This document shows positions 1-64,000 of a stretch of DNA of 64,000 bases, piece after piece. Position 1 is the first letter of the stretch. The number at the start of each line of letters is the position of its first letter. The notes below the pieces were generated by a model. That model had not been told where the DNA came from. It was given only the letters and a program-made list of their open reading frames with translations, and ran no database searches. A program made the translations under genes and the position numbers. Source of the stretch: Flavobacteriales bacterium (GTDB taxonomy: Bacteria; Bacteroidota; Bacteroidia; Flavobacteriales_D; Sanyastnellaceae); contig JBIKZA010000001.1 in NCBI GenBank assembly GCA_044354975.1, positions 11,094 through 75,093 of the forward strand, written 5' to 3'.

Positions 1-2
1 CG

Positions 3-569
3 CAAGTATTTTGCAAAGGATTCGTTCCGGGATCAATAAACATTGGATTGAAAGGCGATTTCGCTCCTTGGGTTGGAACACTAATTACAGACATGAAGCA
101 ACGCATAGCATTGGTTACAGAGCCAGGTGAAGAAGAAGAAGCCATCACCCGATTGGCTCGCGTGGGTTACGACGGAGTTGTAGGATATTTGGAAGGAGGA
201 TTTGAGTCGTGGGATAATTCAGAAAACGAGATTGATCAGATTGAAAGCATATCTGCCGAGGTATTTGCTGAATTGGCTTCTGAAAAAAAGGTAAATACCA
301 TTGACGTTCGCAAGCCAACGGAATTTGAGGCAGAGCATCTAGAGTCTGTCACAAGCGCCCCTCTTCACGAATTGAATCAGCACATGAGCGCCTTTAAATC
401 AGGAGAGAACAACTACATCCATTGCGCTGGCGGATACCGAAGCATGATCGCTGCAAGTATTGCAAAGAGCCGTGGAATTCACAATGTCATTGACATTGCA
501 GGTGGTTACAACGCTATTTCTAAGACCTCTTTACCGAAAACCAATTTCGTTTGTCCGAGTACCCTATAA
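3..569 (+). CDS. rhodanese-domain sulfurtransferase-like protein, C-terminal part (5' end lies left of the window)
   Basis: Frame of ORF 48..569 stays open back to nt 3 (..QVFCKGFVPGSINIGLKGDFAPWVG..). A second rhodanese module carries the active-site loop HCAGGYRS. Confidence 0.7.
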   Translation, partial: QVFCKGFVPGSINIGLKGDFAPWVGTLITDMKQRIALVTEPGEEEEAITRLARVGYDGVVGYLEGGFESWDNSENEIDQIESISAEVFAELASEKKVNTIDVRKPTEFEAEHLESVTSAPLHELNQHMSAFKSGENNYIHCAGGYRSMIAASIAKSRGIHNVIDIAGGYNAISKTSLPKTNFVCPSTL

Positions 570-610
570 ACTTTGGTTTGTCGTATATTTGTGCATCTAA
601 AAATTAAGTC

Positions 611-796
611 ATGGGAAAATTAGGTTGGCCAGAGATTCTTTTAATTCTAGCGGTAGTAATGTTGTTGTTTGGTGGAAAGAAAATTCCAGAAATGATGCGC
701 GGTCTAGGAAAAGGAATGAAGGAATTTAAAGACGCAAGCAAAGGCGAAGGAACTTCTTCAACGCCTTCAGAGTCTGAAAAGATTGAGAATAAATAA
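611..796 (+). CDS. tatA: twin-arginine translocase subunit TatA/E
   Basis: 61 aa with an N-terminal TM plus amphipathic helix; [32 protein letters not shown] matches the TatA pattern. Confidence 0.85.
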
Positions 797-808
797 CATC
801 TATTTCCA

Positions 809-2227
809 ATGGTGTTTCATTCATTGAAGGAAGTTCAATCTGAGCTTTCCTCAAAATCCGTTTCGTTAAAAAACGTTGTTTCTCAATATCTTCTGAACAT
901 TGAAGCTCGCATGAATTTGAATGCGTTCATCGAGGTTTGGGGAGAGGAGGCGCTTGCGCAAGCCGAGCTTATTCAACAAAAAATAGACAATGGAACTGCG
1001 GGCAAACTTGCAGGAATGGTCATTGCCATTAAAGATAACATCTGTTATAAAAATCATAAAGTTTCGGCATCATCTAAAATCCTTGAAGGATTTGAATCGT
1101 TGTACAGCGCAACAGTTGTAGAAAGAATCTTAGCGGAAGATGCCATTATCATTGGAAGATTGAATTGCGATGAATTCGCGATGGGTTCGTCCAATGAAAC
1201 ATCGGTATACGGACCAGTAAAAAATCCGTTGAATGAAAATTGTGTTCCAGGCGGATCTTCCGGCGGAGCATCTGCTGCTGTAGCGGCCGATTTTTGTTTA
1301 GCAGCTTTGGGTAGTGATACGGGGGGTTCTATTCGTCAGCCCGCTTCCTTCACCGGAATAGTAGGCATGAAACCCACGTATGGCGCGGTATCTAGATACG
1401 GACTTATTGCTTACGCATCGAGTTTCGATCAAATAGGTCCAATGACTAAGTGCGTGGAAGACGCAGAAATATTATTGAAAATTATTGGCGGTCCAGATGC
1501 ATACGACAGCACAGCTTTGTTGGAAGTTCTTCCAGCAGCGTCAGTTCGCGCAAGCAAACCGAAAATTGCATATATGAAAGAGGCGGTTGAAAGCGAAGCA
1601 GTTCATCCGGAAATTCGCAATCGCATCAATTCAATTATAGATAAACTGAAGTCGGAGGGTTACACGGTTGAACCGATATCTTTTCCGTATTTAGATTACA
1701 TGGTTCCCGCGTATTATGTGTTAACCACAGCCGAGGCCTCTTCCAACTTAGCTCGCTTCGATGGAATTAACTACGGTTATAGAAGCAAAGACGCAAAGGG
1801 GATCGATGATACATATAGAAAAAGCAGAACGGAAGGCTTTGGTCGTGAAGTAAAGCGAAGAATATTATTGGGATCATTCGTGTTGAGTTCTGGATACATA
1901 GATGCCTACTACGGCACTGGACAGCGCGTGAGACGCGTGTTACAAGAAAAGACGAAAGCAATCTTTGATCATTACGACCTCTTACTTTCACCAACGTGCA
2001 CAGATGTTGCGTTTGAATTTGGCGCAAAATCGAAGGATCCTATTGCAATGTATATGCAAGATATTTTTACGGTGCATGCAAACCTTACAGGCAACCCCGC
2101 GATATCTATTCCATGTGGAAAAGAGTCAACAACAGGCTTACCTTTTGGCATTCAGATCACCGCTCGTCACAAGGAGGACAATGATTTGTTCGTGTTTTCA
2201 AAAACGCTAGAAGCCTTATTATCCTAG
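809..2227 (+). CDS. gatA: Asp-tRNA(Asn)/Glu-tRNA(Gln) amidotransferase subunit A
   Basis: 472 aa with amidase signature GGSSGGASAAVAA and GatA-like sequence over the full length. Confidence 0.95.
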   Translation: MVFHSLKEVQSELSSKSVSLKNVVSQYLLNIEARMNLNAFIEVWGEEALAQAELIQQKIDNGTAGKLAGMVIAIKDNICYKNHKVSASSKILEGFESLYSATVVERILAEDAIIIGRLNCDEFAMGSSNETSVYGPVKNPLNENCVPGGSSGGASAAVAADFCLAALGSDTGGSIRQPASFTGIVGMKPTYGAVSRYGLIAYASSFDQIGPMTKCVEDAEILLKIIGGPDAYDSTALLEVLPAASVRASKPKIAYMKEAVESEAVHPEIRNRINSIIDKLKSEGYTVEPISFPYLDYMVPAYYVLTTAEASSNLARFDGINYGYRSKDAKGIDDTYRKSRTEGFGREVKRRILLGSFVLSSGYIDAYYGTGQRVRRVLQEKTKAIFDHYDLLLSPTCTDVAFEFGAKSKDPIAMYMQDIFTVHANLTGNPAISIPCGKESTTGLPFGIQITARHKEDNDLFVFSKTLEALLS

Positions 2228-2374
2228 GCAAAGCGAGTTTTTCCCTAACAGAGTGTTCACAATTGTGTTTTTCCGAGATTGGAAATAATACATTTTTTTC
2301 GGAAATTGTATCCGAAACGCAAGGGCAATAAACACGTTGAAACGTTGTTGCCCTATTTATAAAGGGAAATCATA

Positions 2375-3955
2375 ATGAAAAAATTAGTTACAGTATTACT
2401 GGGCGTGCTATCGGTTTGGAGCGTAAGTGCCATTGAAATTCCAAAGGACACTTTGCAAGACCGTCAGGTGGCGGGATTGAAGAAAGAGGAGATTGACGAA
2501 ATTGACAGGATGCTTGTGGCAAGTTACCTCAATCATTTTTGTTTTTCTGCGGATCCAGATATTCAAAACGCGTATGATTATCCAGCGGATCACATTCCCA
2601 ATTTTCCAGAAGAACTTACGCGCGAGCGCTTGCAGGTATTGGATAGAGAAAGTCCTTTTGATTTGGTATACAACGACAACGTACGCGACTTCATTGCGCT
2701 CTATTCAGTAAGAAGAAGAGATGTAACCGCAAAGGTTTTAGGTCTTTCTCAATTGTATTTTCCTTTGATTGAAGATGCGCTGGTGAAATATAATATTCCG
2801 CTTGAGTTGAAATATTTGGCTATTGTTGAGTCGGCTTTGAATCCAACTGCCATCTCTAGAGCAGGTGCTGCTGGACTTTGGCAGTTCATGCCTGGAACTG
2901 GAAAGATGTATGGGTTGGATATTACGAGTTATCAGGATGAGCGTTTCGATCCAATAAAGGAAACCGAAGCGGCTTGTAAATACTTGCGTTTCTTGTACAA
3001 CACCTTCGGCGATTGGAATTTAGCCTTAGCGGCCTACAACAGCGGTCCGGGTAACGTGAACAAAGCTATACGTCGTGCCAATGGCAAGAAAGATTTTTGG
3101 GCCATTAAGCAGTTCCTTCCGAAGGAAACACAAGGCTATGTTCCTGCATTTATTGCGGTGAATTACATTATGAACTATTCTACAGAACATAACATTTTTG
3201 CCAAGAAAGCGGCTATGTCTTATTTCGAAACAGACACGATTCATGTTACAGGAAGAGTAGATTTCGATGTTGTTTCCAAGAGCTTGAATCTTCCACTTGA
3301 GGAAATCACCTATTTGAACGGGACATACAAATTGAAAGAGATTCCAGATAATGGACAGGTCCATTACTTAATGTTACCCGTTGAGAAAATTGGCGACTTC
3401 TTGGCTCATGAAAAAGAGATTTATTTGGCCAGCGAGGTTAAAAAGCCAGAGCCAGAGCCTGTTGTGGCAGATACCGCATCAACCGAGGGTGATGCTGGAC
3501 AAACAACAAAGGTTATTTGGGAAGATCAATGGAAGACCCATAAAGTAAAGAAAGGCGAAACACTGAAAGGCGTTTCAACGAAATACGGAGTCTCCTCTTC
3601 TGACATTAAAAAATGGAATAAGCTGAAGTCTTCAGCATTGAAAATCGGTCAAAACTTAAAGGTTAAAGTGAAGGTGAAGAAGACTATTACGATTCCTAAA
3701 GTTACGGAGCCGGCCGATTCGACTTCAACTAATACACCGAAGGTAACACCTCCGGCAGAAGCTCCGAAACCAACGCCCCCGAAGCCCGCTACCCCAAAAG
3801 AGGAGTATGTTTATTACACAGTAAAATCAGGCGACAGTCTCTCGGGTATTGCTTCTAAAAACAAAGTTTCTGTTGATTCAATAGTGAAACTAAACAAGGG
3901 CTTAACACCGAATAAAATACAAATAGGACAGAAAATTAAAATCAAAAAGAAATGA
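2375..3955 (+). CDS. lytic transglycosylase with C-terminal LysM repeats (MltD-like)
   Basis: Signal peptide, SLT block ESALNPTAISRAGAAGLWQFMPGTG, a Pro/Thr-rich linker and two LysM modules. Confidence 0.85.
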   Translation: MKKLVTVLLGVLSVWSVSAIEIPKDTLQDRQVAGLKKEEIDEIDRMLVASYLNHFCFSADPDIQNAYDYPADHIPNFPEELTRERLQVLDRESPFDLVYNDNVRDFIALYSVRRRDVTAKVLGLSQLYFPLIEDALVKYNIPLELKYLAIVESALNPTAISRAGAAGLWQFMPGTGKMYGLDITSYQDERFDPIKETEAACKYLRFLYNTFGDWNLALAAYNSGPGNVNKAIRRANGKKDFWAIKQFLPKETQGYVPAFIAVNYIMNYSTEHNIFAKKAAMSYFETDTIHVTGRVDFDVVSKSLNLPLEEITYLNGTYKLKEIPDNGQVHYLMLPVEKIGDFLAHEKEIYLASEVKKPEPEPVVADTASTEGDAGQTTKVIWEDQWKTHKVKKGETLKGVSTKYGVSSSDIKKWNKLKSSALKIGQNLKVKVKVKKTITIPKVTEPADSTSTNTPKVTPPAEAPKPTPPKPATPKEEYVYYTVKSGDSLSGIASKNKVSVDSIVKLNKGLTPNKIQIGQKIKIKKK

Positions 3956-4398
3956 TAAAAGAAGGAGCCACCGTAGAGGTGAATTACGAACTTTTCATCG
4001 ATGATGAAAACGGAGAATTGGTAGAATCTACCCTGGAACAAGGACCAATGAGATTTACTTTCAAGGTTGATCCAATGATTGAAGGATTTGAAAAAGGATT
4101 AGCCGGATTGAATGTTGGCGATGAGTTTCGCATAAGCATTCCATGCGCAGAAGCTTATGGAGATGAGCAGGAAGAATATTACATGGAGTTTCCGAAAAGC
4201 GATTTCATGGAAGAAGATGGTGAGTTCGACGAAGATGTGTTTGCAGTGGGGGAAGTCATTCCAATGGAAACGCCAGAAGGACATCAAGTTCAAGGGGTTG
4301 TTGAAGAAGTTAAATTGAATACTGTGGTTATTGATTTTAACCATCCGTTAGCTGGAGAGAACTTGTTCTTTAAAGGACATGTGGTTTCAGTATCGTAA
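3952..4398 (+). CDS. FKBP-type peptidyl-prolyl cis-trans isomerase (SlyD/SlpA-like)
   Basis: 148 aa with an FKBP fold pattern and insert-in-flap region. ATGA overlap with the upstream gene. Confidence 0.8.
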   Translation: MIKEGATVEVNYELFIDDENGELVESTLEQGPMRFTFKVDPMIEGFEKGLAGLNVGDEFRISIPCAEAYGDEQEEYYMEFPKSDFMEEDGEFDEDVFAVGEVIPMETPEGHQVQGVVEEVKLNTVVIDFNHPLAGENLFFKGHVVSVS

Positions 4399-4403
4399 GA
4401 ACT

Positions 4404-5270
4404 ATGCAATTCGTTCGTACTTCCGCCAGCAGCATTTCCCGTATCTCTGCATTTGCAGGATCTACGTTGGTGTTGCTCATGGTTGGAATTTTTTTAGTTT
4501 TCTACTTGGTAGCATTGCAGGTTTCAGATCACATTAGATCTCAATTTACCGTGCAATTGTTATTGAATGAAGAGGCGAGCGAAGAACAAATATTAAGTTT
4601 TAAAAAGGAAATCGAGGGAGGCGGAATCGCCTCCCAAGTTTCTTATACATCAAGTGAACAAGCTGAAGCTGAATACAGCAAGGAAATTGGGGAAGACTTT
4701 GTTCAAGTCCTTGGATACAACCCACTCCCAGCATCCATAGATGTTCAAATCAATCCGGAGAAGGCAGATGGCCCAACGGTAGACGCATTCGTAGAATCGT
4801 GCAAGCTGAATCCGATTATCAAGGATGTTGGTTACGAGAAGACTCTTCTTCAATCGGTAAATGAAAACATCTCGAAATGGGGCGCCATCATTGGTGGAAT
4901 AGTCATCTTGTTTTTGATTATCTCAGCTTTCATTATCATGAATACGGTTGAATTGGCCATCTCTTCTCAACGTTTAATCATTCGAAGCATGCAGTTGGTT
5001 GGTGCTACGCCATGGTTTATTAAGCGTCCGTTTTTATGGCAAAGCCTGAAAAACGCCTTGCTTTCTTCTTCCATCGCCTGGCTTTCCATTTCAGTAATAT
5101 TATATTTTAATCAGCAATCGTTGACCGATATTATTCAAATTTTACTTGATGGTGGCGGATTTTGGAAACTCGGAGCTCTGCTCATTACATTGAGTGTGGT
5201 GGTTGGAGTTTCTAGCACCTATATAACTGTAAGCCGTTTCGTTCGTGCGAAACTGCATCAAATGTATTAA
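4404..5270 (+). CDS. ftsX: FtsX-like permease (cell division protein FtsX family)
   Basis: One N-terminal TM, an extracytoplasmic domain and three C-terminal TM helices, as in the FtsX family. Confidence 0.7.
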   Translation: MQFVRTSASSISRISAFAGSTLVLLMVGIFLVFYLVALQVSDHIRSQFTVQLLLNEEASEEQILSFKKEIEGGGIASQVSYTSSEQAEAEYSKEIGEDFVQVLGYNPLPASIDVQINPEKADGPTVDAFVESCKLNPIIKDVGYEKTLLQSVNENISKWGAIIGGIVILFLIISAFIIMNTVELAISSQRLIIRSMQLVGATPWFIKRPFLWQSLKNALLSSSIAWLSISVILYFNQQSLTDIIQILLDGGGFWKLGALLITLSVVVGVSSTYITVSRFVRAKLHQMY

Positions 5271-5466
5271 CGCCGTTCCTATAAGGAAGTCGGCCTAAAC
5301 CCAAAGAATAACAACCGAAAACAGAACCTTCGAAATAAACAAAGGGGTAATCGTTATTCTTGTTCAACGTTAACGAAACATGAAGATTTAAGTGAGGTGT
5401 TCGAAATTGAGCAAACTTTCTTATTTTCGTTGCCCGAATAAAAACAGAAAATTAATTAACACAGAC

Positions 5467-6288
5467 ATGAGCACAAAAGCAAGTCCTACAGTTAAGCAAG
5501 AAAACGGCTTTAACTTCAGTTCAATTTTTCCTTACATCGCAATTCCAATTGCATTGTTAACCGGATGGGCATTATACACCTTTATCTTAGGTGATGCTGC
5601 AAACTTCGAAGGCGGAGACGCAATTAAAGGTCATCCATTAAACGTATTAGGCACTGTTCACAAGGGTGGATTCATTGTACCTATTCTTATCGCGGTTAAC
5701 TTGATTGTAATTATCTTCTTCTTTGAGCGTTTCATTAGTTTAATGGCGGCTAAAGGAAAAGGAAGTATTTCTGCTTTCGTTCAAAACGTTCGTAAAATGC
5801 TTGCTAACGGAGATGTTAATGGCGCTTTGGCGGCTTGTGATGCGCAAAGAGGTTCTGTTGCCGCTGTTTTGCGCGCAGGTCTTTTGAAATACCGCGACAT
5901 GTCAGAGAATACAGAGTTAGATAAAGAAGCGAAAGTAACAGCTATTAAGCAAGAGCTTGAAGAAGCTACGGCTCTAGAATTGCCAATGTTGTCTAAGAAC
6001 TTGGTTATCCTTTCAACTTGTGGATCATTAGGAGTACTAGTTGGACTTTTAGGAACTGTAAAAGGTATGATTTCTTCGTTCGAAGCAATGGCAACTGCTG
6101 GTGCTCCAGACGCAACTGCACTTTCTTTGGGTATCTCTGAGGCCTTGATCAACACGTTCTTGGGTATCATGGCATCTGCAATTGCAATTATCCTTTACAA
6201 CTTTTTCAATACACGTATTGACAGCATGACATTCGCAATGGACGAGGCTAACTTCACTGTTACTCAAACATTCGCTTCGAAGCATTAA
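5467..6288 (+). CDS. exbB: MotA/TolQ/ExbB proton channel protein
   Basis: ExbB-like TM topology and conserved C-terminal TM pair. Start moved to ATG 5467 (MSTKAS..) from ORF-track 5392. Confidence 0.85.
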   Translation: MSTKASPTVKQENGFNFSSIFPYIAIPIALLTGWALYTFILGDAANFEGGDAIKGHPLNVLGTVHKGGFIVPILIAVNLIVIIFFFERFISLMAAKGKGSISAFVQNVRKMLANGDVNGALAACDAQRGSVAAVLRAGLLKYRDMSENTELDKEAKVTAIKQELEEATALELPMLSKNLVILSTCGSLGVLVGLLGTVKGMISSFEAMATAGAPDATALSLGISEALINTFLGIMASAIAIILYNFFNTRIDSMTFAMDEANFTVTQTFASKH

Positions 6289-6323
6289 TTCAAGTTTTTA
6301 CTTAATTATAAATATTTAAGAAT

Positions 6324-6980
6324 ATGTCGAAAATCAAGATGCCCAAAAGCGCTCCTAGCTTGGATATGACGCCTATGGTTGACCTTGGTTTCTTGTTGGT
6401 AACGTTCTTTATTCTCACCGCGAAGTTTCGTCCAAACGAACCTGTAATTGTAGACGTTCCTGCTGCAACATCTGAATTGTTACTGCCAGAGAAAGTGATG
6501 CAAATTACGGTTGATGACAAGGGAAGAGTTTTCTTTGACCTTGCTGGAAAGGAAATTCGCAGAGAAATGTTATCTCGAATGGTTCAGAGACATCCGGAAT
6601 TAAAACTTACCGAAGACGAGGCGCGTAAATTCGCTTTACTAGGTATGTGCGGAATGCCATTGAACAATCTGAGTCAGTACCTAGGTTCTGATGAAAAAAC
6701 AAGAGCAGCACTTGACGCACAAACCCCTGGTATCCCTACCGATTCTATCAATGGAGAATTGGGAGATTGGATTCAGAGTGGGTACGAAGCCTTTATGGCC
6801 GATGCCGAAAAACACGGTTTAGAACCGAAAGACATCAAAGGCGATAAAGCGTTACGTTACGCAATTAAAGCAGACGGAACAACAGACTACGAAAAGGTAG
6901 AGCAAGTCATTGACGTGTTCCGCGACAAGAATATTTTCCAATTTAACATGGTGACTACTTTGGAATCTGGTTCCAAATAA
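6324..6980 (+). CDS. exbD: ExbD/TolR biopolymer transport protein
   Basis: N-terminal anchor motif LDMTPMVDLGFLLVTFFIL. Confidence 0.8.
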   Translation: MSKIKMPKSAPSLDMTPMVDLGFLLVTFFILTAKFRPNEPVIVDVPAATSELLLPEKVMQITVDDKGRVFFDLAGKEIRREMLSRMVQRHPELKLTEDEARKFALLGMCGMPLNNLSQYLGSDEKTRAALDAQTPGIPTDSINGELGDWIQSGYEAFMADAEKHGLEPKDIKGDKALRYAIKADGTTDYEKVEQVIDVFRDKNIFQFNMVTTLESGSK

Positions 6981-7005
6981 TGCAACCGTATAGAACAAAC
7001 ATGTT

Positions 7006-7677
7006 ATGGCAGAAATAATAGAAGGTGGTGGAGGCCACGAAAAAGGCGGTAAAAAGAGACCCAAGAAGAGCCCGGTGCGCATGGACATGACACCAATGGT
7101 TGACTTGGCGTTCCTTCTATTGACCTTCTTCATCTTGGCAACCTCACTGAGCAAACCAAAGACACTGGAGATTGTCTATCCGAAAGATGTTGAAAATCCG
7201 GAGGATCAGACAAAATTGGATGACGATTTAGCTACGACAATTATTGTGGGTGAAACCGACGATCAAATTTTCTACTACCATGGAAAATTCAGAAAAGACA
7301 CCACCAAATTGGAGCCGTCAGATTTTTCTAAAGATGGTTTACGTGTAATGCTACTTGAAAGAAACAAACGAGTAGTAGAACAAGTAAATTCTTTGAAAGA
7401 TCAACAAAGAGATGAGTTGAGAAAGAGTAACACACGCGAAGATGACGAAAAAATAAATCTCCGATTTAAGGAGCTTATTGCAGACGCTTCGAACGATTCT
7501 CTTGCTCCTTTCGTAATTGTGAAAACAATGCCTACCACGAAGTGGAAGAATGTTGTGAATGCGATTGACGAGTTGAACATTACTAACGTGAAGAAGCGCG
7601 CCATCATGGATATGGAAGCGCGTGAAGCGTTGCTTTTCCTTTCACCAGAAAAAGTAGCGGAATTAAAATTGAAATGA
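7006..7677 (+). CDS. exbD: ExbD/TolR biopolymer transport protein (second copy)
   Basis: N-terminal motif MDMTPMVDLAFLLLTFFIL; follows exbB-exbD. Confidence 0.8.
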   Translation: MAEIIEGGGGHEKGGKKRPKKSPVRMDMTPMVDLAFLLLTFFILATSLSKPKTLEIVYPKDVENPEDQTKLDDDLATTIIVGETDDQIFYYHGKFRKDTTKLEPSDFSKDGLRVMLLERNKRVVEQVNSLKDQQRDELRKSNTREDDEKINLRFKELIADASNDSLAPFVIVKTMPTTKWKNVVNAIDELNITNVKKRAIMDMEAREALLFLSPEKVAELKLK

Positions 7678-7724
7678 ACGATTGATGTGTAGTCCTGTAC
7701 TGCACATTATAAAAGCAAACCATT

Positions 7725-8630
7725 ATGTCAGCAGTAACTGATTTTCTTAGCAACCACTCAGACTTGGTGGCTGTAGCTACAGCAGCAGCTGCGGTTACAT
7801 TCCTTGGTTTTGAAGCGGGCTGGAATAGCATTATGGCCCCAGAGCGTAATGAGCAGGTATTCGAAAACAAAAACAAAGCATACGGAGCCTATAGAATTCG
7901 TTCTAGGTACGGCAGCGTTCTGGCTATAGCATTGTTTTCTGGTATTTTCTTGGTATCTGGTGCGCTAATTGTGCCAGTCATTTTAGCCAAAGGCGAAAAG
8001 AAAGAGAAAGAGGTGAAGGTGGAAATGAACACAGAAATGATTGCGCCGCCACCAACGGATCCAAACGAGCCGCCACCGCCACCGCCACCGCCGCCACCAC
8101 CGCCACCACCGCCACCAACGGTTCGTCAAATTCAATTTACATCGATTGTTATTGAAGAGAACGTAGAGACTCCTCCACCATCTCAAGATAAATTGAAAGA
8201 TGAAAAAATTGCAGACGAAACCACCGAAGGCGATGACGGTCCAATGGGCCCATCAGATGCAATAGCGGTTTACACTCCAGTCGATAACAAAAACGACAAA
8301 GACGCCCCTTTGCAATTCGTGCAGGAAATGCCGGCTTACCCGGGTGGGGAGAAGGCGTTGTATGAGTTTTTGTACAACAACATTGCATACCCTGAGCAAG
8401 AAAAATCTCAGAACATTGAAGGAACCGTTTTCGTAAACTTCGTTGTTGAGAAAGATGGAACACCGACTAACTTCACCGTAACACGTGGTGTAGAAGGTGG
8501 AAAAGGATTGGATAGAGAGGCATTGGGAGCTTGTAAGAAATTAGGCAAGTTCAACCCAGGAAAGCAAAACGGGGTTTCTCAACGTGTATTCTTGACCATT
8601 CCGATTAAATTTACTCTTGCAGATAATTAA
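7725..8630 (+). CDS. tonB: TonB-family energy transducer
   Basis: TM anchor, poly-Pro spacer (about 20 consecutive P) and a C-terminal TonB domain (YPGGEKALYEFL..EGTVFVNFVVEKDG). Confidence 0.8.
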   Translation: MSAVTDFLSNHSDLVAVATAAAAVTFLGFEAGWNSIMAPERNEQVFENKNKAYGAYRIRSRYGSVLAIALFSGIFLVSGALIVPVILAKGEKKEKEVKVEMNTEMIAPPPTDPNEPPPPPPPPPPPPPPPPTVRQIQFTSIVIEENVETPPPSQDKLKDEKIADETTEGDDGPMGPSDAIAVYTPVDNKNDKDAPLQFVQEMPAYPGGEKALYEFLYNNIAYPEQEKSQNIEGTVFVNFVVEKDGTPTNFTVTRGVEGGKGLDREALGACKKLGKFNPGKQNGVSQRVFLTIPIKFTLADN

Positions 8631-8650
8631 TCGATAAATACTTACTGAAA

Positions 8651-8677
8651 AGGGTTGGCTTGGGTCAACCCTTTTTT
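8651..8677 (+). terminator. rho-independent terminator after tonB
   Basis: Hairpin agggttg/caaccct followed by a T6 run. Confidence 0.7.
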
Positions 8678-8690
8678 ATTTTTGAATTGA

Positions 8691-9287
8691 ATGTTACCCT
8701 TTCACACAGATAGCAACGAAGCGGGTTTAGATGAAGCCGGAAGAGGCTGCCTCGCAGGCCCAGTGGTTGCTGCTGCAGTTATACTTCCTGAAGGATTTTC
8801 ACATCCTTGGTTGAACGATTCGAAGCAAATGAGCAAGAAGCACAGAGATGAGCTTCGTGTTATCATTGAAAAAGAAGCGATAGCATGGAACGTAGAGTTT
8901 GTTTCACCACAGGAAATAGATGAGCTGAATATCCTTCGCGCTTCAATAACAGCAATGCAACGTGCAACCATGAAATTGAAGAAAAAACCTTCTCATCTTT
9001 TAGTTGATGGAAATCGATTTTATGCCATGGAAGGGTATGCGCATACCTGTATGATTAAAGGCGATGCGCGCTTTATGAATATTGCCGCGGCTTCGGTTTT
9101 AGCGAAAACACATCGCGATGAATTCATGTTGAATCTGCACGAAAAACACCCGCATTATAAGTGGGATCGAAACATGGGATATCCAACGAAGGCACATCGT
9201 GCAGCAATTTCAGAATTCGGGGCGTGTGAGCATCACCGCATGACCTTCGCTCTTTTGCCAAGGTCGTTGCAAATAGAAGCGCTTTGA
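8691..9287 (+). CDS. rnhB: ribonuclease HII
   Basis: 198 aa with [17 protein letters not shown] catalytic motif. Confidence 0.9.
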
Positions 9288-9303
9288 TGCCTATTTTCGC
9301 ATT

Positions 9304-10038
9304 ATGCAGTTAAGAGCTGAAAACATTCAAAAGATTTATGGAAAGCGCACGGTTGTAAAGGACGTGTCGTTTCACGTTGAGCAAGGCGAAATCGTTGGAT
9401 TACTCGGTCCGAATGGTGCGGGTAAAACGACGAGTTTTTACATGGTAACCGGATTAATTCAACCCAATCATGGAAAAGTGTTGCTCGATGATAGTGAGAT
9501 TACGCATATGCCTATGTTTCAACGCGCGAAGATGGGTGTTGGCTATTTGCCGCAAGAAGCTTCTATATTTCGCTCGTTATCCGTTGAAGACAACATTAAA
9601 GCTGTGCTTGAATTGACGGGGCTTTCAAAGAAAGAGCAAACGGAAAAACTAGATGCGTTATTGGAAGAATTTGGTCTTACCGAAAGAAGAAAATACATTG
9701 GCCACCACCTCAGTGGCGGTGAAAGAAGACGGACTGAAATTGCTCGGGCATTGGCAACGGACCCGAAATTTATTTTGTTAGACGAACCCTTTGCAGGCGT
9801 TGATCCCATTGCCGTTGAAGACATTCAGCGAATCGTTTGGAAACTGAAAGAACGCAACATTGGAATTCTCATTACCGACCACAATGTGCAAGAAACACTG
9901 ACCATTACGGATCGTGCTTACCTCTTATACGACGGAAATATTTTGAAGTCCGGAAGCGCGGAAGAGTTGGCTTCCGACGAGCAAGTGCGTCGTGTTTATT
10001 TGGGTCAAAACTTCGTTTTAAGAGCCCGAAAAGAATAA
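9304..10038 (+). CDS. lptB: LPS export ABC transporter ATP-binding protein
   Basis: 244 aa with Walker [10 protein letters not shown] and signature LSGGERRR; LptB-like length and C-terminus. Confidence 0.88.
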
Positions 10039-10040
10039 GC

Positions 10041-10058
10041 CCCCGAGAGTCTCGAGGG
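10041..10058. terminator. GC-rich hairpin between convergent lptB and sod (candidate bidirectional terminator)
   Basis: ccccgag-agt-ctcg(a)ggg stem, with T-rich sequence on both sides when read on either strand. Confidence 0.45.
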
Positions 10059-10080
10059 CCTTAGTATTTATTTGGAAGAA

Positions 10081-10680
10081 TTACTTCGCGCTGTTGTAGC
10101 GAGCTTCAACCACTTCCCAATTGATAACATTGAAAAAAGCTTGAATGTAATCTGGACGTCTGTTCTGATAGTTCAGGTAATACGCGTGTTCCCACACGTC
10201 TAAACCTAAAATTGGAAATCCAGAGCAGCCAACATTTGGCATCAATGGGTTGTCTTGGTTTGGAGTTGAGCAAACTTCAAGTTTTCCGTCTTTCACACAC
10301 AACCAAGCCCATCCTGAACCGAAGCGAGTCATTGCAGCCTTAACGAACAGTTCTTTGAATGCGTCGAATGATCCGAAAGCCTCGTTAATGGCGGCTTCCA
10401 TAGTTGGAGTTACTGTTCCGCCGTTTGGCGAAAGCAATTCCCAAAATAGGTTGTGATTGTAAAATCCACCACCGTTGTTTCTAACCGCAGGGGTGTCGAA
10501 ACCTTTCACCATAACTTCTTCGATAGAAAGATTTTCTAAATCGGTTCCAGCGATAGCGTTATTTAAGTTTGTTGTGTAAGCAGCATGGTGCTTACTGTGA
10601 TGTATTTCCATCGTGCGAGCATCGATGTTTGGCTCAAGGGCATCGTACGAATAAGGTAAATTTGGTAGTTCGAATGACAT
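10081..10680 (-). CDS. sodA: Fe/Mn superoxide dismutase
   Basis: 199 aa; [28 protein letters not shown] and DVWEHAYYL signatures. Confidence 0.95.
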
Positions 10681-10761
10681 AGTTATTTTTTTGCGAAATT
10701 AACCCAAAACAAACGCCACAAAAAAATTCTTCTCAATTCGTTAATATGCTTGATGCGCGCT

Positions 10762-10769
10762 TATCTTTG
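10762..10769 (+). promoter_or_regulatory. candidate Bacteroidota -7 promoter box (TATCTTTG) for mreB
   Basis: Exact TAnnTTTG match 50 nt upstream of the mreB ATG. Confidence 0.35.
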
Positions 10770-10818
10770 TAACTCTATCGAAGCGTTTTCAATTAACCTA
10801 TTTTAAAGAAGGAAAAGC

Positions 10819-11844
10819 ATGGGACTTTTTAGTTTCCTAACACAAGAAATTGCCATTGACTTGGGCACGGCAAACACAATCATTATCATGAACGATAAGG
10901 TTGTTGTAGATGAACCATCTATCATTGCTCGCGACCGAGTTTCTGGTAGAACCGTCGCTGTTGGTCGATTAGCGCAACAGATGCATGGTAAAACGCACGA
11001 GAATATCAAGACAATTCGTCCATTGAAAGACGGTGTAATCGCCGATTTTCACGCTGCAGAAGACATGATTAAAGGGTTAATCAAAATGATTAACAAAGGC
11101 GGAAAAATGTTTCAACCTTCTTTGAGAATGGTAATATGTATTCCATCTGGAATTACTGAAGTTGAAAAACGCGCGGTTAAGGATTCTGCAGAACACGCAG
11201 GTGCGAAAGAAGTTTATTTAATTCACGAGCCAATGGCCGCTGCAATTGGTATTGGTGTTGACGTTGAAGAGCCGATGGGAAATATGATTATTGACATCGG
11301 AGGTGGTACATCTGAAATTGCAGTTATTGCTTTGGGTGGAATTGTAACAGACAAAAACATTCGTGTAGCTGGAGATGAACTTACACAAGACATCGAAGAT
11401 TACATGCGTCGTCATCACAACATTTTAATTGGAGAGCGAACAGCAGAACAAATTAAAATTGAGGTTGGTGCTGCAATTGACGACCTAGAGGTTCCGCCAG
11501 CTGATTACAGCGTTCGCGGACGTGACTTGGTTACAGGTATTCCAAAAGAAATTATGGTTTCCTACAAAGAGATTGCTCATGCTTTAAACAAATCAATTTC
11601 TAAAATTGAAGAAGCAATCATGAGTTGTTTGGAAAATACACCGCCGGAATTATCAGCAGATATTTTCAAGACCGGTATTTATTTAGCCGGTGGTGGGGCA
11701 TTGCTCCGTGGATTAGATGTGCGGATCAATCGCAAAACGAAATTGCCTGTTCATGTTGCCGACGATCCGTTGCGTGCAGTAGCAAGAGGTACAGGAATTG
11801 CGTTGAAAAACATCAATCGCTTCCAATTCTTAATGCGCGAGTAA
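10819..11844 (+). CDS. mreB: rod shape-determining protein MreB
   Basis: 341 aa actin-like ATPase with DLGTANT and DIGGGTSEIA motifs. Confidence 0.95.
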   Translation: MGLFSFLTQEIAIDLGTANTIIIMNDKVVVDEPSIIARDRVSGRTVAVGRLAQQMHGKTHENIKTIRPLKDGVIADFHAAEDMIKGLIKMINKGGKMFQPSLRMVICIPSGITEVEKRAVKDSAEHAGAKEVYLIHEPMAAAIGIGVDVEEPMGNMIIDIGGGTSEIAVIALGGIVTDKNIRVAGDELTQDIEDYMRRHHNILIGERTAEQIKIEVGAAIDDLEVPPADYSVRGRDLVTGIPKEIMVSYKEIAHALNKSISKIEEAIMSCLENTPPELSADIFKTGIYLAGGGALLRGLDVRINRKTKLPVHVADDPLRAVARGTGIALKNINRFQFLMRE

Positions 11845-11864
11845 TTCGTTAACACGAAAGCAGA

Positions 11865-12704
11865 ATGGGTAATCTTTTAGCATTGTTGCAACGATTTCAT
11901 GTGCTTTTGTTGTTCTTAGTGCTTCAGGTTTTTTCAATGATTGTTTTATTTTCTGAAAACAATTTTCACCGAAAAGAATTCATTCGTCACAGTTCTGACT
12001 TCGCCGGATACATCTACGAAAAACGTGATGAGTTCACGAGTTATTTAAGGCTAGCAGAAATTAACGATCAACTGGCTATTGAGAACGCAGCCTTGCGAAG
12101 CCTTCTTCCAGAAAATTATATTACTTCAGACACAGCAACGTTTAAAGCTCAAGGCGTTCGTCAGCAATACACATACACCCCCGCGAAGGTTGTTAACGCG
12201 ACTGTAAGCAGAAAGCGAAATTACTTAACCTTGAATAAGGGATACGCAGAGGGTATAGGTATTGAAATGGGAGTCATTGCAAATGGAAGTATTGTTGGAA
12301 TTGTGAGTAGTGTAAGTGAAAACTATTCGATAGTGATGCCTGTTTTGCACACGAAATTTCAAGGGTCTGTTAAGATGAAAGGAACAGGAGAGTTTGGAAT
12401 TTTAGAATGGCCCGGTGGGGATCCACTTTTTGCGTTTGTAAAAGAAATTCCAAAACACGTTTATGTTAATGTTGGTGACACCGTAGTGACAACAGGCTTT
12501 TCAAGCCATTTTCCAGAAGGAATGTTAATTGGAAGTGTTGAAACATTGGAAGATAAGCCCGAAGAAAATTTCCATCGAATTAAAGTGAAGTTGGCAACTG
12601 ATTACCGAAAGGTAGCGTGGGTGCAGGTGGTAAAGAACCTTCAGAAAATGGAGATTGACTCTCTTCAACAACAACAAATTATTGCGGACGGAGGAGCAGA
12701 ATGA
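11865..12704 (+). CDS. mreC: rod shape-determining protein MreC
   Basis: N-terminal TM, coiled coil and beta-rich C-terminal domain; position between mreB and mreD. Confidence 0.85.
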   Translation: MGNLLALLQRFHVLLLFLVLQVFSMIVLFSENNFHRKEFIRHSSDFAGYIYEKRDEFTSYLRLAEINDQLAIENAALRSLLPENYITSDTATFKAQGVRQQYTYTPAKVVNATVSRKRNYLTLNKGYAEGIGIEMGVIANGSIVGIVSSVSENYSIVMPVLHTKFQGSVKMKGTGEFGILEWPGGDPLFAFVKEIPKHVYVNVGDTVVTTGFSSHFPEGMLIGSVETLEDKPEENFHRIKVKLATDYRKVAWVQVVKNLQKMEIDSLQQQQIIADGGAE

Positions 12705-13207
12705 TGAACTATTTGCGCATATTTTTATTCGTACTCGTGCAAGCCTTGGTGGTTAGTCGAATTCAATTGTTTGACGGTCTGGTTCTGCCGTTCATCTACA
12801 TATTTAGTTTGTTGATGTTTCCATTCGATACCCCGCGTTGGCTGTTGTTGTTGATAGGATTTTTTACTGGAATACTAATGGATTTATTCACAGGACCTCC
12901 GGGACTACATACGTCTGCTTGCCTCCTCCTTGCTTTCTTGCAGCCCTTGGTGCAAAACATGTTGGCGCCAAGAGAAGGGTACGATTCAAGTCTGAAACCG
13001 ACTATACCAAAAATGGGATTTGCATGGTACGCGACCTATGCGGGAATTCTGACACTGGTGCATCATTCGTGGCTTATCTTTTTTGAATTTTTACGTTGGG
13101 ACAAATTTTTCTTTCAATTGTTTCATATTTTGTTAAGTTCTATTGCAACTTTATTGCTTATGATTTTGGCGCAACTCTTAATTTCGCCAAATAAGAAAAG
13201 CAGCTAA
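12701..13207 (+). CDS. mreD: rod shape-determining protein MreD
   Basis: 168 aa polytopic membrane protein; ATGA overlap with mreC and conserved gene order. Confidence 0.7.
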   Translation: MMNYLRIFLFVLVQALVVSRIQLFDGLVLPFIYIFSLLMFPFDTPRWLLLLIGFFTGILMDLFTGPPGLHTSACLLLAFLQPLVQNMLAPREGYDSSLKPTIPKMGFAWYATYAGILTLVHHSWLIFFEFLRWDKFFFQLFHILLSSIATLLLMILAQLLISPNKKSS

Positions 13208-13212
13208 TTACC

Positions 13213-15021
13213 TTGAACAACGACAATCGCCGGTACACCTTCTTGTTTATTGTGGGAACCATCTGTGTCATATACATAGTGCGTCTTTTCGCGCTCCAGG
13301 TTGCCACCAGCGAATGGAAGAATAAAGGTTCGCGATTAACGGAGAGAGAAGTAGTTGTTTATCCTTCACGAGGAAACATCTTCGACCGTAACGGAAAAGT
13401 TTTGGTAACGAATCAAACCGTATACGACCTGATGGTTTTGCCGAAAGAAGTTTTGCCTTTCGACACGCTTGAATTCTGTAAGTTGGTGAATCTACCTTAC
13501 GACGAGTTGAAGGAAATCTTAAAAAAATCAACTACCTATCCGAACGTTAAGTACAAGCCCTCTCCGGTTATTAAACAAATGCTCCCGGAGGAGTATGCCC
13601 TTTTCGCGGAGCGGTTGTATAAATTCCCTGGCTTTTTTGTTCAAGCGAGAACTTTACGCACTTATCCCGAAAGCTTAGGATCGCTTTTATTGGGCGATGT
13701 CGGAGAAGTGAACAAAGACATTCTGGAAAAGCATCCAGACTATCGCAAGGGCGATTATATTGGACTGAATGGAATAGAAAAGTCATACGAGAAAGAGCTT
13801 CGTGGAAAACGCGGAATTAAATATGTGTATCGCGATAATCTGGGAGTTGAGCACAGCGTTGCGAACGGGCAACTCGATAGTGCCGCGCAAGAGGGAGTGG
13901 ATTTGTATGCGACAATTGACGCTGAGTTGCAGAAGTATGGTGAGCAGTTAATGCAGAACAAGCGAGGTTGTATTGTAGCCATTGAACCTTCAACAGGTGA
14001 AATTTTAGCGCTAGTTTCGGCCCCAACCTTTGATCCTAATTTGTTGGTTGGAAGAGCGCGCGGACAAAACTTCTCGGCCTTAGCTAAGGACCCGATGAAG
14101 CCGCTTTTCAATCGCGCTACACAAGCACAATACAGACCGGGATCTATTTTCAAATTGGCGCAATCGCTTACGGCGTTGCAGCTGGGATCCATAACCAAGG
14201 ACACACGTATTCCATGTAACAGAGGGCTTATTGGTTGTCACGGGGCACATAGCATGGACGATTTAGAAATGGCTATTGTCCACTCCTGCAACCCCTATTT
14301 TAGAGGCGTGCTGCAACGTGTCGTTGAAGCGAACAGAGATCCAAACAGCCGTGCGAAAGACGCAGCTATTGGACTATCAATTTGGAATGAACAAATTCGA
14401 AAGTTGGGCTTCGGTTCGAACTTGGGAAGTGACCTTCCTGGAATGAAAAAAGGGAATGTTCCAAGTGCTGAATATTACAACAAGAAATACGGAGTGGAGG
14501 CTTGGAATTTCGCAACCATTTATTCCATTGCAATTGGTGAAGGTGAGATGTTGATTAACCCCGTTCAAATGTGCAATCTTGTCTGCATCATTGCAAATCG
14601 GGGCTTCTATGTTCCCCCGCACACCGTAAGACAAATTGGAAGAGACGGATCAGCACGTGCCGAATATGTAACGCGGGTAGATGTTGGAGTAAAACCAGAA
14701 TATTTTGAAACCGTAGTAAACGCTATGGAAAAAGTAGTTGGCCCCGGCGGAACGGCCAATAGCATTAAGCTTTCTGATATTGTTATTTGTGGAAAAACAG
14801 GAACGGTTCAGAACGAACCCCGCGAAGACCACAGTGTGTTCGTTTGCTTTGCTCCGAAAGAGAATCCGAAAATTGCATTGGCTGTTTATGTGGAATATGC
14901 AGGATTTGGAGGAACGTGGGCGGCTCCTATTTCAAGTTTAATGATTGAAAAATATTTGAAGGGAGGAACCACGAATAAGGGAAGAGAAGAGTTAATTATG
15001 AACGCGAAAATTTTGAACTAA
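13213..15021 (+). CDS. mrdA: penicillin-binding protein 2 (elongasome transpeptidase)
   Basis: 602 aa with TM anchor, PBP dimerisation domain, and transpeptidase motifs SIFK and KTGT. TTG start. Confidence 0.9.
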   Translation: MNNDNRRYTFLFIVGTICVIYIVRLFALQVATSEWKNKGSRLTEREVVVYPSRGNIFDRNGKVLVTNQTVYDLMVLPKEVLPFDTLEFCKLVNLPYDELKEILKKSTTYPNVKYKPSPVIKQMLPEEYALFAERLYKFPGFFVQARTLRTYPESLGSLLLGDVGEVNKDILEKHPDYRKGDYIGLNGIEKSYEKELRGKRGIKYVYRDNLGVEHSVANGQLDSAAQEGVDLYATIDAELQKYGEQLMQNKRGCIVAIEPSTGEILALVSAPTFDPNLLVGRARGQNFSALAKDPMKPLFNRATQAQYRPGSIFKLAQSLTALQLGSITKDTRIPCNRGLIGCHGAHSMDDLEMAIVHSCNPYFRGVLQRVVEANRDPNSRAKDAAIGLSIWNEQIRKLGFGSNLGSDLPGMKKGNVPSAEYYNKKYGVEAWNFATIYSIAIGEGEMLINPVQMCNLVCIIANRGFYVPPHTVRQIGRDGSARAEYVTRVDVGVKPEYFETVVNAMEKVVGPGGTANSIKLSDIVICGKTGTVQNEPREDHSVFVCFAPKENPKIALAVYVEYAGFGGTWAAPISSLMIEKYLKGGTTNKGREELIMNAKILN

Positions 15022-16343
15022 TGGCAGCGTCAGGGAAACAGAACTTACAACTCGACTGGGGCACTATTGCGCTCTACGGGACGTTGGTTTTGTTCGGATG
15101 GCTTTCTATTTATAGCGCTGCGTTTAATCCGCTACTGCCAAGTCCGTTCACGTTTTCCGAAGAGTACGGAAAACAGTTGGTATGGATAGGGGCTTGTATC
15201 TTTTTAATCGTAGTCATCCTTTATTTAGACGCGGAGGTGTTCAATAAACTAGCCGTTTACATTTACTTCTTTTTTGTGCTTTTGCTCATGCTCGTCTTGG
15301 TCATAGGAAAGGAAGTAAATGGAGCGAAGGCGTGGTTTGGAATTGGTGATTTTGGAATTCAGCCGAGTGAGTTTTCTAAAATTGGCGTCGGGCTATTTCT
15401 GTCCAAATTTATTTCCAGCTCCGGTTTGCAGTTGAAGAATTTGCGAATGCGTATTCAGGCTTTTGCAATCATTGGATTACCGGCGTTTTTGATTTTGCTT
15501 CAACCCGATGTGGGTTCGTTATTGACTTTCCTTGCTTTCATTTTGGTGATGTATCGTGAAGGGATGTCGGGCACTGTCCTGATCGCAGGATTTGCCAGTG
15601 TGGTCATTGGAACTTTAAGTATTGTTATTGGCGCGGGCAGAACGACTTACCCTTATTTCGGAGAGATGAGTTCTATTTGGACTTTTATTGTTTCCCTTTT
15701 CGCGTTATCAATTCTTGCTTTGATTTTCGTTCGGAATTTTGTTGTCCCACGATCAAGAAGATTGCTTTATTCTGTGGTTGTCATCTCGATGGTGCTAGCC
15801 TCGAGTCTAGCTTTTTCGATTAACTACATCGTAGATAACGTGCTTGAAAAACACCACAAAGAGCGTATTTACGTTATGCTTTCACTTCCGGTTGAACGAC
15901 AAGATGCGACCTACAATTCCGAGATGGCGAAAATTACAGTAGGCTCCGGGGGATTAATTGGAAGAGGGTTTCATCAAGGACCAATGACCCAAAATAATTA
16001 CGTGCCTGAGCAATGGACCGACTTTATTTTTAGTGCAGTCGCAGAAGAGTGGGGATTCCTTGGAAGTGTAACTGTAATTCTTATGTTCTTCACCCTTATA
16101 TACCGATTGGTGGTATTGGCAGAGCGGCAACGTTCTCAATTTTCTAGGGTGTACGGCTATTGCGTAGCAGCAATCATTTTTATGCACCTCCTCATTAATA
16201 TTGGAATGGTGCTCGGGTTAGCGCCTATTATTGGTATTCCTCTGCCCTTCTTTAGTTACGGCGGATCTTCGCTTATGGCGTTTACGATTCTACTCTTCAT
16301 TATGATTCGTTTGGACGCTGAGCGGCTCAGCATCTTTAGATGA
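15021..16343 (+). CDS. rodA: SEDS-family peptidoglycan polymerase RodA
   Basis: 440 aa FtsW/RodA/SpoVE-type polytopic protein; TAATG overlap with mrdA. Confidence 0.9.
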   Translation: MAASGKQNLQLDWGTIALYGTLVLFGWLSIYSAAFNPLLPSPFTFSEEYGKQLVWIGACIFLIVVILYLDAEVFNKLAVYIYFFFVLLLMLVLVIGKEVNGAKAWFGIGDFGIQPSEFSKIGVGLFLSKFISSSGLQLKNLRMRIQAFAIIGLPAFLILLQPDVGSLLTFLAFILVMYREGMSGTVLIAGFASVVIGTLSIVIGAGRTTYPYFGEMSSIWTFIVSLFALSILALIFVRNFVVPRSRRLLYSVVVISMVLASSLAFSINYIVDNVLEKHHKERIYVMLSLPVERQDATYNSEMAKITVGSGGLIGRGFHQGPMTQNNYVPEQWTDFIFSAVAEEWGFLGSVTVILMFFTLIYRLVVLAERQRSQFSRVYGYCVAAIIFMHLLINIGMVLGLAPIIGIPLPFFSYGGSSLMAFTILLFIMIRLDAERLSIFR

Positions 16344-16413
16344 TGACCCTTCGGGATGACCACTTCGTGGATGACGCTGCGCGATGACCCTTTGGGATGA
16401 CGCTGCGCGATGT
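16339..16413 (+). repeat. mini-hairpin array, ATGA linker (5 units)
   Basis: tga|ccc-ttc-ggg|atga|ccac-ttc-gtgg|atga|cgc-tgc-gcg|atga|ccc-ttt-ggg|atga|cgc-tgc-gcg|atg. Starts on the rodA stop codon. Confidence 0.85.
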
Positions 16414-16513
16414 AAGGCATAGTTAACATTTCAACGTTTGTAAGGTTTGTAAGAACGTTTTCTTCTGTTGTAACCTAATTTCTACTTTAGCGTAATATCG
16501 AATATACGCGCAC

Positions 16514-19500
16514 ATGAAATCTCTACACACATTATTCCTTTCAGTTTTACTTGCACTCACTTGCAGCTTAGCATTAGCAAATAATTCTTTTTTCATTGAA
16601 AACAAGGGGCAGGTAAAAAACGAAAAGGGGATTCCGGATCGCTCCGTATTGTATACATACGCGACTTCTGAAATGGATGTGTTCATTCGCAAGACAGGTT
16701 TAACCTATCAATTCAAGCGTTATAACAACGACGGGGTTTACGCGGAACGTGTAGACGTGAATTGGAAGGGGTGTTCTGAGGGCTCTGTTGCGAAAGGATT
16801 ACAAGAGTTGGGTTACACAGAGAATTATTTTGTTGATGGAAAATCAAATTCGGCAAACGCGTTTCAAGAAGTGCGCGTTTCGAATATTTATCCGGGCGTG
16901 GATTGGAGAATGTACATTACTGAAGCTGGATTGAAATACGAGTTCATTGCGGAAAGCGGCCAAGCTGCAAAACAAATTAGCATGCAAGTTGAAGGGGCGG
17001 AAGAATTGGAAAAGTGTTCCAACGGCAGCATTCGAATTAAAGGTGAAATGGGACAAGTGAGCGATGCGAAGCCGGTTTATTTCAATCAAGAAAAAAGTAT
17101 TGAAGGAAATTTTATTGTGAATGGAAAGTCAATTCAATTTGAAATTCCTTCCAACACCGTTGGTGCAATTGTTTTAGACCCAGAGGTTATTTGGACTTCT
17201 TACTACGGCGGGACAGGCCTAGATGATTCACGTGGAATTTTCACTGACGCGAATGGCGATTATTATTTGACAGGCGCCACCAATTCAACCACATTAATAT
17301 CATACTTGGGTTATCAAGGGTTATTGGGAGGGAGCAATGATGTGTATGTAGTGAAGTTCAACGCGTTGAATCAACGCTTGTGGGCAACATACTACGGCAG
17401 AACGGGTAACGATGTTGGAAACGATATTGTTGTTGATCCTTACGGAGGAATTTATGTAGCAGGAAGCACAAGTTCAATGTCCGCATTCGCGGTGAATAGT
17501 CAGCAGACTGTTTATGGTGGCGGCCCGAAAGATGGATTTGTTTTGAAATTGTTTCCAGACGGAACGTTGGAGTGGTGCTCTTATTACGGCGGCAGTGGCG
17601 ACGAGCAATTGACATCGTTGTCTGTCGGATTTCAAGGCGAGGTCTATTTCATTGGAGAAACGAGTTCGACTGATTTGATTACTTTGGACGCCTTGCAAAG
17701 TGCATATGGCGGAGGTGCAAGTGATTTTTATTTGGGGATGATAGATCCGGGAGGGTTCCTTCTTCGCTACACTTATTTTGGTGGCACCGGGGCGGAATTG
17801 GCGGGAGACCTTGTTGCGACAAGCGATATCAATTTGTATTTCACGGGAACTACAAGTTCTGCTGCAGGAATGGCTGCAGGTGGCGCACAGAACACATACG
17901 GCGGCGGGGCGTATGACGGCTTCTTTGCTAAGATAAACAGTGGGAATTTAATTGAATGGGCTTCCTACATAGGTGGAGCCAGTGAAGACAGAGCGGAAGC
18001 CATTCATGTTGCGGGCGACCAGCTTTACATAGTTGGAAAATCCGGCTCAATAAGTGGAATTTCTACCCCCGGTGCTGCGCAAGTGTTCAATGGAGGAGGA
18101 AGTTTCGACGGCTTCTTAGCTTCTTATATGATTGATGGAATGGTGAATTGGAAAACCTATTACGGCGGTTCTGGAAACGAATCGCTTTGGGGAGTTACAA
18201 CAGACGCTGCAGGAAGTGTTTTCATTACTGGGAATTCAACCTCTTCCAATATGGGAGATAATGGTTTTCAGAATGCCAATGGCGGATTAACCGACATTGT
18301 TTTTGCAGGATATTCTATTGATGGTATTCGTTATTGGAGTTCGTATTTAGGCGGAATCGCTGATGAGTCGGTGAGTGACCTTGTGATTAATTCAAATCAG
18401 GAAATGTATTTTGCTGGAAGTTCGGCATCTTCAAATCTTGCTGTAGGTGGGTACGAAGCCACGAACAATGGCGGTGGTGAAGCGTTCTTCGGGAAGTTGA
18501 AAAACTGCGATTATCCTTATTTAACCGTTCACATTACCGGCGACACTATATTCTGCGACGGTAAGTCTGCTATTTTATGCGCAGGTGGTGCCGATCATTT
18601 CCTGTGGTCAACAGGCGACACAACAGCGGCAATAGAAGTAGACGCGCCTATGGTTGTTTATCTTATTGGAACAAACACACCTGGCTGCAGCACACGCTCC
18701 GACGATTACACCTTTACCGTTTTGCCACAACCAACGATTAATGTAACTGCAGATGGTCCTTTAACGTTTTGTGGTGATGTTTCCGTAAATCTTACTGCCT
18801 CTGGAGGTATTGGCTATGAATGGAACAGTGGTCCAACAACGGAAACAATCACTGTTAATGAGTCTGGAAATTACGCGTGCACTGGAATAAATGAATTCGG
18901 GTGCGAAGGAAGTAGCAACCAGTTGAGTGTTGAAGTCTTCGATTTGCCAGAAGTTGCCATGGGACTTTCCACCGACAGTATTTGTATATCGGCCGATCCG
19001 GTGGGAATTGTAGGACTGCCATTGGGCGGCACTTATGTAGGAGATGGAATAGTTGGAAACTCAATTGACCCCGGTTTAGCTGGCGGTGGAGCGCACCAAG
19101 TTTATTACACATTTACAGATGCGAACGGTTGTTCGAATTCGTCTGATGTGTTCGACTATTTCGTGTTATTCGAGCCAACAGTTCTTTTCCTTTCGCAAGA
19201 CACGGTAATGGCTGGAGATCCTCCGGTTGAAATGACAGGAATTCCTTCAGGCGGATATTACACCGGGTTTGGGGTAAGCGGAAATTTATTTTATCCTGAA
19301 TTAGTAGCCCCAGGATTTTATCAGGTTACCTATAACTATGTAGACGATAATGGCTGTACCAATAGAGACACACAGGTTATTTATGTTTGTTGTGTGGGAA
19401 TAGATGAATTTGCATCGGTAGAACCGAAGTTATATCCGAATCCGACTGAGGGGTTGTTGAATTTCACTTTGGGAACTCATTCTGCCCGTGCGTATCGCAT

Positions 19501-19651
19501 TTATGATCTTTCGGGAAGGGTGGTTCAACAAGAAAATTTATTTTTAGAGCAAAGTTCTCTGAATGTTTCGAATTTGGCGAATGGTCAGTATTTACTGAGG
19601 TTTGAAGGCGATGAAGTCTTTATTCCGATTCCATTTTCCGTTTCGAAATAA
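16514..19651 (+). CDS. large secreted SBBP-type beta-propeller repeat protein with T9SS C-terminal sorting domain
   Basis: Signal peptide, many YYGG(T/S)G.D..... repeats, Cys-paired Ig-like modules and a C-terminal KLYPNPTEGLLNF.. Por tail. Confidence 0.8.
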   Translation: MKSLHTLFLSVLLALTCSLALANNSFFIENKGQVKNEKGIPDRSVLYTYATSEMDVFIRKTGLTYQFKRYNNDGVYAERVDVNWKGCSEGSVAKGLQELGYTENYFVDGKSNSANAFQEVRVSNIYPGVDWRMYITEAGLKYEFIAESGQAAKQISMQVEGAEELEKCSNGSIRIKGEMGQVSDAKPVYFNQEKSIEGNFIVNGKSIQFEIPSNTVGAIVLDPEVIWTSYYGGTGLDDSRGIFTDANGDYYLTGATNSTTLISYLGYQGLLGGSNDVYVVKFNALNQRLWATYYGRTGNDVGNDIVVDPYGGIYVAGSTSSMSAFAVNSQQTVYGGGPKDGFVLKLFPDGTLEWCSYYGGSGDEQLTSLSVGFQGEVYFIGETSSTDLITLDALQSAYGGGASDFYLGMIDPGGFLLRYTYFGGTGAELAGDLVATSDINLYFTGTTSSAAGMAAGGAQNTYGGGAYDGFFAKINSGNLIEWASYIGGASEDRAEAIHVAGDQLYIVGKSGSISGISTPGAAQVFNGGGSFDGFLASYMIDGMVNWKTYYGGSGNESLWGVTTDAAGSVFITGNSTSSNMGDNGFQNANGGLTDIVFAGYSIDGIRYWSSYLGGIADESVSDLVINSNQEMYFAGSSASSNLAVGGYEATNNGGGEAFFGKLKNCDYPYLTVHITGDTIFCDGKSAILCAGGADHFLWSTGDTTAAIEVDAPMVVYLIGTNTPGCSTRSDDYTFTVLPQPTINVTADGPLTFCGDVSVNLTASGGIGYEWNSGPTTETITVNESGNYACTGINEFGCEGSSNQLSVEVFDLPEVAMGLSTDSICISADPVGIVGLPLGGTYVGDGIVGNSIDPGLAGGGAHQVYYTFTDANGCSNSSDVFDYFVLFEPTVLFLSQDTVMAGDPPVEMTGIPSGGYYTGFGVSGNLFYPELVAPGFYQVTYNYVDDNGCTNRDTQVIYVCCVGIDEFASVEPKLYPNPTEGLLNFTLGTHSARAYRIYDLSGRVVQQENLFLEQSSLNVSNLANGQYLLRFEGDEVFIPIPFSVSK

Positions 19652-19728
19652 AAAAAATAAAGTTTTTTTGAGAAAAGTGTAACCTTTTTAGGTCGATAGG
19701 GGTAAAAGAAGCATAACCTATTTGACTT

Positions 19729-20226
19729 ATGAAAAACTCAATCACAATCTCCATCTTCGCAGCAGTTCTTTCTCTAAGCCTTGTGTCTTGTCAGAAAGAA
19801 TTCTACATGCCATCTGCACCGGTATCAGCAGCCGACACGACCACAACTGTTTCGAATTCAGAAATAACTGGCCCTACAGCTGTTTTAGGTGAAGATGTTG
19901 CTAAGTTGAACTTCGTATGGCTTCAGCCAGAAGGCTCAAACGCAAATCTTCAAGGGGTGAAGATTGAAATTGCAGACAAGAGTGGTCAAATCGTGTTTTC
20001 AGCAATAGATGTAATGGCAGCTGGTGACGATATGTTTCAGTGGTATCCTGGAATTATCCTTCAAGCAGACGAGTATACTTTCACCATGAAATCAGCGTCT
20101 GGCAACGTATTGAGTGTTTCAACACTAAATGTTGCAGAAGCTTTCCAACAAGACGAATACATTCACCAAGCAAACGGAGCGAAGTTTTTCCTTCAAATGA
20201 CTTGGGAAAAAGCTTCAGAAATATAA
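19729..20226 (+). CDS. hypothetical lipoprotein
   Basis: Signal peptide with lipobox LSLVSC; no recognisable family. Confidence 0.55.
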   Translation: MKNSITISIFAAVLSLSLVSCQKEFYMPSAPVSAADTTTTVSNSEITGPTAVLGEDVAKLNFVWLQPEGSNANLQGVKIEIADKSGQIVFSAIDVMAAGDDMFQWYPGIILQADEYTFTMKSASGNVLSVSTLNVAEAFQQDEYIHQANGAKFFLQMTWEKASEI

Positions 20227-20250
20227 GCTTAGGTTAGTTAGGTATGAGAC

Positions 20251-20276
20251 AACCCCTTCTCGCGAAGGGGTTTTTT
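20251..20276 (+). terminator. rho-independent terminator
   Basis: aaccccttc-tcgc-gaaggggtt hairpin followed by a T6 run. Confidence 0.8.
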
Positions 20277-20291
20277 CGTGAAATAAATAAT

Positions 20292-20324
20292 GCAGTTTGT
20301 GTACCTATATAAGCAGTTTGTGTA
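20292..20324 (+). promoter_or_regulatory. perfect 12-bp direct repeat GCAGTTTGTGTA x2 with 21-bp period upstream of the hybrid kinase gene
   Basis: Copies at 20292-20303 and 20313-20324, 16-48 nt upstream of ATG 20340. Confidence 0.4.
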
Positions 20325-20339
20325 TAAATTAGCAAGCCC

Positions 20340-22322
20340 ATGACTCAAGAAGAAGAAATAGATTATTTACGTCAACGCGTCGCTGATTTGGAGGAATCTT
20401 GTCGAATGGCCGAAAAGCTATTAGTTAATCGTGAAGCGAAGTTCAAGGGTATTATAGATAATTTTCGTTTAGGATTATTAGAGGTTGAGCCGAGCGGTGT
20501 TATTATTGACGCAAACGAATCGTTTTGTGAAATGAGTGGTTTTAGTATTGATGAACTGTTTGGAAAGGACGGTGGTGAGATGTTGTTAGATGAGTTTGAG
20601 AAGGAACGTATGAAGGAGCGCAACGCCTCACGAAGTGAAGGTGAAACAGATGTTTATGAGTTGCGCGTATTAAATAAGAATGGAGAAACGCGTTATTGGC
20701 TGGTGAGTGCTGCGCCGTTGTTAGGCGATGATGGAAATATACACGGTTCTATTGGTATTCATTGGGACATTACCGAAATGAAGCAATTGGAATTTGAGTT
20801 GAAGGGAGCCCGTCAAAAAGCAGAAGAATCGTCGAAAGCGAAGGCTATGTTCTTGGCGAACATGAGTCATGAAATTCGCACCCCTCTGAATGGAATTGTG
20901 GGCATGGCCGAGCAGCTGTCGCAATCGCAGCTCGATGCGGACCAGCGATATTTCACCGATATCATGCGATCAGCGTCTTCTACCCTGCTTTCGATTATTA
21001 ATGACGTGTTAGACATTTCGAAAATTGAATCTGGAAAATTTAGCATTGAAACGACCCCTTTCAACTTAAACGAAACCATTCGAAGAACACTTAGCATTTT
21101 TGGAGAGAAGGCTAAACAAAGCAATTTATCGTTGGACATTGAGCTAATGGACGATCGGGGAATTATGCATCTGGGAGATCCACACCGCCTAAGTCAGGTG
21201 CTTTTCAACATTGTTGGAAATGCAATGAAGTTCACTCAAGTAGGATACGTGCGAGTTACCTCACAACTTGCTCGAGGAGAAAACGATATGTGCTTCGTTT
21301 CGTTTTCAATTGAAGACACGGGGGTTGGAATGGATATGGCTTATTTGACAAAGGTGTTTGAAGCGTTTACCCAAGAAGACGCGAGCGTTACTCGAAAGTT
21401 TGGAGGAAGCGGCCTAGGCTTGAGTATCGCGCGAAACATTGTGCACATTATGGGAGGCACCATTGAAATTGAAAGCGAAAAAGGGAAAGGTACCCGGGTT
21501 AACATTCGCATTCCAATGAGAATATCGAATGAAAAAACGAAACAGGATATAGTAGAAATTACAGATTTACAAAAATCGCTTAAAGGTCTTCGCGTCTTAG
21601 CTGTTGAAGACAATGAGCTGAATCGCATGGTTCTTCAAGTTATCTTAAAAAAGTGCGAAGTTGTTTTAACCATTGCGCATAATGGTCAAGAGGCCATTGA
21701 TCTTATTCAACAACAAGAATTTGACCTTGTGCTAATGGATGTTCAGATGCCAATCGTTGATGGATTAGAAGCCACGAAGTACATCCGGAATGAATTGAAA
21801 ATGATCATCCCGATTATTGGATTGAGCGCAAACGCCATGCGTGAAGAGGTTGAGATTTGTAAGCAGGCGGGTATGAACGATTATTTGGTGAAACCTTATT
21901 CAGAACGAGTGTTGGTGGAAATAATGAAAAAGTGGAGTACTGAAGTGATGGCGACAGAATCTAAAAAGGATGGGAATGAAGTTGCGGAAGAGTTAGATCT
22001 TTCCGTTTTGAAACAATACGTAGGAAATGATATTGACGCATTGAGAGATGTTGTTACCGGATACCTAAAGCACCTTCCCCCACAATTGGACCGACTGGAA
22101 TTGGCTTTGGTTGGTTCAGATGTTTTGGCTTTGCGTCACGAGCTTCATCAGTTGAAAGCGAGCATGGAAATTATAGGTGTCAGACCAGACGGACTATCTT
22201 TTGCAGCCATTTCGAACGAATTAAAATCAGATGGTTTATCTGACCTTGTGAAAACTGCCATTAACTCTGTTATTACAAAAGGAAAGGACGCCATTATTAG
22301 TCTACGCAAGACCGTTGAATAG
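20340..22322 (+). CDS. hybrid sensor histidine kinase/response regulator (PAS-HisKA-HATPase-REC-Hpt)
   Basis: PAS region, H-box SHEIRTPLNG, G-boxes, receiver (DLVLMDVQMPIVDG) and a C-terminal Hpt-like HQLKASMEIIG. Confidence 0.9.
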   Translation: MTQEEEIDYLRQRVADLEESCRMAEKLLVNREAKFKGIIDNFRLGLLEVEPSGVIIDANESFCEMSGFSIDELFGKDGGEMLLDEFEKERMKERNASRSEGETDVYELRVLNKNGETRYWLVSAAPLLGDDGNIHGSIGIHWDITEMKQLEFELKGARQKAEESSKAKAMFLANMSHEIRTPLNGIVGMAEQLSQSQLDADQRYFTDIMRSASSTLLSIINDVLDISKIESGKFSIETTPFNLNETIRRTLSIFGEKAKQSNLSLDIELMDDRGIMHLGDPHRLSQVLFNIVGNAMKFTQVGYVRVTSQLARGENDMCFVSFSIEDTGVGMDMAYLTKVFEAFTQEDASVTRKFGGSGLGLSIARNIVHIMGGTIEIESEKGKGTRVNIRIPMRISNEKTKQDIVEITDLQKSLKGLRVLAVEDNELNRMVLQVILKKCEVVLTIAHNGQEAIDLIQQQEFDLVLMDVQMPIVDGLEATKYIRNELKMIIPIIGLSANAMREEVEICKQAGMNDYLVKPYSERVLVEIMKKWSTEVMATESKKDGNEVAEELDLSVLKQYVGNDIDALRDVVTGYLKHLPPQLDRLELALVGSDVLALRHELHQLKASMEIIGVRPDGLSFAAISNELKSDGLSDLVKTAINSVITKGKDAIISLRKTVE

Positions 22323-22346
22323 GCCTATAATTTCAGCCTAAAACAA

Positions 22347-22379
22347 ACGCAGATTAAGAATTATAGTTTAATCTTGCGT
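22347..22379 (+). other. intercistronic stem-loop between kinase and REC-PP2C genes
   Basis: 11-bp stem acgcagattaa / ttaatc(t)tgcgt with a 10-nt loop and no T tract. Confidence 0.35.
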
Positions 22380-22395
22380 CGTAAATCCACACCAA

Positions 22396-23649
22396 TTGAG
22401 AAGAGGAAAACGATACATTATTCTTGTAGATGATGAAGCTATTATTCTGAGCGTCTTATCGCTTCATGTAAAAAGCTTTTTACCGGAAGGAATTGAATTG
22501 CTAACCGCTCATTCAGGCGAAAGTGCGTTAGAAAAACTAACCCCCTTACTTGAAGAAGGCGGAGAACTTTTGTGTGTTATTAGCGACTATATGATGTCTC
22601 CAATGAGAGGCAGTGAATTGTTGGGTCAATTGGAAATACTTTCACCGGCGAGCAAAAAGATAATGCTAACGGGTCAGGCTGATTTACAGGCGGTTTCAGA
22701 AGTCTTAGGTAAAGCTCGATTGTTTCGATACATAGAAAAACCTTGGGAGCCGAAGGACTTGGAGCTTACGGTGCTCGAGGCCATTAACATGTATGACAAC
22801 GAAACGGAATTAGCCAAGCGGACACAAGAGCTTGAGATTCTGCACAAGGAATTGGAGCAAAAAGTTATAGATAGAACTGCGGAATTAAATCAGAAAAACG
22901 AAGAGCTTAGGCAGGGACTTCAATACGCGCGATTTGTTCAAGAGTGCTTTTTACCAAATCACACAGATGCATGGGATGTATTGCCGAAACTGCATGTGTT
23001 TAGCACTTCGGCAGAAGCTGTTTCAGGAGACTTTTATTGGTATAAAAATTTGGGAGATTCTGTTCTTATTGCTCAAGGCGATTGCACAGGACACGGCCTA
23101 GCTGGCGCCCTACTTACTGTTTTGGTAAGTGATTTTCTTTCTGAAAAAACAAGTCACCTTGTTGGGGCGGTTAACGTGAAGGAAATTGTGAGCGGCACTG
23201 TTTACGATTTGAAGAAGAGATTGCGCAGAGATGTTCAATATTCAGATATGGTTGCAGGTTTTGACTTGGCACTTATGCATGTTAATTTAAAAACAGGCTA
23301 CGCTGATTGGGGGAGTTTGAATTCGAATCTCATGTTGGTGAATGAAAACAATCAGGTTGAAATAATTTCAAAGTCGAAGGGGTTTCTTCATTTAGACCTT
23401 GAACAAACAGATGTTGCCGGAGGGAATGTGAATATCAAAGGAAAGCGCGTTGTCATGTGTTCAGATGGACTTTACGATCAGATAGGCGAGGTTTCGAACA
23501 AGCGGCTTCGCATGAGTGGCCTTATTCAATGGATTGAAAGCGGACAGGTTTTCTTCGACAACAAATGCGGCATAGATGATTTGTTTGCTACCTGGAAAGG
23601 AGCGCAAGATCAAACCGATGATGCCACATGGGTGAGCTTTCAGCTTTAG
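22396..23649 (+). CDS. response regulator with PP2C/SpoIIE-type phosphatase output domain
   Basis: REC domain (ILVDDE.., ISDYMMSPM), coiled coil, and PP2C-like motifs VSGDFYWY, GDCTGHG, DGLYDQ. TTG start. Confidence 0.85.
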   Translation: MRRGKRYIILVDDEAIILSVLSLHVKSFLPEGIELLTAHSGESALEKLTPLLEEGGELLCVISDYMMSPMRGSELLGQLEILSPASKKIMLTGQADLQAVSEVLGKARLFRYIEKPWEPKDLELTVLEAINMYDNETELAKRTQELEILHKELEQKVIDRTAELNQKNEELRQGLQYARFVQECFLPNHTDAWDVLPKLHVFSTSAEAVSGDFYWYKNLGDSVLIAQGDCTGHGLAGALLTVLVSDFLSEKTSHLVGAVNVKEIVSGTVYDLKKRLRRDVQYSDMVAGFDLALMHVNLKTGYADWGSLNSNLMLVNENNQVEIISKSKGFLHLDLEQTDVAGGNVNIKGKRVVMCSDGLYDQIGEVSNKRLRMSGLIQWIESGQVFFDNKCGIDDLFATWKGAQDQTDDATWVSFQL

Positions 23650-23742
23650 TAAAAAACCGAAAATTTTCGAAACTTGTCAAAAGGGGCTAATCCTTTTTGA
23701 ACACCTCACATTTATTTGAATGTCCTCAATTACATTTGATGC

Positions 23743-24537
23743 ATGAAGCAGTATCACGATTTGTTGCAACACCTTTTAGATAATGGTGTGAAGAAAGAAG
23801 ATCGCACAGGAACGGGAACTTACAGCGTTTTCGGACATCAAATGCGATTTAATTTAGCGGAAGGATTTCCGCTTATAACAACGAAGAAGCTTCATACACG
23901 AAGCATTTTCGTAGAGCTTTTGTGGTTTCTAAAAGGCGACACGAACATTTCTTATTTAAAGGATAACGGGGTTTCCATTTGGGATGAATGGGCCGATGAA
24001 AACGGGAACTTAGGTCCTGTATACGGCTACCAGTGGCGCTCATGGCCGAATCCAGACGGAACTTCAACCGATCAGATTGTGAATTTGGTAAACGGATTGA
24101 AGAATAATCCAAACAGTCGCCGACACATTGTTTCTGCTTGGAACCCTTCATTCATTGAGGACATGGCTCTTCCGCCCTGCCACTGTTTGTTTCAGTTTTA
24201 TGTGGCCGATGGAAAATTGAGTTGTCAATTGTACCAAAGAAGTTGCGATACATTTTTAGGTGTTCCCTTCAACATAGCTTCATACGCGTTGTTGGTTCAT
24301 ATGATTGCACAAGTGTGCGATTTGGAAGTGGGTGATTTTGTTTGGACCGGAGGAGATGTACATTTGTATTCAAACCACGTGGATCAAGCGAAACTGCAAT
24401 TGACTCGTGAACACCGCACGCTTCCAACCTTAAAATTAAATTCAGAAGTGAAAGATCTGTTTGCCTTCACTATGGACGACATTTCAATTGAAAACTACGA
24501 TCCGCATCCACACATTAAAGCCGCAGTTGCAATCTAA
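23743..24537 (+). CDS. thyA: thymidylate synthase
   Basis: 264 aa; DRTGTGT, active-site PPCH and full-length ThyA pattern. Confidence 0.97.
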
Positions 24538-25046
24538 TGGAAATTTCAGTAATTGCCGCCATGGGCGTGAATCGGGAGATTGGGAAAGACAACGATTTAA
24601 TGTGGCATCTTCCGAACGATATGAAGTTCTTCAAGGACACTACGAAGGGTCATCACATTATCATGGGAAGAAAAAACTACGAAAGCATTCCAGAGGCTTT
24701 TCGTCCGTTTAAAAACCGTGTGAATATTGTTTTATCTCGCGATAAAAATTACGACGCTCCAGGTTGTGTGGTGTTCGACGAACTGAGTCGAGCATTGGGT
24801 TTTTCGCGCGAAGGCGGAGAAACGGAAGTATTCATTATCGGCGGCGAGCAAATCTACGCTTGGGCTTTACGTGAAGGCTTTGTTCAGCACATTTATCTGA
24901 CGCATATTGAAGGGGAATTCTCTGGAGCCCATGCGCATTTCCCTGAGTTCGATGCGAGTTTATATTCGAGAGAGTTAATCTTGGAACAAGAGGTTGATGA
25001 GAAGCATGCGTTTGCTTTTAAAACGTTTAAGTACACTTTGGTTTAG
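24537..25046 (+). CDS. folA: dihydrofolate reductase
   Basis: 169 aa; IAAMG.NR.IG..N.LPW pattern variant and GRKTYESIP-like motif. TAATG overlap with thyA. Confidence 0.92.
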   Translation: MEISVIAAMGVNREIGKDNDLMWHLPNDMKFFKDTTKGHHIIMGRKNYESIPEAFRPFKNRVNIVLSRDKNYDAPGCVVFDELSRALGFSREGGETEVFIIGGEQIYAWALREGFVQHIYLTHIEGEFSGAHAHFPEFDASLYSRELILEQEVDEKHAFAFKTFKYTLV

Positions 25047-25280
25047 TTGCTTTGCAAGGTTCTACGAAAGATGCAATTATAAGATGCAAGCAAGATTCTT
25101 CGAAAGATGTGTTACAAGATGCTCCGCAAGATTCTTCGAAAGATGTGTTACAAGATGCTCCGCAAGATTCTTCGCAAGATGTGTTACAAGATGCTCCGCA
25201 AGATTCTTCGAAAGATGCCTTCGGCAAGTATTTCGTTAGCGTAGCTTCTTTTGAAAAATCTTACGAAGGATCTTTCAACA
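25047..25280. repeat. mini-hairpin array, AGA linker (15 plus-oriented units incl. a 36-bp higher-order repeat x3, then about 2 degenerate inverted TCT units)
   Basis: aga|ttc-ttc-gaa|aga|tgt-gtt-aca|aga|tgc-tcc-gca| repeated. Starts 1 nt after the folA stop. Centre is cttttgaaaaatctt at 25248-25262. Confidence 0.9.
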
Positions 25281-25283
25281 AAA

Positions 25284-25622
25284 CTATTTATTCTTCTTTG
25301 ATTTAGGCTTTACGAGGTCGAAGCTGTGTTGAACAAGTTCTCTCAATAACTTGTCTGAAACGTCGCTATTTGGAACGACAAGGTTCCAATGTTTTTTGCT
25401 GGTGTGATAACCGGGTTGAATGCCGTTGTATTCTTCACGAAGTTCGATTGCTCTTTCGGGGTCGCATTTGAGGTTGATTCCTTTTTCGAAGTTATCGAGG
25501 TTAACCATAGCGAAGATTTTATTTTCAATTCGAAAAACCAAAGCACTTTCGTCGAAGGGTAAATCGGAAGTTACCTCTTCACTAATGGCTTGACACGTTT
25601 CAAAAAAATCTTCTATGTTCAT
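25284..25622 (-). CDS. MmcQ/YjbR family DNA-binding protein
   Basis: 112 aa starting at MNIEDFFETCQ (ATG 25622, 1-nt overlap with the upstream stop); YjbR-like pattern. Confidence 0.7.
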   Translation of the reverse strand: MNIEDFFETCQAISEEVTSDLPFDESALVFRIENKIFAMVNLDNFEKGINLKCDPERAIELREEYNGIQPGYHTSKKHWNLVVPNSDVSDKLLRELVQHSFDLVKPKSKKNK

Positions 25623-26548
25623 CAGTCGTAAGCTGCACAAGGAACGTGATTGCGTTCTTTGAGTCCACACGCTCTGAACCCAAGGGTTATCTCGTGCGAG
25701 TTGGTAGCGGCGTAGCGCAAGCGATTTGCTGTAATGTCGTATGCGTATGCAATGGTTAAATAGGGAAGCGCATCTAATTTCACAAGGGCAGATCCGCCGT
25801 GACCGGTTCTACCTGCTATTCCAATTGCAATTATTTTTTTGTAATCAAGCATCGCCTGTCCCTCTAATGATGGTTTGCTTCTCCCAACATAATTCAACAA
25901 CGCGGCGGGTTTGAAGGTAAAGTTATCGTTCAGCTGTATGGCTTTTCCATAGGCTAAAGTAAAGTGCCTTCTCATCTGTGTGTCTGGAAGTCCTTTTACT
26001 TTGGGTTGTGTAAGTTGTCTAACAGACAGACCGAAGAAACGGTCTTTGCGGTAAAGCCACAATCCGAAATTTACCGTAGGGGCTACGATGCTTCCCAGAG
26101 AGTTTCCAATCACCGGATCTATTTCAATATCGGGCATTGAAATTCCACCTAAACCAAGGCGGTATTGCGTAAAGCCCACACCAATTCCTGAAGACAAGGA
26201 GTAGCCCTTCGTTAATTTCATATGGTAGGCGTAGTTAGCTACGAGTGAAGTGGTACCGAACGGTCCGTAGAAATCGTTTTCCACCATAACACCGAGTCCG
26301 TGAAAATTGTATCTGCGTTGCCCGAATTTGTTATGAACGTTTACATACCCTGTTGTTGGTGCACCCTGAAATCCCGTCCACTGCTTGCGGTATCCTACAC
26401 GAGCCTCCAAGCATGGCGTGCTTCCGGTTACAGCGGGATTGTAATTTAAATAGTTGTACGTGAAATTCGTGTAATGCGGAAGCTGTTGTGCTTGCACATT
26501 GGAACTGAAGATCCACAAAAGGGCGAGTATGGTCAGGATCTTTTTCAT
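25622..26548 (-). CDS. PorP/SprF-family type IX secretion system membrane protein
   Basis: 308 aa; signal peptide then QQLPHYTNFTYNYLNYNPAVTG, the typical PorP/SprF N-terminus; beta-barrel-like remainder. Confidence 0.85.
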   Translation of the reverse strand: MKKILTILALLWIFSSNVQAQQLPHYTNFTYNYLNYNPAVTGSTPCLEARVGYRKQWTGFQGAPTTGYVNVHNKFGQRRYNFHGLGVMVENDFYGPFGTTSLVANYAYHMKLTKGYSLSSGIGVGFTQYRLGLGGISMPDIEIDPVIGNSLGSIVAPTVNFGLWLYRKDRFFGLSVRQLTQPKVKGLPDTQMRRHFTLAYGKAIQLNDNFTFKPAALLNYVGRSKPSLEGQAMLDYKKIIAIGIAGRTGHGGSALVKLDALPYLTIAYAYDITANRLRYAATNSHEITLGFRACGLKERNHVPCAAYD

Positions 26549-27558
26549 CTTAATATGGAAACGATTCCGACATACGGTGGTATGTACAAGTTGTAGGTAT
26601 TCAATTCAATGACATAGTAGTACGCACCAGTAGGTAAATACTTTCCGTTGTTTGTGCCGTCCCACGGCGTGCGATATCCGAGCGATTTAAATACTTGTTG
26701 TCCCCATCTATCGAAAACACTTACCACAGCGGCTTCGAAAACGGGTCGGTCAATTCCGCCGATTGTCCACGTGTCGTCTATGTTATCGTCATTCGGAGTA
26801 AGTGCGTTGTAAATTGAAATTGGAGATAGAATATTGACGAAAATAGGAGCGTTCACGGTGCAGTCTCCGATGGTTCCAACCGCGGAAATGGAGATCGTTT
26901 GCCCCTCTTCAGTTGGATAAAAGGTCATGGTTGAATCGCTGGTTATCTCGTTGAATTCCGGCATGGGATCCCAAGTGTAAGTTGTTCCCGGGCTTCCACC
27001 TTGCGCTATGGCTGAAGTGGATTCGCCCAAAACAATTTCATAAGGAAATGTTCCTGCGGCTATATCTACCACAGTTCCCCCAATGAATAAATCGTATGAA
27101 CAAATTCCGAAAAGAGGGTCGTGATCTGAACCAACTAGAATTACATAGTCGTGATCAGGGAGCAATCCACCCACGAAAAAAACTTCACTCGAATCTGTGG
27201 AGAAACACGGACTAATAATGTTGTACGACGCTGGCAAGCACGGGTCTGAAGAAGGAATTAGTTCAGCAACCACAAGCCCCATGGTGTTGTTCCCAGAAAA
27301 ATCATCGCAATCCTGCAGCAGTAATGCCGCTTCAAGGACACCATTTGGAGTGGTTCCAGTATGAAAGCTGTAAAAATTTGTCATTGAATAACTAAAACAA
27401 CCCGTGTTGAATGGAGCCGAAACCAATTGGTTGGTCGTAACAGGCGCATCGGCGCATAACACATTGTTTTCGACAGAGGCACACGGTTGAGCCATGGCCT
27501 GCAAGGCGACGAACAATAGAGTTATGCTTAAAAACAGCTGTTTCATTTGACTATTCAA
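26545..27558 (-). CDS. secreted protein with T9SS type B (gliding-motility-associated) C-terminal domain
   Basis: Signal peptide; C-terminus ..TPNDDNIDDTWTI..VFDRWGQQVF..WDGTNNGKYLPTGAYYYVIEL. Confidence 0.8.
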   Translation of the reverse strand: MNSQMKQLFLSITLLFVALQAMAQPCASVENNVLCADAPVTTNQLVSAPFNTGCFSYSMTNFYSFHTGTTPNGVLEAALLLQDCDDFSGNNTMGLVVAELIPSSDPCLPASYNIISPCFSTDSSEVFFVGGLLPDHDYVILVGSDHDPLFGICSYDLFIGGTVVDIAAGTFPYEIVLGESTSAIAQGGSPGTTYTWDPMPEFNEITSDSTMTFYPTEEGQTISISAVGTIGDCTVNAPIFVNILSPISIYNALTPNDDNIDDTWTIGGIDRPVFEAAVVSVFDRWGQQVFKSLGYRTPWDGTNNGKYLPTGAYYYVIELNTYNLYIPPYVGIVSILR

Positions 27559-28051
27559 AAGTAATCATGACCGATCCTTTTTCAACGGCCTGACCTGCAT
27601 TCACTGAAATGCTTTTGACTATACCGTCGGTTGGACTCTTGATAACGTTCTCCATTTTCATGGCTTCTAGAATTAACAGAGGCTCGTCTTTTTTTATTTC
27701 CTTTCCGATTTCTGCACTTATTGAAAGCACAAGTCCTGGCATTGGAGATTTCACTTGTTTAATTTTTGCGTTGTTCACGGAAGAGAATCCCAGGGAATTC
27801 AACAAAGCGTCTAACGGCTCTTCTAACCTAACCTCCGTTGTTTTATTGTTGACCTTCAACACAACTTTTTTCTCTTCCTTGGAAAGAGAGATAACCTCTA
27901 CGTTCACGCTTTTTCCCTTCCAAACGAAATGCAGATGAGCCCCATTTTGCAGGAGGTCTAGCGGCAGTGATTGGTCGTTTAACAAAACGGTTTTACTGTT
28001 TATGTTCGAAGAAACTTCGAATGCGGGAGCATTATTTACAGTGGCCTTCAT
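27551..28051 (-). CDS. biotin carboxyl carrier (biotin/lipoyl attachment domain) protein
   Basis: 166 aa with the biotinylation motif EAMKMEN in a C-terminal hammerhead domain. Confidence 0.8.
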   Translation of the reverse strand: MKATVNNAPAFEVSSNINSKTVLLNDQSLPLDLLQNGAHLHFVWKGKSVNVEVISLSKEEKKVVLKVNNKTTEVRLEEPLDALLNSLGFSSVNNAKIKQVKSPMPGLVLSISAEIGKEIKKDEPLLILEAMKMENVIKSPTDGIVKSISVNAGQAVEKGSVMITFE

Positions 28052-28095
28052 TTCTTATTCGTCTTACGTACGCGAAGCTAACTAAATTCGCGCAG

Positions 28096-29202
28096 ATGAT
28101 GGGTGTCTATTTTCATATTCCGTTCTGCAGGCATGCCTGTCACTATTGCGATTTTCATTTTTCAACGAAGCTTGATGCGCAAGAAGATTTGGTAGTAGCT
28201 ATGTTGAAGGAAATGGCGCTTCGCAAAGAAGAGTTTGTGCAGCATGAAATAAGCACCATCTATTTTGGCGGAGGAACTCCTTCGCTGCTTACTGAATCGC
28301 AGCTCGGAAGAATGTTAGAAAGCTTGGGCGAAGGGATGTCTTCGGCGAAAGAAATTACGTTGGAAGCCAATCCGGAAGACCTTACACCTGAATATTTGCG
28401 GATGCTTCAGCGTCTTGGAATAAACAGGCTGAGCATAGGAGTTCAATCTTTTTATAACGAGCACCTCGAATACATGAACCGCAAGCACACCGGTGCTCAA
28501 GCGGAAGCCGCGATCAAACGCGCGCAAGACGCAGGAATCACTAACATTACGGCAGATCTTATTTTTGGAATTCCCATTGCAACGTTTTCCCAATGGCAGT
28601 CGAATGTGGAGCAATTGCTTCAGTTGGAAATTCCGCATTTCAGTGCCTATGCGCTTACGATTGAAGAGAAAACGGTATTCGGCGCTCGGCAGAAAAAAGG
28701 AATGCTAGAGCCGCAGAAAGACGAAGAGGTTGAAAAGAGTTTTTTGTATTTGCATGAAACTGCGAAGCTTCTCGGATACGAGCATTACGAGCTTTCGAAT
28801 TACGCGAAGCCAGGCTTTCGCTCTGTTCATAACGGGAATTACTGGAAAGGCATTTCCTATGTCGGTTTCGGGCCTTCGGCACATTCTTTTTCGGAAGGAA
28901 AACGTCGCTGGAACATTTCGAATAACGCGCAGTACATTCGATTGATAGAATTGAAAAAAGAATTTTTCGAGGTGGAAGAGCTTACTGAGGTGGATTGTTC
29001 GAACGAACGAATCATGGTCGGACTTCGAACATGCGAAGGAATTGAATGGAAAGATTTTCCCGACGATTGGAGGAAAGAGAACGAACGGAATTTTTTCAAG
29101 TATGTGGAAGGAGGAAATGCAGAAATGAACGAAGTTGGATTTCGACTTACGCCGAAGGGATGGCTCATTTCCGACCACATTATTTCAACATTATTTATTT
29201 AA
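28096..29202 (+). CDS. hemW: radical SAM heme chaperone HemW (HemN-like, oxygen-independent coproporphyrinogen oxidase family)
   Basis: Starts MMGVYFHIPFCRHACHYCDF (CxxxCxxC). ORF-track start 27967 rejected because it overlaps the divergent gene. Confidence 0.85.
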   Translation: MMGVYFHIPFCRHACHYCDFHFSTKLDAQEDLVVAMLKEMALRKEEFVQHEISTIYFGGGTPSLLTESQLGRMLESLGEGMSSAKEITLEANPEDLTPEYLRMLQRLGINRLSIGVQSFYNEHLEYMNRKHTGAQAEAAIKRAQDAGITNITADLIFGIPIATFSQWQSNVEQLLQLEIPHFSAYALTIEEKTVFGARQKKGMLEPQKDEEVEKSFLYLHETAKLLGYEHYELSNYAKPGFRSVHNGNYWKGISYVGFGPSAHSFSEGKRRWNISNNAQYIRLIELKKEFFEVEELTEVDCSNERIMVGLRTCEGIEWKDFPDDWRKENERNFFKYVEGGNAEMNEVGFRLTPKGWLISDHIISTLFI

Positions 29203-29211
29203 TCTTGTAAC

Positions 29212-29997
29212 ATGAAACTAACGCTGGAAAAAGACGGGCGACGCTATTCATTTCAAACCGAAAAAGGAATGGACCTTAGCATTTCTATGAATCCAAATGG
29301 TCCGCGCGCTTGGTACGTAGCGCCTATGCGCATTGAACCCGTGCGCACTGAACAATTCTTGGGTTCTGTAGCCGAAGGAGGGGCAGTGAATTTTCGTGAT
29401 GTGTATTTTAATCCACATGGACACGGCACGCACACGGAGAATGTGGGACATATCATTGATACGGATTTCCCCGTGGTGAATAGCATTGGGTCTTCGCATT
29501 TTATGGCGAAGCTGATAACGGTGGAGTTGATGAAACAAGATGCTATGCAAGATTCTACGAAAGATGTTTCACAAGATGCTTCGCAAGGGGATTGGGTAGT
29601 TAACGAGCAAAGTCTGGAGGGTTTTGATTTGAAAGTTGAAGCGCTTATTATTCGCACAAAACCGAATGATCATTCGAAAGTGCAGAGACAATACTCAGGT
29701 ACGAATTTTCCTTATTTAACAATTGGAGCTATGCAGCGTATTGTTGATGCGGGTGTTCAGCATTTGCTCATTGACTTGCCCAGTGTAGATCGCGAGGAAG
29801 ATGGCGGAGCGTTGGAGGCACATCATTTGTTTTGGAATGTTCCGGCAGAGCCGAACTTTCAGAAAACCATTACAGAGTTGATTTACGTTCCAAATGAAAT
29901 TGCAGATGGGACTTATCTGTTGAATTTGCAAGTTTCAAATTTCGCTAACGATGCTGCTCCGAGTAGACCTATGCTTTTTGATCTAGCGGAAGAATAA
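29212..29997 (+). CDS. cyclase-family (kynurenine formamidase-like) protein carrying an in-frame repeat insertion
   Basis: HGHGTHTENVGH metal-site-like motif and family-like C-terminal half. Contains the AGA mini-hairpin units at 29538-29587. Confidence 0.65.
   Translation: MKLTLEKDGRRYSFQTEKGMDLSISMNPNGPRAWYVAPMRIEPVRTEQFLGSVAEGGAVNFRDVYFNPHGHGTHTENVGHIIDTDFPVVNSIGSSHFMAKLITVELMKQDAMQDSTKDVSQDASQGDWVVNEQSLEGFDLKVEALIIRTKPNDHSKVQRQYSGTNFPYLTIGAMQRIVDAGVQHLLIDLPSVDREEDGGALEAHHLFWNVPAEPNFQKTITELIYVPNEIADGTYLLNLQVSNFANDAAPSRPMLFDLAEE
29538..29587 (+). repeat. mini-hairpin array, AGA linker, 4 units, inside a CDS and in frame
   Basis: aga|tgc-tat-gca|aga|ttc-tac-gaa|aga|tgt-ttc-aca|aga|tgc-ttc-gca|ag, encoding QDAMQDSTKDVSQDASQ. 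Confidence 0.85.
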
Positions 29998-31420
29998 CGA
30001 AGAAGGAACTTCCTTTACCAACCTGCGTTCGGAATGCGACCTTCCCGTTCATTTGTGTAACGATACTCTTTACCATTGCCAATCCAAGTCCACTGCCGGT
30101 GCTGCGCGTAGTGAAATTCGGCATGAAAATACGCTTCGAAATTTCAGGCGAAATTCCACTGCCGTTATCGCTTATTTTAATGGTGACGTGATTTTTTGAA
30201 ATGTGCAATCCGAGAGAAATGTTCTTTTCCCGATCGGTAGAAATTGACTGAATAGCGTTTGTTAGGAGGTTGTTCAATACACGAATCACGTGCGATTTAT
30301 CTCCAAAGATGAAAGCAGTGTCGTGTGTGTTTTGATAAAAGGAAATCGTTTGGTTTTCATTTTCAAATGTTGATAGAACCGACTTCACGATGTCTTGAAG
30401 ATTCAATCGTTCGTTCTTCGATTGAGGCATTTTTGCAAAGTTTGAAAACTCTTGCGCAATGTGAGAAAGCGTATCTATTTGATCGGTCATGCTCTGCACG
30501 AATTCGTTCAAGCGTGTTTGAAATTCTTCTGGATTGTCTTGCCAAGACCGCTGCAGATGCTGCATGCGTAGCTTCATGGGCGTAAGCGGATTTTTAATCT
30601 CATGTGCTACTTGCTGCGCCATTTCGCGCCAAGCTGTTTCACGCTCCTGCTGCGCTAGCTTATCGGCGCTAGCTTCCAACTGAAACAACATGCTGTTGTA
30701 TTCTTGAATAAGTTGTCCGATTTCATCGTTGCTTTTCCACTCTAACGTCTCATTCTTTTTTCCGAGTTTCAAATGATTGATGCTCTCACTTAATTTGCTT
30801 AGTGATTTTGTGAAATCTCGTGTTATAAGGAACGCAATGGCTGCTGCTAGAATGAATAGCACAATGTACGTTGTCCCAATTTCTCTCATGAAGTTCCATA
30901 GCTTCGCTTTTTCAACTTCTTTCTTTTCGTAAAGCATTCCCACTAGGGCTAAAGGTCTTCCGTAATCATCGCGGAAGCACCAATAGGCTAAATTTTGAGA
31001 GGAATTTGTTTCTGACGGAAGGATAATGGCTTTCTCTTTTGTTTCGGTTGTAATTCGTTTGGTGAGTTCAGCGCTCAACTGCATTGGAATTTTTTTAAAA
31101 TCCGCGGTATCTGTATTCATTGAAAGGCGATACCTTCCGTCTAAATGATAGATTGTAATAAAAAGATTATTTACCTCAGAAAGCTCACAGACCTTGTCGC
31201 CTAGAAGCTGGTTTATGGAATCGGGATCGATGTATCCACCGTTTTGAATAAGGAGGTATTCGAGTGATGCGCGTATAGATTTTTCTTTTTCAGCAATACG
31301 CTCTTCGTTGAAGGTAATATCATGTTCGGAGTGGTCGAGCCACGCGACAATGCCCGTTGCTACAAACGAGATGACAATGACAGAAAAAAGCGAAACGTAT
31401 ATGCGTGAGCGTAGAGTCAT
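29969..31420 (-). CDS. membrane sensor histidine kinase
   Basis: Two TM segments flank a sensor domain; HAMP-like linker, H-box AHEIKNPLTPM and HATPase G-boxes. 3' end overlaps the convergent cyclase gene by 29 nt. Confidence 0.85.
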   Translation of the reverse strand: MTLRSRIYVSLFSVIVISFVATGIVAWLDHSEHDITFNEERIAEKEKSIRASLEYLLIQNGGYIDPDSINQLLGDKVCELSEVNNLFITIYHLDGRYRLSMNTDTADFKKIPMQLSAELTKRITTETKEKAIILPSETNSSQNLAYWCFRDDYGRPLALVGMLYEKKEVEKAKLWNFMREIGTTYIVLFILAAAIAFLITRDFTKSLSKLSESINHLKLGKKNETLEWKSNDEIGQLIQEYNSMLFQLEASADKLAQQERETAWREMAQQVAHEIKNPLTPMKLRMQHLQRSWQDNPEEFQTRLNEFVQSMTDQIDTLSHIAQEFSNFAKMPQSKNERLNLQDIVKSVLSTFENENQTISFYQNTHDTAFIFGDKSHVIRVLNNLLTNAIQSISTDREKNISLGLHISKNHVTIKISDNGSGISPEISKRIFMPNFTTRSTGSGLGLAMVKSIVTQMNGKVAFRTQVGKGSSFFVILPLDQKA

Positions 31421-31424
31421 GTTT

Positions 31425-32240
31425 TTAAAAATCGAAATTTTCTGAATCGCTGGGTTTGGTATTGGCTGGAATTATACATAGCCCAATGGTCATTGGATAA
31501 ATTTCAGTTTGAAATTTATTCGGATTGAAAAGTGGAGTTAAAGATCGCGAAGCGAAAAAAGTTAGATTCTGAAACCCAACACGTACGCACGCTTCCATGT
31601 TGAATCTATTGACAGAAATGTCCTCGCTGTTTTTTCGAATGATGGTGGCTTCACTGGTCTTATGCATTTGATACGTGCTGTTCGCGTAGCGGTAGTTCTC
31701 TTGCACACCAAATGCAACATGCACATTTTTCTTGAAGGAGTTCTTGCTATTTATTTCAAACATAATTGGAACAGAAACCGAAAAAGAACGAAGTTGGTTC
31801 TTCACGTAATCGAGGCTATCTGACTGAATAAGTATTTGGCCATCTCGATTAATAAATGTGAAATTGTCTTGAAAGCCAATCTGCTGGTAGCCCAATGAAA
31901 TTCCCGAGAAAAAACCAAATCTATTTTCGAACAACTGCTTTTTATATTCCACCAGATTCAAACGTACAGCGAACGATTGCTTTGGCTGTATTGGAAACGT
32001 TGTGTTTTGAAATGATACCAAGCCGAAATCAATACCAGTGAAGAAACACATGTATCGGATATAGTCCTCGGAGTTGTAATCGTCTTCAAGAATTTGCATG
32101 GGAGCCATTTCGAAGTCTTCGATGTTAATTTCCGGAAAAGGCATGACTGTATCGGGGGGTAGAACAACGTCAAGACTATCAGTTTGTCCGAAACAGATTA
32201 TCGCAGGGAAAAAGATGAATATAAAAATCAGTCGCTTCAT
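31425..32240 (-). CDS. hypothetical secreted/outer-membrane protein
   Basis: Signal peptide and alternating beta-strand-like pattern; terminal F. Confidence 0.5.
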   Translation of the reverse strand: MKRLIFIFIFFPAIICFGQTDSLDVVLPPDTVMPFPEINIEDFEMAPMQILEDDYNSEDYIRYMCFFTGIDFGLVSFQNTTFPIQPKQSFAVRLNLVEYKKQLFENRFGFFSGISLGYQQIGFQDNFTFINRDGQILIQSDSLDYVKNQLRSFSVSVPIMFEINSKNSFKKNVHVAFGVQENYRYANSTYQMHKTSEATIIRKNSEDISVNRFNMEACVRVGFQNLTFFASRSLTPLFNPNKFQTEIYPMTIGLCIIPANTKPSDSENFDF

Positions 32241-32272
32241 GAAAAGACAATGTGATTCAAATGTAAGCTATC

Positions 32273-32280
32273 TATCTTTG
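32273..32280 (+). promoter_or_regulatory. candidate -7 promoter box (TATCTTTG) 6 nt upstream of the rlmN ATG
   Basis: Exact TAnnTTTG match. Confidence 0.3.
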
Positions 32281-32286
32281 CACGGC

Positions 32287-33351
32287 ATGAATACAAAAAA
32301 GGATTTGCGAGAATTGAGTTCGGAAGAGCTAATGTCCGAGTTGAAAACACTTGGCGCTCCTTCGTTTCGTGCGAAGCAGATTCGGGAATGGATGTGGCAG
32401 CGAGGTGCTGCAAGTATTTCTGACATGCAGAATTTGCCCAAAGAATTACGTGAGGTACTCGATGGGAAGTACTACTTATCTAAAGCCGTCTTGCATGAGC
32501 AACAAATAAGTGCTGACAAGACCATTAAATGTGCGTTTAAAGTAGACGGAGACAAGGTTGTAGAAGGGGTGTTAATTCCTTCAACAAAGCGCATGACAGC
32601 TTGCATCTCCTCGCAAGTGGGTTGTAGCTTGGCGTGTAAGTTCTGCGCTACTGGAAGACTGAAAATGTTGCGCAATTTAACAGGCGGAGAGATTTTCGAT
32701 CAGGTGAATTATTTGCGCAACGAGGCGCTTACGCGATACAAGACTCCGCTTACAAACATTGTGTATATGGGCATGGGAGAGCCCTTGCTCAACTACAACA
32801 ACATGATGCGATCCATTCAATGGATCACCAGTCCGGAAGGACTGGGCATGTCGCCACAGCGCATTACCGTTAGCACAGCGGGGATTGCTAAGATGATTAA
32901 AAAGCTTGGTGACGATAAGGTTAAGTTTAACCTAGCGCTTTCGCTGCACGCAGCGAATGACGTGAAGCGCAGCAAGATCATGGAAATTAACGATTCGAAT
33001 AACTTGGACGCCTTGTCTGAGGCTTTGAAGTATTTCCACGAAGCAACAGGAACGCGAATAACGTTTGAGTACATTATTTTCAAAGACTTTAATGATACGA
33101 TCCAAGACGCAAAGGAGTTGGCCGAATTTTGCAAGCAGCTTCCAGTTAAAATAAATATAATTGAATACAATCCGATTGATGACGGAGAGTTTCAACAGGC
33201 CAGTCCTGAGCGTGTAGAGGCTTTTGCGAAGTTCTTGGAAAGCAAGAACATGATTGTTAATGTGCGTCGCTCTAGAGGGAAAGATATTGACGCGGCATGC
33301 GGGCAATTGGCCAATAAGAACAAATCTGCCAATGAACGTGTTTTTAAATAG
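32287..33351 (+). CDS. rlmN: 23S rRNA/tRNA A2503/A37 C2-methyltransferase RlmN (radical SAM)
   Basis: Starts MNTKKDLRELSSEEL..FRAKQIREWMW; CSLACKFCATG cluster. ORF-track start 32098 rejected. Confidence 0.92.
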   Translation: MNTKKDLRELSSEELMSELKTLGAPSFRAKQIREWMWQRGAASISDMQNLPKELREVLDGKYYLSKAVLHEQQISADKTIKCAFKVDGDKVVEGVLIPSTKRMTACISSQVGCSLACKFCATGRLKMLRNLTGGEIFDQVNYLRNEALTRYKTPLTNIVYMGMGEPLLNYNNMMRSIQWITSPEGLGMSPQRITVSTAGIAKMIKKLGDDKVKFNLALSLHAANDVKRSKIMEINDSNNLDALSEALKYFHEATGTRITFEYIIFKDFNDTIQDAKELAEFCKQLPVKINIIEYNPIDDGEFQQASPERVEAFAKFLESKNMIVNVRRSRGKDIDAACGQLANKNKSANERVFK

Positions 33352-33382
33352 TAGAGTAAACTTTTAAACTAAATATTTCAAT

Positions 33383-33751
33383 ATGAAAAAATTAATATTG
33401 TTCGCTGCAATCGCATTAGGTCTCGCATCGTGCGGCGGATGGAACGACGAGAAACGCGCAGAGGTTAAATCTGAATGCGGAAAAACGGTGGGTAGTCTTT
33501 ATTCGAAAGAGGACGGTGTGAAAATTTGTGACTGCGTTTCAGCGAAAATATCAGAGAAATTTCCGAAGGCAGATTACAAACCAAGCGATGTAAACGACCA
33601 GACAAAAGAGTGCATCAAAGACGGTAAATACATAGATATTTTAACCAAGGAATTGGAAGATTCTTTCAATAAGTTGGAAAGCGATGCTGACTCTTTAACA
33701 AAAGCGTTAGAGGATCAGATGAACGAAGAAATGAGTAAGCTTACGGAGTAA
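33383..33751 (+). CDS. hypothetical lipoprotein
   Basis: Signal peptide with lipobox LASCGG. Confidence 0.55.
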   Translation: MKKLILFAAIALGLASCGGWNDEKRAEVKSECGKTVGSLYSKEDGVKICDCVSAKISEKFPKADYKPSDVNDQTKECIKDGKYIDILTKELEDSFNKLESDADSLTKALEDQMNEEMSKLTE

Positions 33752-35665
33752 ATGAAACCATTCTGCGAAGATTTATTTGGGTACAAGCGCATTAAAACGA
33801 GCTCAGTAACCATTGGTGAATTAACCATGGGCGGCGACGCGCCCATTCGTGTGCAGTCAATGACCACGGCCGACACCATGAATACCGAAGCAACCGTTGC
33901 CGAGAGTATTCGCATGATTGAAGCCGGTTGTGAGTTGGTGCGTATTACAGCTCCAAGTAAAAACGAGGCTGAAAATCTTCGCAACATTCGCGAAGAACTT
34001 CAAAAAGCGGGTTTTAACATTCCGCTGGTTGCCGACATTCACTTCACTCCGAACGCCGCAGAGATTGCAGCGCGCATTGTAGAGAAGGTTCGTGTGAACC
34101 CGGGGAACTACGCAGATAAAAAGAAGTTTGAGGAAATTGTTTACACAGATGAATCTTACGCTGCTGAATTGAAACGCATTCGCGACCGATTCATTCCACT
34201 TGTGGAAATTTGCAAAGAACACGGAACAGCGATGCGCATTGGAACGAACCACGGTTCGCTTTCAGATCGCATTCTTAGTCGCTATGGTGACACCCCTGAA
34301 GGCATGGTGGAATCTGCCATGGAGTTCATCCGCATTTGTCTCGATTGCAATTACAAGAATTTGGTTATTTCCATGAAAGCGTCTAATCCGCAAGTGATGG
34401 TGCAAGCCTATCGTTTGTTGGTTCAAACACTTTTGGAAGCGGGCGAAGTTTTTCCATTGCACTTAGGAGTAACAGAGGCGGGCGATGGAGAAGATGGAAG
34501 AATTAAATCTGCTATTGGAATTGGCACTTTGTTGGAAGACGGCATTGGCGATACCGTTCGTGTTTCATTGACCGAAGCGCCGGAAGCAGAAATGCCTGTA
34601 GCGAAATTACTGGTCGATCGTTACGCGAATAGAACTCTGGGATTACATATTCCGGCGGAAGAAATTCCAATTGATTTTTTCTCTTATTCAAGAAGATACA
34701 CACACGAAGTTTTAAATATTGGGGGAAAGAATGTCCCGCGTGTATTTGCAGATTATTCGAACCGCGAGTCGATTACTGCGGCTTCACTATTCGCAGTGGG
34801 ATATGCCTATTCAATAGATATGGACAAGTGGAATTTGTCTGATTCGGCTTGTGATTATTTGTTTGTTGGAAAGAACACGGTAAATTTTGAAATTCCCGGA
34901 ACCCTTGGTGTTGTCATGGAACACGCAACATGGCTTCAACATAAAAATAGAGACCGTCATTATCCAGTTTTATTTGCAAGCGAATACATCCAACCGAATG
35001 AACGTTCGGGTGAGTTGAATTTTGTTGAAGTAGAATTGGAAAATTTAACAGAAGAATTTTTATCTGTGTTGAAGGCAGATTCAACGGTTGTGTTGTTGTT
35101 GAAGTCTTCGCATGAGTATGTTGTGCAGCATAGAAGAACAGCTATTTTCAAATTGATGAATCACGGAGTGAATTGTCCCGTAGTTCTTTCTTCCACCTAC
35201 AACATCGAAGAAGAAGCATACACACTTTATTCTTCAACCGACGTAGGAGCCTTGTTGCTAGATGGATTAGGCGATGGAGTTCTTATTTCAAGCAGTCAAT
35301 CTTCTTTGGCGAAATCGAATGCGATTGCATTTGGAATTCTTCAAGCAACGCGCACGCGTATTTCAAGAACTGAATATATTTCTTGTCCAAGTTGCGGAAG
35401 AACATTGTTCGACCTTCAAGAAACCACGGCGAAAATTCGTTCGCGCACTTCGCATTTGAAGGGCGTGAAGATTGGAATTATGGGATGTATTGTGAACGGT
35501 CCGGGAGAAATGGCAGATGCCGATTACGGTTATGTTGGAACAGGTGTAGGAAAGATTACACTTTACAAAGAAAAGAATGTGGTGAAGAAGAACATTGACG
35601 AAGCGGAAGCTGTCGATGAGCTTATTTCACTCATCAAGGAATATGGCGATTGGGTGGAACCCTGA
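33752..35665 (+). CDS. ispG: 4-hydroxy-3-methylbut-2-enyl diphosphate synthase (long form)
   Basis: 637 aa; GcpE N-terminal TIM-barrel motifs, an inserted domain, and C-terminal CPSCGR..GCIVNGPGE Fe-S motifs. Confidence 0.93.
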   Translation: MKPFCEDLFGYKRIKTSSVTIGELTMGGDAPIRVQSMTTADTMNTEATVAESIRMIEAGCELVRITAPSKNEAENLRNIREELQKAGFNIPLVADIHFTPNAAEIAARIVEKVRVNPGNYADKKKFEEIVYTDESYAAELKRIRDRFIPLVEICKEHGTAMRIGTNHGSLSDRILSRYGDTPEGMVESAMEFIRICLDCNYKNLVISMKASNPQVMVQAYRLLVQTLLEAGEVFPLHLGVTEAGDGEDGRIKSAIGIGTLLEDGIGDTVRVSLTEAPEAEMPVAKLLVDRYANRTLGLHIPAEEIPIDFFSYSRRYTHEVLNIGGKNVPRVFADYSNRESITAASLFAVGYAYSIDMDKWNLSDSACDYLFVGKNTVNFEIPGTLGVVMEHATWLQHKNRDRHYPVLFASEYIQPNERSGELNFVEVELENLTEEFLSVLKADSTVVLLLKSSHEYVVQHRRTAIFKLMNHGVNCPVVLSSTYNIEEEAYTLYSSTDVGALLLDGLGDGVLISSSQSSLAKSNAIAFGILQATRTRISRTEYISCPSCGRTLFDLQETTAKIRSRTSHLKGVKIGIMGCIVNGPGEMADADYGYVGTGVGKITLYKEKNVVKKNIDEAEAVDELISLIKEYGDWVEP

Positions 35666-35823
35666 CGCAGAGCGTAGATGCTTTGCAAGATTCCGTTGGA
35701 AAGATGTTGCACAAGATTCCGTTGGAAAGATGTTGCACAAGATTCCGGAGGAAAGATACTTCGCAAAAATTACCTTTTGAAAAATCTTGCATAGCATCTT
35801 GTGAAACATCTTACGAAGTATCT
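35666..35823. repeat. mini-hairpin array, AGA linker (about 8 plus-oriented units, centre, 3 inverted TCT units)
   Basis: aga|tgc-ttt-gca|aga|ttcc-gtt-ggaa|aga|tgt-tgc-aca|... cttttgaaaaatctt (35774-35788) ...tct|tgc-ata-gca|tct|tgt-gaa-aca|tct|tac-gaa-gta|tct. Spans exactly from the ispG stop to the purK stop. Confidence 0.9.
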
Positions 35824-36964
35824 AGGATACAACCCTTACTTCTTTCAAGAATCGTCTGGCAATATCCTTCGCGTCTTCTAGATTCGTGTTGCACACCGTA
35901 ATGTGTCCCATTTTACGGAAGGGTTTGGTGTCTTCCTTTCCATATAAATGAATATAAGCACCTTCGGTGTGAAGGACGTCTTCTATGTTTTCGTAGCGCG
36001 CTTTTCCTTCAAATCCTTTTTCACCCAAGAGGTTAATCATAACAGCTGGAGTGCGAAGTCCTGTGCTGCCTAACGGCATGTTCAAGATCGCACGAAGATG
36101 CATACCGTATTGCGAAACGAAGCATGCTTCAATGGTGTGGTGGCCGCTGTTGTGCGGACGAGGAGCGATTTCATTCACCAATAAATTTCCATCTTCGGTG
36201 AGGAATAATTCAATGGCTAATAAACCCACGTGTTCGAGTTTGTTGGCAATCTCGGTTGCGATTTTTTTCGCGTTGATTTCTATTTCAACGTTCACGTTGG
36301 CAGGAGAGAAAATGAATTCTACTAAGTTGGCTTCCGGATTGAATTCCATTTCCACCAAAGGAAAAGTAGCCAGTTCTCCGCTTTCATTTCGAGCAACAAT
36401 AACAGCCAGTTCTTTTACGAATGGAACGAATTCTTCCAATACGCTGGGCGCATTGAAGGCCGATTTGAATTCCGCTACCGTGCGAAGTGGAGTTACTCCT
36501 TTGCCGTCGTATCCGCCTTTGCGAAGCTTCTGCATGAACGATCCCTCATCTTTAAACAACATCGCATCTTCTGTATTAGCGATCAGGTGGAAAGGAGCCG
36601 TCGGAATGTTGTTCGCTGTGTAAAATTGTTTTTGAAGACCTTTGTCTTGAATGATGCGAAGGGCTTGTGGTGTTGGGAAAACTTTCTTTCCAAGTCTTTC
36701 CAATTCTTCGAGAGCTTCAATGTTCACGTGTTCAATTTCAATGGTCAGAACATCAACTGTTTTTCCGAAATCGAGTACGGTTTGATAGTCGTTAAAATTT
36801 CCAACAACGAAATTATTCGCAAGGTCAGCGCAAGGTGCATTTGAAGAAGGGTCTAAAACAGAGATATGAATATTGAAGTTAACGGCTTCTTGAATAAGCA
36901 TTCTTCCTAATTGTCCACCACCTAAAATTCCGAGTTTAGTGGTTAGGTCTATCGTGTGATTCAT
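35822..36964 (-). CDS. purK: 5-(carboxyamino)imidazole ribonucleotide synthase
   Basis: 380 aa ATP-grasp protein; N-terminal LGILGGGQLGRM and PurK-like sequence throughout. Confidence 0.92.
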   Translation of the reverse strand: MNHTIDLTTKLGILGGGQLGRMLIQEAVNFNIHISVLDPSSNAPCADLANNFVVGNFNDYQTVLDFGKTVDVLTIEIEHVNIEALEELERLGKKVFPTPQALRIIQDKGLQKQFYTANNIPTAPFHLIANTEDAMLFKDEGSFMQKLRKGGYDGKGVTPLRTVAEFKSAFNAPSVLEEFVPFVKELAVIVARNESGELATFPLVEMEFNPEANLVEFIFSPANVNVEIEINAKKIATEIANKLEHVGLLAIELFLTEDGNLLVNEIAPRPHNSGHHTIEACFVSQYGMHLRAILNMPLGSTGLRTPAVMINLLGEKGFEGKARYENIEDVLHTEGAYIHLYGKEDTKPFRKMGHITVCNTNLEDAKDIARRFLKEVRVVS

Positions 36965-36968
36965 TTTT

Positions 36969-36976
36969 CAAAGATA
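36969..36976 (-). promoter_or_regulatory. candidate -7 promoter box (TATCTTTG) 4 nt upstream of the purK ATG
   Basis: Exact TAnnTTTG match on the minus strand. Confidence 0.3.
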
Positions 36977-37035
36977 GAATTTCTTTCGCGGATATAGATT
37001 TACATGTGTAAATTGCCGCTCATATAAACTTCAAC

Positions 37036-38106
37036 ATGAAAAAAATTCTATTTTTTGTTTTAGCCTTAAGTGCTAGTCTAACACAAGCTCAATCGTTAAC
37101 CGGCATTGAAGGAGTTGAATACGACCCGACTAATCAGATCTTTTTAGTGGGAAATGGAAACAACGTTGTGCGCATGCACAGCGATGCTATTCCACAGGGC
37201 ACATTGGGCGCGGCTAAATCGAACTACGGCATGGAAGTCATGAACGGGGTTTTATTTTCTATTGTTGGAAGCGCAGTGAAGGGTTACGATGTGACCACTG
37301 GCGCGCAGGTTATGACCATTACTCTCTCAGGTACTACATTTTTAAACGGAATGGCAAGTAACGGTACCGACAAATTGTGGGTGTCTGACTTTTCGGCGAA
37401 GAAAATTCACGAAGTGAATGTTGCAAATCTTGCTGCTCCTTCAAGTTCAATTGTTGTTGCGAATACAACCAGCACTCCAAACGGATTAACCTACGACGCG
37501 GCAAACAACAGATTGGTTATGGTGAGTTGGGGCGCTAACGCCTCCATTAAAGCGATAGATCTTGCAACGTATACGCTATCTGTTATCACGACAACTAACC
37601 TCGGCAATTGCGACGGAGTTGATCACGATTCATACGGTAATTATTACGTGAGTTCTTGGTCTCCGAATGCGATTACGAAGTTCTCTAACGACTTTACTAC
37701 AACGTCTACAGTGACTGTTGCAGGCGGAGTTTCAAGCGCGGCAGACATTTGTTATGCGGAAGAAATTGACACGCTTGCAATTCCATGTACAGGCAACAAC
37801 GTGGTGAAATTTGTAGGATTCAATCCATCGTTTGTTGTTGAAGGAAATACTTCTGAATTTCAAGCCTACGGATATCCAACGGAAGTAAAAGACATGTATA
37901 CCGTTGGCTTCGATTTGCCACAAGCTATAGATGTAAATGTTCGTGTGTTCGATGTGAACGGAAGATTGGTGAATGAGGTTATTCATCAAACTTTTCCACA
38001 AGGAAATCATCAGCTGGTTATTACAGAACTCCCTTCCGAAAGCGGAATCTACTTCGTTCAAGTTTGGGCAGGAACGCATCTTTCAGTGGTTTCATTCATT
38101 CGCTAA
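37036..38106 (+). CDS. secreted protein with T9SS C-terminal sorting domain
   Basis: Signal peptide, beta-propeller-like N-terminal part and a Por tail (..VRVFDVNGRLV..GIYFVQVW..). Confidence 0.75.
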   Translation: MKKILFFVLALSASLTQAQSLTGIEGVEYDPTNQIFLVGNGNNVVRMHSDAIPQGTLGAAKSNYGMEVMNGVLFSIVGSAVKGYDVTTGAQVMTITLSGTTFLNGMASNGTDKLWVSDFSAKKIHEVNVANLAAPSSSIVVANTTSTPNGLTYDAANNRLVMVSWGANASIKAIDLATYTLSVITTTNLGNCDGVDHDSYGNYYVSSWSPNAITKFSNDFTTTSTVTVAGGVSSAADICYAEEIDTLAIPCTGNNVVKFVGFNPSFVVEGNTSEFQAYGYPTEVKDMYTVGFDLPQAIDVNVRVFDVNGRLVNEVIHQTFPQGNHQLVITELPSESGIYFVQVWAGTHLSVVSFIR

Positions 38107-38684
38107 TGAGAGTCTTTCTTTTCTGTAGTTTTTTGTTGTTCGGGTTGAATGGCATTGCCCAGCCCGACGACTACGTGAATGCGCTTCCTTCGAATGATAG
38201 TCAGAAGGAAAATATGAATGATCTCACGAACAGAGAGCGCACAGTTGTTGGTGGGTCATTGGGCCTTGGATTAAGCTCTTCGAATGGATCAGGTATGTTC
38301 TATGGGGCCTTAACACCACTTGTTGGATATAGAGTTACGGAGAGACTTTCTGCAGGAGTTGGATTCAATTACACCTATTACAAAACACGTCTTTACGAAG
38401 AGCAGATATACGCTGGCATTGCTTGGGCACGATTTGGATTGTTCAATGGCTTATTTGCTTGCGCAGAGATTAATCAAGTGAACGCACCTACTTATTCCTT
38501 TGGAGGAATGCAAAGAGAAACCTTTCCTCTGGTATTGGCCGGAGGTGGAATATCGCAGGGGATAGGACACGGATTAGGTACGTACTTTCAGATTATGTAC
38601 GACTTTACAGAAGAAGAGCGGTCGCCTTACGGACCGCTCGTCATTCGTGGAGGAATACTTATTCCGTTAGGTCCAAGGAAATAA
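38106..38684 (+). CDS. hypothetical secreted/membrane protein
   Basis: Starts MRVFLFCSFLLFGLNGIAQ (TAATG overlap with the upstream gene); Gly-rich, beta-strand-like. Confidence 0.5.
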   Translation: MRVFLFCSFLLFGLNGIAQPDDYVNALPSNDSQKENMNDLTNRERTVVGGSLGLGLSSSNGSGMFYGALTPLVGYRVTERLSAGVGFNYTYYKTRLYEEQIYAGIAWARFGLFNGLFACAEINQVNAPTYSFGGMQRETFPLVLAGGGISQGIGHGLGTYFQIMYDFTEEERSPYGPLVIRGGILIPLGPRK

Positions 38685-38685
38685 A

Positions 38686-39786
38686 TTACATTCCCAATTT
38701 CACAGCAATTTCTTTTGGAATTGCATCTTTGTGAACAATCATGCAAACCGTTTTGTAACGGAAGTAAGGAACTGAAATGTATTGAAATCCGCCATTGGCA
38801 AGACCTTCAGTACCCCATGAGTTTTTCACTAAGTAGTAGGCATTTCCTTTTTCGTCTTTGCCAGTTCCTGTAATGTGCATGAGGTGATCGTCTGTTGTTT
38901 CGAAACTATCAAACGCTTCTTGTCTTTTAGTTTGATCAATCTTAGGTTCGTTTTGAAACGATTCAACAAAAGCGAATCCCTTTCTCGCATCAAATGTTTT
39001 TTCACTAACGTCTGCGTCCCAAGCAACAGTGAATCCTTTGCTTAAAGCGAAATCTGCAACACGTTGAAATTCGTCGAGCGGAAGGTTGTAATACGCTCTC
39101 TTCGCCCAGTTGTCTGGAACTTCCAATACGAAAGAAGAATAAAAAGGATGGTGTGAAAATGAAGTCAGGCACACATATTCTTTCGCATTGATCTTCATAG
39201 CGTCGCGAAAAGAAGCGGGCGTATATGAGGCCCCATTGTATTTGAATTCCGCTGGAACGACTCCTATCTCGCCATCTAACATGTTATTTACATTTTCTTG
39301 GTATCCACCGGTTGGAGATTGCACAGCGTCATTAACTACGGCTAAAAGTTTTTCGTCTAAAGCCGAATGATCATATTCCTTACTTCCATTCACAAATCCT
39401 GAATACGCTTCTTCGGGAACAATGCCATATTCTTCAATGATTGCAATAACGTCATGACTCAATCCGCCTGGACCGAATTGTTGTTTGCCTTGAAAACGCA
39501 CGTAGCTCTCTGCTTTTTTCGGATACGTCATTCTCACGTTGTACATTTCAGAAAGATCAACAGCCTTATTTCCTTTGCGAATCAATTCAGATTCTATGAA
39601 GGAAGTGGTAGCGAAGCTCCAGCAAGTACTGGTCTGACATTGGTTTTCAACGCTACCGTGCGCATTGTCTTTCACCACGGTGAATTGTTGAGCTGAAGCA
39701 GCCAAAGAGCCTGCTATTACTACGAAAGAAAAAAGAATTGATTTTTTCACGACAAATAATTTTTGGAAAGTTAAGGAGATTGTCAT
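38686..39786 (-). CDS. pepC: C1-family cysteine peptidase (aminopeptidase C / bleomycin hydrolase-like)
   Basis: Catalytic Cys context QCQTSTCWSFATTSF; His and Asn-Ser-Trp-Gly (VKNSWG) near the C-terminus. Exact start uncertain. Confidence 0.8.
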   Translation of the reverse strand: MTISLTFQKLFVVKKSILFSFVVIAGSLAASAQQFTVVKDNAHGSVENQCQTSTCWSFATTSFIESELIRKGNKAVDLSEMYNVRMTYPKKAESYVRFQGKQQFGPGGLSHDVIAIIEEYGIVPEEAYSGFVNGSKEYDHSALDEKLLAVVNDAVQSPTGGYQENVNNMLDGEIGVVPAEFKYNGASYTPASFRDAMKINAKEYVCLTSFSHHPFYSSFVLEVPDNWAKRAYYNLPLDEFQRVADFALSKGFTVAWDADVSEKTFDARKGFAFVESFQNEPKIDQTKRQEAFDSFETTDDHLMHITGTGKDEKGNAYYLVKNSWGTEGLANGGFQYISVPYFRYKTVCMIVHKDAIPKEIAVKLGM

Positions 39787-39806
39787 CTTTGTAAAAACAA
39801 AAACGC

Positions 39807-40775
39807 ATGAAAAATATTGCAGTGGTTTGTGGGGGGTATAGTGGCGAGTCAGTTGTTTCTATGCGCAGCGCGAAGATGGTGATGGAGAATATTGATCGTT
39901 CGAAGTTCGAGCCCACGCAGATTGTGATTGAAGAAAAGCGTTGGTATGCGTTGGTGAACGAAACGGAAGTTGCAGTTGATCGCAATGATTTTTCAATAGT
40001 TGTAGATGGAACGAAAACCACGTTCGACGGGGTGTTCATGATTGTTCATGGTACACCAGGAGAGAATGGATTGCTGCAAGGATATTTCGATACGATTGGA
40101 ATAAAATACACGACAGGCGATGTCTTGAACATGGCGTTAACGTTCAATAAGAAAGCGACTACACGTACATTAGGTGCTATGGGTTATCGCGTTGCGCGTT
40201 CAATTGTTATTCGCAAGGAAGAAGAAATTACAGCAGCGGAAGTGGTTGCGAAAGTGGGTTTGCCTTGTTTCGTCAAACCGAATTGTGGTGGAAGCTCCAT
40301 TGGCACTTCGCGCGTGAATGAAGAGGGCGGAATTATGGAGGCTATTTCTCGCGCAAGAAATGAAGACGAAGACATTATTGTGGAAGAATTTATATCTGGA
40401 AGGGAAGTCACTTGTGGCGTTATTGTTATGAATGGAAAGCCAACGGCCTTGCCTGTTACAGAGATTGTAAGCGAGACGGAGTTTTTCGATTATCAAGCGA
40501 AGTACGAAGGGAAGAGCAAGGAGATTACTCCCGCTCCAATTAGTGAATTTCACTACGCGCGTGTTCAGGAATTGTCTGCTCGTATTTACACCGATTTAAA
40601 TTGTGGCGGAATGATCCGCGTAGACTTCTTGTTACCCGACGAAGAACCTTCTGTAATTGAAGTGAACACCGTACCTGGTTTCAGCGCAGCCTCTATTATT
40701 CCTCAGCAAGCCGCGGTTATTGGAATGAGTAAGATGGAGTTGATATCAACCGTACTGGCTTCAATCACTTTGTGA
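39807..40775 (+). CDS. ddl: D-alanine--D-alanine ligase
   Basis: 322 aa ATP-grasp protein; GGYSGESVVS, HGTPGENG and NTVPGF motifs. Confidence 0.93.
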   Translation: MKNIAVVCGGYSGESVVSMRSAKMVMENIDRSKFEPTQIVIEEKRWYALVNETEVAVDRNDFSIVVDGTKTTFDGVFMIVHGTPGENGLLQGYFDTIGIKYTTGDVLNMALTFNKKATTRTLGAMGYRVARSIVIRKEEEITAAEVVAKVGLPCFVKPNCGGSSIGTSRVNEEGGIMEAISRARNEDEDIIVEEFISGREVTCGVIVMNGKPTALPVTEIVSETEFFDYQAKYEGKSKEITPAPISEFHYARVQELSARIYTDLNCGGMIRVDFLLPDEEPSVIEVNTVPGFSAASIIPQQAAVIGMSKMELISTVLASITL

Positions 40776-40931
40776 TCAATCATCTTCGATGATCAATCTG
40801 ACTTGGTCAGATCAATCACTGCGTGATCAATTGCTCTGCAATCAATCCTACGGAGTAATCGGAACGATTGATCGCAACGCGATTGATTCGAAGAATTGAT
40901 CTGACGAAGTCAGATTCAGAAGTACTGATTC
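40761..40931. repeat. mini-hairpin array, ATCAAT linker (6 plus-oriented units, then about 6 inverted ATTGAT units)
   Basis: tcaat|cac-ttt-gtg|atcaat|catc-ttc-gatg|atcaat|ctgac-ttg-gtcag|atcaat|cac-tgc-gtg|atcaat|tgc-tct-gca|.. then tcg-gaa-cga|ttgat|cgc-aac-gcg|attgat|..|ctgac-gaa-gtcag|att|cag-aagta-ctg. The outer units lie inside the last codons of ddl and glyQS. Confidence 0.88.
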
Positions 40932-42445
40932 AACGCCACAACCTTCCTAACCGCTTCATGCAAGTCTGCAATTGGAATACGCTCCTGTTGCATGCTGTCT
41001 CTGTGACGAATGGTAACGCAGTTGTCTTCCAAGGTTTCGTTGTCTACCGTTACACAAATAGGAGTTCCAATGGCGTCTTGTCTTCTGTATCTGCGACCAA
41101 TGGCGTCTTTGTCGTCGTATTGCAAGTTGAAGTCTAACTTCAATAGATCTACAATTTCTTTTGCTTTTTCAGGAAGCCCGTCTTTCTTCACCAATGGCAA
41201 TACCGCCACTTTCACAGGTGCCAAGGCCGCTGGAATGCGAAGAACCGTGCGCTCACTTCCATCTTCCAACTTCTCTTCCACAAATGAACTCGACAAAACA
41301 GCCAAGAACATGCGGTCTAATCCGATAGAGGTTTCAATGACATACGGAACAAAACTCTCGTTCGTTTCCGGATCGAAATAACGCAATTTCTTCCCACTGA
41401 ATTCTTCGTGTTTTTTCAAATCGAAATCAGTACGAGAATGTATTCCTTCCAACTCTTTGAATCCCATTGGGAAGTTGAACTCAATGTCGCAAGCCGCATT
41501 GGCGTAGTGCGCCAGCTTCAAGTGGTCGTGGAACTTGTAATTTCCTTCACCCAACCCTAGAGCATTGTGCCATTTAATACGCTCGTTCTTCCAGTAGTTG
41601 TACCACTCCATTTCAGTACCCGGCTTCACAAAATATTGCATTTCCATTTGTTCGAATTCACGCATGCGGAAAATAAACTGACGTGCAATAATTTCATTGC
41701 GAAATGCTTTTCCAATTTGTGCAATTCCGAATGGAAGTTTCATTCTTCCCGTCTTTTGAACGTTCAAGAAATTCACGAAAATTCCTTGCGCTGTTTCCGG
41801 ACGTAAATAAATAATTCCAGCTTCGCCGCTAACTGCACCGAGTTCTGTTTTGAACATGAGGTTAAACTGACGAACATCTGTCCAGTTGCGCGATCCAGTC
41901 TCTGGATCTGCAATTTCACAGTCTTCAATCAATTGCTTCAATCCTTCTAAATCACTCGCTTCCAACGCCACTTTCATGCGCGTTTTCACAGCATCTATTT
42001 TCTCTTGTGCACGAAGTACATTCGGATTCGTTGCACGGAATTGCTCTTCGTCGAATGCATCGCCAAAACGACTTTTCGCTTTCTCTATTTCTTTGGTGAT
42101 TTTCGCTTCGCTTTTCGCCATGTAGTCTTCCAACAACACGTCTGCACGGTAGCGTTTCTTACTGTCTTTGTTGTCAATCAACGGATCGTTGAAAGCATCT
42201 ACGTGTCCGCTTGCTTTCCATGTGGTCGGATGCATGAAGATCGAAGCATCAATTCCCACAATGTTCTGGTGCATGCGCGTCATAGCGGTCCACCAGTAGT
42301 TCTTGATGTTGTTTTTCATTTCAACACCCAACTGACCGTAGTCGTAGGCAGCCGAAAGGCCATCGTAAATTTCAGAGGAAGGAAATACAAATCCGTATTC
42401 CTTTGCGTGCGAGATTACCGCTTTTAATTTGTCTTCTTGTGCCAT
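40916..42445 (-). CDS. glyQS: glycine--tRNA ligase (dimeric class II)
   Basis: Starts MAQEDKLKAVISHAKEYGFVFPSSEIYDGL; class II motifs and an anticodon-binding C-terminus. ORF-track start 42538 rejected. Confidence 0.95.
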   Translation of the reverse strand: MAQEDKLKAVISHAKEYGFVFPSSEIYDGLSAAYDYGQLGVEMKNNIKNYWWTAMTRMHQNIVGIDASIFMHPTTWKASGHVDAFNDPLIDNKDSKKRYRADVLLEDYMAKSEAKITKEIEKAKSRFGDAFDEEQFRATNPNVLRAQEKIDAVKTRMKVALEASDLEGLKQLIEDCEIADPETGSRNWTDVRQFNLMFKTELGAVSGEAGIIYLRPETAQGIFVNFLNVQKTGRMKLPFGIAQIGKAFRNEIIARQFIFRMREFEQMEMQYFVKPGTEMEWYNYWKNERIKWHNALGLGEGNYKFHDHLKLAHYANAACDIEFNFPMGFKELEGIHSRTDFDLKKHEEFSGKKLRYFDPETNESFVPYVIETSIGLDRMFLAVLSSSFVEEKLEDGSERTVLRIPAALAPVKVAVLPLVKKDGLPEKAKEIVDLLKLDFNLQYDDKDAIGRRYRRQDAIGTPICVTVDNETLEDNCVTIRHRDSMQQERIPIADLHEAVRKVVALNQYF

Positions 42446-42467
42446 AACGGCTGCAAAGATAGGACTA

Positions 42468-43154
42468 TTAAATTCTTTCGAGAAGTGCTTCGAAGATTTC
42501 TCTTCCGTCGGTGTTTTCCAATTCGAAATCGGCTGCACGCTCCGGGTGAGGCATCATTCCAAACACATTTTTACCTGCATTGCAAATACCCGCGATGTTG
42601 TTCAACGAGCCATTCGGATTGAAGTCTTCATTTACCACACCGTCTGCAGAGCAATAGCGGAATAACACTTGATCATTGTCTTCGATTTGCTTCAACACAT
42701 CGGCTGGAGCAAAGAAGTTTCCTTCTCCGTGAGCAATTGGAATTTGAAATGCTTTTTCGCGATCCAATCCGGCGGTTAAAACCGCGCTGGTTGAAGCCGC
42801 TTTTAAGTGAACATTTTTACAAATAAATTTTCTAGTAGTGTTGTGCAACAAGGCTCCTGGAAGCAATTTCGCTTCCGTTAAAATTTGAAATCCGTTGCAA
42901 ATTCCCATCACATATCCACCGCGATTTGCGTGTGCTACTACTTCTTCCATAATTGGAGAAAAGCGCGCAATGGCTCCGCTGCGTAGGTAATCGCCGTAGC
43001 TGAATCCGCCAGGAACAAACACGAAATCGCAACCTTGAAGGTCGCGGTCTTTGTGCCAAAGTTTTACCACTTCTTGTCCCATGATGTGCGACATGGAATA
43101 CACCAAATCTTCATCACAATTGCTACCTGGAAAAACTACGACACCAAATTTCAT
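42468..43154 (-). CDS. purQ: phosphoribosylformylglycinamidine synthase subunit PurQ (glutaminase)
   Basis: Starts MKFGVVVFPGSNCD; nucleophile context GICNGFQ; HPER near the C-terminus. Confidence 0.93.
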   Translation of the reverse strand: MKFGVVVFPGSNCDEDLVYSMSHIMGQEVVKLWHKDRDLQGCDFVFVPGGFSYGDYLRSGAIARFSPIMEEVVAHANRGGYVMGICNGFQILTEAKLLPGALLHNTTRKFICKNVHLKAASTSAVLTAGLDREKAFQIPIAHGEGNFFAPADVLKQIEDNDQVLFRYCSADGVVNEDFNPNGSLNNIAGICNAGKNVFGMMPHPERAADFELENTDGREIFEALLERI

Positions 43155-43169
43155 AGAAGAGAATTTTTG

Positions 43170-43177
43170 CAAAAGTA
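43170..43177 (-). promoter_or_regulatory. candidate -7 promoter box (TACTTTTG) upstream of purQ
   Basis: Exact TAnnTTTG match on the minus strand, 15 nt from the ATG. Confidence 0.3.
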
Positions 43178-43188
43178 AGCTAAACTTT

Positions 43189-44193
43189 TCACCACTGAAA
43201 CACAGGAATGAGTTGTGTTTGTTCAATCAATATCCAAAGGCTTATAGCCACTGAGATGTAAAAGAATGCTGGAGCGAAAAGCGAGACGCGATAATTGGAA
43301 TACCAGTAGGAAAGACATAAAATAAGTCCGAGTCCAACCCCTTCAATAATAAGCTGATTCAAGAATAGCCATCCAGCTGTTACCGAACCAAGCATGGCGA
43401 AGCACATGAAGACAATGATCCATTTCGAGTTTCGGTTTTTGTTGGTGTTTCGGTCGCCGGAAGCAATAAGAGACAGCATAGAGAGCAGTAACGACAAGGC
43501 GCACAGGGCGTAGAATGATAATTTCGAGTAGGAATGAATCATCCAATTGTCTTGCGAATTCAGACTAATAATGCGCTTGAACAAATAGAAATTCCAATTA
43601 TCCATAAACAAATACTGCATGGAAAAGCAATACATGATAGGGAATACAAATCCAGCCAAGGGCATAATGTATTCTCTAAAATTATATCCTCTGGTGAAGA
43701 TTACTGCAACAAGCAGCATCGGGAACAAAGTCAGATACAACGGGAAACAAAGCGCAGCTAATCCGAACCAAAATCCAGCACGGAAGTACGGGTCTAGCGC
43801 CGTTTTTTGTCGGTACACTTCCAACAAACGATTCGCTCCCATGGTTAAAAAAATCTGCGCGAAGAGAAAAGTAATGCTATGATTGAGAAGGAAAATAACA
43901 ACGAAAAGATTCGAGAAAACAAGCGCTGGGACGTAGGTTGGACCGTTGTGTAGCTCGTGTCTGTTGTACACCCAATTGAATAATATGGCACCCAAGGTTA
44001 TCACAACCCACGCAATACCTGCACCCAGCCAAGGAGTGAGGACACATTCCAGATTAATAATATCGAAGGGAAACTGCTGCGGCACCTCAGGAATAACATA
44101 TCCGCAAAGGCACGGCACGAAAACCAGAAGGTTTAGGAATGGCAATACAAACAGAAGGTAAGGTTGATTGCTTGAAAATTGCCGTAGGATCAT
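43189..44193 (-). CDS. hypothetical polytopic membrane protein
   Basis: 334 aa with about 9-10 hydrophobic helices; no catalytic motif recognised. Confidence 0.6.
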   Translation of the reverse strand: MILRQFSSNQPYLLFVLPFLNLLVFVPCLCGYVIPEVPQQFPFDIINLECVLTPWLGAGIAWVVITLGAILFNWVYNRHELHNGPTYVPALVFSNLFVVIFLLNHSITFLFAQIFLTMGANRLLEVYRQKTALDPYFRAGFWFGLAALCFPLYLTLFPMLLVAVIFTRGYNFREYIMPLAGFVFPIMYCFSMQYLFMDNWNFYLFKRIISLNSQDNWMIHSYSKLSFYALCALSLLLSMLSLIASGDRNTNKNRNSKWIIVFMCFAMLGSVTAGWLFLNQLIIEGVGLGLILCLSYWYSNYRVSLFAPAFFYISVAISLWILIEQTQLIPVFQW

Positions 44194-44276
44194 GGATTTG
44201 TTATTGCAGCAAAATTGAGGCGAAATGTTCCATATTCAAAAGGATTGCTTAAATTCGCCATGAAAATAATTCAATC

Positions 44277-44465
44277 ATGAACTTACAAACTATCCTTGCA
44301 CCAATCGTAGACATTTCACAATGGTTCTTCCGTAACGTTATGGAGCCACTTGGAAACACCTTCAGTATCATTTGTATTTGCGGTGCGTTCTTCGGAATTT
44401 ACTTGTGGATTAGCATGCAGAAGCGTTTCACAGCCGAAGCAAAAAAGAACGGTACAATAATCTAA
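44277..44465 (+). CDS. hypothetical small membrane protein
   Basis: 62 aa with a single TM (FSIICICGAFFGIYLWI). Confidence 0.4.
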   Translation: MNLQTILAPIVDISQWFFRNVMEPLGNTFSIICICGAFFGIYLWISMQKRFTAEAKKNGTII

Positions 44466-44471
44466 GAAATA

Positions 44472-45479
44472 TTGGCTTCGGCCCACCTAAACATATTGAA
44501 ACCCCGCTGGTTCGAGAATTTTCGAATCGTTGGGGTTTTTCTTTTTCTTTTTTTTCTAGTTGGAAGTGGATCGTTCGCGCAGTTGGAAAATCGTTTGGGT
44601 TATTTCGAATTGGATCAAACACTGCAGACTACCACGGGCGAATTATCTGGAACGCTTACGGTTCCCATCTTGAAGGGAACCTTTCCGGTTGCCTTGATCA
44701 TAGCGGGTTCCGGACCTACAGACCGCAACGGGAACAACGCGCAAATGAAAAACAATTCATTGCTCCTTTTGGCGCATGAACTCGCTGCGCAAGGAATTGC
44801 ATCGCTTCGTTACGACAAGCGGGGCATTGGGAAGAGTGCTTCAGCAATGATCTCCGAAGAACAATTGCGTTTCGAGAATTATGTGGAAGATGCGAAGGCT
44901 TGGTCTGCTCAATTGAAAACCGATCCTCGTTTTGGAAAGCTCATTGTTATTGGACACAGCGAAGGATCGCTTGTTGGAATACTGGCCTGCGAGCAAGCCG
45001 ATGTTTTTGTTTCGCTAGCAGGCGCAGGAAGGTCCATTGATGTTATATTGAAGGAACAACTTGCTGTTCAGTTGAAAGGAAAGAAGAAACTTCTCCGCGC
45101 AGCGAATGAGGGCCTTTCGAAGCTCAAAGAAGGCAAGTTGGTTGAAAACACACCGGCAGAGTTGTTTGGCTTGTTTAGCCCCTCTGTTCAGCCTTACATG
45201 ATGTCTTGGATGAAATATGATCCGGCGGTTGAAATTTCGAAATTGAAAATTCCGATTGTCATTGTCCAAGGCACTACCGACCTTCAGGTTCAAGTGAAAG
45301 ACGCTGAATTGCTTCATGCCGCTTCCGTAGGTTCTCGATACATTTTAATTGAAGGCATGAATCACATTTTCAAAATGGCTCCTTCAGATCGAGAGAAAAA
45401 TATTGAGACGTATAGCAAGCCGGAATTACCAATTGTACAAGAATTGATTCGGGCAATATGTAATTCTGTTCAGGGCTGA
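44472..45479 (+). CDS. alpha/beta hydrolase
   Basis: Signal/TM segment, nucleophile elbow VIGHSEGS and C-terminal GMNH. The TTG start is uncertain. Confidence 0.75.
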   Translation: MASAHLNILKPRWFENFRIVGVFLFLFFLVGSGSFAQLENRLGYFELDQTLQTTTGELSGTLTVPILKGTFPVALIIAGSGPTDRNGNNAQMKNNSLLLLAHELAAQGIASLRYDKRGIGKSASAMISEEQLRFENYVEDAKAWSAQLKTDPRFGKLIVIGHSEGSLVGILACEQADVFVSLAGAGRSIDVILKEQLAVQLKGKKKLLRAANEGLSKLKEGKLVENTPAELFGLFSPSVQPYMMSWMKYDPAVEISKLKIPIVIVQGTTDLQVQVKDAELLHAASVGSRYILIEGMNHIFKMAPSDREKNIETYSKPELPIVQELIRAICNSVQG

Positions 45480-45491
45480 ATGAAAAAACAC

Positions 45492-47315
45492 TTATTTATC
45501 GGAAATTTTTACAATACGCCTGGGGTTTGAATTTGAGACGATTGAGAAAAAATAAACACCATCAGTCAGGTTTTGCAATTCAAATGTGTTGCTAAGCGTT
45601 TGAATAACTCCAGACTTAACGGCTCTTCCCGCGGAGTCGCGAATGAAAAAAGACTTGCCTAGGTCACCCATTGTGACATTAACAGCTAGATTATCATTGA
45701 ACGGATTAGGGTACAAGGAGAAGGTGGCTGAGGGGTCGTCTTCAATTTCGATTGTGCTCGTTAGCGTCAAGGTTGTTATGAGATTGCAACCGTCGGCGCT
45801 CTTTTCGGTGAACGTATAAATTCCCGGAGACAAAAGGGTGTCTCCATTAAATATATATGGGAATACAGCGGTTGAAACATTTACACTTGTTGAAGAGCTG
45901 AAATTGAGGGTCAAATCAAGATGAATTACAGAGTCGCAACCTAAATTATTTGTGGTAACAAATACAGCGGTGTTGTTAGATGTGATGTAGGTGACCCCAT
46001 CTATCCACGTATAACTGTCGCAAGCAGAGAGACTGTCTATACTTGTTTGGGGAAGTATGACGGTAAGATAAAGCGTGTCAACAACGTTAAGCGGCGTTGT
46101 ATATGTGTACACTCCAGAACTTTGGTAATTCTGCCCATTCCACAAATAAGGAAGTGTATTAGAGCAAATTGAATCATAGGTTGTTAATGGGAGACCCGAA
46201 CAATTAACTAGGTTAAGTATGTTTGAATTTAGCAAAAGTCCATTACCGAGGTTCCCCGCCCCATTAGCCCCGCATGCCCAAATGCTATTATCGTTTTTTA
46301 AAGTAACCGAACGTAAAAAACTGGCACTAATAGAAGTCCATAAACTACCGACCCCGAGACTAACGGGGATGTTAGAATCTGTGTTCGTTCCGTTTCCGAG
46401 CTCACCCGCTGGGTTTCTGCCCCAAGACCACATACTACCGTCGTTTCTCAACCCAAGAGAATGCTGATAACCGGCACTTATTTTAGACCAATTCGATACC
46501 CCGGGAATTTGAACAGGGATAAAACTGTCCGTGTTGGTACCGTCACCAAACTGCCCATACAGATTACTTCCCCATGCCCACAATGTCCCGTCGTTTTTGA
46601 CAGCCATACAATGAAACACCCCAGAGGCAATGTCGGTCCAGACACCTGACAAGATTTGAGTTGGAGTATTAACAGGTCCAAAAAAGATCGGAGAAATAGC
46701 TTGCTGACCCTCCAAATTTATACCCCAAGACCAAACGGACCCATCATTTTTTATAGCAAGAGAATGGTAACCCCCTCCGTTGATTTTAAACCAATCTACG
46801 GCATTGCCTATTTGCGTCGGGATTGTTTTCGTTATGAAGGTGCCGTCTCCTAATTCTCCACTTAAGTTATTGCCCCATGCCCACAATTCGTTATTTACCG
46901 TGAGAGCCAAACTATGATATAATCCAGGGCTTGCATTTAACCAATTTGTTGCTGATCCTATTTGAACAGGAATGTTTTTATTGATCAACGTCCCATCACC
47001 AAGCTGTCCCGAGGTGTTTTGACCCCATGCCCAAAGCGTTCCGTCAGTTTTAATAGCAACGGAGTGATGATAGCCAGCACTTATGCTAGCCCAATTGTTT
47101 CCAACACCAATTTGAATAGGGGTATACTTGTCGATCAATGTTCCATCGCCCAATTGCCCGTATTGATTACTTCCCCATGCCCACAATGTCCCATCATTTT
47201 TTATAGCCAATGAGAAAAAACCACCAGAGGTCAGACTTTGCCAACATTGGCAATTCCCGGTTAAAGGAAGTGTTAAGCCGCAAATTAAGAGCAGCGAAAA
47301 AACAAATTTACCCAT
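45492..47315 (-). CDS. RCC1-repeat (beta-propeller) secreted protein with T9SS C-terminal sorting domain
   Basis: Signal peptide, about 7 repeats of ..DGT(L/V)W(A/S)WG.N..GQLGDGT.., and a Por tail FSLYPNPFNDNL.. Confidence 0.85.
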   Translation of the reverse strand: MGKFVFSLLLICGLTLPLTGNCQCWQSLTSGGFFSLAIKNDGTLWAWGSNQYGQLGDGTLIDKYTPIQIGVGNNWASISAGYHHSVAIKTDGTLWAWGQNTSGQLGDGTLINKNIPVQIGSATNWLNASPGLYHSLALTVNNELWAWGNNLSGELGDGTFITKTIPTQIGNAVDWFKINGGGYHSLAIKNDGSVWSWGINLEGQQAISPIFFGPVNTPTQILSGVWTDIASGVFHCMAVKNDGTLWAWGSNLYGQFGDGTNTDSFIPVQIPGVSNWSKISAGYQHSLGLRNDGSMWSWGRNPAGELGNGTNTDSNIPVSLGVGSLWTSISASFLRSVTLKNDNSIWACGANGAGNLGNGLLLNSNILNLVNCSGLPLTTYDSICSNTLPYLWNGQNYQSSGVYTYTTPLNVVDTLYLTVILPQTSIDSLSACDSYTWIDGVTYITSNNTAVFVTTNNLGCDSVIHLDLTLNFSSSTSVNVSTAVFPYIFNGDTLLSPGIYTFTEKSADGCNLITTLTLTSTIEIEDDPSATFSLYPNPFNDNLAVNVTMGDLGKSFFIRDSAGRAVKSGVIQTLSNTFELQNLTDGVYFFSIVSNSNPRRIVKISDK

Positions 47316-47324
47316 GAGACTAAG

Positions 47325-47798
47325 TTATGAAATCTTTCTTTCGTTGGGAGACATTTTCTCCAACCCCTGAAAGAAATTGCGAATCACCTGATTGTTGCAT
47401 TCGACATACTGTCGTTGCGTGGGGCTGCGAAAGAAAGCACTGAGTTCGTGCTTGCTCATTTTCATTTCGGCAAGCGACAAGATTTGAATAATATCCTCGT
47501 CAATTAAATTCAGCGCTATGCGCATCTTTCGGAAGATGAGATTATTCGTCAAGCGTTTCTCTGGAACCGGCAACGGACCGTCTTTTCGTCCGCGTTTATG
47601 AATGATAAATCCGTTTAGAAAAATGGAAAGCATCTCATCATTAATATCGAGATACTCTTCGTGATCTTCTTTCTTCAACCAATCACTCACATCGGATCGA
47701 GTAACCATAACATCTGTCAAAGCGAAAATGTCTATCATCTGCTGATCAGAGAAGTCATAAATAAATCGAATGCGACGGAAGATGCTGTTGTTGGTCAT
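47325..47798 (-). CDS. DUF1456 (YehS-like) protein
   Basis: 157 aa; two tandem halves resembling E. coli YehS (..NSIFRRIRFIYDF.. / ..NNLIFRKMRIALNL..). Confidence 0.8.
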   Translation of the reverse strand: MTNNSIFRRIRFIYDFSDQQMIDIFALTDVMVTRSDVSDWLKKEDHEEYLDINDEMLSIFLNGFIIHKRGRKDGPLPVPEKRLTNNLIFRKMRIALNLIDEDIIQILSLAEMKMSKHELSAFFRSPTQRQYVECNNQVIRNFFQGLEKMSPNERKIS

Positions 47799-47831
47799 GA
47801 GGTTAATTATTGTTCTGCGAACTTACAAACA

Positions 47832-47996
47832 GAATGCGTTGCGAAGGCGAATGGCTTTGCGAAGGCAACAAGCATTGCGAGGGTGAATTCTTCACGAGGG
47901 TCCTTCGGACGAGGGTTGCAAGCAACGAGGGTCTTCGACTTTCGCAATTACGCATCCCGATAGCTATCGGGAGGAATAAAGCCGAAGGTTTTCAAT
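47832..47996. repeat. mini-hairpin array, GAAG/GAGG linker (plus-oriented) followed by inverted GGAAT-type units
   Basis: gagg|gtgaa-ttc-ttcac|gagg|gtcc-ttc-ggac|gagg|gttgc-aa-gcaac|gagg|gtc-ttc-gac| then cccgatagctatcggg and aaagcc-gaa-ggtttt. Confidence 0.85.
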
Positions 47997-48147
47997 CAGG
48001 GAGTCTGTCGTATTCTTCTAAAATTTCTCTACTTGACTCGGATACCAACTGCGATTCATTCACCAATTGATTTCGCAAGCTATCTCGATTGCGATTCTCT
48101 TTTTCCAAAAAAACGTGGTTGTTAAGTTTTCGAGAACGATTTTTCAT
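47992..48147 (-). CDS. possible small ORF (51 aa), hypothetical
   Basis: ATG..TGA read by hand (MKNRSRKLNNHVFLEKENRNRD..EEYDRLPD). Its stop lies inside an inverted array unit, as at the other arrays. Below the ORF-track cut-off. Confidence 0.25.
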   Translation of the reverse strand: MKNRSRKLNNHVFLEKENRNRDSLRNQLVNESQLVSESSREILEEYDRLPD

Positions 48148-48189
48148 GGAACAAAAATAAGATTTGCTAGTGAACTTTGTTATTGGATA

Positions 48190-48252
48190 ATCATAAAATA
48201 GGAATTACGAATCCCGATAGCCATCGGGAGGAATAAAGCCGGAGGTTTTCAA
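48190..48252 (-). repeat. isolated copy of the GGAAT-type unit pair
   Basis: ggaattacgaatcccgatagccatcgggaggaataaagccggaggtttt is near-identical to 47945-47995. Confidence 0.8.
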
Positions 48253-48349
48253 AGTTATGCGTAATAATCTCAACAATAACAGTCATTACAGAAGATTCAA
48301 CGCATAAGCGTTTCTTGACTTCCTCAAGACTTATTCTTCTTTTTGCTGG

Positions 48350-48787
48350 ATGGAAGGAAAAGAAATTTACCATTTTTGGTATTTTGATGATAGGTACTTT
48401 ATTAATTGCCCAACGAAATCAGGTTGGATAATTAAAAGTATTTTATTCAATAAGCTTGACGAAGAGTGTTTATTCAATTTAGCTCTTTTTGATTATTTAC
48501 CCGAAGAAAAAACATGGTCCGACACCAATAGAAGTCAACCGAATAAACTTACAATGCTGTTTTTTACGATTAGTGAAATTGTTTTAGATTTTTTGAATAA
48601 TCACCCCGAAGCTGTAGTTTCTTTTCAAGGTAATACTCAGAGTAAATCAAGACTTTACAGCATTTTCATTTCTCATCACTTAGATTTCATTGCTGATAAG
48701 TTTCAGGTGCTTGGTGAAACTGAGAATGAAATTGAAAGGTTTCAAGCCAATAAAAAGTATTTAACAATATTCATTCTGAGGAAATAA
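48350..48787 (+). CDS. hypothetical protein (resembles a small Bacteroidota family I recall as DUF6934; unverified)
   Basis: 145 aa; C-terminal pattern ..FQGNTQSKSRLYSIFISHHLDFIADKFQVLG..; A+T-rich. Confidence 0.5.
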   Translation: MEGKEIYHFWYFDDRYFINCPTKSGWIIKSILFNKLDEECLFNLALFDYLPEEKTWSDTNRSQPNKLTMLFFTISEIVLDFLNNHPEAVVSFQGNTQSKSRLYSIFISHHLDFIADKFQVLGETENEIERFQANKKYLTIFILRK

Positions 48788-48804
48788 ATCAATAAATTAG
48801 ACTA

Positions 48805-48969
48805 ATGGAAAAAACGTCATTACAAAATAGCACCCCAATCCCTGCAGAGGTTATTTCAACGCCTATTCCCACTTCCGAAAAATTTCAGGAAGCGAAAAAA
48901 AGATTGCCAGAAACACTGGCAAAACTTAAAGCTTTTAATGAAAAGCAAAAGCTTGAGCAGAAGAGTTAG
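48805..48969 (+). CDS. possible small ORF (54 aa), hypothetical
   Basis: MEKTSLQNSTPIPAEV..KLKAFNEKQKLEQKS read by hand. Its stop codon is the first nt of the GAAT array. Confidence 0.3.
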   Translation: MEKTSLQNSTPIPAEVISTPIPTSEKFQEAKKRLPETLAKLKAFNEKQKLEQKS

Positions 48970-49165
48970 AATGTCTTCGACGAATGTGCAAGCACGAATG
49001 TTGCAGGGCAACGAATGTTCTCTGAACGAATGCCTGCGGCGAATGTCTTCGACTGTCATTCAACAACGCAGTTCTAATTACGAAGTAGGAATTATGAAAT
49101 AGGAATTACTTAGTTCCAATTACGCAGTAGGAATAAAACCGAAGGTTTTCCAATAACGCAGTTAA
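48969..49165. repeat. mini-hairpin array, GAAT linker (6 plus-oriented units) then inverted GGAAT/CCAAT-linked units (about 6)
   Basis: gaat|gtc-ttc-gac|gaat|gtgc-aa-gcac|gaat|gttgc-agg-gcaac|gaat|gttc-tct-gaac|gaat|gcc-tgc-ggc|gaat|gtc-ttc-gac ... aat|tac-gaa-gta|ggaat|tat-gaa-ata|ggaat|..|aaaacc-gaa-ggtttt|ccaat|aac-gca-gtt. The last unit overlaps the rlmF stop. Confidence 0.88.
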
Positions 49166-50049
49166 TACTTCCAAGCAACCACTCGACTCGATTTATTTCC
49201 GATGTTCATCGGAAGAATCCGCATATCGCGGGCATCGACGTATTCGAGTTTGAGTTGAATTTTTTTGAGTGTGCTTTCTTTTGAAACGAGTGTGCTGAAC
49301 CACTCGACTTGATTTGCATAGACTGCGCTTTGAAGAATCATTTTTTCAATGAAGGTTTCTTCTCCGCCTTCGCACCAGAGCTCGGTTCCTTGTCCACCGA
49401 AATTCAATTGCACTTTCGCGTTTCGTGAATTTTTCAGGTTTCTGTTTTTTCGAAGGTTTCCTTGCTGCGCTTCCTGAAGTGAAGCGTGGAAGGGAGGATT
49501 GCAAACGGTTAGCTGGAATTTTTCTTCGGGAAGAATAATTCCGTGAAAGATATCGTGCGCATTTTTTTGATGACGCAATTCTATTTTATGTTGAAGGGAA
49601 TCGTTCTCGTCGACAATTTTTTGTGAAGCCGCAATGGCTTTTTCATCGATGTCTGAACCCACGAAATTCCAGTTGTATTCGTGAACGCCAATGATGGGGT
49701 AAATGCAGTTCGCGCCCACACCCACATCGAGCACACGAATGTTGTTTCCTAATTTTTTATCTTGAAGGAAATTCGGATTGTTCTTGTAGAGCAGATCGGC
49801 TATTTGGTGCAGATACTCAGCTCTTCCCGGGATGGGAGGACACAAATAATTTTCGGGAATATCCCAATTCGCCACTCCGTAATTTTTCTTCAGCAACGCC
49901 TTATTCAGCAGCTTCACGGCCTCCGCATTGAAGAAATCGATGCTCTCATTTCCGTATGCATTCATTTTCACAAACGCCCCTAACTCGGGAATGGCTTGAA
50001 TGAGTTCTGGGAAGTTGTATTTGTCGTTATGTTGATTTCTTGGATGCAT
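49162..50049 (-). CDS. rlmF: 23S rRNA (adenine1618-N6)-methyltransferase
   Basis: 295 aa; N-terminal HPRNQH..Y.F..LI and catalytic NPPFH. Confidence 0.9.
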   Translation of the reverse strand: MHPRNQHNDKYNFPELIQAIPELGAFVKMNAYGNESIDFFNAEAVKLLNKALLKKNYGVANWDIPENYLCPPIPGRAEYLHQIADLLYKNNPNFLQDKKLGNNIRVLDVGVGANCIYPIIGVHEYNWNFVGSDIDEKAIAASQKIVDENDSLQHKIELRHQKNAHDIFHGIILPEEKFQLTVCNPPFHASLQEAQQGNLRKNRNLKNSRNAKVQLNFGGQGTELWCEGGEETFIEKMILQSAVYANQVEWFSTLVSKESTLKKIQLKLEYVDARDMRILPMNIGNKSSRVVAWKY

Positions 50050-50195
50050 TTTTTGTCAATGTTTGTTGAGTTCTTCGTTCAATTGTAACCTGAACTTCCG
50101 CGTCAATTCGGGACTTTTCAGAAACTTGCTGAAAGGTAGCTTTACCCTGTTTCCTGACTTCCCGAAGAGTATATGCCATGCTTTTTATAATTCGA

Positions 50196-50203
50196 CAAAC
50201 CTA
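50196..50203 (-). promoter_or_regulatory. candidate -7 promoter box (TAGGTTTG) upstream of rlmF leader
   Basis: Exact TAnnTTTG match on the minus strand, 17 nt upstream of the small-ORF ATG at 50179. Confidence 0.3.
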
Positions 50204-50211
50204 GTCAAAAA

Positions 50212-50247
50212 AGAACAAAAAAAATGACCCGCGTTTCGCGGGTCATT
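50212..50247 (-). terminator. rho-independent terminator after the 665-aa T9SS cargo gene
   Basis: atgacccgcg-aaac-gcgggtcat hairpin followed by a T8 run on the minus strand. Confidence 0.85.
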
Positions 50248-50268
50248 AGTTGATTTGCTAAGGCGGAA

Positions 50269-52266
50269 TTATAATTTAATAATACGCTCTTTATAAGTTG
50301 TATTACCAGCAATAATTTGCACGTTATAAATTCCTGACTTTAAGTCCGACAAATTAATACTCAGTGGTGAGCTTAGGTATTTAATTTTCTCATTTTTAAC
50401 TACTCTACCAGACATGTCATAGATTACAAGATCTAGATTATTTTCTTTGAAGTTGGTAGTTTCAATGAACAATTGATCAGCTGTAGGATTTGGATAAACT
50501 CTAATTTGGTTGTTTACCGTTGCTAATTCTGACACCCCAATACTTGGCTGAACATTCATGCTGAAATTACAAATTTGACCACCGAAATCAATCGAGAAAC
50601 TAGCGGTTCCCGACGTGGATGGTGTTCCTGTAATTGAAATGGCAATAATACCGTTACCATTAGCAAGCACCCCTTGGCTAATGTTTGCAGTTAATCCAGT
50701 AACTCCTGTAGAGGCAATGTTAATAGCATTGTAATTCCCTCCGTTTCCACCGGAATATGGAAGAGTCGCAGAAACAGCAGATGCTACAGTGCCTTGGGTT
50801 AAGCTGCCTGAAGTTTGAACATTTGCGCAATCCAAAGATGCAACTGAGGCAGATGTTGGAATTGGGGGTTGACCCGCATTATATTCAATGTTAAATGAAG
50901 AAAGCATAAAGACAGGTGGTTGAGCAGCTCCGAAAATATAATATCCCGTGGCAACTTGAAACGGTAGGCTAAACGAATAGGTTTGAGGATAGTTGTAATC
51001 AAATACAAAGTCGAACTGTGATGTTACCGCAGTTGCTCCGGCGGCTATTGGGTTAGGTGTGTCTTGAAAATAGTTATACCAACTAATAGGATATACTGGA
51101 CCGGAAGTTCCTACATCACCCCACCAGATATGAATATCGCCAATGTTATTGTAATAGCTTGTGCCATCGAAATAAAATAGCCCTCCCTGAACAAAATTAG
51201 CATCAAATTCAGAGTTGTTATTTATTTTAATGAACGTTTCAATCTGTTCATTTGGCTCAACCAGCCCATCTCCGTCTCCCACGCTATCTGGGTTATCGTC
51301 GTCATCAACTGTGCGTGAGTGCATTGAAATCGCCTTAATGGGTATAGGAATACAAGGGGTAGAATACTCAATCCCATCTTCAACAACGACAACCTCGAAA
51401 TATGCAGTGAAATTTTGGGTTACAGTATCATGAACCATGAATTCAAATTCATTGGTCGACCATGCGTTATTGTTCCAAGCCACATTGTTTAATCCTGCCG
51501 TGCTGTCGGTAATAGTGATTTGAGTGTTGTTTGTTCTTAATTTACAAGAACCAGAAACAATGCTTTGGCCATTTATTTTTCTGTTCTGAGTTTGAAATTT
51601 AAAACGAATAGGCACGCCTACATTGATTAGGTTAGCAGGGTTGTTTGGGTTTTCATTTATAGAAGCCGGTAATACATTAATGGCATTGCCTTGATCATCA
51701 AATATATTGGCCCCGTTGTAGACATAATCAAAATAGGTGTTACCTAAGTTCGTAAGCGTCTGTTGATCAACGAAAGCAATGTTGGTCAAATAAACTTCTG
51801 AGTTTGGCACACATGGGTCAGGTGGTGGTGGTGAAGTAACGCAAAAACTCCAAACGTTAGGGTTTCCGTTACCGTTAAGAGGAGCACCTACTGCATTGCC
51901 GTCAGCATAAACTTGAAAAGTTGCACCACCGTCTGTATAGTCATCTACATAAATCAGATCAAAACAAGAACCGGTTGTTAAACAACCTACAGACTCAGTA
52001 ACAACAGTGTTACTTGCATAGGCACCTGGGTCACCTGGTGATGCAATTTGTGCATTCGACCCTGCACATCCAACGTTTGTGTTACCAAAAGTTCCGATAA
52101 TACCGTTGCCGCAGCCAGCTCCAGTATTGGTGATTTGCCAAAAACACTCGTAACCATATTGGTCAGTTGTGACATCTACGGTTACGTTTTGTTGTCCTGA
52201 GGGACATTGAGCTAGAGCGCCGAGACAGACGCTTAGAAAAGTAAGAAAAGTAAAGGTTTTTTTCAT
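50269..52266 (-). CDS. large secreted protein with T9SS C-terminal sorting domain
   Basis: Signal peptide, Cys-rich N-terminal module and a Por tail IRVYPNPTADQLFIE... Visibly more A+T-rich than neighbouring housekeeping genes. Confidence 0.8.
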   Translation of the reverse strand: MKKTFTFLTFLSVCLGALAQCPSGQQNVTVDVTTDQYGYECFWQITNTGAGCGNGIIGTFGNTNVGCAGSNAQIASPGDPGAYASNTVVTESVGCLTTGSCFDLIYVDDYTDGGATFQVYADGNAVGAPLNGNGNPNVWSFCVTSPPPPDPCVPNSEVYLTNIAFVDQQTLTNLGNTYFDYVYNGANIFDDQGNAINVLPASINENPNNPANLINVGVPIRFKFQTQNRKINGQSIVSGSCKLRTNNTQITITDSTAGLNNVAWNNNAWSTNEFEFMVHDTVTQNFTAYFEVVVVEDGIEYSTPCIPIPIKAISMHSRTVDDDDNPDSVGDGDGLVEPNEQIETFIKINNNSEFDANFVQGGLFYFDGTSYYNNIGDIHIWWGDVGTSGPVYPISWYNYFQDTPNPIAAGATAVTSQFDFVFDYNYPQTYSFSLPFQVATGYYIFGAAQPPVFMLSSFNIEYNAGQPPIPTSASVASLDCANVQTSGSLTQGTVASAVSATLPYSGGNGGNYNAINIASTGVTGLTANISQGVLANGNGIIAISITGTPSTSGTASFSIDFGGQICNFSMNVQPSIGVSELATVNNQIRVYPNPTADQLFIETTNFKENNLDLVIYDMSGRVVKNEKIKYLSSPLSINLSDLKSGIYNVQIIAGNTTYKERIIKL

Positions 52267-52369
52267 TGTATTTTGTTTTCCACAAAATTGAACAATTATT
52301 ATTTTGAACCGTACAGGCTATAGCTGTAATTAACAAATAATTATTGTAATTATTTACAAAAGACAATTA

Positions 52370-52377
52370 TATATTTG
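52370..52377 (+). promoter_or_regulatory. candidate -7 promoter box (TATATTTG) 5 nt upstream of the HTH gene ATG
   Basis: Exact TAnnTTTG match. Confidence 0.3.
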
Positions 52378-52382
52378 CTTAA

Positions 52383-52742
52383 ATGGAACCGATTGATCTT
52401 GCATCTAATATTCGGCTTATTCGGGAAGCTAGATCTCTAAGCCAGGAATATGTAGCAGTGCAATTGAACATTACACAGCAGGCCTATTCAGCCATTGAAA
52501 AGAAACCTGAAAAGGCTACTTTGAAACGTCTAAAAGATATTGCCGTTATTTTCCAAGTGCCCATGATTACTCTGTTAGGAGAGGATGAGGAGGCGCTTCA
52601 ACAGAATTTCAACCAAGCGGGTGGAAATGCAGGGACAAAATCAAAAAATATCTATACAAACGCAGACGTTTTGGAAAGGCTTGTTGCTGAACTGAAGGAT
52701 GAAATTAATTTTCTAAGGTCTGCTCTTTTGAAAAAAAAGTGA
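52383..52742 (+). CDS. XRE-family helix-turn-helix transcriptional regulator
   Basis: N-terminal HTH_3 pattern (IRLIREARSLSQEYVAVQLNITQQAYSAIEK) and a C-terminal coiled-coil-like tail. Confidence 0.8.
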   Translation: MEPIDLASNIRLIREARSLSQEYVAVQLNITQQAYSAIEKKPEKATLKRLKDIAVIFQVPMITLLGEDEEALQQNFNQAGGNAGTKSKNIYTNADVLERLVAELKDEINFLRSALLKKK

Positions 52743-52805
52743 ATGTATTTGTTTTTTCACTAGAAATATTTGTGAAGAATTTTTTAGTTATGAGCATATA
52801 ATTCT

Positions 52806-52833
52806 CAAACAAAAAGCTTTCCGTAGAAAGCTT
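52806..52833 (-). terminator. rho-independent terminator after tRNA-Pro
   Basis: aagctttc-tacg-gaaagctt hairpin then TTTTTGTTTG on the minus strand. Confidence 0.7.
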
Positions 52834-52842
52834 AAATTTTAG

Positions 52843-52915
52843 TCGGGATGACAGGACTTGAACCTGCGACCACACGCCCCCCAGACGTGTACTCTACCAA
52901 CTGAGCTACATCCCG
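52843..52915 (-). tRNA. tRNA-Pro (anticodon GGG)
   Basis: Hand-folded cloverleaf: acceptor cgggatg/catcccg, D arm gctc-agttggta-gagt, anticodon arm cacgt-ctGGGgg-gcgtg, T arm gcagg-ttcaagt-cctgt. Confidence 0.9.
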
Positions 52916-52998
52916 TTTTTGAAGAGGAGCAAAAGTAAGAAAATTCTAAGCCCTCCCCCTCGCGTTTGTCTTTATTTTTGCAGTCTAACTCGCGCGAT

Positions 52999-55416
52999 AT
53001 GAAAATCTCTTACAAACTTCTTTCACAATTGGTTCAACCCCTGCCGGCCCCAGAACTAGTGGCTGCAACCCTTACCAGAACCGGTCTTGAAGTGGAAGGC
53101 ATTGAAAGCGTAGAGAAAATTCCAGGCGGATTGAAAGGCGTGGTAGTCGGACATGTACTCGAATGCGAAAGACACCCCGATGCCGATCGCTTGTCAATTA
53201 CAAAAGTGAATCTCGGTGAAGGCGAGCTCGTTCAGATTGTTTGTGGTGCGCCGAATGTGGCTGTCGGACAAAAAGTGTTGGTTGCTACTGTTGGAACAAC
53301 TTTGTATCCCTCATCTGGCGAGTCTTTCACCATTAAAAAAAGTAAAATTCGCGGAGCAGAATCTATAGGCATGATCTGCGCGGAAGACGAACTAGGCCTC
53401 GGTGCTTCACACGACGGTATTCTTATTCTTCCAGCAGAAACAGTGGTTGGAATTCCGGCTGCTGTTGCGCTCAACATAGAAAGCGATGCATGCCTCGAAA
53501 TTGGTATTACTCCGAATAGAACAGATGCTCTTTCACATGCAGGTGTGGCGCGCGACTTCGCTGCTGCGTGGAATTTGGAAAACGAAAATAAGGTTGCGCT
53601 TTCAAGCACCACCGCCCCAGCGATTTCCTTCCAACCGAAAAATTGGAAATTAGATCTTCACGAAAACACAGAGTGCACGCGCTATGCGTTCGCGGTGATT
53701 AGCGGAATTGAAAATCAAGAGACTCCTACTTTCATCAAAGAAACATTGGCTGTTATCGGCGTGAAGAGCGTGAACCTGTGTGTAGACGTGACCAACTTCG
53801 TTCAACACGAATTGGGACAGCCGCTGCATGTGTTCAAGGCGAATGATTTTCCGAATCAGACCATCACGGTTCGAAATGCAAATACAGATGAAGCGTTAGA
53901 AACCCTCGACGGTGTTTCGCGCAAACTCACCAGCGAGGACGTGGTTATTTCCAACCAAAACGAAGTGCTTTGCATGGGTGGTGTTATGGGTGGAATAAAT
54001 GCGGGCGTGAGCGCTGAAGATTCGTTCGTTGTTTTTGAAAGTGCGTGCTTCAATGCGGTGCGTGTGCGCAAGAGCGCGAAGCGTCACCAGATTCATTCCG
54101 ATTCTTCGTTCCGCTTTGAACGCGGAGTTGCGGTTGATGGAATTCCGAATGCGTTAGCGCGTGCTTGGGAATTAATTCAAGCAGAAAATCCAAATGCGGT
54201 GCTGGTGGAAGCAGAAGATATTTATCCGGTTGCACTTCCGAAAACCGAAATTGAAGTCAAGGAAAGTTATTTGAAATCGCTTTTAGGAATTGACATTCCA
54301 AGCGAAATTGTTGTTTCCATATTGAACGATTTACAGTTCGAAGTTTCAACTGTTGAAGGTGGTTGGAAAGTGCTTGTGCCTTACAACCGTGTGGAAGTAA
54401 CGCGTCCGGCCGACGTGGCGGAAGAGGTGCTTCGCATCTACGGATACGACAAAGTTGAATTGCCTTCGCGCATGACGCTTTCTTTGAATACCAAAGGAAA
54501 AACAGAGAGTCTGCATTTCCGTTTGGCCGACCTGCTTGTTGCAGAGGGCTACACCGAAATCATGAACATGTCGTTAACGAAAAGCAAGTACGCTGAAGCG
54601 TTCGATGCGGCCTTGGGTGTGAACAGTGTTTCATTGTTGAATCCGTTGAGCAAAGATCTTTCGCACATGCGTAGTTCGTTGTTGTTCGGTGGAATGGAAA
54701 GCATTTCGTTGAATGAAAAACACAGAGCAACCGATCTTCGTTTGTTTGAAATTGGAAAGGAATACCGCAAGACGGAAAACGGATATAAAGAGAAGCGCAA
54801 ATTAGCGTTGTGGTTGTGTGGAAAGGAAAGCGCAGAATCATGGAAAAACCCTTCGAATGCTTCGTCATTAGCGCAATTGCGAGCGGTGGTTGAAAAAATT
54901 TTGAATGCATTGGGCATTCAGCAATGCGATATTGTTTCGCTTCAAGACTCTCCCATTTTCGCATACGGAATGGAGCTTTCTTCTCAGAAAAAATCGTTGG
55001 TGAAGTTGGGACGTGTGAATCCAGAAATTCAAGAAGCAACCGATGTTGAGCAAGAAGTATTCTATGCTGAATTCGATTTCGACACATTGGAAAAATTGAG
55101 AACGCAGCAGCGCAATGCCTTCCAACCGTTGAATAAATTTCCTTGGGTGCGTCGCGATTTATCGCTGTTGTTGAACAAGGAAACTACGTTCGAAAGTCTT
55201 CGTCAGTCTGCCTTAAAAAGCGAAAAGAAATTATTGAAGGAAGTGAATTTGTTCGATGTTTACGAAGGCAAGAATCTTCCAGAAGGCAAGAAATCTTACG
55301 CTCTGAAATTCATACTTCAAGACGCGCAGCAGACCTTAACTGATGAGGTTGTAGAGAAGAGCATGCAGCGCATTTTGCAAGGCTTGCAGACGGAGTGTTC
55401 GGCGGAGTTGAGGTAG
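52999..55416 (+). CDS. pheT: phenylalanine--tRNA ligase beta subunit
   Basis: Starts MKISYKLLSQLV; tRNA-binding, B3/4, B5 and FDX-ACB domain order. ORF-track start 52966 rejected. Confidence 0.95.
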   Translation: MKISYKLLSQLVQPLPAPELVAATLTRTGLEVEGIESVEKIPGGLKGVVVGHVLECERHPDADRLSITKVNLGEGELVQIVCGAPNVAVGQKVLVATVGTTLYPSSGESFTIKKSKIRGAESIGMICAEDELGLGASHDGILILPAETVVGIPAAVALNIESDACLEIGITPNRTDALSHAGVARDFAAAWNLENENKVALSSTTAPAISFQPKNWKLDLHENTECTRYAFAVISGIENQETPTFIKETLAVIGVKSVNLCVDVTNFVQHELGQPLHVFKANDFPNQTITVRNANTDEALETLDGVSRKLTSEDVVISNQNEVLCMGGVMGGINAGVSAEDSFVVFESACFNAVRVRKSAKRHQIHSDSSFRFERGVAVDGIPNALARAWELIQAENPNAVLVEAEDIYPVALPKTEIEVKESYLKSLLGIDIPSEIVVSILNDLQFEVSTVEGGWKVLVPYNRVEVTRPADVAEEVLRIYGYDKVELPSRMTLSLNTKGKTESLHFRLADLLVAEGYTEIMNMSLTKSKYAEAFDAALGVNSVSLLNPLSKDLSHMRSSLLFGGMESISLNEKHRATDLRLFEIGKEYRKTENGYKEKRKLALWLCGKESAESWKNPSNASSLAQLRAVVEKILNALGIQQCDIVSLQDSPIFAYGMELSSQKKSLVKLGRVNPEIQEATDVEQEVFYAEFDFDTLEKLRTQQRNAFQPLNKFPWVRRDLSLLLNKETTFESLRQSALKSEKKLLKEVNLFDVYEGKNLPEGKKSYALKFILQDAQQTLTDEVVEKSMQRILQGLQTECSAELR

Positions 55417-55421
55417 TCTAT

Positions 55422-56531
55422 TTAGTCCACCTTCCATTTCTTTACTAGTTCGTAGTTCACACTGCGTCCGCCTTCTTTGGTTTGTTGTAATATTCTTTTT
55501 TCTACGAGATCTTTAATATCGCGCAAGGCAGTGTCTGACGATGTTTTATTGATTTTCGCCCATTTCGAACTTTGTAATTTACCATCGAAATTGTCAAGCA
55601 GCATGTTCAATATTTTTCTTTGTCTTTCGTTAATTGAAGTCTTTTCGTGGTGTTTCCAGAATGCTGATTTTATGAGAATTTGTTGCATTGTCTTTTCTGT
55701 TGCAAGCATTGCGTTTTTAAGACAATGAAGAAACCAGTTGATCCATTCTGTTATGTCATTCTTGCTGTGTTGAACTTTTTGTAAAACAGTGTAATACATT
55801 TTTCGTTCTTCTAATATTTGGCTCGACATGCTGTAAAAGCGCTCTCCGCTGCCTTCAGCGCGTGCAAGTACCATATCGGTAAGAGCACGAGCCATGCGAC
55901 CGTTACCATCGTCGAACGGATGGATAATGATAAACCAAAAGTGTGCTATAGCTGCTTTTAGGACTGGATCAAGTGAATTGTCTTTATTAAACCAGGTGAT
56001 GAATTTCTTCATTTCTGCTTTTACGAACTTTGGCTTAACTGCTTCATAATGTACTTTCTCTTTTCCCATTGCACCTGAAACAATTTGCATTTCTCCAGTG
56101 CGATAACATCCAACTTCTATGGTATAAGGTCCGCTAAATCCGGTTGGGAAGAGCGCTGCATGCCAGCCGAACAAACGTTTTTCAGTTAATGGTGAATCAA
56201 ATCGTTGTGTAGCATCAAGCATCATCTCCACGATCCCTTCAATGTGACGACTGCTTTTAATTAGACCTGCTGAATTAATTCCTAATCGTCTGGCAATGGA
56301 AGAGCGCACTTGATCATAGTTGAGCAGTTCACCTTCTATTTCCGATGATTTAACAACATCGAGTGTTAATGCGTTAAGCGTTGCATCTTCTTTTGCCGAA
56401 AATCCAAGAGCATTCATCTGTCCGATGATTTTTCCTTGCCTCAATCGTACGTCTCCGAATATGGAATTAATCTCTGATTCACGCCAAGTGAAATCAGTCC
56501 AGTTTTTGTATTCGTAGATGTATTTTGCCAT
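55422..56531 (-). CDS. Fic-family protein (AMPylase-type, with in-cis inhibitory helix and C-terminal winged-helix region)
   Basis: Fic motif HPFDDGNGRMARAL; upstream SSEIEG matches the (S/T)xxxE(G/N) inhibition motif. Confidence 0.9.
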   Translation of the reverse strand: MAKYIYEYKNWTDFTWRESEINSIFGDVRLRQGKIIGQMNALGFSAKEDATLNALTLDVVKSSEIEGELLNYDQVRSSIARRLGINSAGLIKSSRHIEGIVEMMLDATQRFDSPLTEKRLFGWHAALFPTGFSGPYTIEVGCYRTGEMQIVSGAMGKEKVHYEAVKPKFVKAEMKKFITWFNKDNSLDPVLKAAIAHFWFIIIHPFDDGNGRMARALTDMVLARAEGSGERFYSMSSQILEERKMYYTVLQKVQHSKNDITEWINWFLHCLKNAMLATEKTMQQILIKSAFWKHHEKTSINERQRKILNMLLDNFDGKLQSSKWAKINKTSSDTALRDIKDLVEKRILQQTKEGGRSVNYELVKKWKVD

Positions 56532-56563
56532 AGCCTCTAAGTTATCTGCGGCAAATATAGGAA

Positions 56564-57187
56564 TTATTCACCGCATATTTGCGGCGAATAGAACTGTTTT
56601 TCACCGCAAGAGGTTTGAAGCGAATAGTATTGACGAGTGTAAAAAATCGAAGAAATTACTCTCGTTTCTGAAATAAGAGTAATATTCACCCGCGAAATAT
56701 CCAATGCCGTTGTCCCACTATTCCTGACCACTTTCCTGGGATTTTGGTCGTAATCTTTCTGTTGAATATTTACGACGAAGTCTCCTTTTTGGAATTGCGT
56801 TTGGAAAAAGACCATTCCCTTAGCGTTGTTAATGATAAGATTCATGGTGTCGCGCCGATCTCTAATTATCTGAAGTCTTGCATGGTTTTTAATGGTTGAC
56901 GTGCAATAATAATTATCCATTGACAAACGCCGAAAGCCAACACTTGACTCACTCAAATCATTTATTCGATAGTTTTTAATTCGAAGTTTCTCTATTCGGG
57001 GACTGTGATGGATGAACTTTTTATCAATCACAACAGTGTCACCCTCGGTTACTTCAATAATACTGAAATATAAATATTCATTGCCAACAGGTTGGGCCTG
57101 TGCGACAAAGGCGAGAAGTAAAAACAAGAATGAAATCAGGTATTTCAAGCCTTTATGGCGGAGTTGAGAGTTTATCTTTCTCTCCAT
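56564..57187 (-). CDS. hypothetical secreted protein
   Basis: Signal-peptide-like LISFLFLLLAFVAQAQ; A+T-rich; no family recognised. Confidence 0.45.
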   Translation of the reverse strand: MERKINSQLRHKGLKYLISFLFLLLAFVAQAQPVGNEYLYFSIIEVTEGDTVVIDKKFIHHSPRIEKLRIKNYRINDLSESSVGFRRLSMDNYYCTSTIKNHARLQIIRDRRDTMNLIINNAKGMVFFQTQFQKGDFVVNIQQKDYDQNPRKVVRNSGTTALDISRVNITLISETRVISSIFYTRQYYSLQTSCGEKQFYSPQICGE

Positions 57188-57432
57188 TTGTTTTCAAGGC
57201 TCATGAAATCTTCAAGATGGTAAACAGCATCTGAATAGTTGAACAAGATTGTTCGATCATCTACAATTGTGTATTTCTTTCTTTGGGCTACTGAAAGTTT
57301 TTGAAGCTCTGGAAAATATTTCAGAGGTACAATGATTATCCTACCATCTTGAAGTTTTAAAGAGATTTTTCCAATTAAATCGAAATTCAATTTTTCAATA
57401 CAGATCGTAGAGTTTTGAAGTGGCGTTCCCAT
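57172..57432 (-). CDS. DUF2442-like small protein
   Basis: 86 aa; pattern ..LKLQDGRIIIVPLKYFPELQKLSVAQRKKYTI..; 16-nt overlap with the downstream ORF. Confidence 0.5.
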   Translation of the reverse strand: MGTPLQNSTICIEKLNFDLIGKISLKLQDGRIIIVPLKYFPELQKLSVAQRKKYTIVDDRTILFNYSDAVYHLEDFMSLENKWRER

Positions 57433-57470
57433 ATTATTTGAATATTCAACTTGTCAAGTTTTATTTTGAG

Positions 57471-57600
57471 GTTGCTTATAACGTTTGGCAGCTACCCGAA
57501 GGTGGCGATTTCGGAGCACTTAACTGTCACCAAGCACAAACTTTGATGGAAGCACATAGCTTGATTTAAACCCTGAGCCGCCACTTTTGGGTAGGTGCTG
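57471..57600 (+). repeat. structured inverted-repeat element, copy A (candidate ncRNA or MITE)
   Basis: 15-bp stem tacccgaaggtggcg/cgccacttttgggta plus cagc/gctg and tcgg/ctga extensions. All pairs are canonical or G:U on the plus strand. Confidence 0.6.
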
Positions 57601-57661
57601 TTAGCGTTTCGTTTGCTCAATATGTGTTGATTATTAACTGTTATTCAATTCTCAGAAATCC

Positions 57662-58648
57662 CTAAAAGGATCGAACTGCGCGTACCCTTTTGGGACTATT
57701 TTTGTTGTAACTGGCGTTTGCGTATGTAATACCTGAACCGAAATCCACTCCCCATGAAGAATCATTATCATATTCTGAACTACTCCAATAACCACTAGGA
57801 TTTAATACCGTAGCCCCAGGAATTTGTGAAAAAGTCATTGAAACATTAAAATAATTATTCCAAAGCATATTTAATTCTTGTATAGATGGCAAGTACCAAT
57901 CATTCTGACCACTGCTAGATGAATTCAAACATAAAACTGCAGCGCTACTTGTATGTCCGATTTGCGAAACAATAGAATTCGAGTTGCCTAATCCATTCCA
58001 ATAACTTTGAGCAGATAAACCTATTAAGGTGTTGTCAACATTACTCCATCCAGACGCTCCACTTAAATCATTTAAATCAACCACAAGTCCGTGTTCTGCT
58101 CCTGAATTATCTTTCCATAAATGGAAAATAACTCCTCCGCCAAATACTTCACCTATATAATGTACGAAACCTCCTACACCTGCTGGTCCTTGTGGACCCG
58201 TTGCGCCCTGTGGACCTGCTGCACCCTGAGGTCCTGACATGGAACTTCCAGAGTTTGCTGCATATAGTGCATATGGCACACTAAGTAATTGACTTGTGCC
58301 AGTTATACTGTAGCTTGATCCTCCCGATGGGTCTGTTTCTGTTTTTAAAAAATAAGGTCCGTTAGCCCAGTCAATTGTTGCGAAGTTACCCGAGACAACA
58401 GTTCCTCCACCAATTTCAATACTTACTAGACCATTGGTATTGGTTGTAGAGGTTTGAGTTTCCACGAAAATAGCAGTGCCACTTGGTGAAGTTTGTAAAA
58501 TGCTAATTCGCATTCCAACGGTAGAGCTTGTTACTAGTGCATTTGATGTATTACGAATTACTGCTTGATAGCTCATTTTGTTTGGTACTTGAGCAAAAAC
58601 ATTTGCAGTCATTAAAATTGCTGCACAAATTGTAATTATTCGTTTCAT
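57662..58648 (-). CDS. secreted protein with short collagen-like G-x-y run and C-terminal DUF1566 (Lcl-type) domain
   Basis: Signal peptide, GPQGAAGPQGATGPQGPAG, and a C-terminal ..DWYLPSIQELNMLW.. pattern. Confidence 0.7.
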   Translation of the reverse strand: MKRIITICAAILMTANVFAQVPNKMSYQAVIRNTSNALVTSSTVGMRISILQTSPSGTAIFVETQTSTTNTNGLVSIEIGGGTVVSGNFATIDWANGPYFLKTETDPSGGSSYSITGTSQLLSVPYALYAANSGSSMSGPQGAAGPQGATGPQGPAGVGGFVHYIGEVFGGGVIFHLWKDNSGAEHGLVVDLNDLSGASGWSNVDNTLIGLSAQSYWNGLGNSNSIVSQIGHTSSAAVLCLNSSSSGQNDWYLPSIQELNMLWNNYFNVSMTFSQIPGATVLNPSGYWSSSEYDNDSSWGVDFGSGITYANASYNKNSPKRVRAVRSF

Positions 58649-58654
58649 GATTTC

Positions 58655-59143
58655 TTAATTTTTAATGATTTTAAATGATTGAACTTTCTTGTTTTCTTGG
58701 TTTACAACATTTATGAAGTAAGTAGCTGCCGGTAAACTCGCGGTGTTTATTTGAGTTTGCTGAGCTGTTACTGGACCACTGGTTAACAATTTACCTTGCA
58801 AATCATAAAGCTGAAAGGCTAACTTCTCGTTGTTGTAATCGCTTATTTGCAAGGTTAAATTCTCTGAAGTCGGGTTTGGAAAAGTAATGAGCGAAAAGTT
58901 CAATGTTGTTTCCTCTATGCCTACAGTGAAAATTTCGTAAGCATGTTGAACACCTTGGGCTTGACTACCCGAACTACCTGTGTTGGTGGAGTATACTACC
59001 TGTCCGATACTGTATGCAACGGTTCCTCCGCTGCCTGTGGCATTTCCTCCACTGGCGTTTGCTGATTCCTGGGCTTGTGCCAAGCCTGCCCATAGCAATC
59101 CTGTTAATAGAAGTAAAATGGGTCTTGATTTGTTTTTAGTCAT
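58655..59143 (-). CDS. small secreted protein with T9SS C-terminal sorting domain
   Basis: Signal peptide, Gly/Ser-rich segment and a Por tail FPNPTSENLTLQI.. Confidence 0.75.
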   Translation of the reverse strand: MTKNKSRPILLLLTGLLWAGLAQAQESANASGGNATGSGGTVAYSIGQVVYSTNTGSSGSQAQGVQHAYEIFTVGIEETTLNFSLITFPNPTSENLTLQISDYNNEKLAFQLYDLQGKLLTSGPVTAQQTQINTASLPAATYFINVVNQENKKVQSFKIIKN

Positions 59144-59208
59144 TTTTTGTTTTACTTGTTAATACTCGCTTTTACTTGTTTTCTGGCTCGTTTCGGTTTT
59201 TACAATGA

Positions 59209-59343
59209 ACGCTAACGTTTTGCAGCTACAAGAAGTTGGCGATTTCGGAGACGAAAACTGTCTGCCACCACAGAACTTGATACGAAGCACAAAACTTCAT
59301 TTAACCACTGAACCGCCAATTTCTTGTAGGTGCTGTTATGTGT
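59209..59343 (+). repeat. structured inverted-repeat element, copy B
   Basis: Stem tacaagaagttggcg/cgccaatttcttgta. Shares gcagctac, ggcgatttcggag, aactgtc, gaagcaca, atttaa and gtaggtgctgtta blocks with copy A. Confidence 0.6.
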
Positions 59344-59360
59344 AGCCTTTCTTTGGTCGG

Positions 59361-59939
59361 CTAGTAAATACATACTTGTCCTTGTCCAATTGGTAAAACA
59401 GATGCAATAACGTCTTCCCTAACTTTGTTGTCGTAAAGTTTTTCAATTGCCCAGCCAACTAAGTCAACTGCTGCCAAACAACCTGCTGCTGTCCCAACAT
59501 TACCACGTGTTACCAAATGTTTGTCTTCAAGGACGTCAACGCCATAATTTTTCAAAGCTTCAAAGGCAGTCGGATAAGTTGTTGCGGAAAGTCCAGTTAG
59601 ATGTCCAAGTGCTGCAATTATTAAAGCACCAGAACACATTGAACAAATTATTTGTCGGCTTGGGTCAAGGTTAAAGCGTTTTAAATAAAGTTCGTCCTTG
59701 ATAACGTTTCTTGTCCCAGGTCCGCTACCAAAAAATACCAGGTCCGAATCATTGCATTCTTCAATAAGTCCGTGAGTTTTTAGGTCAAGCCCACATACAG
59801 ATTTATGGGTCGTTTCTGTCCCAACAATTTTTACTTGAAATTCTTTGTCACGAAATTTAACTCGGTTAAGTAAGTCCCAAGCTAAAAAAATATCAATGTC
59901 CGTGAACTTGTCAAATGCTACTATTACTGCTTTTTTCAT
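59361..59939 (-). CDS. DJ-1/PfpI family protein
   Basis: 192 aa; nucleophile-elbow Cys context IICSMCSGALIIA. Confidence 0.85.
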   Translation of the reverse strand: MKKAVIVAFDKFTDIDIFLAWDLLNRVKFRDKEFQVKIVGTETTHKSVCGLDLKTHGLIEECNDSDLVFFGSGPGTRNVIKDELYLKRFNLDPSRQIICSMCSGALIIAALGHLTGLSATTYPTAFEALKNYGVDVLEDKHLVTRGNVGTAAGCLAAVDLVGWAIEKLYDNKVREDVIASVLPIGQGQVCIY

Positions 59940-59973
59940 GTTATAATTGTCTGTTTTGTTGTCGTCATAAGGT

Positions 59974-60057
59974 TACACATAACTAGCTTATACGCGCTAC
60001 AAACGTGCCCAATACATGTCATTGTAGCGCGATAGGCGCAGGTTTGTTGCGGTTAGC
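59974..60057 (-). repeat. possible shortened, inverted relative of elements A/B
   Basis: tacacataac(t)agc matches the reverse complement of the B 3' end. ctacaa/ttgtagc and gttagc blocks are retained. 10-bp stem cgcgctacaa/ttgtagcgcg. Confidence 0.35.
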
Positions 60058-60121
60058 TAAAGGTAATAGTTTTATTTACAAATCGTCAAATGGTGACCGG
60101 ACTTGTCTAATTTGTATTGCC

Positions 60122-60175
60122 ATGCAACTCATTTTGCAAGGCTTGCAGAGTGAGTGTTCGGCGGAGTTACGCTAA
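60122..60175 (+). pseudogene. orphan copy of the last 17 codons plus stop of pheT
   Basis: Encodes MQLILQGLQSECSAELR*, against MQRILQGLQTECSAELR* at the end of the intact pheT. Confidence 0.75.
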
Positions 60176-61336
60176 AGAAATTTCTTTCGCAATCCCCCTC
60201 GCTTCCGCATCACTCGCAATCAACTCTTCCAACGAAGGCTTCGCGATGAACGTTGCTTTTTGAAGGGTCTTCTCAACGGTTTCGGCAATTTGAAGGAACT
60301 TGATTTCGTCGTTTAAGAAACGAGCAACAGCAATTTCATTTGCAGCATTCAAGATGCAAGGTGCATTGCCGCCTTGTTCCAAAGCTTCGAAAGCAAGACC
60401 CAAACAACGGAACACTTCAATGCGTGGCTTCTCAAAAGTAAACTGCGGATAATCCATGAAGTTGAATCGTGGCCAGTCTGTCTTTACACGCTGCGGATAA
60501 GCCATGGCGTATAAGATTGGCAATTTCATATCGGGTAATCCCAACTGCGCTTTCATGCTGCCGTCTTCAAACTGAACCAAGCTGTGAATAATGCTTTGCG
60601 GATGAACCACCACGTCTATTTGCGACGGCTTCAAATTGAATAACCACTTCGCTTCAATCACTTCCAACCCTTTGTTCATAAGGGTTGCAGAGTCAATGGT
60701 AATCTTCGCGCCCATGGTCCAATTCGGATGCTTCAACGCTTGCGCCTTCGTCACCTCTGCCAACTCTTCAGCAGGCTTTTGTCTGAACGGACCACCACTC
60801 GCGGTAAGAACAATCTTCTCAATAGGATTGTGCCACTCGCCAGCCAAACACTGGAAAATAGCGCTGTGCTCGCTGTCGACCGGATAAATATTCACCCCGT
60901 TTTCTTTCGCTAACTGCGTAATAATTTCTCCAGCAACTACCAAGGTTTCTTTGTTCGCGAGTGCAATGTTTTTCTTCGCAAGAATAGCGCGAACCGTTGG
61001 CGGAAGTCCCGCTGCGCCTACCAATGCGGTTAGCACAATGTCTATGCTGTCCATCTCTACAATCTGCTCCAACGCTTGCTTTCCCGCATACACCTTAATG
61101 TCTGTGGAAGCGAGACCTTCCTTCACTTCAGCGTATTTCGATTCGTCGGTAATGACAACGGCATTCGGATTGAATTTCAAGGCTTGCTGAATAAGCAGCG
61201 TGCTGTTGCTGTGCGCCGTTAACACTTCCACACAAAATTGATCGAGATGTTCTTGAATCACTTCAAGAGTTTGTGTACCTATGGAACCGGTTGAACCGAG
61301 AATAGCAATGTTTTTCAATGCGAATATTTTTTGCAA
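60167..61336 (-). CDS. dxr: 1-deoxy-D-xylulose 5-phosphate reductoisomerase
   Basis: 389 aa; ILGSTGSIG NADPH motif and Dxr signature throughout. TTG start at 61336, or alternatively TTG at 61318. Confidence 0.95.
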   Translation of the reverse strand: MQKIFALKNIAILGSTGSIGTQTLEVIQEHLDQFCVEVLTAHSNSTLLIQQALKFNPNAVVITDESKYAEVKEGLASTDIKVYAGKQALEQIVEMDSIDIVLTALVGAAGLPPTVRAILAKKNIALANKETLVVAGEIITQLAKENGVNIYPVDSEHSAIFQCLAGEWHNPIEKIVLTASGGPFRQKPAEELAEVTKAQALKHPNWTMGAKITIDSATLMNKGLEVIEAKWLFNLKPSQIDVVVHPQSIIHSLVQFEDGSMKAQLGLPDMKLPILYAMAYPQRVKTDWPRFNFMDYPQFTFEKPRIEVFRCLGLAFEALEQGGNAPCILNAANEIAVARFLNDEIKFLQIAETVEKTLQKATFIAKPSLEELIASDAEARGIAKEISLA

Positions 61337-61345
61337 ATTAAGAAT

Positions 61346-61377
61346 AAAAAAAGCCGCTTCATTGAAGCGGCTTTTTG
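61346..61377 (-). terminator. rho-independent terminator after tRNA-Gln
   Basis: aaaagccgcttc-aatg-gaagcggctttt hairpin followed by a T run on the minus strand. Confidence 0.8.
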
Positions 61378-61381
61378 ATCG

Positions 61382-61452
61382 TTGCCCGAACAGGATTCGA
61401 ACCTATATAAACTGCACCAAAAACAGTTGTCCTGCCATTAGACGATCGGGCA
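61382..61452 (-). tRNA. tRNA-Gln (anticodon TTG)
   Basis: Hand-folded cloverleaf: acceptor tgcccga/tcgggca, anticodon arm actgt-ttTTGgt-gcagt, T arm atagg-ttcgaat-cctgt. Confidence 0.85.
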
Positions 61453-61552
61453 ATCTCACTTCTCCTTCGAAAAGCGACTGCAAAATAAATACTTTCTTTT
61501 CATAACACCAAGTATTTTTCTGTTTCTATCTTCGTTTTATAATAATAAGCCT

Positions 61553-63001
61553 GTGATTTCACTTCAGAACTACATCAACGGAGAATTCGTTTCTGCCGTT
61601 TCGGGAAAGACCCTTGATAACGTAGATCCTTCTACCGGCAAGGTTTACAGCCTTATTCCGCGCAGCGAACAAGCCGATATAGATGCGGCAGTTACGGCCG
61701 CTGAAGGAGCCTTTCCTTCGTGGTCGAATCTTTCTGTAGAAAATCGCTCCGAGGTGCTTATTCGCCTTGCAGATCTTATAAAATCCAATTCTGAAGCCTT
61801 GGCGCAAGCCGAATCACTCGACAACGGAAAACCCATTTCGCTTTCTCGAGCAGTTGACATTCCGCGTGCTGAATCAAATATTCGCTTCTTTGCGACAGGT
61901 ATTTTGCACTTCGCTAGCGAGGCGCATCCGAATACTGAATACATTAACTACACCTTGCGCAAGCCCATTGGTGTTGTCGGATGTATTTCTCCCTGGAACC
62001 TTCCGTTGTACTTGTTCACTTGGAAAATAGCACCTGCTCTAGCTGCGGGAAACTGTGTGGTAGCCAAGCCTTCAGAGATTACTCCTTATACTGCTTATTT
62101 ATTTTCAAAACTTTGCGCTGAGGCCGGAATGCCTGCTGGAGTTTTGAATATTGTTCACGGATACGGCCCTGAAGCCGGAGAAGCCATTGTTCAGCACGAC
62201 GGGATTAAGGCCATTTCATTCACGGGCGGCACGGCAACCGGTGCCCACATTGCTTCAGTGGTAGCACCGAAGTTTAAAAAGATGTCGTTGGAGTTGGGTG
62301 GAAAAAATGCGAACATCATCTTCAACGATTGCGATTTCGATGAAGCGCTTTCAACCTCTGTTCGCACATCCTTCGCAAACCAAGGACAGATCTGTCTTTG
62401 CGGATCTCGCCTCTACGTGCAAAGCGGCATTTACGAAAAATTCAAGACGGCTTTAATCGAAAAAGTTTCGCGCATTGTTCCTGGAAATCCGTCCGAAGAC
62501 AAAACGAAAATGGGCGCTTTAGTGAGCGAACCACACCTGAATAAAGTGCTTTCTTTTGTTGAATTGGCGAAGCAAGAAGGCGGCACCGTTGTTTGCGGTG
62601 GTGAACGTGTTCTACTCGAAGGCGAAAACGCAGGCGGATACTTTATGCAGCCCACGATTATCGAGGGATTGAACGCTTCATGCAGAACCAATCAGGAAGA
62701 AATCTTTGGGCCAGTTATTACCCTTCAACCCTTCGAAACGGAAGAAGAAGTTCAAGCACTCGCGAACAGCACGAAATACGGATTAGCAGCGAGCATCTGG
62801 ACCACCAACGTTACCGTGGCGCACCGACTTGCTGGAAATCTTCAAACCGGAATTGTGTGGGTGAACTGTTGGTTGGAAAGGGACTTGCGCACACCTTTCG
62901 GCGGAGTGAAACAATCGGGCGTGGGCCGCGAAGGCGGATGGGAAGCACTTCGTTTCTTCACCGAAGCACAAAACGTATGTATTTCCATTCCGAAAAAATA
63001 A
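61553..63001 (+). CDS. NAD(P)-dependent aldehyde dehydrogenase
   Basis: 482 aa; ELGGKN and catalytic Cys context GQICLCGSR. GTG start. Confidence 0.92.
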   Translation: MISLQNYINGEFVSAVSGKTLDNVDPSTGKVYSLIPRSEQADIDAAVTAAEGAFPSWSNLSVENRSEVLIRLADLIKSNSEALAQAESLDNGKPISLSRAVDIPRAESNIRFFATGILHFASEAHPNTEYINYTLRKPIGVVGCISPWNLPLYLFTWKIAPALAAGNCVVAKPSEITPYTAYLFSKLCAEAGMPAGVLNIVHGYGPEAGEAIVQHDGIKAISFTGGTATGAHIASVVAPKFKKMSLELGGKNANIIFNDCDFDEALSTSVRTSFANQGQICLCGSRLYVQSGIYEKFKTALIEKVSRIVPGNPSEDKTKMGALVSEPHLNKVLSFVELAKQEGGTVVCGGERVLLEGENAGGYFMQPTIIEGLNASCRTNQEEIFGPVITLQPFETEEEVQALANSTKYGLAASIWTTNVTVAHRLAGNLQTGIVWVNCWLERDLRTPFGGVKQSGVGREGGWEALRFFTEAQNVCISIPKK

Positions 63002-63047
63002 GTGGCAAACAAATTCGTTTGTATCTTTCAATGCTGAAAAAAGTAGC

Positions 63048-64000
63048 ATGAACGCATACGAACAACTCATACAACGCTTAGACGACTTCATTCGGAAGTA
63101 CTACAAGAACCGCATGGCTCAGGGTCTTCTCTACGTAGCTGCGCTTTTCTTAGGGTTGTATTTGATTCTCGTTACTCTGGAATTTTTCGGCCACTTCGGT
63201 CCAACGGTTAGAACCTTTTTCTTCTTCGGATTTTTAGCATCTGCTGCTTACTTCTTCGTTTCGAGAATTGCATTGCCATTTTTTTCTATGTTGAAATTGG
63301 GCAAGCACATTTCCTATGAGCAAGCCGCTTCGATTATTGGAAGGCACTTCCCCGACGTTGACGATCGCTTGTTGAATACTCTTCAACTTCAATCACAACT
63401 CAACGAACATGCGGAAAGCAGTTTGCTTCAAGCGAGCATCGCACAGCGCATGCAATCGCTTCGTCCTGTACCGTTCACCGCAGCCATTGATGTGAAGAAG
63501 AACAAAAAATATTTGCGCTACTTGCTTCCTTTGGTGTGTGTTTTCGGGGTGTTGTTTTTAATTACGCCTTCCTTCATTCTGAAACCTACCGACCGTCTGC
63601 TGCGCTACAACGAGATCATTGAAGAGGAGGCGCCTTTCACCATGGACATGTTGAACGACACGCTAACTGCGATTGAAAACACAGACTACGAAGTGCGCAT
63701 GCAAGTGACAGGAAAAGAAATTCCTTCGCAGGTTTTCATTGAAGTAAACGGACAGAAATTTCAGATGGTGAAGAAGAGCAACATTGACTTTTCTTACACC
63801 CTTTCGAATGTGAAGGAAGATGCGGTGATTGTTTTCTATGGTGGAAAATTTCATAGCAATGGATATAACCTCGACGTGCTTCAAATGCCGAAGCTGACTC
63901 AGTTTCAGATCGAAGTGAATTATCCTAGTTACTTGAAAAAAGAAAACGCTGTAGTGAACAACACCGGCGATCTATTGGTTCCCGAAGGCACACAACTCAC
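63048..64000 (+). CDS. hypothetical membrane protein, N-terminal part (3' end beyond the window; resembles large DUF4175-type Bacteroidota proteins, unverified)
   Basis: Hand translation from ATG 63048 stays open to the window end (MNAYEQLIQRLDDFIRKYYKNRMAQG..) with two or three TM segments. Absent from the ORF track because no stop is reached. Confidence 0.6.
   Translation, partial: MNAYEQLIQRLDDFIRKYYKNRMAQGLLYVAALFLGLYLILVTLEFFGHFGPTVRTFFFFGFLASAAYFFVSRIALPFFSMLKLGKHISYEQAASIIGRHFPDVDDRLLNTLQLQSQLNEHAESSLLQASIAQRMQSLRPVPFTAAIDVKKNKKYLRYLLPLVCVFGVLFLITPSFILKPTDRLLRYNEIIEEEAPFTMDMLNDTLTAIENTDYEVRMQVTGKEIPSQVFIEVNGQKFQMVKKSNIDFSYTLSNVKEDAVIVFYGGKFHSNGYNLDVLQMPKLTQFQIEVNYPSYLKKENAVVNNTGDLLVPEGTQL

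Follow-up and report, generated by a model that had tools for sequence, protein, structure and literature searches.

Tandem arrays of perfect mini-hairpins at gene ends and inside genes of a freshwater Flavobacteriales genome

Tandem mini-hairpins occur in 12 half-arrays between positions 16331 and 49161 of the window, a 64,000-nt stretch of a freshwater Flavobacteriales genome, and raise the question of what kind of repeat they represent and what keeps them palindromic. The census covered this 64-kb window and ascertained related loci (L numbers). Each array unit consists of a constant linker of 2–6 bases and a perfect mini-palindrome, paired from the linker to a loop of 3 nt (rarely 4 nt). 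Units are about 9–19 nt long and follow one another head to tail, with at most one flip per module. The linkers define the families AGA/AGG (AGR), ATGA, CA within ATCAAT, GAAT, GARG and ATTCC.

This common linker-plus-hairpin design, proposed in a first-pass annotation of the sequence, was recovered by a chain finder requiring at least three perfect hairpins with an identical spacer, which returned 11 chains in the window versus 0–2 in each of 20 Markov shuffles. Among 43 distinct interior units, linker-to-loop pairing with a 3–4 nt loop was complete in 36, compared with a mean of 0.86 and a maximum of 5 in 5000 within-unit shuffles, in line with the proposed combination of constant linkers with variable, self-complementary stems. 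Pairs counted from the unit ends numbered 132 against 16.6 expected from within-unit shuffles of the same units, placing stem complementarity far above the shuffled level.

The rodA array (16331–16412, + strand) lies downstream of rodA, has a single orientation and an ATGA linker, and comprises, in order, CATCTTTAGATG, CCCTTCGGG, CCACTTCGTGG, CGCTGCGCG, CCCTTTGGG and again CGCTGCGCG; the rodA stop TGA (16341–16343) forms part of the first linker. Between folA and yjbR, two AGR half-arrays face each other. The forward half (25047–25231, + strand; AGA and AGG linkers) begins 1 nt past the folA stop (25046) and contains a 36-nt higher-order repeat of TTCTTCGAA, TGTGTTACA and TGCTCCGCA. The reverse half (25236–25283, − strand) adjoins the yjbR stop (25284) and reads TTTTTCAAA, TCCTTCGTA on the − strand, with TACTTCGTA found in other strains. 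The ispG/purK module has AGA linkers: its forward half (35665–35768, + strand) starts at the ispG stop (35665), the first hairpin ACGCAGAGCGT opening on the final base of that stop, and the final hairpin of its reverse half (35769–35836, − strand), GTATCTAGGATAC, covers the purK stop (35822–35824). In the ddl/glyS module, the forward half (40762–40846, + strand) has stems of 5–7 bp and an ATCAAT linker, for which CA between AT...AT stem ends is the better reading; the ddl stop (40773–40775) is inside its first hairpin, ATCACTTTGTGAT. The module centre (40847–40866), CCTACGGAGTAATCGGAACG, is inverted in the close relative L261, and the CA-linker reverse half (40867–40917, − strand) ends at the glyS stop (40916).

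The remaining intergenic arrays lie in the last part of the region. The GAAG/GAGG array (47832–47945, + strand) adjoins the 5′ end of a − strand DUF1456 gene. The plus-oriented GAGG units at 47832–47940 had been set apart as an exception to an orientation rule; their plus orientation was confirmed, but they belong to a → ← module whose other half is formed by the ATTCC hairpins at 47946–47995 (− strand; TCCCGATAGCTATCGGGA, AAAACCTTCGGCTTT), directly past the stop codon that closes a 51-aa ORF of doubtful status on the − strand. These hairpins have a 94% identical duplicate at 48203–48252, and the region of the GAAG/GAGG array is rearranged relative to L261. The GAAT(G) array (48967–49058, + strand) starts earlier than first annotated, at 48967–48973, and its first linker shares bases with the TAG that ends a 54-aa ORF (48805–48969). 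The rlmF half-array (49070–49161, − strand) precedes the rlmF stop (49162), has an ATTCC linker (GGAAT on the + strand) and carries TTC loops on the − strand.

In 8 of 10 half-arrays the linker lies 0–3 nt from the stop codon; in the yjbR and rlmF halves the distance is about 10 nt. The reported closeness to stop codons stands, but the arrays are not tied to stops, since coding sequences contain, in frame, one array of the window and many related arrays. The array at 29536–29590 (+ strand, AGA linker of the AGR family), previously placed behind a small ORF, is in fact in frame inside a 261-aa ORF (29212–29997) for a kynurenine-formamidase-like cyclase; its units TGCTATGCA, TTCTACGAA, TGTTTCACA and TGCTTCGCA encode QDAMQDSTKDVSQDASQ. 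Besides the cyclase, the 12-nt AGR family was found in frame in at least six genes, four of them for core metabolic enzymes, as variable QDxx repeats. Conserved regions that contain an in-frame array belong to the cyclase, an amino-acid kinase, shikimate dehydrogenase, Ppx/GppA and phosphoglucomutase; further in-frame arrays were found in one PMT_2 and one T9SS protein. The closest 120 cyclase homologs were 253–312 aa long, differing mostly by 4-aa increments, with the variation confined to the array segment, and array length was polymorphic in each of the five genes for which several samples were available.

By hand tally, about 14 of 15 half-arrays in contact with a stop codon run in the sense direction; the exception, the L194 array, is antisense to the genes on either side. 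This supports the orientation coupling proposed earlier, but not the idea that convergent genes cause the mid-array flip. The → ← modules also occur in co-directional gaps (L139 at 5740–6010, L028 and window 47832–47995) and inside genes (the L135 cyclase and L143), and the convergent folA gap of L258 holds an array of one orientation. The flip is thus a property of the module, not of convergent genes. All four convergent gaps longer than 50 nt in the window are filled by an array; convergent gene pairs without arrays abut or overlap. An explanation of the sense orientation at the DNA level, by which this orientation supplies stop codons, was tested and failed. The sense bias of stop-touching halves counts against a purely DNA-level model because such a model does not predict it.

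Comparison of relatives revealed turnover. The rodA site is empty in L258 (RodA 89% identical), L259 and L260, whose flanks are otherwise collinear, which makes the array an insertion placed after the final sense codon and ahead of the stop; its boundaries at the stop codon are clean, with no obvious target duplication. The folA/yjbR spacer measured 253, 301 or 337 nt between fixed flanking anchors depending on the strain, and the folA gap holds an ATGA-family array in L258 versus AGR-family arrays in the window, L133, L135 and L137. The ispG/purK array is missing in L135/L136 (gap of 8 nt), which nest among relatives bearing it, and a 26-nt block of the ispG half-array has been gained or lost among strains. 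Copy-number steps among strains were 12, 26, 36 and 48 nt, switches between AGA and AGG linkers occur in concert, and module centres are inverted among relatives. Among species whose ispG genes are about 85% identical at the nucleotide level, the folA array persisted in all and the ispG/purK array in three of four. Neither a mobilising enzyme nor a copying event was observed.

The same units in the same order (TGC-TTC-TGT) recur at three loci of the window; in metagenomes they occur in at least 15 distinct regions, whose GC content is 39–45%. The covariation described earlier is correct in that varying stems remain self-complementary; the number of independent events was overstated, because recurrence of units and unit order across loci and species means that most of the variety is inherited or copied, not re-evolved in each array. 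Arrays of the ATGA and CA families likewise recur at further loci with common hairpins, such as CCCTTCGGG, CCACTTCGTGG, CACACTTTGTGTG and CCGCTTCGCGG. An AAGAT-period scan of representative genomes yielded two true arrays among the 120 stretches listed, both in freshwater Flavobacteriales MAGs. In metagenomes, 24 of the 123 stretches listed passed the variable-hairpin criterion, and at least three further listed stretches failed it yet look real. An Rfam search of the window for a named repeat family returned only two tRNAs, and no description of this array family was found in the literature searched, consistent with the first-pass view that it is not a described repeat class.

Stem pairing was strictly Watson–Crick. 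Of 264 variable stem pairs in the AGR family, 259 were Watson–Crick and five were mismatches other than G:T or A:C, both of which were absent; the other families contributed 163 Watson–Crick pairs without wobble. Across all families, no wobble was seen among about 430 stem pairs, there were no bulges, and pairing always reached the minimal triloop. The loop itself is free to vary, with 14 variants on the TGC stem. TNC loops occurred in 24 of 58 distinct units; opposite such a loop, the other strand reads C-GNA-G, a pattern also found in the GCGAAGC DNA mini-hairpin (review: PMC13037366). A recurrent module centre is ACGCGAAGCGT. Stems of 3 bp are short for known quasi-palindrome correction.

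A functional RNA element in the 3′-UTR is a possible but doubtful explanation: the arrays would act as U-tract-independent or bidirectional terminators, as REP-like barriers to 3′ exonucleases, or as multi-site platforms for RNA-binding proteins that read a purine linker and a pyrimidine loop. The sense orientation of stop-touching halves (window arrays; L040, L139, L258), the mRNA-like strand with purine-rich linkers and pyrimidine-rich loops, the occupation of every longer convergent gap in the window, and retention of the folA and ispG arrays across species agree with such a role, whereas the antisense L194 array does not. Folding gave mixed results. The ispG/purK module gives a single long hairpin when folded (−47.7 kcal/mol, z = −3.45) and the whole ddl/glyS module is also very stable (−70.1 kcal/mol, z = −7.7), but the third two-armed module folded, that of folA, is not (z = −0.8). 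The ATGA and CA stems (4–7 bp, GC-containing) would be stable as RNA; the 3-bp AGR hairpins, however, have marginal thermodynamic stability, and the RNA fold of the rodA array does not exceed that of shuffled sequence in stability (z = +0.8). No U-tract was found at any array, canonical terminators exist elsewhere in the window (20251, 50223, 52814 and 61348), and the arrays are not required as terminators. Selected RNA helices usually contain wobble pairs, in contrast to the complete absence of G:U here. Moreover, close relatives dispense with the rodA and ispG/purK arrays, and the same units lie inside coding sequences, where a 3′-UTR role is impossible. Persistence at gene ends could nevertheless mean function, and the very stable hairpins of two of the three folded modules could be selected.

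Mobilisation or generation of the units by a dedicated enzyme acting on single-stranded DNA hairpins (a Y1/HUH transposase of RAYT/IS200-IS605 type, or a nuclease with fold-back synthesis) appears unlikely. Such an enzyme would recognise a tag plus hairpin and insert beside purine-rich tags such as stop codons, making the arrays a miniature REP/BIME analogue. The grammar of a tetranucleotide tag plus hairpin does resemble that of the GTAG/CGTC-tagged REPs (PMC3733652), the clean rodA insertion without obvious target duplication fits, and pre-existing gene-end sequence has been recruited into first hairpins (ACGCAGAG+CGT, GTAT+CTAGGATAC, TACAC...GTGTA). The RAYT/IS200-IS605-type gene suggested as a search target in the first-pass annotation was not found among the window ORFs scanned, which yielded no Y1/HUH gene. 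In favour of this reading, relatives do encode Y1 transposases, with an intact 163-aa PF01797 gene in L263 and a remnant in L260. A tblastn search with the L260 fragment detected no other copy in the window or in 1.86 Mb of loci (the set preceding L263). The L263 gene lies between direct repeats that contain perfect hairpins with a 3-nt loop, but these hairpins share no sequence with the array units. Stems that vary from unit to unit do not fit sequence-specific recognition, and the polymorphisms, in which blocks are duplicated or deleted, are of the kind that slippage typically produces. Highly improbable is the view that the AGR family is primarily a coding tetrapeptide repeat, [QK]D[ASV]x, with decayed or spilled-over intergenic copies and palindromy as a side effect of codon choice. 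The 12-nt period, the many in-frame arrays and the QDxx frame common to all single-orientation coding arrays speak for it. Against it, residue correlations match stem complementarity exactly (Ser always followed by K; Ala/Val by Q) with no evident protein rationale, and intergenic arrays are perfect, not decayed. Other families, with periods of 13–19 nt, break the reading frame yet keep the hairpin grammar, and the hairpin constraint holds in the ATGA and CA families, which are absent from coding sequence in the loci examined.

We favour, with a probability of about 0.5, a lineage-specific, DNA-level family of dispersed minisatellites of REP/BIME- or RPE-like character, hosted by freshwater, Crocinitomicaceae-like Flavobacteriales and behaving like a REP-like selfish repeat. 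Slippage, recombination between arms and template switching probably maintain it. Multi-unit blocks would be copied from locus to locus, slipped-strand mispairing in register with the higher-order repeats would lengthen or shorten arrays, and recombination between the inverted arms of a module would flip its centre. Arrays would persist only at insertion-tolerant sites, flush with stop codons in 3′ gaps or, for the 12-nt AGR arrays, also in frame within exposed protein segments. Replication-associated fold-back or template switching, together with favoured amplification of those units whose single strands form stable DNA mini-hairpins, may keep the palindromes perfect, rather than selection for RNA pairing. 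Points against this reading are the sense bias of stop-touching halves, the shortness of 3-bp stems and the lack of enrichment for unit pairs with an inverted loop. Where both arms are present, either transcript could fold into one long hairpin, so that a secondary, by-product role as a transcript-end structure is conceivable.

Several known systems share parts of this pattern. TAACTGA and STRR heptamer repeats of Beggiatoaceae, Cyanobacteria and some Bacteroidetes are also short intergenic tandem repeats of patchy phylogeny, but they are plain direct repeats without hairpin units, located mostly just upstream of start codons (PMC4679880). Bacterial minisatellites (VNTRs) and the in-frame Borg repeats (PMC9879509) are similarly head-to-tail, with rapid copy gain and loss, higher-order periodicity and intragenic periods divisible by three that give variable, probably disordered protein segments; ordinary tandem units copy one another, whereas neighbouring units here differ under one grammar of linker and palindrome with a 3-nt centre. 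Organelle short palindromes (fungal mitochondrial double-hairpin elements, GC clusters and Volvox-type repeats; PMC7218506) are very short hairpin-forming repeats that flood intergenic DNA, are optional among close relatives and count as mobile and recombinogenic. They differ in being organellar, mostly interspersed instead of linker-spaced in tandem, and conserved in stem sequence within a family. Template-switch (quasi-palindrome) mutagenesis, following the Ripley model, is documented to create and repair perfect stems with reverse-complement arms in one step (PMC8794818), which would leave strictly Watson–Crick hairpins without wobble intermediates. As a process of mutation it does not constitute a repeat family; it is not known to build tandem arrays or to act on 3-bp stems, and its signature, the same stem with an inverted loop, is not enriched here (2 unit pairs observed versus 1.1 expected).

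The resemblance to REP/BIME and Rickettsia palindromic elements (RPE) noted at the outset holds. REP elements often lie within a few nt of stop codons, as do the present arrays. REP/BIME of Proteobacteria (PMC3733652) are RAYT-associated, dispersed palindromes at gene 3′ ends and between convergent genes, clustered with inverted copies, bearing a short constant tag beside the hairpin and varying in presence among close relatives. REP units are 20–40 nt long and alternate in orientation, whereas the present ones are shorter (9–17 nt) and head to tail, with 2–6 nt linkers, at most one flip, and perfect stems that differ from unit to unit. The tags ATGA, AGR, GAAT and others replace the GTAG/CGTC of REP elements, and the arrays are also intragenic. 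An RPE is a single element of about 100–150 bp with one long stem, as opposed to tandem units of 12–19 nt, lacks hypervariable copy number and belongs to a different host lineage. Like the present arrays, RPEs are palindromic selfish repeats found both in intergenic DNA and in frame in housekeeping genes, where they add peptide segments that the proteins tolerate.

Seven arrays were located in the window by Tandem Repeats Finder, at 16342-16412, 25054-25228, 29536-29587, 35686-35823, 40761-40831, 47839-47880 and 49076-49109. After splitting at the proposed linkers (ATGA, AGA/AGG, CA, GAAT, GARG and ATTCC), almost all units were palindromic; the apparent ATCAAT linker was better parsed as CA with AT...AT stem ends on either side. 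Units were 7-17 nt long and their palindromes perfect, while the stem sequence varied inside one array. The first stem pair was constant per family: T...A in the AGA/AGG (AGR) family, C...G in ATGA, and G...C in both GAAT and GARG. Higher-order periods of 26 and 36 nt were also found (86-95% matches). A blind chain finder, requiring at least three perfect hairpins separated by one identical spacer, returned 11 chains in the window versus 0-2 per shuffle in 20 Markov shuffles. Of 43 distinct interior units, 36 were fully paired between the linker and a loop of 3-4 nt; in 5000 within-unit shuffles, such units numbered 0.86 on average and never more than 5. The arrays are a real repeat family, and the statistical case is overwhelming. 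The first-pass annotation had described constant linkers alternating with mini-palindromes whose stems change yet remain self-complementary; linker splitting, chain finding and unit shuffling all bear this out.

Pfam assigned the array-flanking genes to rodA, folA, yjbR, a radical-SAM HemN-like gene, a cyclase, ispG, purK, ddl, class-II GlyRS, DUF1456, DUF6934 and rlmF, and also identified several type IX secretion (T9SS) proteins in the window. Ten half-arrays adjoin stop codons, eight at 0-3 nt and two at about 10 nt. The earlier proposal that arrays are anchored on stop codons holds for these, but not for the array at 29536, which lies in frame within the cyclase gene and encodes QDAMQDSTKDVSQDASQ, nor for the arrays that relatives carry in frame inside genes. 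Arrays fill each of the four convergent gaps in the window that exceed 50 nt; the remaining convergent gene pairs abut or overlap. According to a hand tally, the stop-touching half is sense-oriented in about 14 of 15 cases. The idea that sense orientation supplies stop codons was rejected, with 24 stops in the sense and 33 in the antisense direction over 876 nt.

The region 45492-49160 is rearranged relative to L261, a related locus with a 91% identical Ddl. There, DUF1456 lies on the + strand in convergent overlap with rlmF; in the window it has the opposite orientation and is separated from rlmF by an RCC1/T9SS gene, DUF6934, two small ORFs and three array blocks. This rearrangement probably accounts for the single exception to the orientation rule noted in the first-pass annotation. 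A 50-nt direct repeat (94% identical) occurs at 47946-47995 and 48203-48252, with hairpins TCCCGATAGCTATCGGGA and AAAGCCGAAGGTTTT and a GGAAT linker between them; a third, partial copy lies at 49129-49153.

The 120 closest cyclase homologs were 253-312 aa long; their lengths differed mostly by steps of 4 aa, and all variation fell within the array segment. Two repeat types were distinguished, QD[AS]x.KDVx and the 16-aa QDLPQDLSQNLETGAS. In DNA, the latter is made up of inverted units whose linkers are CCT/TCT and whose loops are GCA, so a module with both arms facing its centre can exist inside a gene. The proposed dependence on convergent genes calls for revision. In-frame arrays were also found in conserved regions of amino-acid kinase, shikimate dehydrogenase, Ppx/GppA and phosphoglucomutase, as well as in a PMT_2 protein and a T9SS protein. 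Single-orientation coding arrays used the sense QDxx frame in all cases examined. Four-residue modules are thus gained and lost inside conserved enzymes, making the arrays a source of fast protein length variation, and coding arrays offer a ready strain marker for lake time series. The AlphaFold2 model of the cyclase (mean pLDDT 45.7) was too poor to locate the array insertion, and a sequence search against solved structures gave no match. The CCACCGCCA / CCGCCA tandem repeat at 8070-8117, within ORF 7725-8630, looks like an ordinary coding repeat.

Strain variants differed by entire blocks, in steps of 12, 26, 36 and 48 nt. Between fixed anchors, the folA spacer measured 253, 301 or 337 nt; the ispG/purK array varied by 26 nt, and the cyclase array was nearly wholly replaced between strains with almost identical flanks. 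Among sister species (ispG nucleotide identity 84-92%), the folA/yjbR array was kept in all, but its arms varied in length, its linker was AGA or AGG, and its centre was inverted. Two relatives, L135 and L136, have no ispG/purK array and a gap of 8 nt; since both group within the relatives that bear the array, its absence reflects a loss. The rodA array is missing from L258, L259 and L260, which marks it as a recent insertion, precisely at the junction of the final sense codon and the stop. At the folA gap of L258, an ATGA-family array of one orientation stands in place of the AGR array, and the centre of the ddl/glyS module has opposite orientations in the window and L261.

Pre-existing gene-end sequence is recruited into the first hairpins, as ACGCAGAG+CGT at ispG and as GTAT+CTAGGATAC at purK, where the hairpin covers the stop. 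The folA stop in L135 and L137 is covered by TACAC...GTGTA, reached via synonymous codons. The ddl gene end extends into the first hairpin of its array, which means that arrays rewrite C termini. Close strains differ in how Ddl ends (window 40760-40775): its final 4-5 residues read ASITL* in P0136 and EHCV* in P0141. Public gene calls place ORFs of 84-96 aa over the folA array in loci L001-L005 (e.g., L001 10516-10806); these are almost certainly artefacts of the stop-free 12-nt repeat. Besides producing such spurious ORF calls, the arrays may break assemblies, since several lie at the ends of short metagenome contigs.

A metagenome pattern scan yielded at least 123 stretches; among the matches listed, 24 qualified as real AGR arrays and at least three others look real. 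A scan of a genome collection for four copies of AAGAT-N7 returned at least 120 stretches, and those listed comprised 118 plain 12-nt tandem repeats and two related loci. With these two loci included, the AGR arrays represent at least 15 distinct genomic regions of 39-45% GC. A few units recur across loci, including TGCTTCGCA, TTCTTCGAA, TGTTGCACA and TGTTTCACA, as does the order TGC-TTC-TGT; the central unit ACGCGAAGCGT recurs in either orientation. Other loci also hold ATGA-family and CA-family arrays with hairpins in common. Shared units, unit order and hairpins indicate that arrays at different sites are homologous copies rather than independent inventions. RodA and Ddl homologs were labelled Crocinitomicaceae or Flavobacteriales bacterium; these labels carry more weight than the name 'Sediminibacterium' on one cyclase homolog. 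Metagenome assemblies from JGI and ENA contain identical proteins, as does an NCBI 'Bacteroidota bacterium' MAG. One of two related array-bearing MAGs, L040, came from a lake time series; sample numbers suggest that the window's own samples are freshwater.

Of the 264 variable pairs in the AGR family, 259 were Watson-Crick; G:T and A:C pairs did not occur, and the five mismatches were transversion-type or chimeric. The other families contributed 163 Watson-Crick pairs and no wobble. Stems had no bulges, and pairing always extended to the minimal triloop. Loops vary freely (14 variants on the TGC stem), which implies that stems are purged or corrected quickly, without wobble intermediates. The single rodA array, folded as RNA, did not exceed its shuffles in stability (z = +0.8); in two-armed modules the arms pair with each other (z = −7.7, −3.5 and −0.8). 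Among 58 distinct units, 24 had TNC loops and five had GNA loops, and the closing pair was C:G in 49 of 70. GCGAAGC is a very stable DNA mini-hairpin of the C-GNA-G type (PMC13037366), and given the TNC and C:G bias, the complementary strand of the arrays carries C-GNA-G in the same way. Together, the stem, loop and RNA-folding evidence favours maintenance at the DNA level. Candidate processes would be template switching or fold-back copying (PMC8794818), or preferential amplification of units able to form hairpins. The template-switch signature, loop-inversion pairs, was not enriched (2 observed versus 1.1 expected). With strict Watson-Crick stems and freely mutating loops, the arrays offer a test of the idea that template switching, not RNA selection, makes and maintains hairpins.

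The best explanation, to which we assign a probability of about 0.5, is a lineage-specific, DNA-level dispersed minisatellite resembling REP or Rickettsia palindromic elements. The sense orientation of the stop-touching half fits poorly with DNA-level maintenance. It would suit a functional 3'-UTR RNA element, as would the folding of two-armed modules, but the unremarkable rodA fold and the pairing pattern make such an element a rather unlikely alternative. A primarily coding repeat, to which the in-frame copies and their uniform QDxx reading point, is highly improbable.

Mobilisation by an enzyme would accommodate the rodA insertion, and Y1 transposase genes are present in the relatives L263 and L260, with no link to the arrays seen. 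In L263 (Ddl 77% identical), an intact Y1 gene of 163 aa (PF01797) occupies 3553-4044 on the − strand, near purK within region 3434-4206. Direct repeats of about 100 nt, which contain perfect hairpins with 3-nt loops, border this gene at either end in a RAYT/IS200-like arrangement. These hairpins, GCTCGC-TCT-GCGAGC and CCCCCAGC-ATA-GCTGGGGG, have no sequence in common with the mini-hairpin arrays. L260, a more distant relative, holds a truncated IS200/RAYT-type remnant (...HIHILC...FYWQDGYGAFSV...) between two genes at 20063-20254 on the − strand, and its 21-kb locus contains no mini-hairpin arrays. The window ORFs that were scanned included no Y1 gene, and tblastn with the L260 fragment as sole query detected no other copy in the window or the 1.86 Mb of loci searched. 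Enzyme-driven mobilisation is doubtful. A further long shot, taking both of its forms jointly, is that the arrays are the product of an undescribed DNA-writing activity or natural MS2-like multi-site landing pads for a protein. The former might be a hairpin-specific single-strand nuclease or transposase, or a fold-back (snap-back) polymerase reaction; it would add 'tag plus perfect mini-palindrome' units beside purine-rich tags at stop codons and write variable tetrapeptide linkers into housekeeping enzymes. In the latter, a protein would read the linker, closing pair and triloop. Either would explain the sense bias, which plain slippage does not.

A search of the 64-kb window against Rfam at the gathering threshold returned two tRNAs only and matched none of the arrays. 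At 57470-57600 and 59195-59320 on the − strand lie two intergenic elements, each of about 115 nt, that are paralogs with 79% identity. A long closing helix is common to both, and 3-4 of its pairs show compensatory changes. They had no Rfam match even at an E-value of 1 and could represent a structured RNA that lacks annotation, or a leader preceding − strand genes.

Proteobacteria and Rickettsia are the groups in which dispersed palindromic repeats have been studied best. The first-pass annotation did not recognise the arrays as a described class, and this stands: no description was found in the searchable literature, whose limited coverage leaves room for earlier ones. If the dispersed-minisatellite reading is true, abundant freshwater Flavobacteriales have a repeat class of their own, built in tandem from a constant linker and a perfect triloop palindrome. 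Canonical rho-independent terminators were rejected: an intrinsic terminator is a G+C-rich stem-loop followed by a U-tract, and no array has a T-tract. A terminator scan gave one weak 6-bp match inside the arrays, at 48999; classical hairpin-plus-T-tract terminators occur elsewhere in the window, at 20251, 50223, 52814 and 61348. A Rho loading site with 12-nt spaced YC dimers was set aside by reasoning, as the arrays are not G-poor and palindromy would be left unexplained. TAACTGA heptamer repeats and PARCEL palindromic coding repeats were ruled out, their papers describing different things. CRISPR has constant repeats of 23-47 nt and unique spacers of similar size, whereas in the arrays 2-6 nt are constant and alternate with variable, self-complementary units of 7-17 nt from a shared repertoire.

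The arrays resemble REP/BIME in their location at gene 3' ends, tag-plus-hairpin grammar and inverted copies. However, REP/BIME palindromes are imperfect, 20-40 nt long and conserved within a genome, whereas array units are short and perfect with variable stems. REPs are also strictly extragenic, unlike the arrays, and have a conserved GTAG or CGTC tetranucleotide at one palindrome end, a tag absent from the arrays. A further REP/BIME hallmark is a cognate RAYT (Y1 transposase) gene with the same REPs on its flanks; in the window ORFs and related loci covered, the one intact Y1 gene was that of L263, whose flanking hairpins are unrelated to array units. Rickettsia palindromic elements likewise insert in frame into housekeeping genes, but each is a single element of about 100-150 bp with one long hairpin, in contrast to tandem 12-nt units of variable copy number. 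With plain minisatellites (VNTRs), the arrays share head-to-tail copies and copy-number polymorphism; what sets them apart is a linker-plus-palindrome grammar maintained over non-identical units.

Follow-up and report, generated by a model that had tools for sequence, protein, structure and literature searches.

Introduction

The BOX elements of Streptococcus pneumoniae are modular intergenic repeats that are predicted to fold and in which one internal module is variably repeated. Rickettsia palindromic elements (RPE) occur as single insertions of 100-150 bp in conserved genes, and the ToxI antitoxin RNA, of the type III toxin-antitoxin class, consists of 5.5 copies of a 36-nt repeat. Among dispersed repeats, REP sequences are short hairpin units of 20-40 bp that carry a short conserved end tag, either GTAG or CGTC (PMC3733652, PMC3116915). 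On a smaller scale, d(GCGNAGC) is the motif known as "mini-hairpin DNA", whose stability depends on a C:G closing pair and is missed by nearest-neighbour models (PMC13037366, PMC3201870).

The repeats described here come from an abundant, uncultured group of freshwater Flavobacteriales, from which we have not found such repeats reported in the searchable literature; our searches returned REPs, REPINs, TAACTGA heptamer repeats and mini-hairpin DNA, and no description of this family. The starting point was an array lying between the converging genes folA and yjbR in the window, that is, the whole 64-kb stretch of DNA that was analysed, and all unlabelled coordinates refer to it. This array is one locus of a clade-specific, multi-dialect "linker plus mini-hairpin" repeat family, which adds to the bacterial interspersed repeats a grammar, a constant short linker plus a covarying mini-hairpin, in several dialects.

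Anatomy of the folA/yjbR array

The genes thyA (23743-24537) and folA (24537-25046), both on the plus strand, are met by yjbR (25284-25622; YjbR/MmcQ family, PF04237) and a PorP/SprF gene converging on the minus strand. The 237 nt that separate the stop codons of folA and yjbR are filled wholly by one repeat structure, and both stop codons belong to it. According to the sequence and the ORF list, the TAG of folA (25044-25046, plus strand) is the left end of the element, read as TAG-T-hairpin, and the TAG of yjbR (25284-25286, minus strand; ORF list and PF04237 match) is its right end. The same "TAG N hairpin" start recurs at the yjbR end, at the end of purK and 9 nt past the stop codon of ispG.

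The forward arm (25048-25229, plus strand), delimited by sequence reading, Tandem Repeats Finder (TRF) and pattern counts, holds 15 units, each made of a T...A-closed mini-hairpin of 8-11 nt and a linker, which is AGG after unit 1, AGT after unit 15 and AGA otherwise. Hairpins start at 25048, 25060, 25072, 25085, 25096, 25108, 25120 and 25132 (units 1-8) and at 25144, 25156, 25168, 25180, 25192, 25204 and 25216 (units 9-15). The first-pass annotation of this DNA had counted fifteen directly readable units in an AGA-linked mini-hairpin array filling the convergent folA/mmcQ junction; the count is confirmed by the 15 hairpin starts located after the folA TAG, and the reading of the junction by the sequence, TRF and stem pairing. 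It had also reported a trio, ttcttcgaa / tgtgttaca / tgctccgca with AGA, present three times, and this is what is found at 25096-25203 (plus strand), the part of the array that varies in copy number: a 36-nt trimer of TTC-, TGT- and TGC-stem hairpins (TTCTTCGAA-AGA / TGTGTTACA-AGA / TGCTCCGCA-AGA) in three near-identical copies (25096-25131, 25132-25167 and 25168-25203), the third with a single A>C change at 25175. By TRF, the array repeats 4.6 times at a 36-nt period (91% matches, score 256) and 11.4 times at a 12-nt period. The pattern AAGAT-N7-AAGAT-N7-AAGAT matches 15 times in the window, against 0.03 matches expected from shuffles.

Polarity flips in a centre (25230-25246) that was placed by sequence reading and cross-locus comparison and contains an AGC-GTA-GCT mini-hairpin (25238-25246), the counterpart of AGCGAAGCT or ACGCGAAGCGT at other loci. 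This corrects the first-pass annotation, in which the centre was given as cttttgaaaaatctt; that sequence belongs to the inverted arm as its first unit and lies one unit too far right of the true symmetry centre. Its inverted, degenerate continuation towards the mmcQ stop is nevertheless present as the inverted arm (25247-25283, minus strand), three degenerate units with TCT linkers and GAA or AAC loops that read, on the plus strand, TCT followed by TTTGAAAAA, TACGAAGGA and TTCAACAAA. Together with the last forward units, the inverted arm makes up a long imperfect hairpin (25177-25285), whose 42-nt arms (25177-25218 and 25244-25285) are 76% complementary.

Evidence for the mini-hairpins

At least three nested Watson-Crick pairs, counted inwards from the unit ends, occur in 55 of the 88 distinct units collected from all loci, against 5.9 +/- 2.3 when the unit interiors are shuffled. 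When the 46 distinct nine-nt units are aligned, pairing of the 3-bp stem reaches 92% of cells (68.5 +/- 2.7% in shuffles) and 33 cells show changes on both sides of the stem, where 11.8 are expected; none of 500 shuffles attains either the observed stem pairing or the observed number of two-sided changes, and sliding the register makes the pairing drop to 26-59%. The stem types include TGC/GCA, TGT/ACA, TTC/GAA, TCC/GGA, TAC/GTA, TTT/AAA, TTCC/GGAA and TGCC/GGCA. Judged by these pairing patterns in the sequences, the mini-hairpins are real. G.U pairs fill only 2 of 138 stem cells, and a G.U asymmetry, considered as a sign of an RNA strand, was discarded because there are too few wobble pairs. 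The three-base loops read TNC on the AGA-linker strand in 19 of 35 cases, and their complement reads C-GNA-G.

Standard folding does not rate the tandem, A/T-rich type-A part as stable (z +1.2 as DNA, +0.1 and +0.7 as RNA), and the stability presumed for type-A mini-hairpins rests on the published GNA-triloop data. The G+C-richer hairpins of the ATGA dialect reach z values of -2.8 and -2.9 in DNA folding, and the terminal long hairpin (the 25177-25285 element) reaches -2.3 and -2.0. As RNA, the segment 25198-25290 reaches -21.6 kcal/mol (z -2.4) on the plus strand and -22.9 kcal/mol (z -2.8) on the minus strand, with a U-rich stretch 3' of the fold on the plus strand. RNA folding of the whole junction is no better than that of shuffles (z +0.32 and -1.09). 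A consensus terminator scan returned none in the folA/yjbR junction, and a promoter scan limited to sigma-70-type sites, hence weak for Bacteroidota, returned none upstream of or within the array.

The array is not a gene

Four overlapping ORFs, unsupported as genes, are open across the array: 24994-25239, 25052-25306 and 25107-25244 on the plus strand and 25027-25227 on the minus strand. They stay open because the repeat has a 12-nt period and no stop codons, which agrees with the first-pass annotation, where the period had been named as the source of phantom ORFs. The ORF at 25052-25306 (plus strand; examined by ORF list, Pfam and protein search) encodes 84 aa with QDSSKDVLQDAP repeats from a TTG start. 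Public gene callers annotate the junction ORF as a hypothetical protein of 72, 84 or 96 aa, and in general they turn arrays of this family into "hypothetical proteins" of 46-96 aa. Pfam gives no match for the 84-aa ORF, nor for the 83-aa ORF of the ispG/purK array described below. A search of the 84-aa ORF against 5.8 billion proteins returned only 19 ORFs (46-95 aa), all domainless, and each of the 16 that were read is the translation of an array at another locus.

Comparison with related species leads to the same result. The 37-nt period found at relatives' junctions makes the translation cycle through all three frames, and the junction arrays of contigs L018, L022, L026 and L012 have stops in all six frames; with 35- and 37-nt periods, frame cycling and six-frame stops, neither a reading frame nor a peptide is conserved at the orthologous junctions. 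The first-pass annotation had named a conserved coding gene at those junctions as the observation that would speak against it, and what is found there is periods of 35, 36 or 37 nt, other linkers or no array. The folA/yjbR array is non-coding and is not a gene. Stop read-through extending FolA was also considered and rejected, since in-frame stops follow at once in the window, as they also do at rodA and ispG.

A known RNA family was excluded as well, there being no Rfam 15 match to the array: permissive thresholds gave only chance-level microRNA matches (E >= 1) in the junction region, and at the gathering score the whole window contains two tRNAs and nothing else.

Variation at the junction

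The FolA sequence of the window is encoded unchanged on ten metagenome contigs, of which the nine that span the junction were compared together with the window. This set contains five junction length alleles, of 162, 186, 198/201, 234 and 270 nt, which correspond to 1-4 copies of the 36-nt trimer; a comparison of unit number in related strains, proposed in the first-pass annotation, thus yields five alleles against one FolA sequence. Independent assemblies from different samples share internal variant patterns (L001, L003 and L006 are alike, as are the window, L004 and L007). The allele of L005 is a hybrid in which two different units are joined exactly at the AAGAT linker, and a join at this place fits in-register slippage or recombination. 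As read from short-read metagenome assemblies, natural populations carry the folA/yjbR array in varying copy number, and an artefact of such assemblies could account for part of the variation. Head-to-tail units with copy-number polymorphism, the mark of a VNTR or minisatellite, are seen in both the folA/yjbR array and the cyclase insert described below. Not every array is unstable, because the rodA array has equal length in nine contigs.

The folA/yjbR arrangement is kept in contigs of GTDB species with FolA 89-96% identical, and the content of the junction differs among them. AGA-linked arrays have periods of 35 nt (L018), 36 nt (L022) or 37 nt (L016, L024, L027 and L068), with unit lengths of 11-14 nt. 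AAGG/CCTT-linked arrays, expanded chiefly on the inverted arm, occupy the junctions of L012-L015, L019 and L032, and an unrelated dialect of ATGA-linked arrays with C...G-closed hairpins those of L011, L017, L021 and L028. Such ATGA-linked or AAGG/CCTT-linked arrays are found in species with FolA as much as 93-96% identical. The junction of L023 is a single unit, and those of L030 and L031 (FolA 63-65% identical) contain no units. Since one relative has a single unit, two have none and other dialects stand in relatives at 93-96% identity, the junction array appears, from these sequences, to be dispensable and quickly replaced. In type-A species, the frame past the folA TAA reads DSSKDV.

An array inside a conserved enzyme gene

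A cyclase ORF (29212-29997, plus strand; PF04199) carries an AGA-linked array in frame (29537-29590, plus strand), which encodes QDAMQDSTKDVSQDASQ. Outside the insert, homologues of this cyclase share 89-97% identity; their lengths lie between 253 and 312 aa and differ at one position, mostly by steps of 4 aa. In one variant the encoded peptide is QDLPQDLSQNLETVAS, which we read as inverted, ATCTT-linked units in frame. Such arrays break short-read assemblies: the one in the L214 cyclase is so long that a gap remains in the scaffold, and L215 is a contig whose start falls inside the array. A comparison of the cyclase with solved structures, meant to place the insert in a loop, returned no match. 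Because the same behaviour is seen in intergenic DNA and in a conserved ORF, in either orientation, a repeat at the DNA level is the simplest account. By expanding in frame in a conserved enzyme, the cyclase array also amounts to a natural experiment on the extent of disordered insertion that a protein can bear.

A dispersed family

At least six arrays with the grammar of linker and mini-hairpin, using four linker types, occur in the window. An ATGA-linked array with five C...G-closed hairpins (16339-16412, plus strand) starts at the stop codon of rodA/ftsW; GATGAC is constant in its five copies, and the hairpins have no common sequence. The convergent ispG/purK junction is filled by an AGA-linked array (35676-35824) with a phantom 83-aa ORF, a forward arm with a 26-nt period (14+12) and an inverted arm of four units, and the TAG of purK (35822-35824) is the end of the element. 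Two arrays are family-like. One, with linker CGAGGGT (47878-47932, plus strand), is intergenic and lies upstream of the start of a minus-strand DUF1456 gene (47328-47798); the other, with linker CGAATG (48969-49045, plus strand), follows a TAG at 48967-48969, precedes a converging methyltransferase gene, and has six constant copies of CGAATG between hairpins unrelated in sequence. In the arrays at 16339-16412, 47878-47932 and 48969-49045, a linker of 6-7 nt is identical in every copy and the hairpins are unrelated.

Several arrays each are also present on the metagenome contigs L206, L213, L149 and L210, including one of 23 units and an ATCAAT dialect, and the linkers across the family are AGA, AAGG, ATGA, CGAATG, CGAGGGT and ATCAAT. 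The layout of forward arm, centre and inverted arm is found at 25047-25286 and 35676-35824 in the window, at 10455-10680 and 5896-6016 in L206, and at 8392-8658 in L213. As with REP/BIME sequences, copies are numerous and dispersed, most of them extragenic and frequently arranged as inverted pairs. Unrelated AGA-type loci have the unit order TTC>TGT>TGC in common; they therefore derive from one 36-nt module and are not of independent origin.

A generic array detector found none in about 55 loci of more distant Flavobacteriales (FolA identity at most 65%), and within the sampled loci the family is restricted to this clade. When metagenomes were scanned for four AAGAT units spaced 12 nt apart, most matches were unrelated single-unit simple repeats, only L206 and L149 being in the family, and the 36-nt type-A trimer pattern had zero matches in the viral contigs. 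A Pfam search of the 57 longest non-overlapping ORFs of the window returned no transposase, Y1_Tnp, HUH, ToxN/AbiQ or Cas domain; these ORFs are ordinary housekeeping or secretion genes, or have no Pfam match.

In the window, the arms are sense-oriented and lie at, or a few bases past, the stop codons of folA, yjbR, ispG, purK and rodA. Elsewhere, the arrays of L210 and of L206 (9889-9967) are antisense to both of their co-directional flanking genes, and those at L213 9134-9403 and L206 10455-10680 stand between divergent genes. Across the sampled loci, array orientation does not follow transcription as read from gene order. A replication-strand bias was dropped too, since array orientation at the other loci does not track local GC skew.

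Comparison with known systems

The family is closest in behaviour to REP/BIME/REPIN sequences, with which it shares the combination of tag and hairpin, the intergenic dispersal, and the tandem and inverted clustering; its members likewise abut ORFs, can supply a TAG stop codon and have some copies inside ORFs. In contrast to REPs, its units are only 8-13 nt long with stems of 3-5 bp, and it is only the composite element that forms a long imperfect palindrome. The element ends read NTAG, with GTAG only at the ispG side, where a REP would show GTAG or CGTC; the hairpins differ within one array while the linker is constant; and none of the 57 scanned ORFs is a RAYT gene. The family is not classed as REP because both the unit size and the GTAG/CGTC tag fail to agree.

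With bacterial VNTRs or minisatellites it shares 12- and 36-nt tandem units, several length alleles in near-identical genomes and deletion junctions that are in register, whereas an ordinary VNTR has a single locus and one unit, and here a structured grammar with several dialects and inverted arms is found at many loci. Set against BOX elements by their description, the arrays are similar in being modular and intergenic, with a variable number of an internal module and a predicted structure, but BOX modules measure 45-60 nt, have fixed boxA and boxC ends and belong to a host of a different phylum. The cyclase insert resembles an RPE in being a palindromic repeat, in frame in a conserved gene, that adds a tolerated peptide; RPEs, however, are not arrays growing in 12-nt steps. 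The d(GCGAAGC)-type mini-hairpins are matched by the centres of the family (ACGCGAAGCGT or AGCGAAGCT) and by most loops of the TCTT strand (C-GNA-G), although known natural examples are single, at phage priming or promoter sites, and not dispersed arrays (PMC13037366, PMC3201870).

The folA/yjbR array, a tandem 36-nt repeat with about 5 copies, is reminiscent of ToxI, but there is no toxin gene here, the period varies by locus and species, and arrays occur at many loci and in ORFs. A type III toxin-antitoxin was excluded, the neighbours being folA and yjbR and the window having no ToxN/AbiQ/CptN domain. CRISPR was excluded too: the arrays alternate a constant stretch of 3-7 nt with a variable palindrome of 7-13 nt, against repeats of 24-48 nt with unique spacers, and the 57 scanned ORFs contain no Cas domain.

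Nature and origin of the arrays

We favour, with a probability of roughly 0.55, the explanation that the folA/yjbR array is a non-coding, palindromic, REP/BIME-like hairpin minisatellite that exists at the DNA level and expands by slippage at its linkers. In this element a small centre hairpin with a GNA loop is flanked by a forward and an inverted arm, both built of modules of about 12 nt, each with a constant purine linker of 3-4 nt (AGA) and a variable mini-hairpin with a 3-4-bp stem, and the ends of the element supply the TAG stops of both converging genes. The forward arm has been amplified in 12- and 36-nt steps, most likely through slippage during replication or through unequal recombination, in register at the repeated linkers, and hairpin formation in single strands would help this amplification; on the TCTT-linker strand most loops read C-GNA-G, the motif of an unusually stable DNA mini-hairpin. 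Copies in this lineage-specific family share an ancestral 36-nt trimer and so have spread between loci; they settle where the host tolerates them, be it at the ends of genes, elsewhere in intergenic DNA or, in frame, within an enzyme, in what is predicted to be a surface loop. The length variation is observed directly among the alleles; the mechanism behind it we infer.

That the repeat belongs to DNA rather than to RNA seems somewhat better than an even bet, in view of the few G.U pairs, the TNC loops, the free orientation and the variation inside ORFs. No host function would be required, and an effect on termination, or of the hairpin itself, between folA and yjbR would be incidental; given the predicted fold of 25198-25290, incidental hairpin effects between the converging genes are possible. 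A required role as terminator is disfavoured because relatives lack the array, dialects are replaced at the same junction and arrays stand inside an ORF.

An RNA-level cis element, that is, a bidirectional terminator or a 3'-end stabiliser of the folA and yjbR mRNAs comparable to the REPs of E. coli, would suit the sense-oriented arms that start at or near the stop codons of folA, yjbR, ispG, purK and rodA in the window, and also the segment 25198-25290, which folds beyond shuffles on both strands and is followed by U-rich sequence on the plus strand. We nonetheless consider it rather unlikely: the terminator scan is empty at the junction, RNA folding predicts no stability for the tandem part, the stems are almost free of G.U pairs, relatives manage with one unit (L023) or none (L030 and L031), arrays also run antisense between co-directional genes or lie between divergent ones, and a conserved enzyme ORF has long in-frame inserts, at which a terminator would do damage. 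The 36-nt period with 4.6 copies at folA/yjbR and the constant single-stranded motif between hairpins could suggest a processed repeat RNA, in the form of an array like a type III antitoxin or of an AAGAU sponge for an RNA-binding protein. Such an RNA is very improbable, however, with periods of 35, 37 or 26 nt elsewhere, arrays inside ORFs, a diversity of linkers that would demand many binding proteins, no ToxN/AbiQ-type domain in the 57 window ORFs and no sigma-70-type promoter match upstream or within, the last being a weak point for Bacteroidota. Least credible of all is a real small-protein gene, be it the 84-aa ORF at 25052-25306 or a Cys-rich minus-strand ORF of 66 aa. This genome does keep the ORF open, and gene callers report a 72-, 84- or 96-aa product in several metagenomes, but it starts with TTG and lacks a Pfam domain, sister species have periods that are not multiples of three, with the peptide frame-shifted between repeats and six-frame stops in several, and identical DNA units recur with a 26-nt period at 35676-35824.

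Two further explanations invoke an active mechanism. An actively mobilised REP-like element, in which a single-stranded-DNA enzyme (a RAYT or IS200-type Y1 HUH transposase, or something similar) copies and inserts linker-plus-hairpin modules, would account for the spread between loci and the constant linkers; the 36-nt trimer common to unrelated loci and the arrays with identical linkers and unrelated hairpins would also fit, and the tag and hairpin, the REPIN-like layout, the TAG-supplying ends and the copies within ORFs resemble REPs (PMC3733652, PMC3116915). It is unlikely, even so, since the 57 window ORFs contain no transposase, Y1_Tnp or HUH domain, the units measure 9-13 nt against the 20-40 bp of REPs, the type-A trimer pattern is absent from the viral contigs scanned, and the tags are not GTAG or CGTC and vary in sequence and in length (3-7 nt), which would be hard for one enzyme. 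The other, which we regard as a minority view, is that this may be an undescribed class of repeat made or maintained by an active, lineage-specific single-stranded-DNA mechanism, passive slippage being insufficient. What speaks against slippage and drift is that linkers are identical in every copy while hairpins are unrelated (CGAATG six times, GATGAC five times), a pattern that suggests either that the linker is constrained or selected, or that it is copied by a mechanism which also makes a new palindrome. Equally tentative is the corresponding definition of the class, by an array-specific linker of 3-7 nt and unrelated units that always form a hairpin, with C-GNA-G loops on one strand. The active mechanism could use, for example, an enzyme of the HUH/Y1 type, one resembling a primase, or templated fold-back synthesis. 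If true, an active mechanism would explain together the colonisation of gene ends, the replacement of arrays at one junction and the in-frame expansion in an ORF, and a dedicated activity that maintains linkers would be a new one acting on single-stranded DNA.

Whether they arise by the slippage that we favour or by other means, the arrays are hypervariable in natural populations and might thus be of use as markers of strains when lakes are sampled over time. All the single-arm arrays of the window, and both of the longer arms, lie on the G-rich strand.

Other arrays in the window

The convergent junction between ispG and purK is filled by an element of the same kind as that found between folA and yjbR (35676-35824), with a forward period of 26 nt (14+12) and with the TAG stop codon of purK as its terminus. 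An ORF of 83 aa at 35650-35901, which spans this element, is a phantom reading frame. A different dialect, that is, an array type set by its linker sequence, begins at the stop codon of rodA/ftsW, where five C...G-closed mini-hairpins are linked by ATGA (16339-16412). The length of this rodA array is constant in nine contigs with an identical encoded RodA; the folA array, by contrast, varies.

Two more arrays keep a constant linker, either CGAGGGT (47878-47932) or CGAATG (48969-49045), and their hairpins have no sequence relationship. Some 40-85 nt downstream of each one there is a copy of a common 22-nt motif, AGGAATAAA(G/A)CCGAAGGTTTTC (47972-47993 and 49129-49150, respectively), which folds as an AAACC-GAA-GGTTT hairpin. 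Among the compared metagenomic contigs, an ATCAAT-linker dialect followed by inverted (ATTGAT) units occurs in L213 (6315-6357) and L215 (13410-13457).

One further segment, at 7397-7442 within an ExbD-family ORF (7006-7674), carries four AAGA motifs spaced by 11-15 nt. Since the segments separating these motifs are not hairpins, it probably falls outside the repeat family and simply encodes a Lys/Glu-rich part of the protein.

An array within a conserved gene

An AGA-type array also occurs in frame (29537-29590) inside a conserved cyclase/kynurenine-formamidase-like gene (29212-29997, PF04199). Close homologues of the encoded protein are between 253 and 312 aa long; most of their lengths differ in steps of 4 aa, and the length change is confined to the position of the array. 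One of these homologues, P0106, reads as a variant with in-frame inverted units.

Arrays of linkers and mini-hairpins break short-read assemblies: in a related species, the scaffold L214 has a run of N at its cyclase array (3802-4056), which is long enough there to leave this gap, and the start of another contig, L215 (1-65), falls within the cyclase array.

Gene neighbourhood and record labels

The stop codon of thyA and the start codon of folA overlap (ATGA, 24534-24537), an arrangement consistent with translational coupling of both genes. Several MAG contigs have record titles at odds with their Flavobacteriales-type FolA loci, namely ‘Chryseobacterium gleum’ (L012, L016, L033, L086 and L088), ‘Polynucleobacter meluiroseus’ (L043) and ‘Comamonadaceae’ (L051), and these are probably mislabelled or contaminated bins.

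Follow-up and report, generated by a model that had tools for sequence, protein, structure and literature searches.

Why does a stretch of coding DNA inside a metabolic gene follow the same hairpin grammar as arrays that lie between genes? We addressed this question for ORF 29212..29997 of the window, the whole stretch of 64,000 nucleotides that was analysed. The original prediction placed four units, each an AGA spacer with a 9-nt hairpin, inside this ORF, and they were found in frame at 29538-29585. The gene and its array have the following features:

29212..29997, plus strand: cyclase / kynurenine-formamidase-like enzyme, 261 aa (Pfam Cyclase PF04199, E 3.8e-11)
29537..29588, plus strand: in-frame mini-hairpin array of the cyclase gene, four 12-nt units followed by AGG
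29538-49, plus strand: unit 1, AGA-TGCTATGCA
29550-61, plus strand: unit 2, AGA-TTCTACGAA
29562-73, plus strand: unit 3, AGA-TGTTTCACA
29574-85, plus strand: unit 4, AGA-TGCTTCGCA

Read directly from the sequence, positions 29538-29588 are AGATGCTATGCA AGATTCTACGAA AGATGTTTCACA AGATGCTTCGCA AGG. The four units follow each other with an exact period of 12 nt, and behind each AGA spacer stands a perfect hairpin of 9 nt in total, with a stem of 3 bp and a loop of 3 nt. Tandem Repeats Finder reported a period of 12 and 4.3 copies. In frame, the array encodes QDAMQDSTKDVSQDASQ, at about residues 109-125. Chains of at least four hairpins with a 12-nt period and an identical spacer occurred three times in the window and never in 300 first-order Markov shuffles, and a broader hairpin-chain detector found ten chains in the window versus none in ten shuffles. 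These counts exclude chance as the origin of the array in the cyclase gene.

Sister arrays were found in gaps between genes of the window:

25047..25228, plus strand: AGA-family array, forward arm, starting immediately 3' of the folA stop codon, with a 36-nt superunit TTC..GAA / TGT..ACA / TGC..GCA
25240..25283, minus strand: reversed arm (ATCTT units) of the folA-yjbR array, abutting the stop codon of the minus-strand gene 25284..25622
35665..35757, plus strand: AGA-family array, forward arm, starting in the ispG stop codon, with alternating 14-nt and 12-nt units
35773..35823, minus strand: reversed arm of the ispG-purK array, with two units identical to the cyclase units TGCTATGCA and TGTTTCACA
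16331..16409, plus strand: array built in the same way but belonging to another family, ATGA spacer and C..G hairpins, downstream of an FtsW/RodA gene
40761..40916, no strand assigned: two-armed array of a third family, CA spacer and ATC..GAT hairpins, flipping to TG
47838..47940, plus strand: CGAGGG-spacer array in a divergent gap
48973..49053, plus strand: GAAT-spacer array with G..C hairpins, beginning 4 nt past the stop codon of a 54-codon ORF

Among the flanking genes, 24537-25046 was identified as DHFR and 33752-35665 as GcpE/IspG. In one frame the array downstream of folA would read QDSSKDVLQDAPQDSS, as had been stated beforehand. The 17-mer AAGATGTTTCACAAGAT and the unit AGATGCTATGCA of the cyclase array recur in the ispG-purK array at 35773-35823, and a 33-nt exact string is common to cyclase arrays and an intergenic array (shared exact strings of 17-33 nt overall). 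Both kinds of array use one unit alphabet and the TTC/TGT/TGC superunit. As judged from these sequences, the cyclase segment belongs to a family of tandem mini-hairpin arrays that is dispersed and also occupies intergenic DNA.

The array was then compared among 118 close relatives of the cyclase from Sediminibacterium-like metagenomes. The loop occurred in 77 distinct versions of 15-74 residues, mostly in steps of four residues, within proteins of 253-312 aa, and proteins about 90% identical carried from about 2 to about 17 units; these counts come from metagenome assemblies, in which long arrays may collapse or break. All length variation was confined to the array site. The insertion that had been predicted was thus supported as an in-frame repeat but not as a fixed set of four units, since the site is rather a hypervariable in-frame minisatellite. 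In the alleles L142-L148 (246 aa) the array is absent and the site reads ELKN-x-x-x-D-W/L-V; locus L142 nevertheless has the folA-yjbR intergenic array. All sampled distant homologues (37-49% identity) had a short, unrelated and variable loop without the repeat, and the orthologue alignment thus gave no sign of an ancestral protein segment, the outcome that would have spoken against an inserted repeat. Between L143 (empty) and L137 (filled) the outer 60-nt blocks were identical, and divergence was limited to the four 60-nt blocks, about 240 nt, that surround the site. Because such a recombination patch surrounds the array site, empty and filled alleles interleave in the tree, and a rooted tree was discarded as a means of polarising gain versus loss. 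The window and L126, with a flanking dS of about 0.9, differed at six array positions, all six among the 12 loop positions and none among the 36 stem and spacer positions, which suggests constraint at the nucleic-acid level, concerted evolution or unit swapping over neutral drift. Array density was 11 per 100 kb in close loci versus 0 in 178 kb of distant loci, indicating that the family is probably specific to the Sediminibacterium-like (Chitinophagaceae) lineage of freshwater Bacteroidota.

An in-frame array was also present in an unrelated gene, encoding a phosphoglucomutase (first met by chance in L026). A 48-nt exact string, CAAGGTCGTTCCGAAGGTGCTTCGCAAGACCTTCCGCAGGACCTTTCG, is shared by the phosphoglucomutase array of L174 and the cyclase arrays of L137 and L140. 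The phosphoglucomutase loop varies as well, with proteins of 578-647 aa among relatives 84-94% identical. A scan of a genome collection with AAGAT(N7)x4 was too generic, returning at least 120 loci with unrelated 12-nt repeats, and served as a control; the hairpin grammar was seen in 3 of the 120 scan loci listed (L023, L026 and L038), with diverse hairpin units only in L026 and L038.

The reading that we favour, with a probability of roughly 70%, is that the cyclase segment is a local copy of a dispersed hypervariable hairpin repeat that became established in loop codons and changes at the DNA level. The family membership, the hypervariability, the absence from both close and distant relatives and the segments shared between loci come out of the sequence comparisons. 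The origin of the arrays at the DNA level, which had been anticipated, is supported by the range of copy numbers, the reversed units and codon lock described below, and the shared strings of 33 and 48 nt.

A rather doubtful alternative is that the arrays are transposable units of a MITE- or REPIN-like kind, and that the cyclase copy was put in place by a specialised enzyme, for example a RAYT-like HUH transposase. The dispersal of the family with a superunit common to loci is consistent with this, as is the identical segment in two unrelated genes. A short constant motif beside a hairpin is the type of signal that HUH enzymes read, and the spacers beside the hairpins resemble it. The boundaries between presence and absence are also clean: in L125 the ispG-purK gap is 8 nt and has no array, whereas the other loci carry 145-205 nt of array, and the empty allele TGACGCAGAG-G-CTAGGATA corresponds to the filled allele TGACGCAGAG-CGTAGATGC...GAAGTAT-CTAGGATA. 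The comparison of these alleles, however, revealed no target-site duplication. The two arms have an inverted grammar and some complementarity (22 nt at 86-95%) and recall REPIN doublets and terminal inverted repeats, but array length is not fixed and copy number varies everywhere. Stems of 3 bp are far below known RAYT or IS200 substrates in length. No transposase, and no RAYT (Y1/HUH) gene in particular, was seen among the proteins scanned (a minority of the window's 57 ORFs) or the precomputed Pfam hits for the 64 kb and for loci of up to 20 kb, and the superunit pattern was unmatched in viral contigs.

It is unlikely that the arrays are functional nucleic-acid elements, with the cyclase copy kept for a role in mRNA or DNA; bidirectional terminators or insulators, mRNA stabilisers, and arrays of binding sites for a protein recognising the AAGAU spacer are variants of this proposal. 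Their position is suggestive. Arrays start at stop codons or only a few nt from them, the gene-adjoining arm is in sense orientation, and all four convergent gaps longer than 100 nt in the window are filled by arrays, one of them the Ddl / class II aaRS gap with 40761..40916. Stems and spacers are invariant where loops vary, and the loops are strand-asymmetric, with TNC on the AGR strand in 123 of 148. The arms at 40775-40920 pair as one long hairpin (RNA fold -63.2 kcal/mol, z -7.4; DNA fold z -6.2). Canonical terminators of a hairpin plus a T run were not enriched between 24000 and 42000 (17 found versus 17.9 expected), none of the listed sites lying inside an array, and clusters of hairpins have been proposed as terminators (PMC8355165). 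Against such a role, five further convergent gaps of up to 42 nt are array-free; the ispG-purK array appears to be dispensable, given that L125 lacks it entirely; empty cyclase alleles are under equal purifying selection; arrays in coding sequences occur in both orientations; and a terminator within a gene would do harm. In ViennaRNA nearest-neighbour folding the four-unit cyclase array had no significant fold (z -0.1 to -0.6; folA array +1.7 to +1.9), and the 3-bp mini-hairpins of the two arrays were not predicted to be stable. Rfam had no match for the arrays, whether at its gathering thresholds or with E <= 1. A comparison of G.T with A.C mismatches (5 versus 3) was uninformative on RNA versus DNA constraint.

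The codons of the array bear on whether selection acts on the protein and keeps the repeat as an adaptive disordered linker that can be tuned, in which case the resemblance to the intergenic arrays would be secondary. We consider this very improbable. The 12-nt family unit combines a 3-nt AGR spacer with a 9-nt perfect hairpin T-NN-[TNC]-N'N'-A, so that the opposite strand carries C(GNA)G mini-hairpins; the hairpin was perfect in 145 of 201 array units. Some cyclase alleles contain reversed units in frame (ACCTT/ATCTT and hairpin), which turn the peptide into QDLPQDLSQNLETGAS, so that one and the same site encodes unrelated peptides depending on the direction of its units. Unit orientation, not codon usage, dictates the codons: all 38 Gln codons of forward contexts were CAA and all 26 of reversed units CAG, compared with 60% CAA in the rest of the gene, and the Asp codons were likewise locked to orientation. 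S-x-K (129/133) versus A/V/G-x-Q (415/417) mirrored the T:A or G:C stem pair that spans the codons. These patterns indicate that the arrays follow a DNA grammar and not a peptide one. The same units are also abundant in non-coding DNA, and empty alleles stand on nearly identical backbones. In favour of protein-level selection, the repeat persists across lineages (dS 0.5-0.9), one hydrophilic frame per orientation is always used in two different enzymes, and the tandem repeats of Borgs create disordered regions under selection (PMC9879509). A filter on frame does act on the arrays in coding sequences: the period, expected to keep the frame, was 12 nt in 42 of 43 cases, whereas intergenic periods were a multiple of three in only 62 of 94 (Fisher p 2e-5).

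The loop itself fits a tolerated insertion, as the original prediction had proposed. The AlphaFold2 model of the cyclase had a mean pLDDT of 93.6, and its best Foldseek matches were the kynurenine formamidases 4cog and 4co9 (target-normalised TM-score 0.83), while a sequence search of the cyclase against the PDB gave no match. Residues 115-124, within the array peptide, were the sole low-confidence loop (pLDDT <50), and the peptide is predicted to be a disordered loop at the surface of the enzyme, a prediction that also counts against a selected linker. A conserved Asp-Trp-Val follows directly 3' of the array. With the array left out, dN/dS was 0.03-0.11, indicating strong purifying selection on the remaining gene.

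Chance or an assembly or sequencing artefact is a negligible alternative: short-read assemblies may mis-assemble repeats, the L175 array contains a scaffold gap (a run of N) and L163 is apparently frameshifted, but the shuffles gave no comparable chain, all 77 of 77 variants obey the grammar, and the four-unit allele was present in at least eight independent contigs from JGI and ENA samples.

For the favoured reading, that of a hypervariable hairpin repeat copied into the cyclase gene, we propose the following course. The AGR family and sister families with other spacers mainly fill 3' gaps between genes, often as two-armed arrays, and one copy would have become established in the codons of the disordered cyclase loop, directly 5' of Asp-Trp-Val. 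There, helped by the hairpins, slipped replication or unequal exchange probably adds and removes whole units (12, 36 or 48 nt) of the array, and the array may acquire inverted units by strand switching at palindromes and exchange segments with other arrays by ectopic copying. It would be passed among related lineages within short patches of homologous recombination. Selection would act as a filter only: as survival in the gene is limited to stop-free, hydrophilic versions with a length that is a multiple of three, the array would be translated as a passenger loop in an enzyme that still functions. Slippage, strand switching and ectopic copying, as well as a peptide without function, are what we infer from these patterns. 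Every two-armed array seen has the forward arm first and then the reversed arm, and a purely neutral slippage model does not predict this polarity or the loop asymmetry. The loop-confined differences between the window and L126, the lack of predicted stability of the 3-bp mini-hairpins and the lack of an enzyme associated with the arrays among the proteins scanned likewise count against the favoured reading.

The arrays share traits with several known systems. The palindromic elements of Rickettsia (RPEs) are unitary elements of about 150 bp (100-150 bp) in 10 families, each with a conserved peptide, and their peptides in metabolic genes are compatible with the protein fold (PMC10969869). The likeness to RPEs drawn in the original prediction applies to behaviour: the present repeats are dispersed, palindromic, intergenic and also in frame in unrelated metabolic genes, those of the cyclase and phosphoglucomutase, the cyclase copy at a loop predicted to be disordered (pLDDT <50). 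It does not extend to family membership, as the sequence is unrelated and, unlike RPEs, these are tandem 12-nt units in 2-17 copies and both orientations, in free-living freshwater Bacteroidota.

REP, BIME and REPIN elements are short hairpin repeats at gene 3' ends and in convergent gaps, in clusters and inverted pairs; a genome has several families of them, and copy numbers differ by strain. The hairpin clusters, the inverted pairs and the extragenic sister arrays at gene 3' ends are reminiscent of them. REPs, however, measure 20-40 nt and are conserved, imperfect palindromes with a 5' GTAG and associated RAYT transposases, and they are extragenic by definition, whereas the cyclase copy is intragenic and the present arrays are strictly tandem, with hairpins of 9-17 nt and sequence-variable stems of 3-7 bp. 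Their constant part is the spacers only (2-6 nt; AGA, ATGA, CA, GAAT). CRISPR arrays have constant repeats of 23-50 nt with unique spacers of similar length and usually cas genes nearby; here the variable part is a palindrome of 9-17 nt from a small alphabet and no cas domains were seen in the called genes, so this candidate was rejected. Two further candidates were rejected as well: DNA uptake sequences are dispersed single motifs, in contrast to tandem arrays, and for the UNCG tetraloop the closing pairs do not match.

The cyclase array qualifies as a coding minisatellite (VNTR): its units stand head to tail, its period is divisible by three and its copy number differs between close relatives. 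Borg tandem repeats are likewise in frame, change rapidly in copy number and encode disordered protein segments (PMC9879509). Ordinary coding repeats, by contrast, arise locally and have no hairpin grammar, no inverted units and no long strings shared with the repeats of other genes. DNA mini-hairpins with the d(GCGNAGC)-type motif, closed by a 5'C..G3' pair, are extraordinarily stable (PMC13037366; PMC3201870). Opposite the AGR spacer, 83% of the units have the C-GNA-G of this motif (Hirao), including exact GCGAAGC; the innermost stem pair is C-G in TTC, TGC and TCC stems, and the GNA triloop is present. Nearest-neighbour models miss the stability of GNA mini-hairpins, and the folding of the present units is putative. 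The natural examples known so far are hairpins that stand singly, at origins and promoters of phages or plasmids, whereas the units here form tandem arrays. Hairpin-cluster intrinsic terminators comprise several hairpins that directly follow a stop codon, at distances below 15 nt from each other, and have no U tract (PMC8355165), and the present hairpins are also closely spaced 3' of stop codons with the U tract absent. That proposal covers generic groups of two or three hairpins and not periodic constant-spacer arrays, copy-number polymorphism or intragenic copies.

We found no earlier description of such arrays in the literature or in Rfam. Tentatively, they could represent an undescribed class of self-propagating bacterial repeat, consisting of GNA/TNC tandem mini-hairpins with a family-specific spacer of 2-6 nt, and several families per genome and a fixed forward-then-inverted polarity may be features of this class. 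If so, the arrays would be copied by dedicated machinery or would serve as terminators or insulators in a lineage without canonical terminators, and, by spilling over into genes, they would repeatedly supply the housekeeping enzymes of free-living bacteria with new disordered loops.

Palindromic repeats that colonise genes in frame have been considered peculiar to Rickettsia. Here the phenomenon is seen in abundant free-living freshwater Bacteroidota and with another kind of element, a hypervariable minisatellite of mini-hairpins. As the same DNA segment is present in two unrelated enzymes, non-coding repeat DNA can apparently enter genes and persist as a protein loop, probably by copying. The arrays offer a tractable natural system for the expansion, inversion and dispersal of hairpin repeats in bacteria, for the relevance of GNA mini-hairpins in vivo and for the origin of new disordered protein segments. 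In practice they break assemblies, may be very fine strain markers in lake metagenomes and yield spurious "hypothetical proteins". The peptide-repeat search suggested for further in-frame copies returned only 24 short domain-less ORFs, and the seven of them that were inspected read like translations of intergenic arrays.

The segment at window 29538-29588 reads AGATGCTATGCA AGATTCTACGAA AGATGTTTCACA AGATGCTTCGCA AGG. Each unit consists of an AGA spacer and a 9-nt perfect hairpin (3-bp stem, 3-nt loop), and Tandem Repeats Finder gave a period of 12 with 4.3 copies. The units lie in frame in a cyclase ORF and encode the peptide QDAMQDSTKDVSQDASQ. Chains of at least four hairpins with identical spacers and a 12-nt period were found three times in the window, and 300 Markov shuffles contained none. 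The original prediction of four in-frame AGA units in this gene was thus confirmed, and the arrays that it placed downstream of folA and ispG were found as well. With a detector for at least four hairpins with an identical 2-6 nt spacer, 10 chains were detected at seven window loci, compared to 0 in shuffles.

Cyclase ORF and principal arrays
29212..29997, plus strand: cyclase host ORF, 261 aa, Pfam Cyclase PF04199, E 3.8e-11
16331: array with ATGA spacer
25047-25283: two-armed array 3' of the DHFR gene (folA)
35665-35823: two-armed array 3' of GcpE/IspG
40761-40916: two-armed array with CA spacer and ATC..GAT stems
47838: array with CGAGGG spacer
48973: array with GAAT spacer
L174 (comparison locus) 1690-1846 and 4581-4720: two-armed arrays
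L026 (control locus) 4609-4751: two-armed array

Distant cyclase homologues (37-49% identity), retrieved by searching 1.84 billion cluster representatives, show just a short, unrelated and variable loop between the conserved LITVxP strand and GDxVIT. The proposal that the segment was inserted held in this comparison, and relative to other cyclases it reads as an insertion. Among close relatives found in lake metagenomes, of which NCBI labels one Sediminibacterium sp., the protein length ranges from 253 to 312 aa, and the array loop accounts for all of this variation. In total 77 distinct loop versions of 15-74 residues were found in 118 proteins, mostly in steps of four residues. The repeat was wholly absent from six or seven alleles (L142-L148, 246 aa), where the site is ELKN-x-x-x-D-W/L-V. 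L142 has an empty cyclase site and yet carries the folA-yjbR intergenic array, indicating that the array system predates the in-gene copy or is independent of it. The last AAGAT of the array provides the codon for the conserved Asp (GAT TGG) in L136 and L149, and the empty site of L144 has a native GAA GAT TGG; these codons give a hint that the array may have been seeded at a native AAGAT. The sequences used for comparison all come from metagenome assemblies, in which long arrays may collapse or break, for example in L175, where a scaffold gap (run of N) lies inside the cyclase array (3857-3956). The L163 allele is apparently frameshifted within the array (~796-1056) and reaches a stop codon. 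Either case could be an assembly error or a truly disrupted gene.

Some cyclase alleles have reversed units (ACCTT or ATCTT plus hairpin) in frame, and these encode QDLPQDLSQNLETGAS and not QD-x-x-[QK]. Glutamine in the arrays is CAA before GAT or GGT (38/38) and CAG within reversed units (26/26); outside the array in the same gene, CAA makes up 60%. The peptide pattern of S-x-K (129/133) versus A/V/G-x-Q (415/417) corresponds to a T:A or G:C stem pair spanning the codon boundary. Of the 201 array units whose body is 9 nt long, 145 are perfect hairpins. The window and L126 arrays (flanking dS ~0.9) show six differences, all in loops, with none in 36 stem and spacer positions. The grammar of the arrays is that of DNA, not of a peptide.

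The segment belongs to a dispersed family. The cyclase, folA and ispG arrays have in common one unit alphabet and a three-hairpin superunit (TTC..GAA, TGT..ACA, TGC..GCA), and CDS arrays match intergenic arrays at other loci exactly over as much as 33 nt. In L026 an in-frame array that reads SATQDANALQDAPSVQDSAKDASQD lies within a phosphoglucomutase gene (PF02878/79/80). Close homologues of this protein (84-94% identity) have 578-647 aa, vary in that one array loop and show the forward and reversed peptide types of the cyclase. The phosphoglucomutase array of L174 shares an identical 48-nt string with the cyclase arrays of L137 and L140, and this is the strongest evidence for movement of array DNA from locus to locus, also into unrelated genes. 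L174 also has the window's other array families, which suggests a closely related lineage. A three-unit AGA array lies within the called 5' end of its MBOAT gene (9598-9660); an internal ATG (MVFSSAIFL...) suggests a true start downstream, with the array in the 5' untranslated region.

Per 100 kb, close loci contained 11 arrays and unrelated 12-nt repeat loci (852 kb, among matches listed) ~1; around distant cyclase homologues the hairpin-chain detector found none in 178 kb. All four convergent gaps >100 nt in the window are array-filled from stop codon to stop codon, and the remaining five are each 42 nt or shorter. In L125 (16595-16615) just 8 nt separate ispG from purK, compared to an array of 145-205 nt in five other lineages. 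Across the window (35663-35830) and the other lineages this array is conserved in its right arm and centre, and unit number varies in the left arm only.

Arrays are commonly two-armed, and on either strand forward units (purine-rich spacer, TNC loops) are followed by reversed units (pyrimidine spacer, GNA loops). The opposite order was not found among the listed two-armed arrays (window, L174, L026), and the cyclase and phosphoglucomutase arrays also run forward-then-reversed. The arms of the 40775-40920 array fold onto each other as one long hairpin (RNA z -7.4, DNA z -6.2). Loops are strand-asymmetric, with TNC on the AGR strand in 123/148, so that the opposite strand carries C(GNA)G, including exact GCGAAGC. 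Motifs of this type are extraordinarily stable DNA mini-hairpins (PMC13037366; PMC3201870). Standard energy models did not predict the 3-bp hairpins of the arrays to be stable.

Unit periods were 12 nt in 42/43 cases in CDS arrays, and the longer in-gene units of L026 are 18 nt; in intergenic arrays only 62/94 were multiples of three, with 10, 11, 13 and 14 nt common (p 2e-5). Selection on the arrays acts as a filter. The AlphaFold2 model of the cyclase (pLDDT 93.6, pTM 0.90) is confident except for residues 115-124, a loop between strands 96-105 and 128-130, and its predicted fold matches the kynurenine formamidases 4cog and 4co9 (target-normalised TM-score 0.83). Outside the array dN/dS was 0.03-0.11, indicating that the enzyme is functional, and we infer that the in-gene array is a tolerated passenger. 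Empty and filled alleles were interleaved in an array-masked DNA tree. L143 (empty) and L137 (filled) have identical outer 60-nt blocks, with differences confined to the four 60-nt blocks (~240 nt) that enclose the site. Together these indicate that the empty or filled state moves between lineages in short homologous-recombination patches.

We give a probability of about 0.7 to the segment belonging to a hairpin-bearing minisatellite family that changes by unit slippage or exchange, inversion and ectopic copying and is frame-filtered in genes. Family membership, variability, shared strings, the frame filter and tolerance were shown here, and we infer the molecular steps. Whole units would be gained or lost by slippage or unequal exchange, inversion would occur by strand switching at the arrays' own palindromes, and copying between arrays would proceed by ectopic recombination or template switching. 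In genes, arrays would persist only with a stop-free, hydrophilic frame and lengths in multiples of three. This neutral model leaves three features unexplained: the arms always run forward then reversed, the loops are asymmetric, and stems and spacers do not vary. The same three features leave room for spread by transposition, which we regard as unlikely, and for a function as terminator, insulator or binding array, which seems somewhat less likely still.

Among known systems, the arrays come closest in behaviour to Rickettsia palindromic elements, whose insertions into metabolic genes are in frame (PMC10969869); however, these are unitary, ~150 bp and from another phylum, and the present arrays are not members. 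REP/BIME/REPIN elements are similar in their 3'-end and convergent-gap habitat and inverted doublets, but are long conserved palindromes and extragenic. Disordered regions also arise from Borg tandem repeats and ordinary coding VNTRs, but these repeats are not copied from an intergenic family (PMC9879509). Neither Rfam nor the literature searched yielded a description of arrays like these.

The cyclase gene overlaps a convergent histidine-kinase gene by 29 nt (29969-29997), and gaps of 1-12 nt separate several further convergent pairs (junctions 38685, 45480-45491, 55417-55421), leaving conventional terminators without room. Canonical hairpin-plus-T-run terminators in window 24000-42000 were at chance level (17 vs 17.9 expected). 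Sigma-70-like promoter matches were depleted there (14 vs 32.3 +/- 5.5 expected). The promoter consensus reported for Bacteroidota is different, which would fit this depletion.

A ~50-nt repeat different from the mini-hairpin arrays, AATTACGCATCCCGATAGCTATCGGGAGGAATAAAGCCGAAGGTTTTCAA, surrounds a DUF6934 gene (full copies 47946-47995 and 48203-48252, partial 49129-49150); copies are 94% identical, with an internal palindrome CCCGATAGC-ATCGGG. The motif AGGAATTACG / TAGGAATTA, tandem with a 14-nt period at 49076-49109, adjoins the GAAT array, recurs near arrays in L174 (9715-9760) and may represent a further small repeat family. Two ordinary tandem repeats that lack the hairpin grammar lie in frame at 8070-8117 (ORF 7725..8630, CCACCGCCA x4.3) and 58178-58236 (ORF 57662..58648, 18-nt unit x3.3). 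Gene-called hypothetical proteins of 46-100 aa read through intergenic arrays, e.g. ...QDSSKDVSQDASALQDSSKD... (L126 16467-16631; window 47661-47963; short-ORF proteins P0271-P0294 from the peptide-repeat search), and are annotation artefacts present in public databases.
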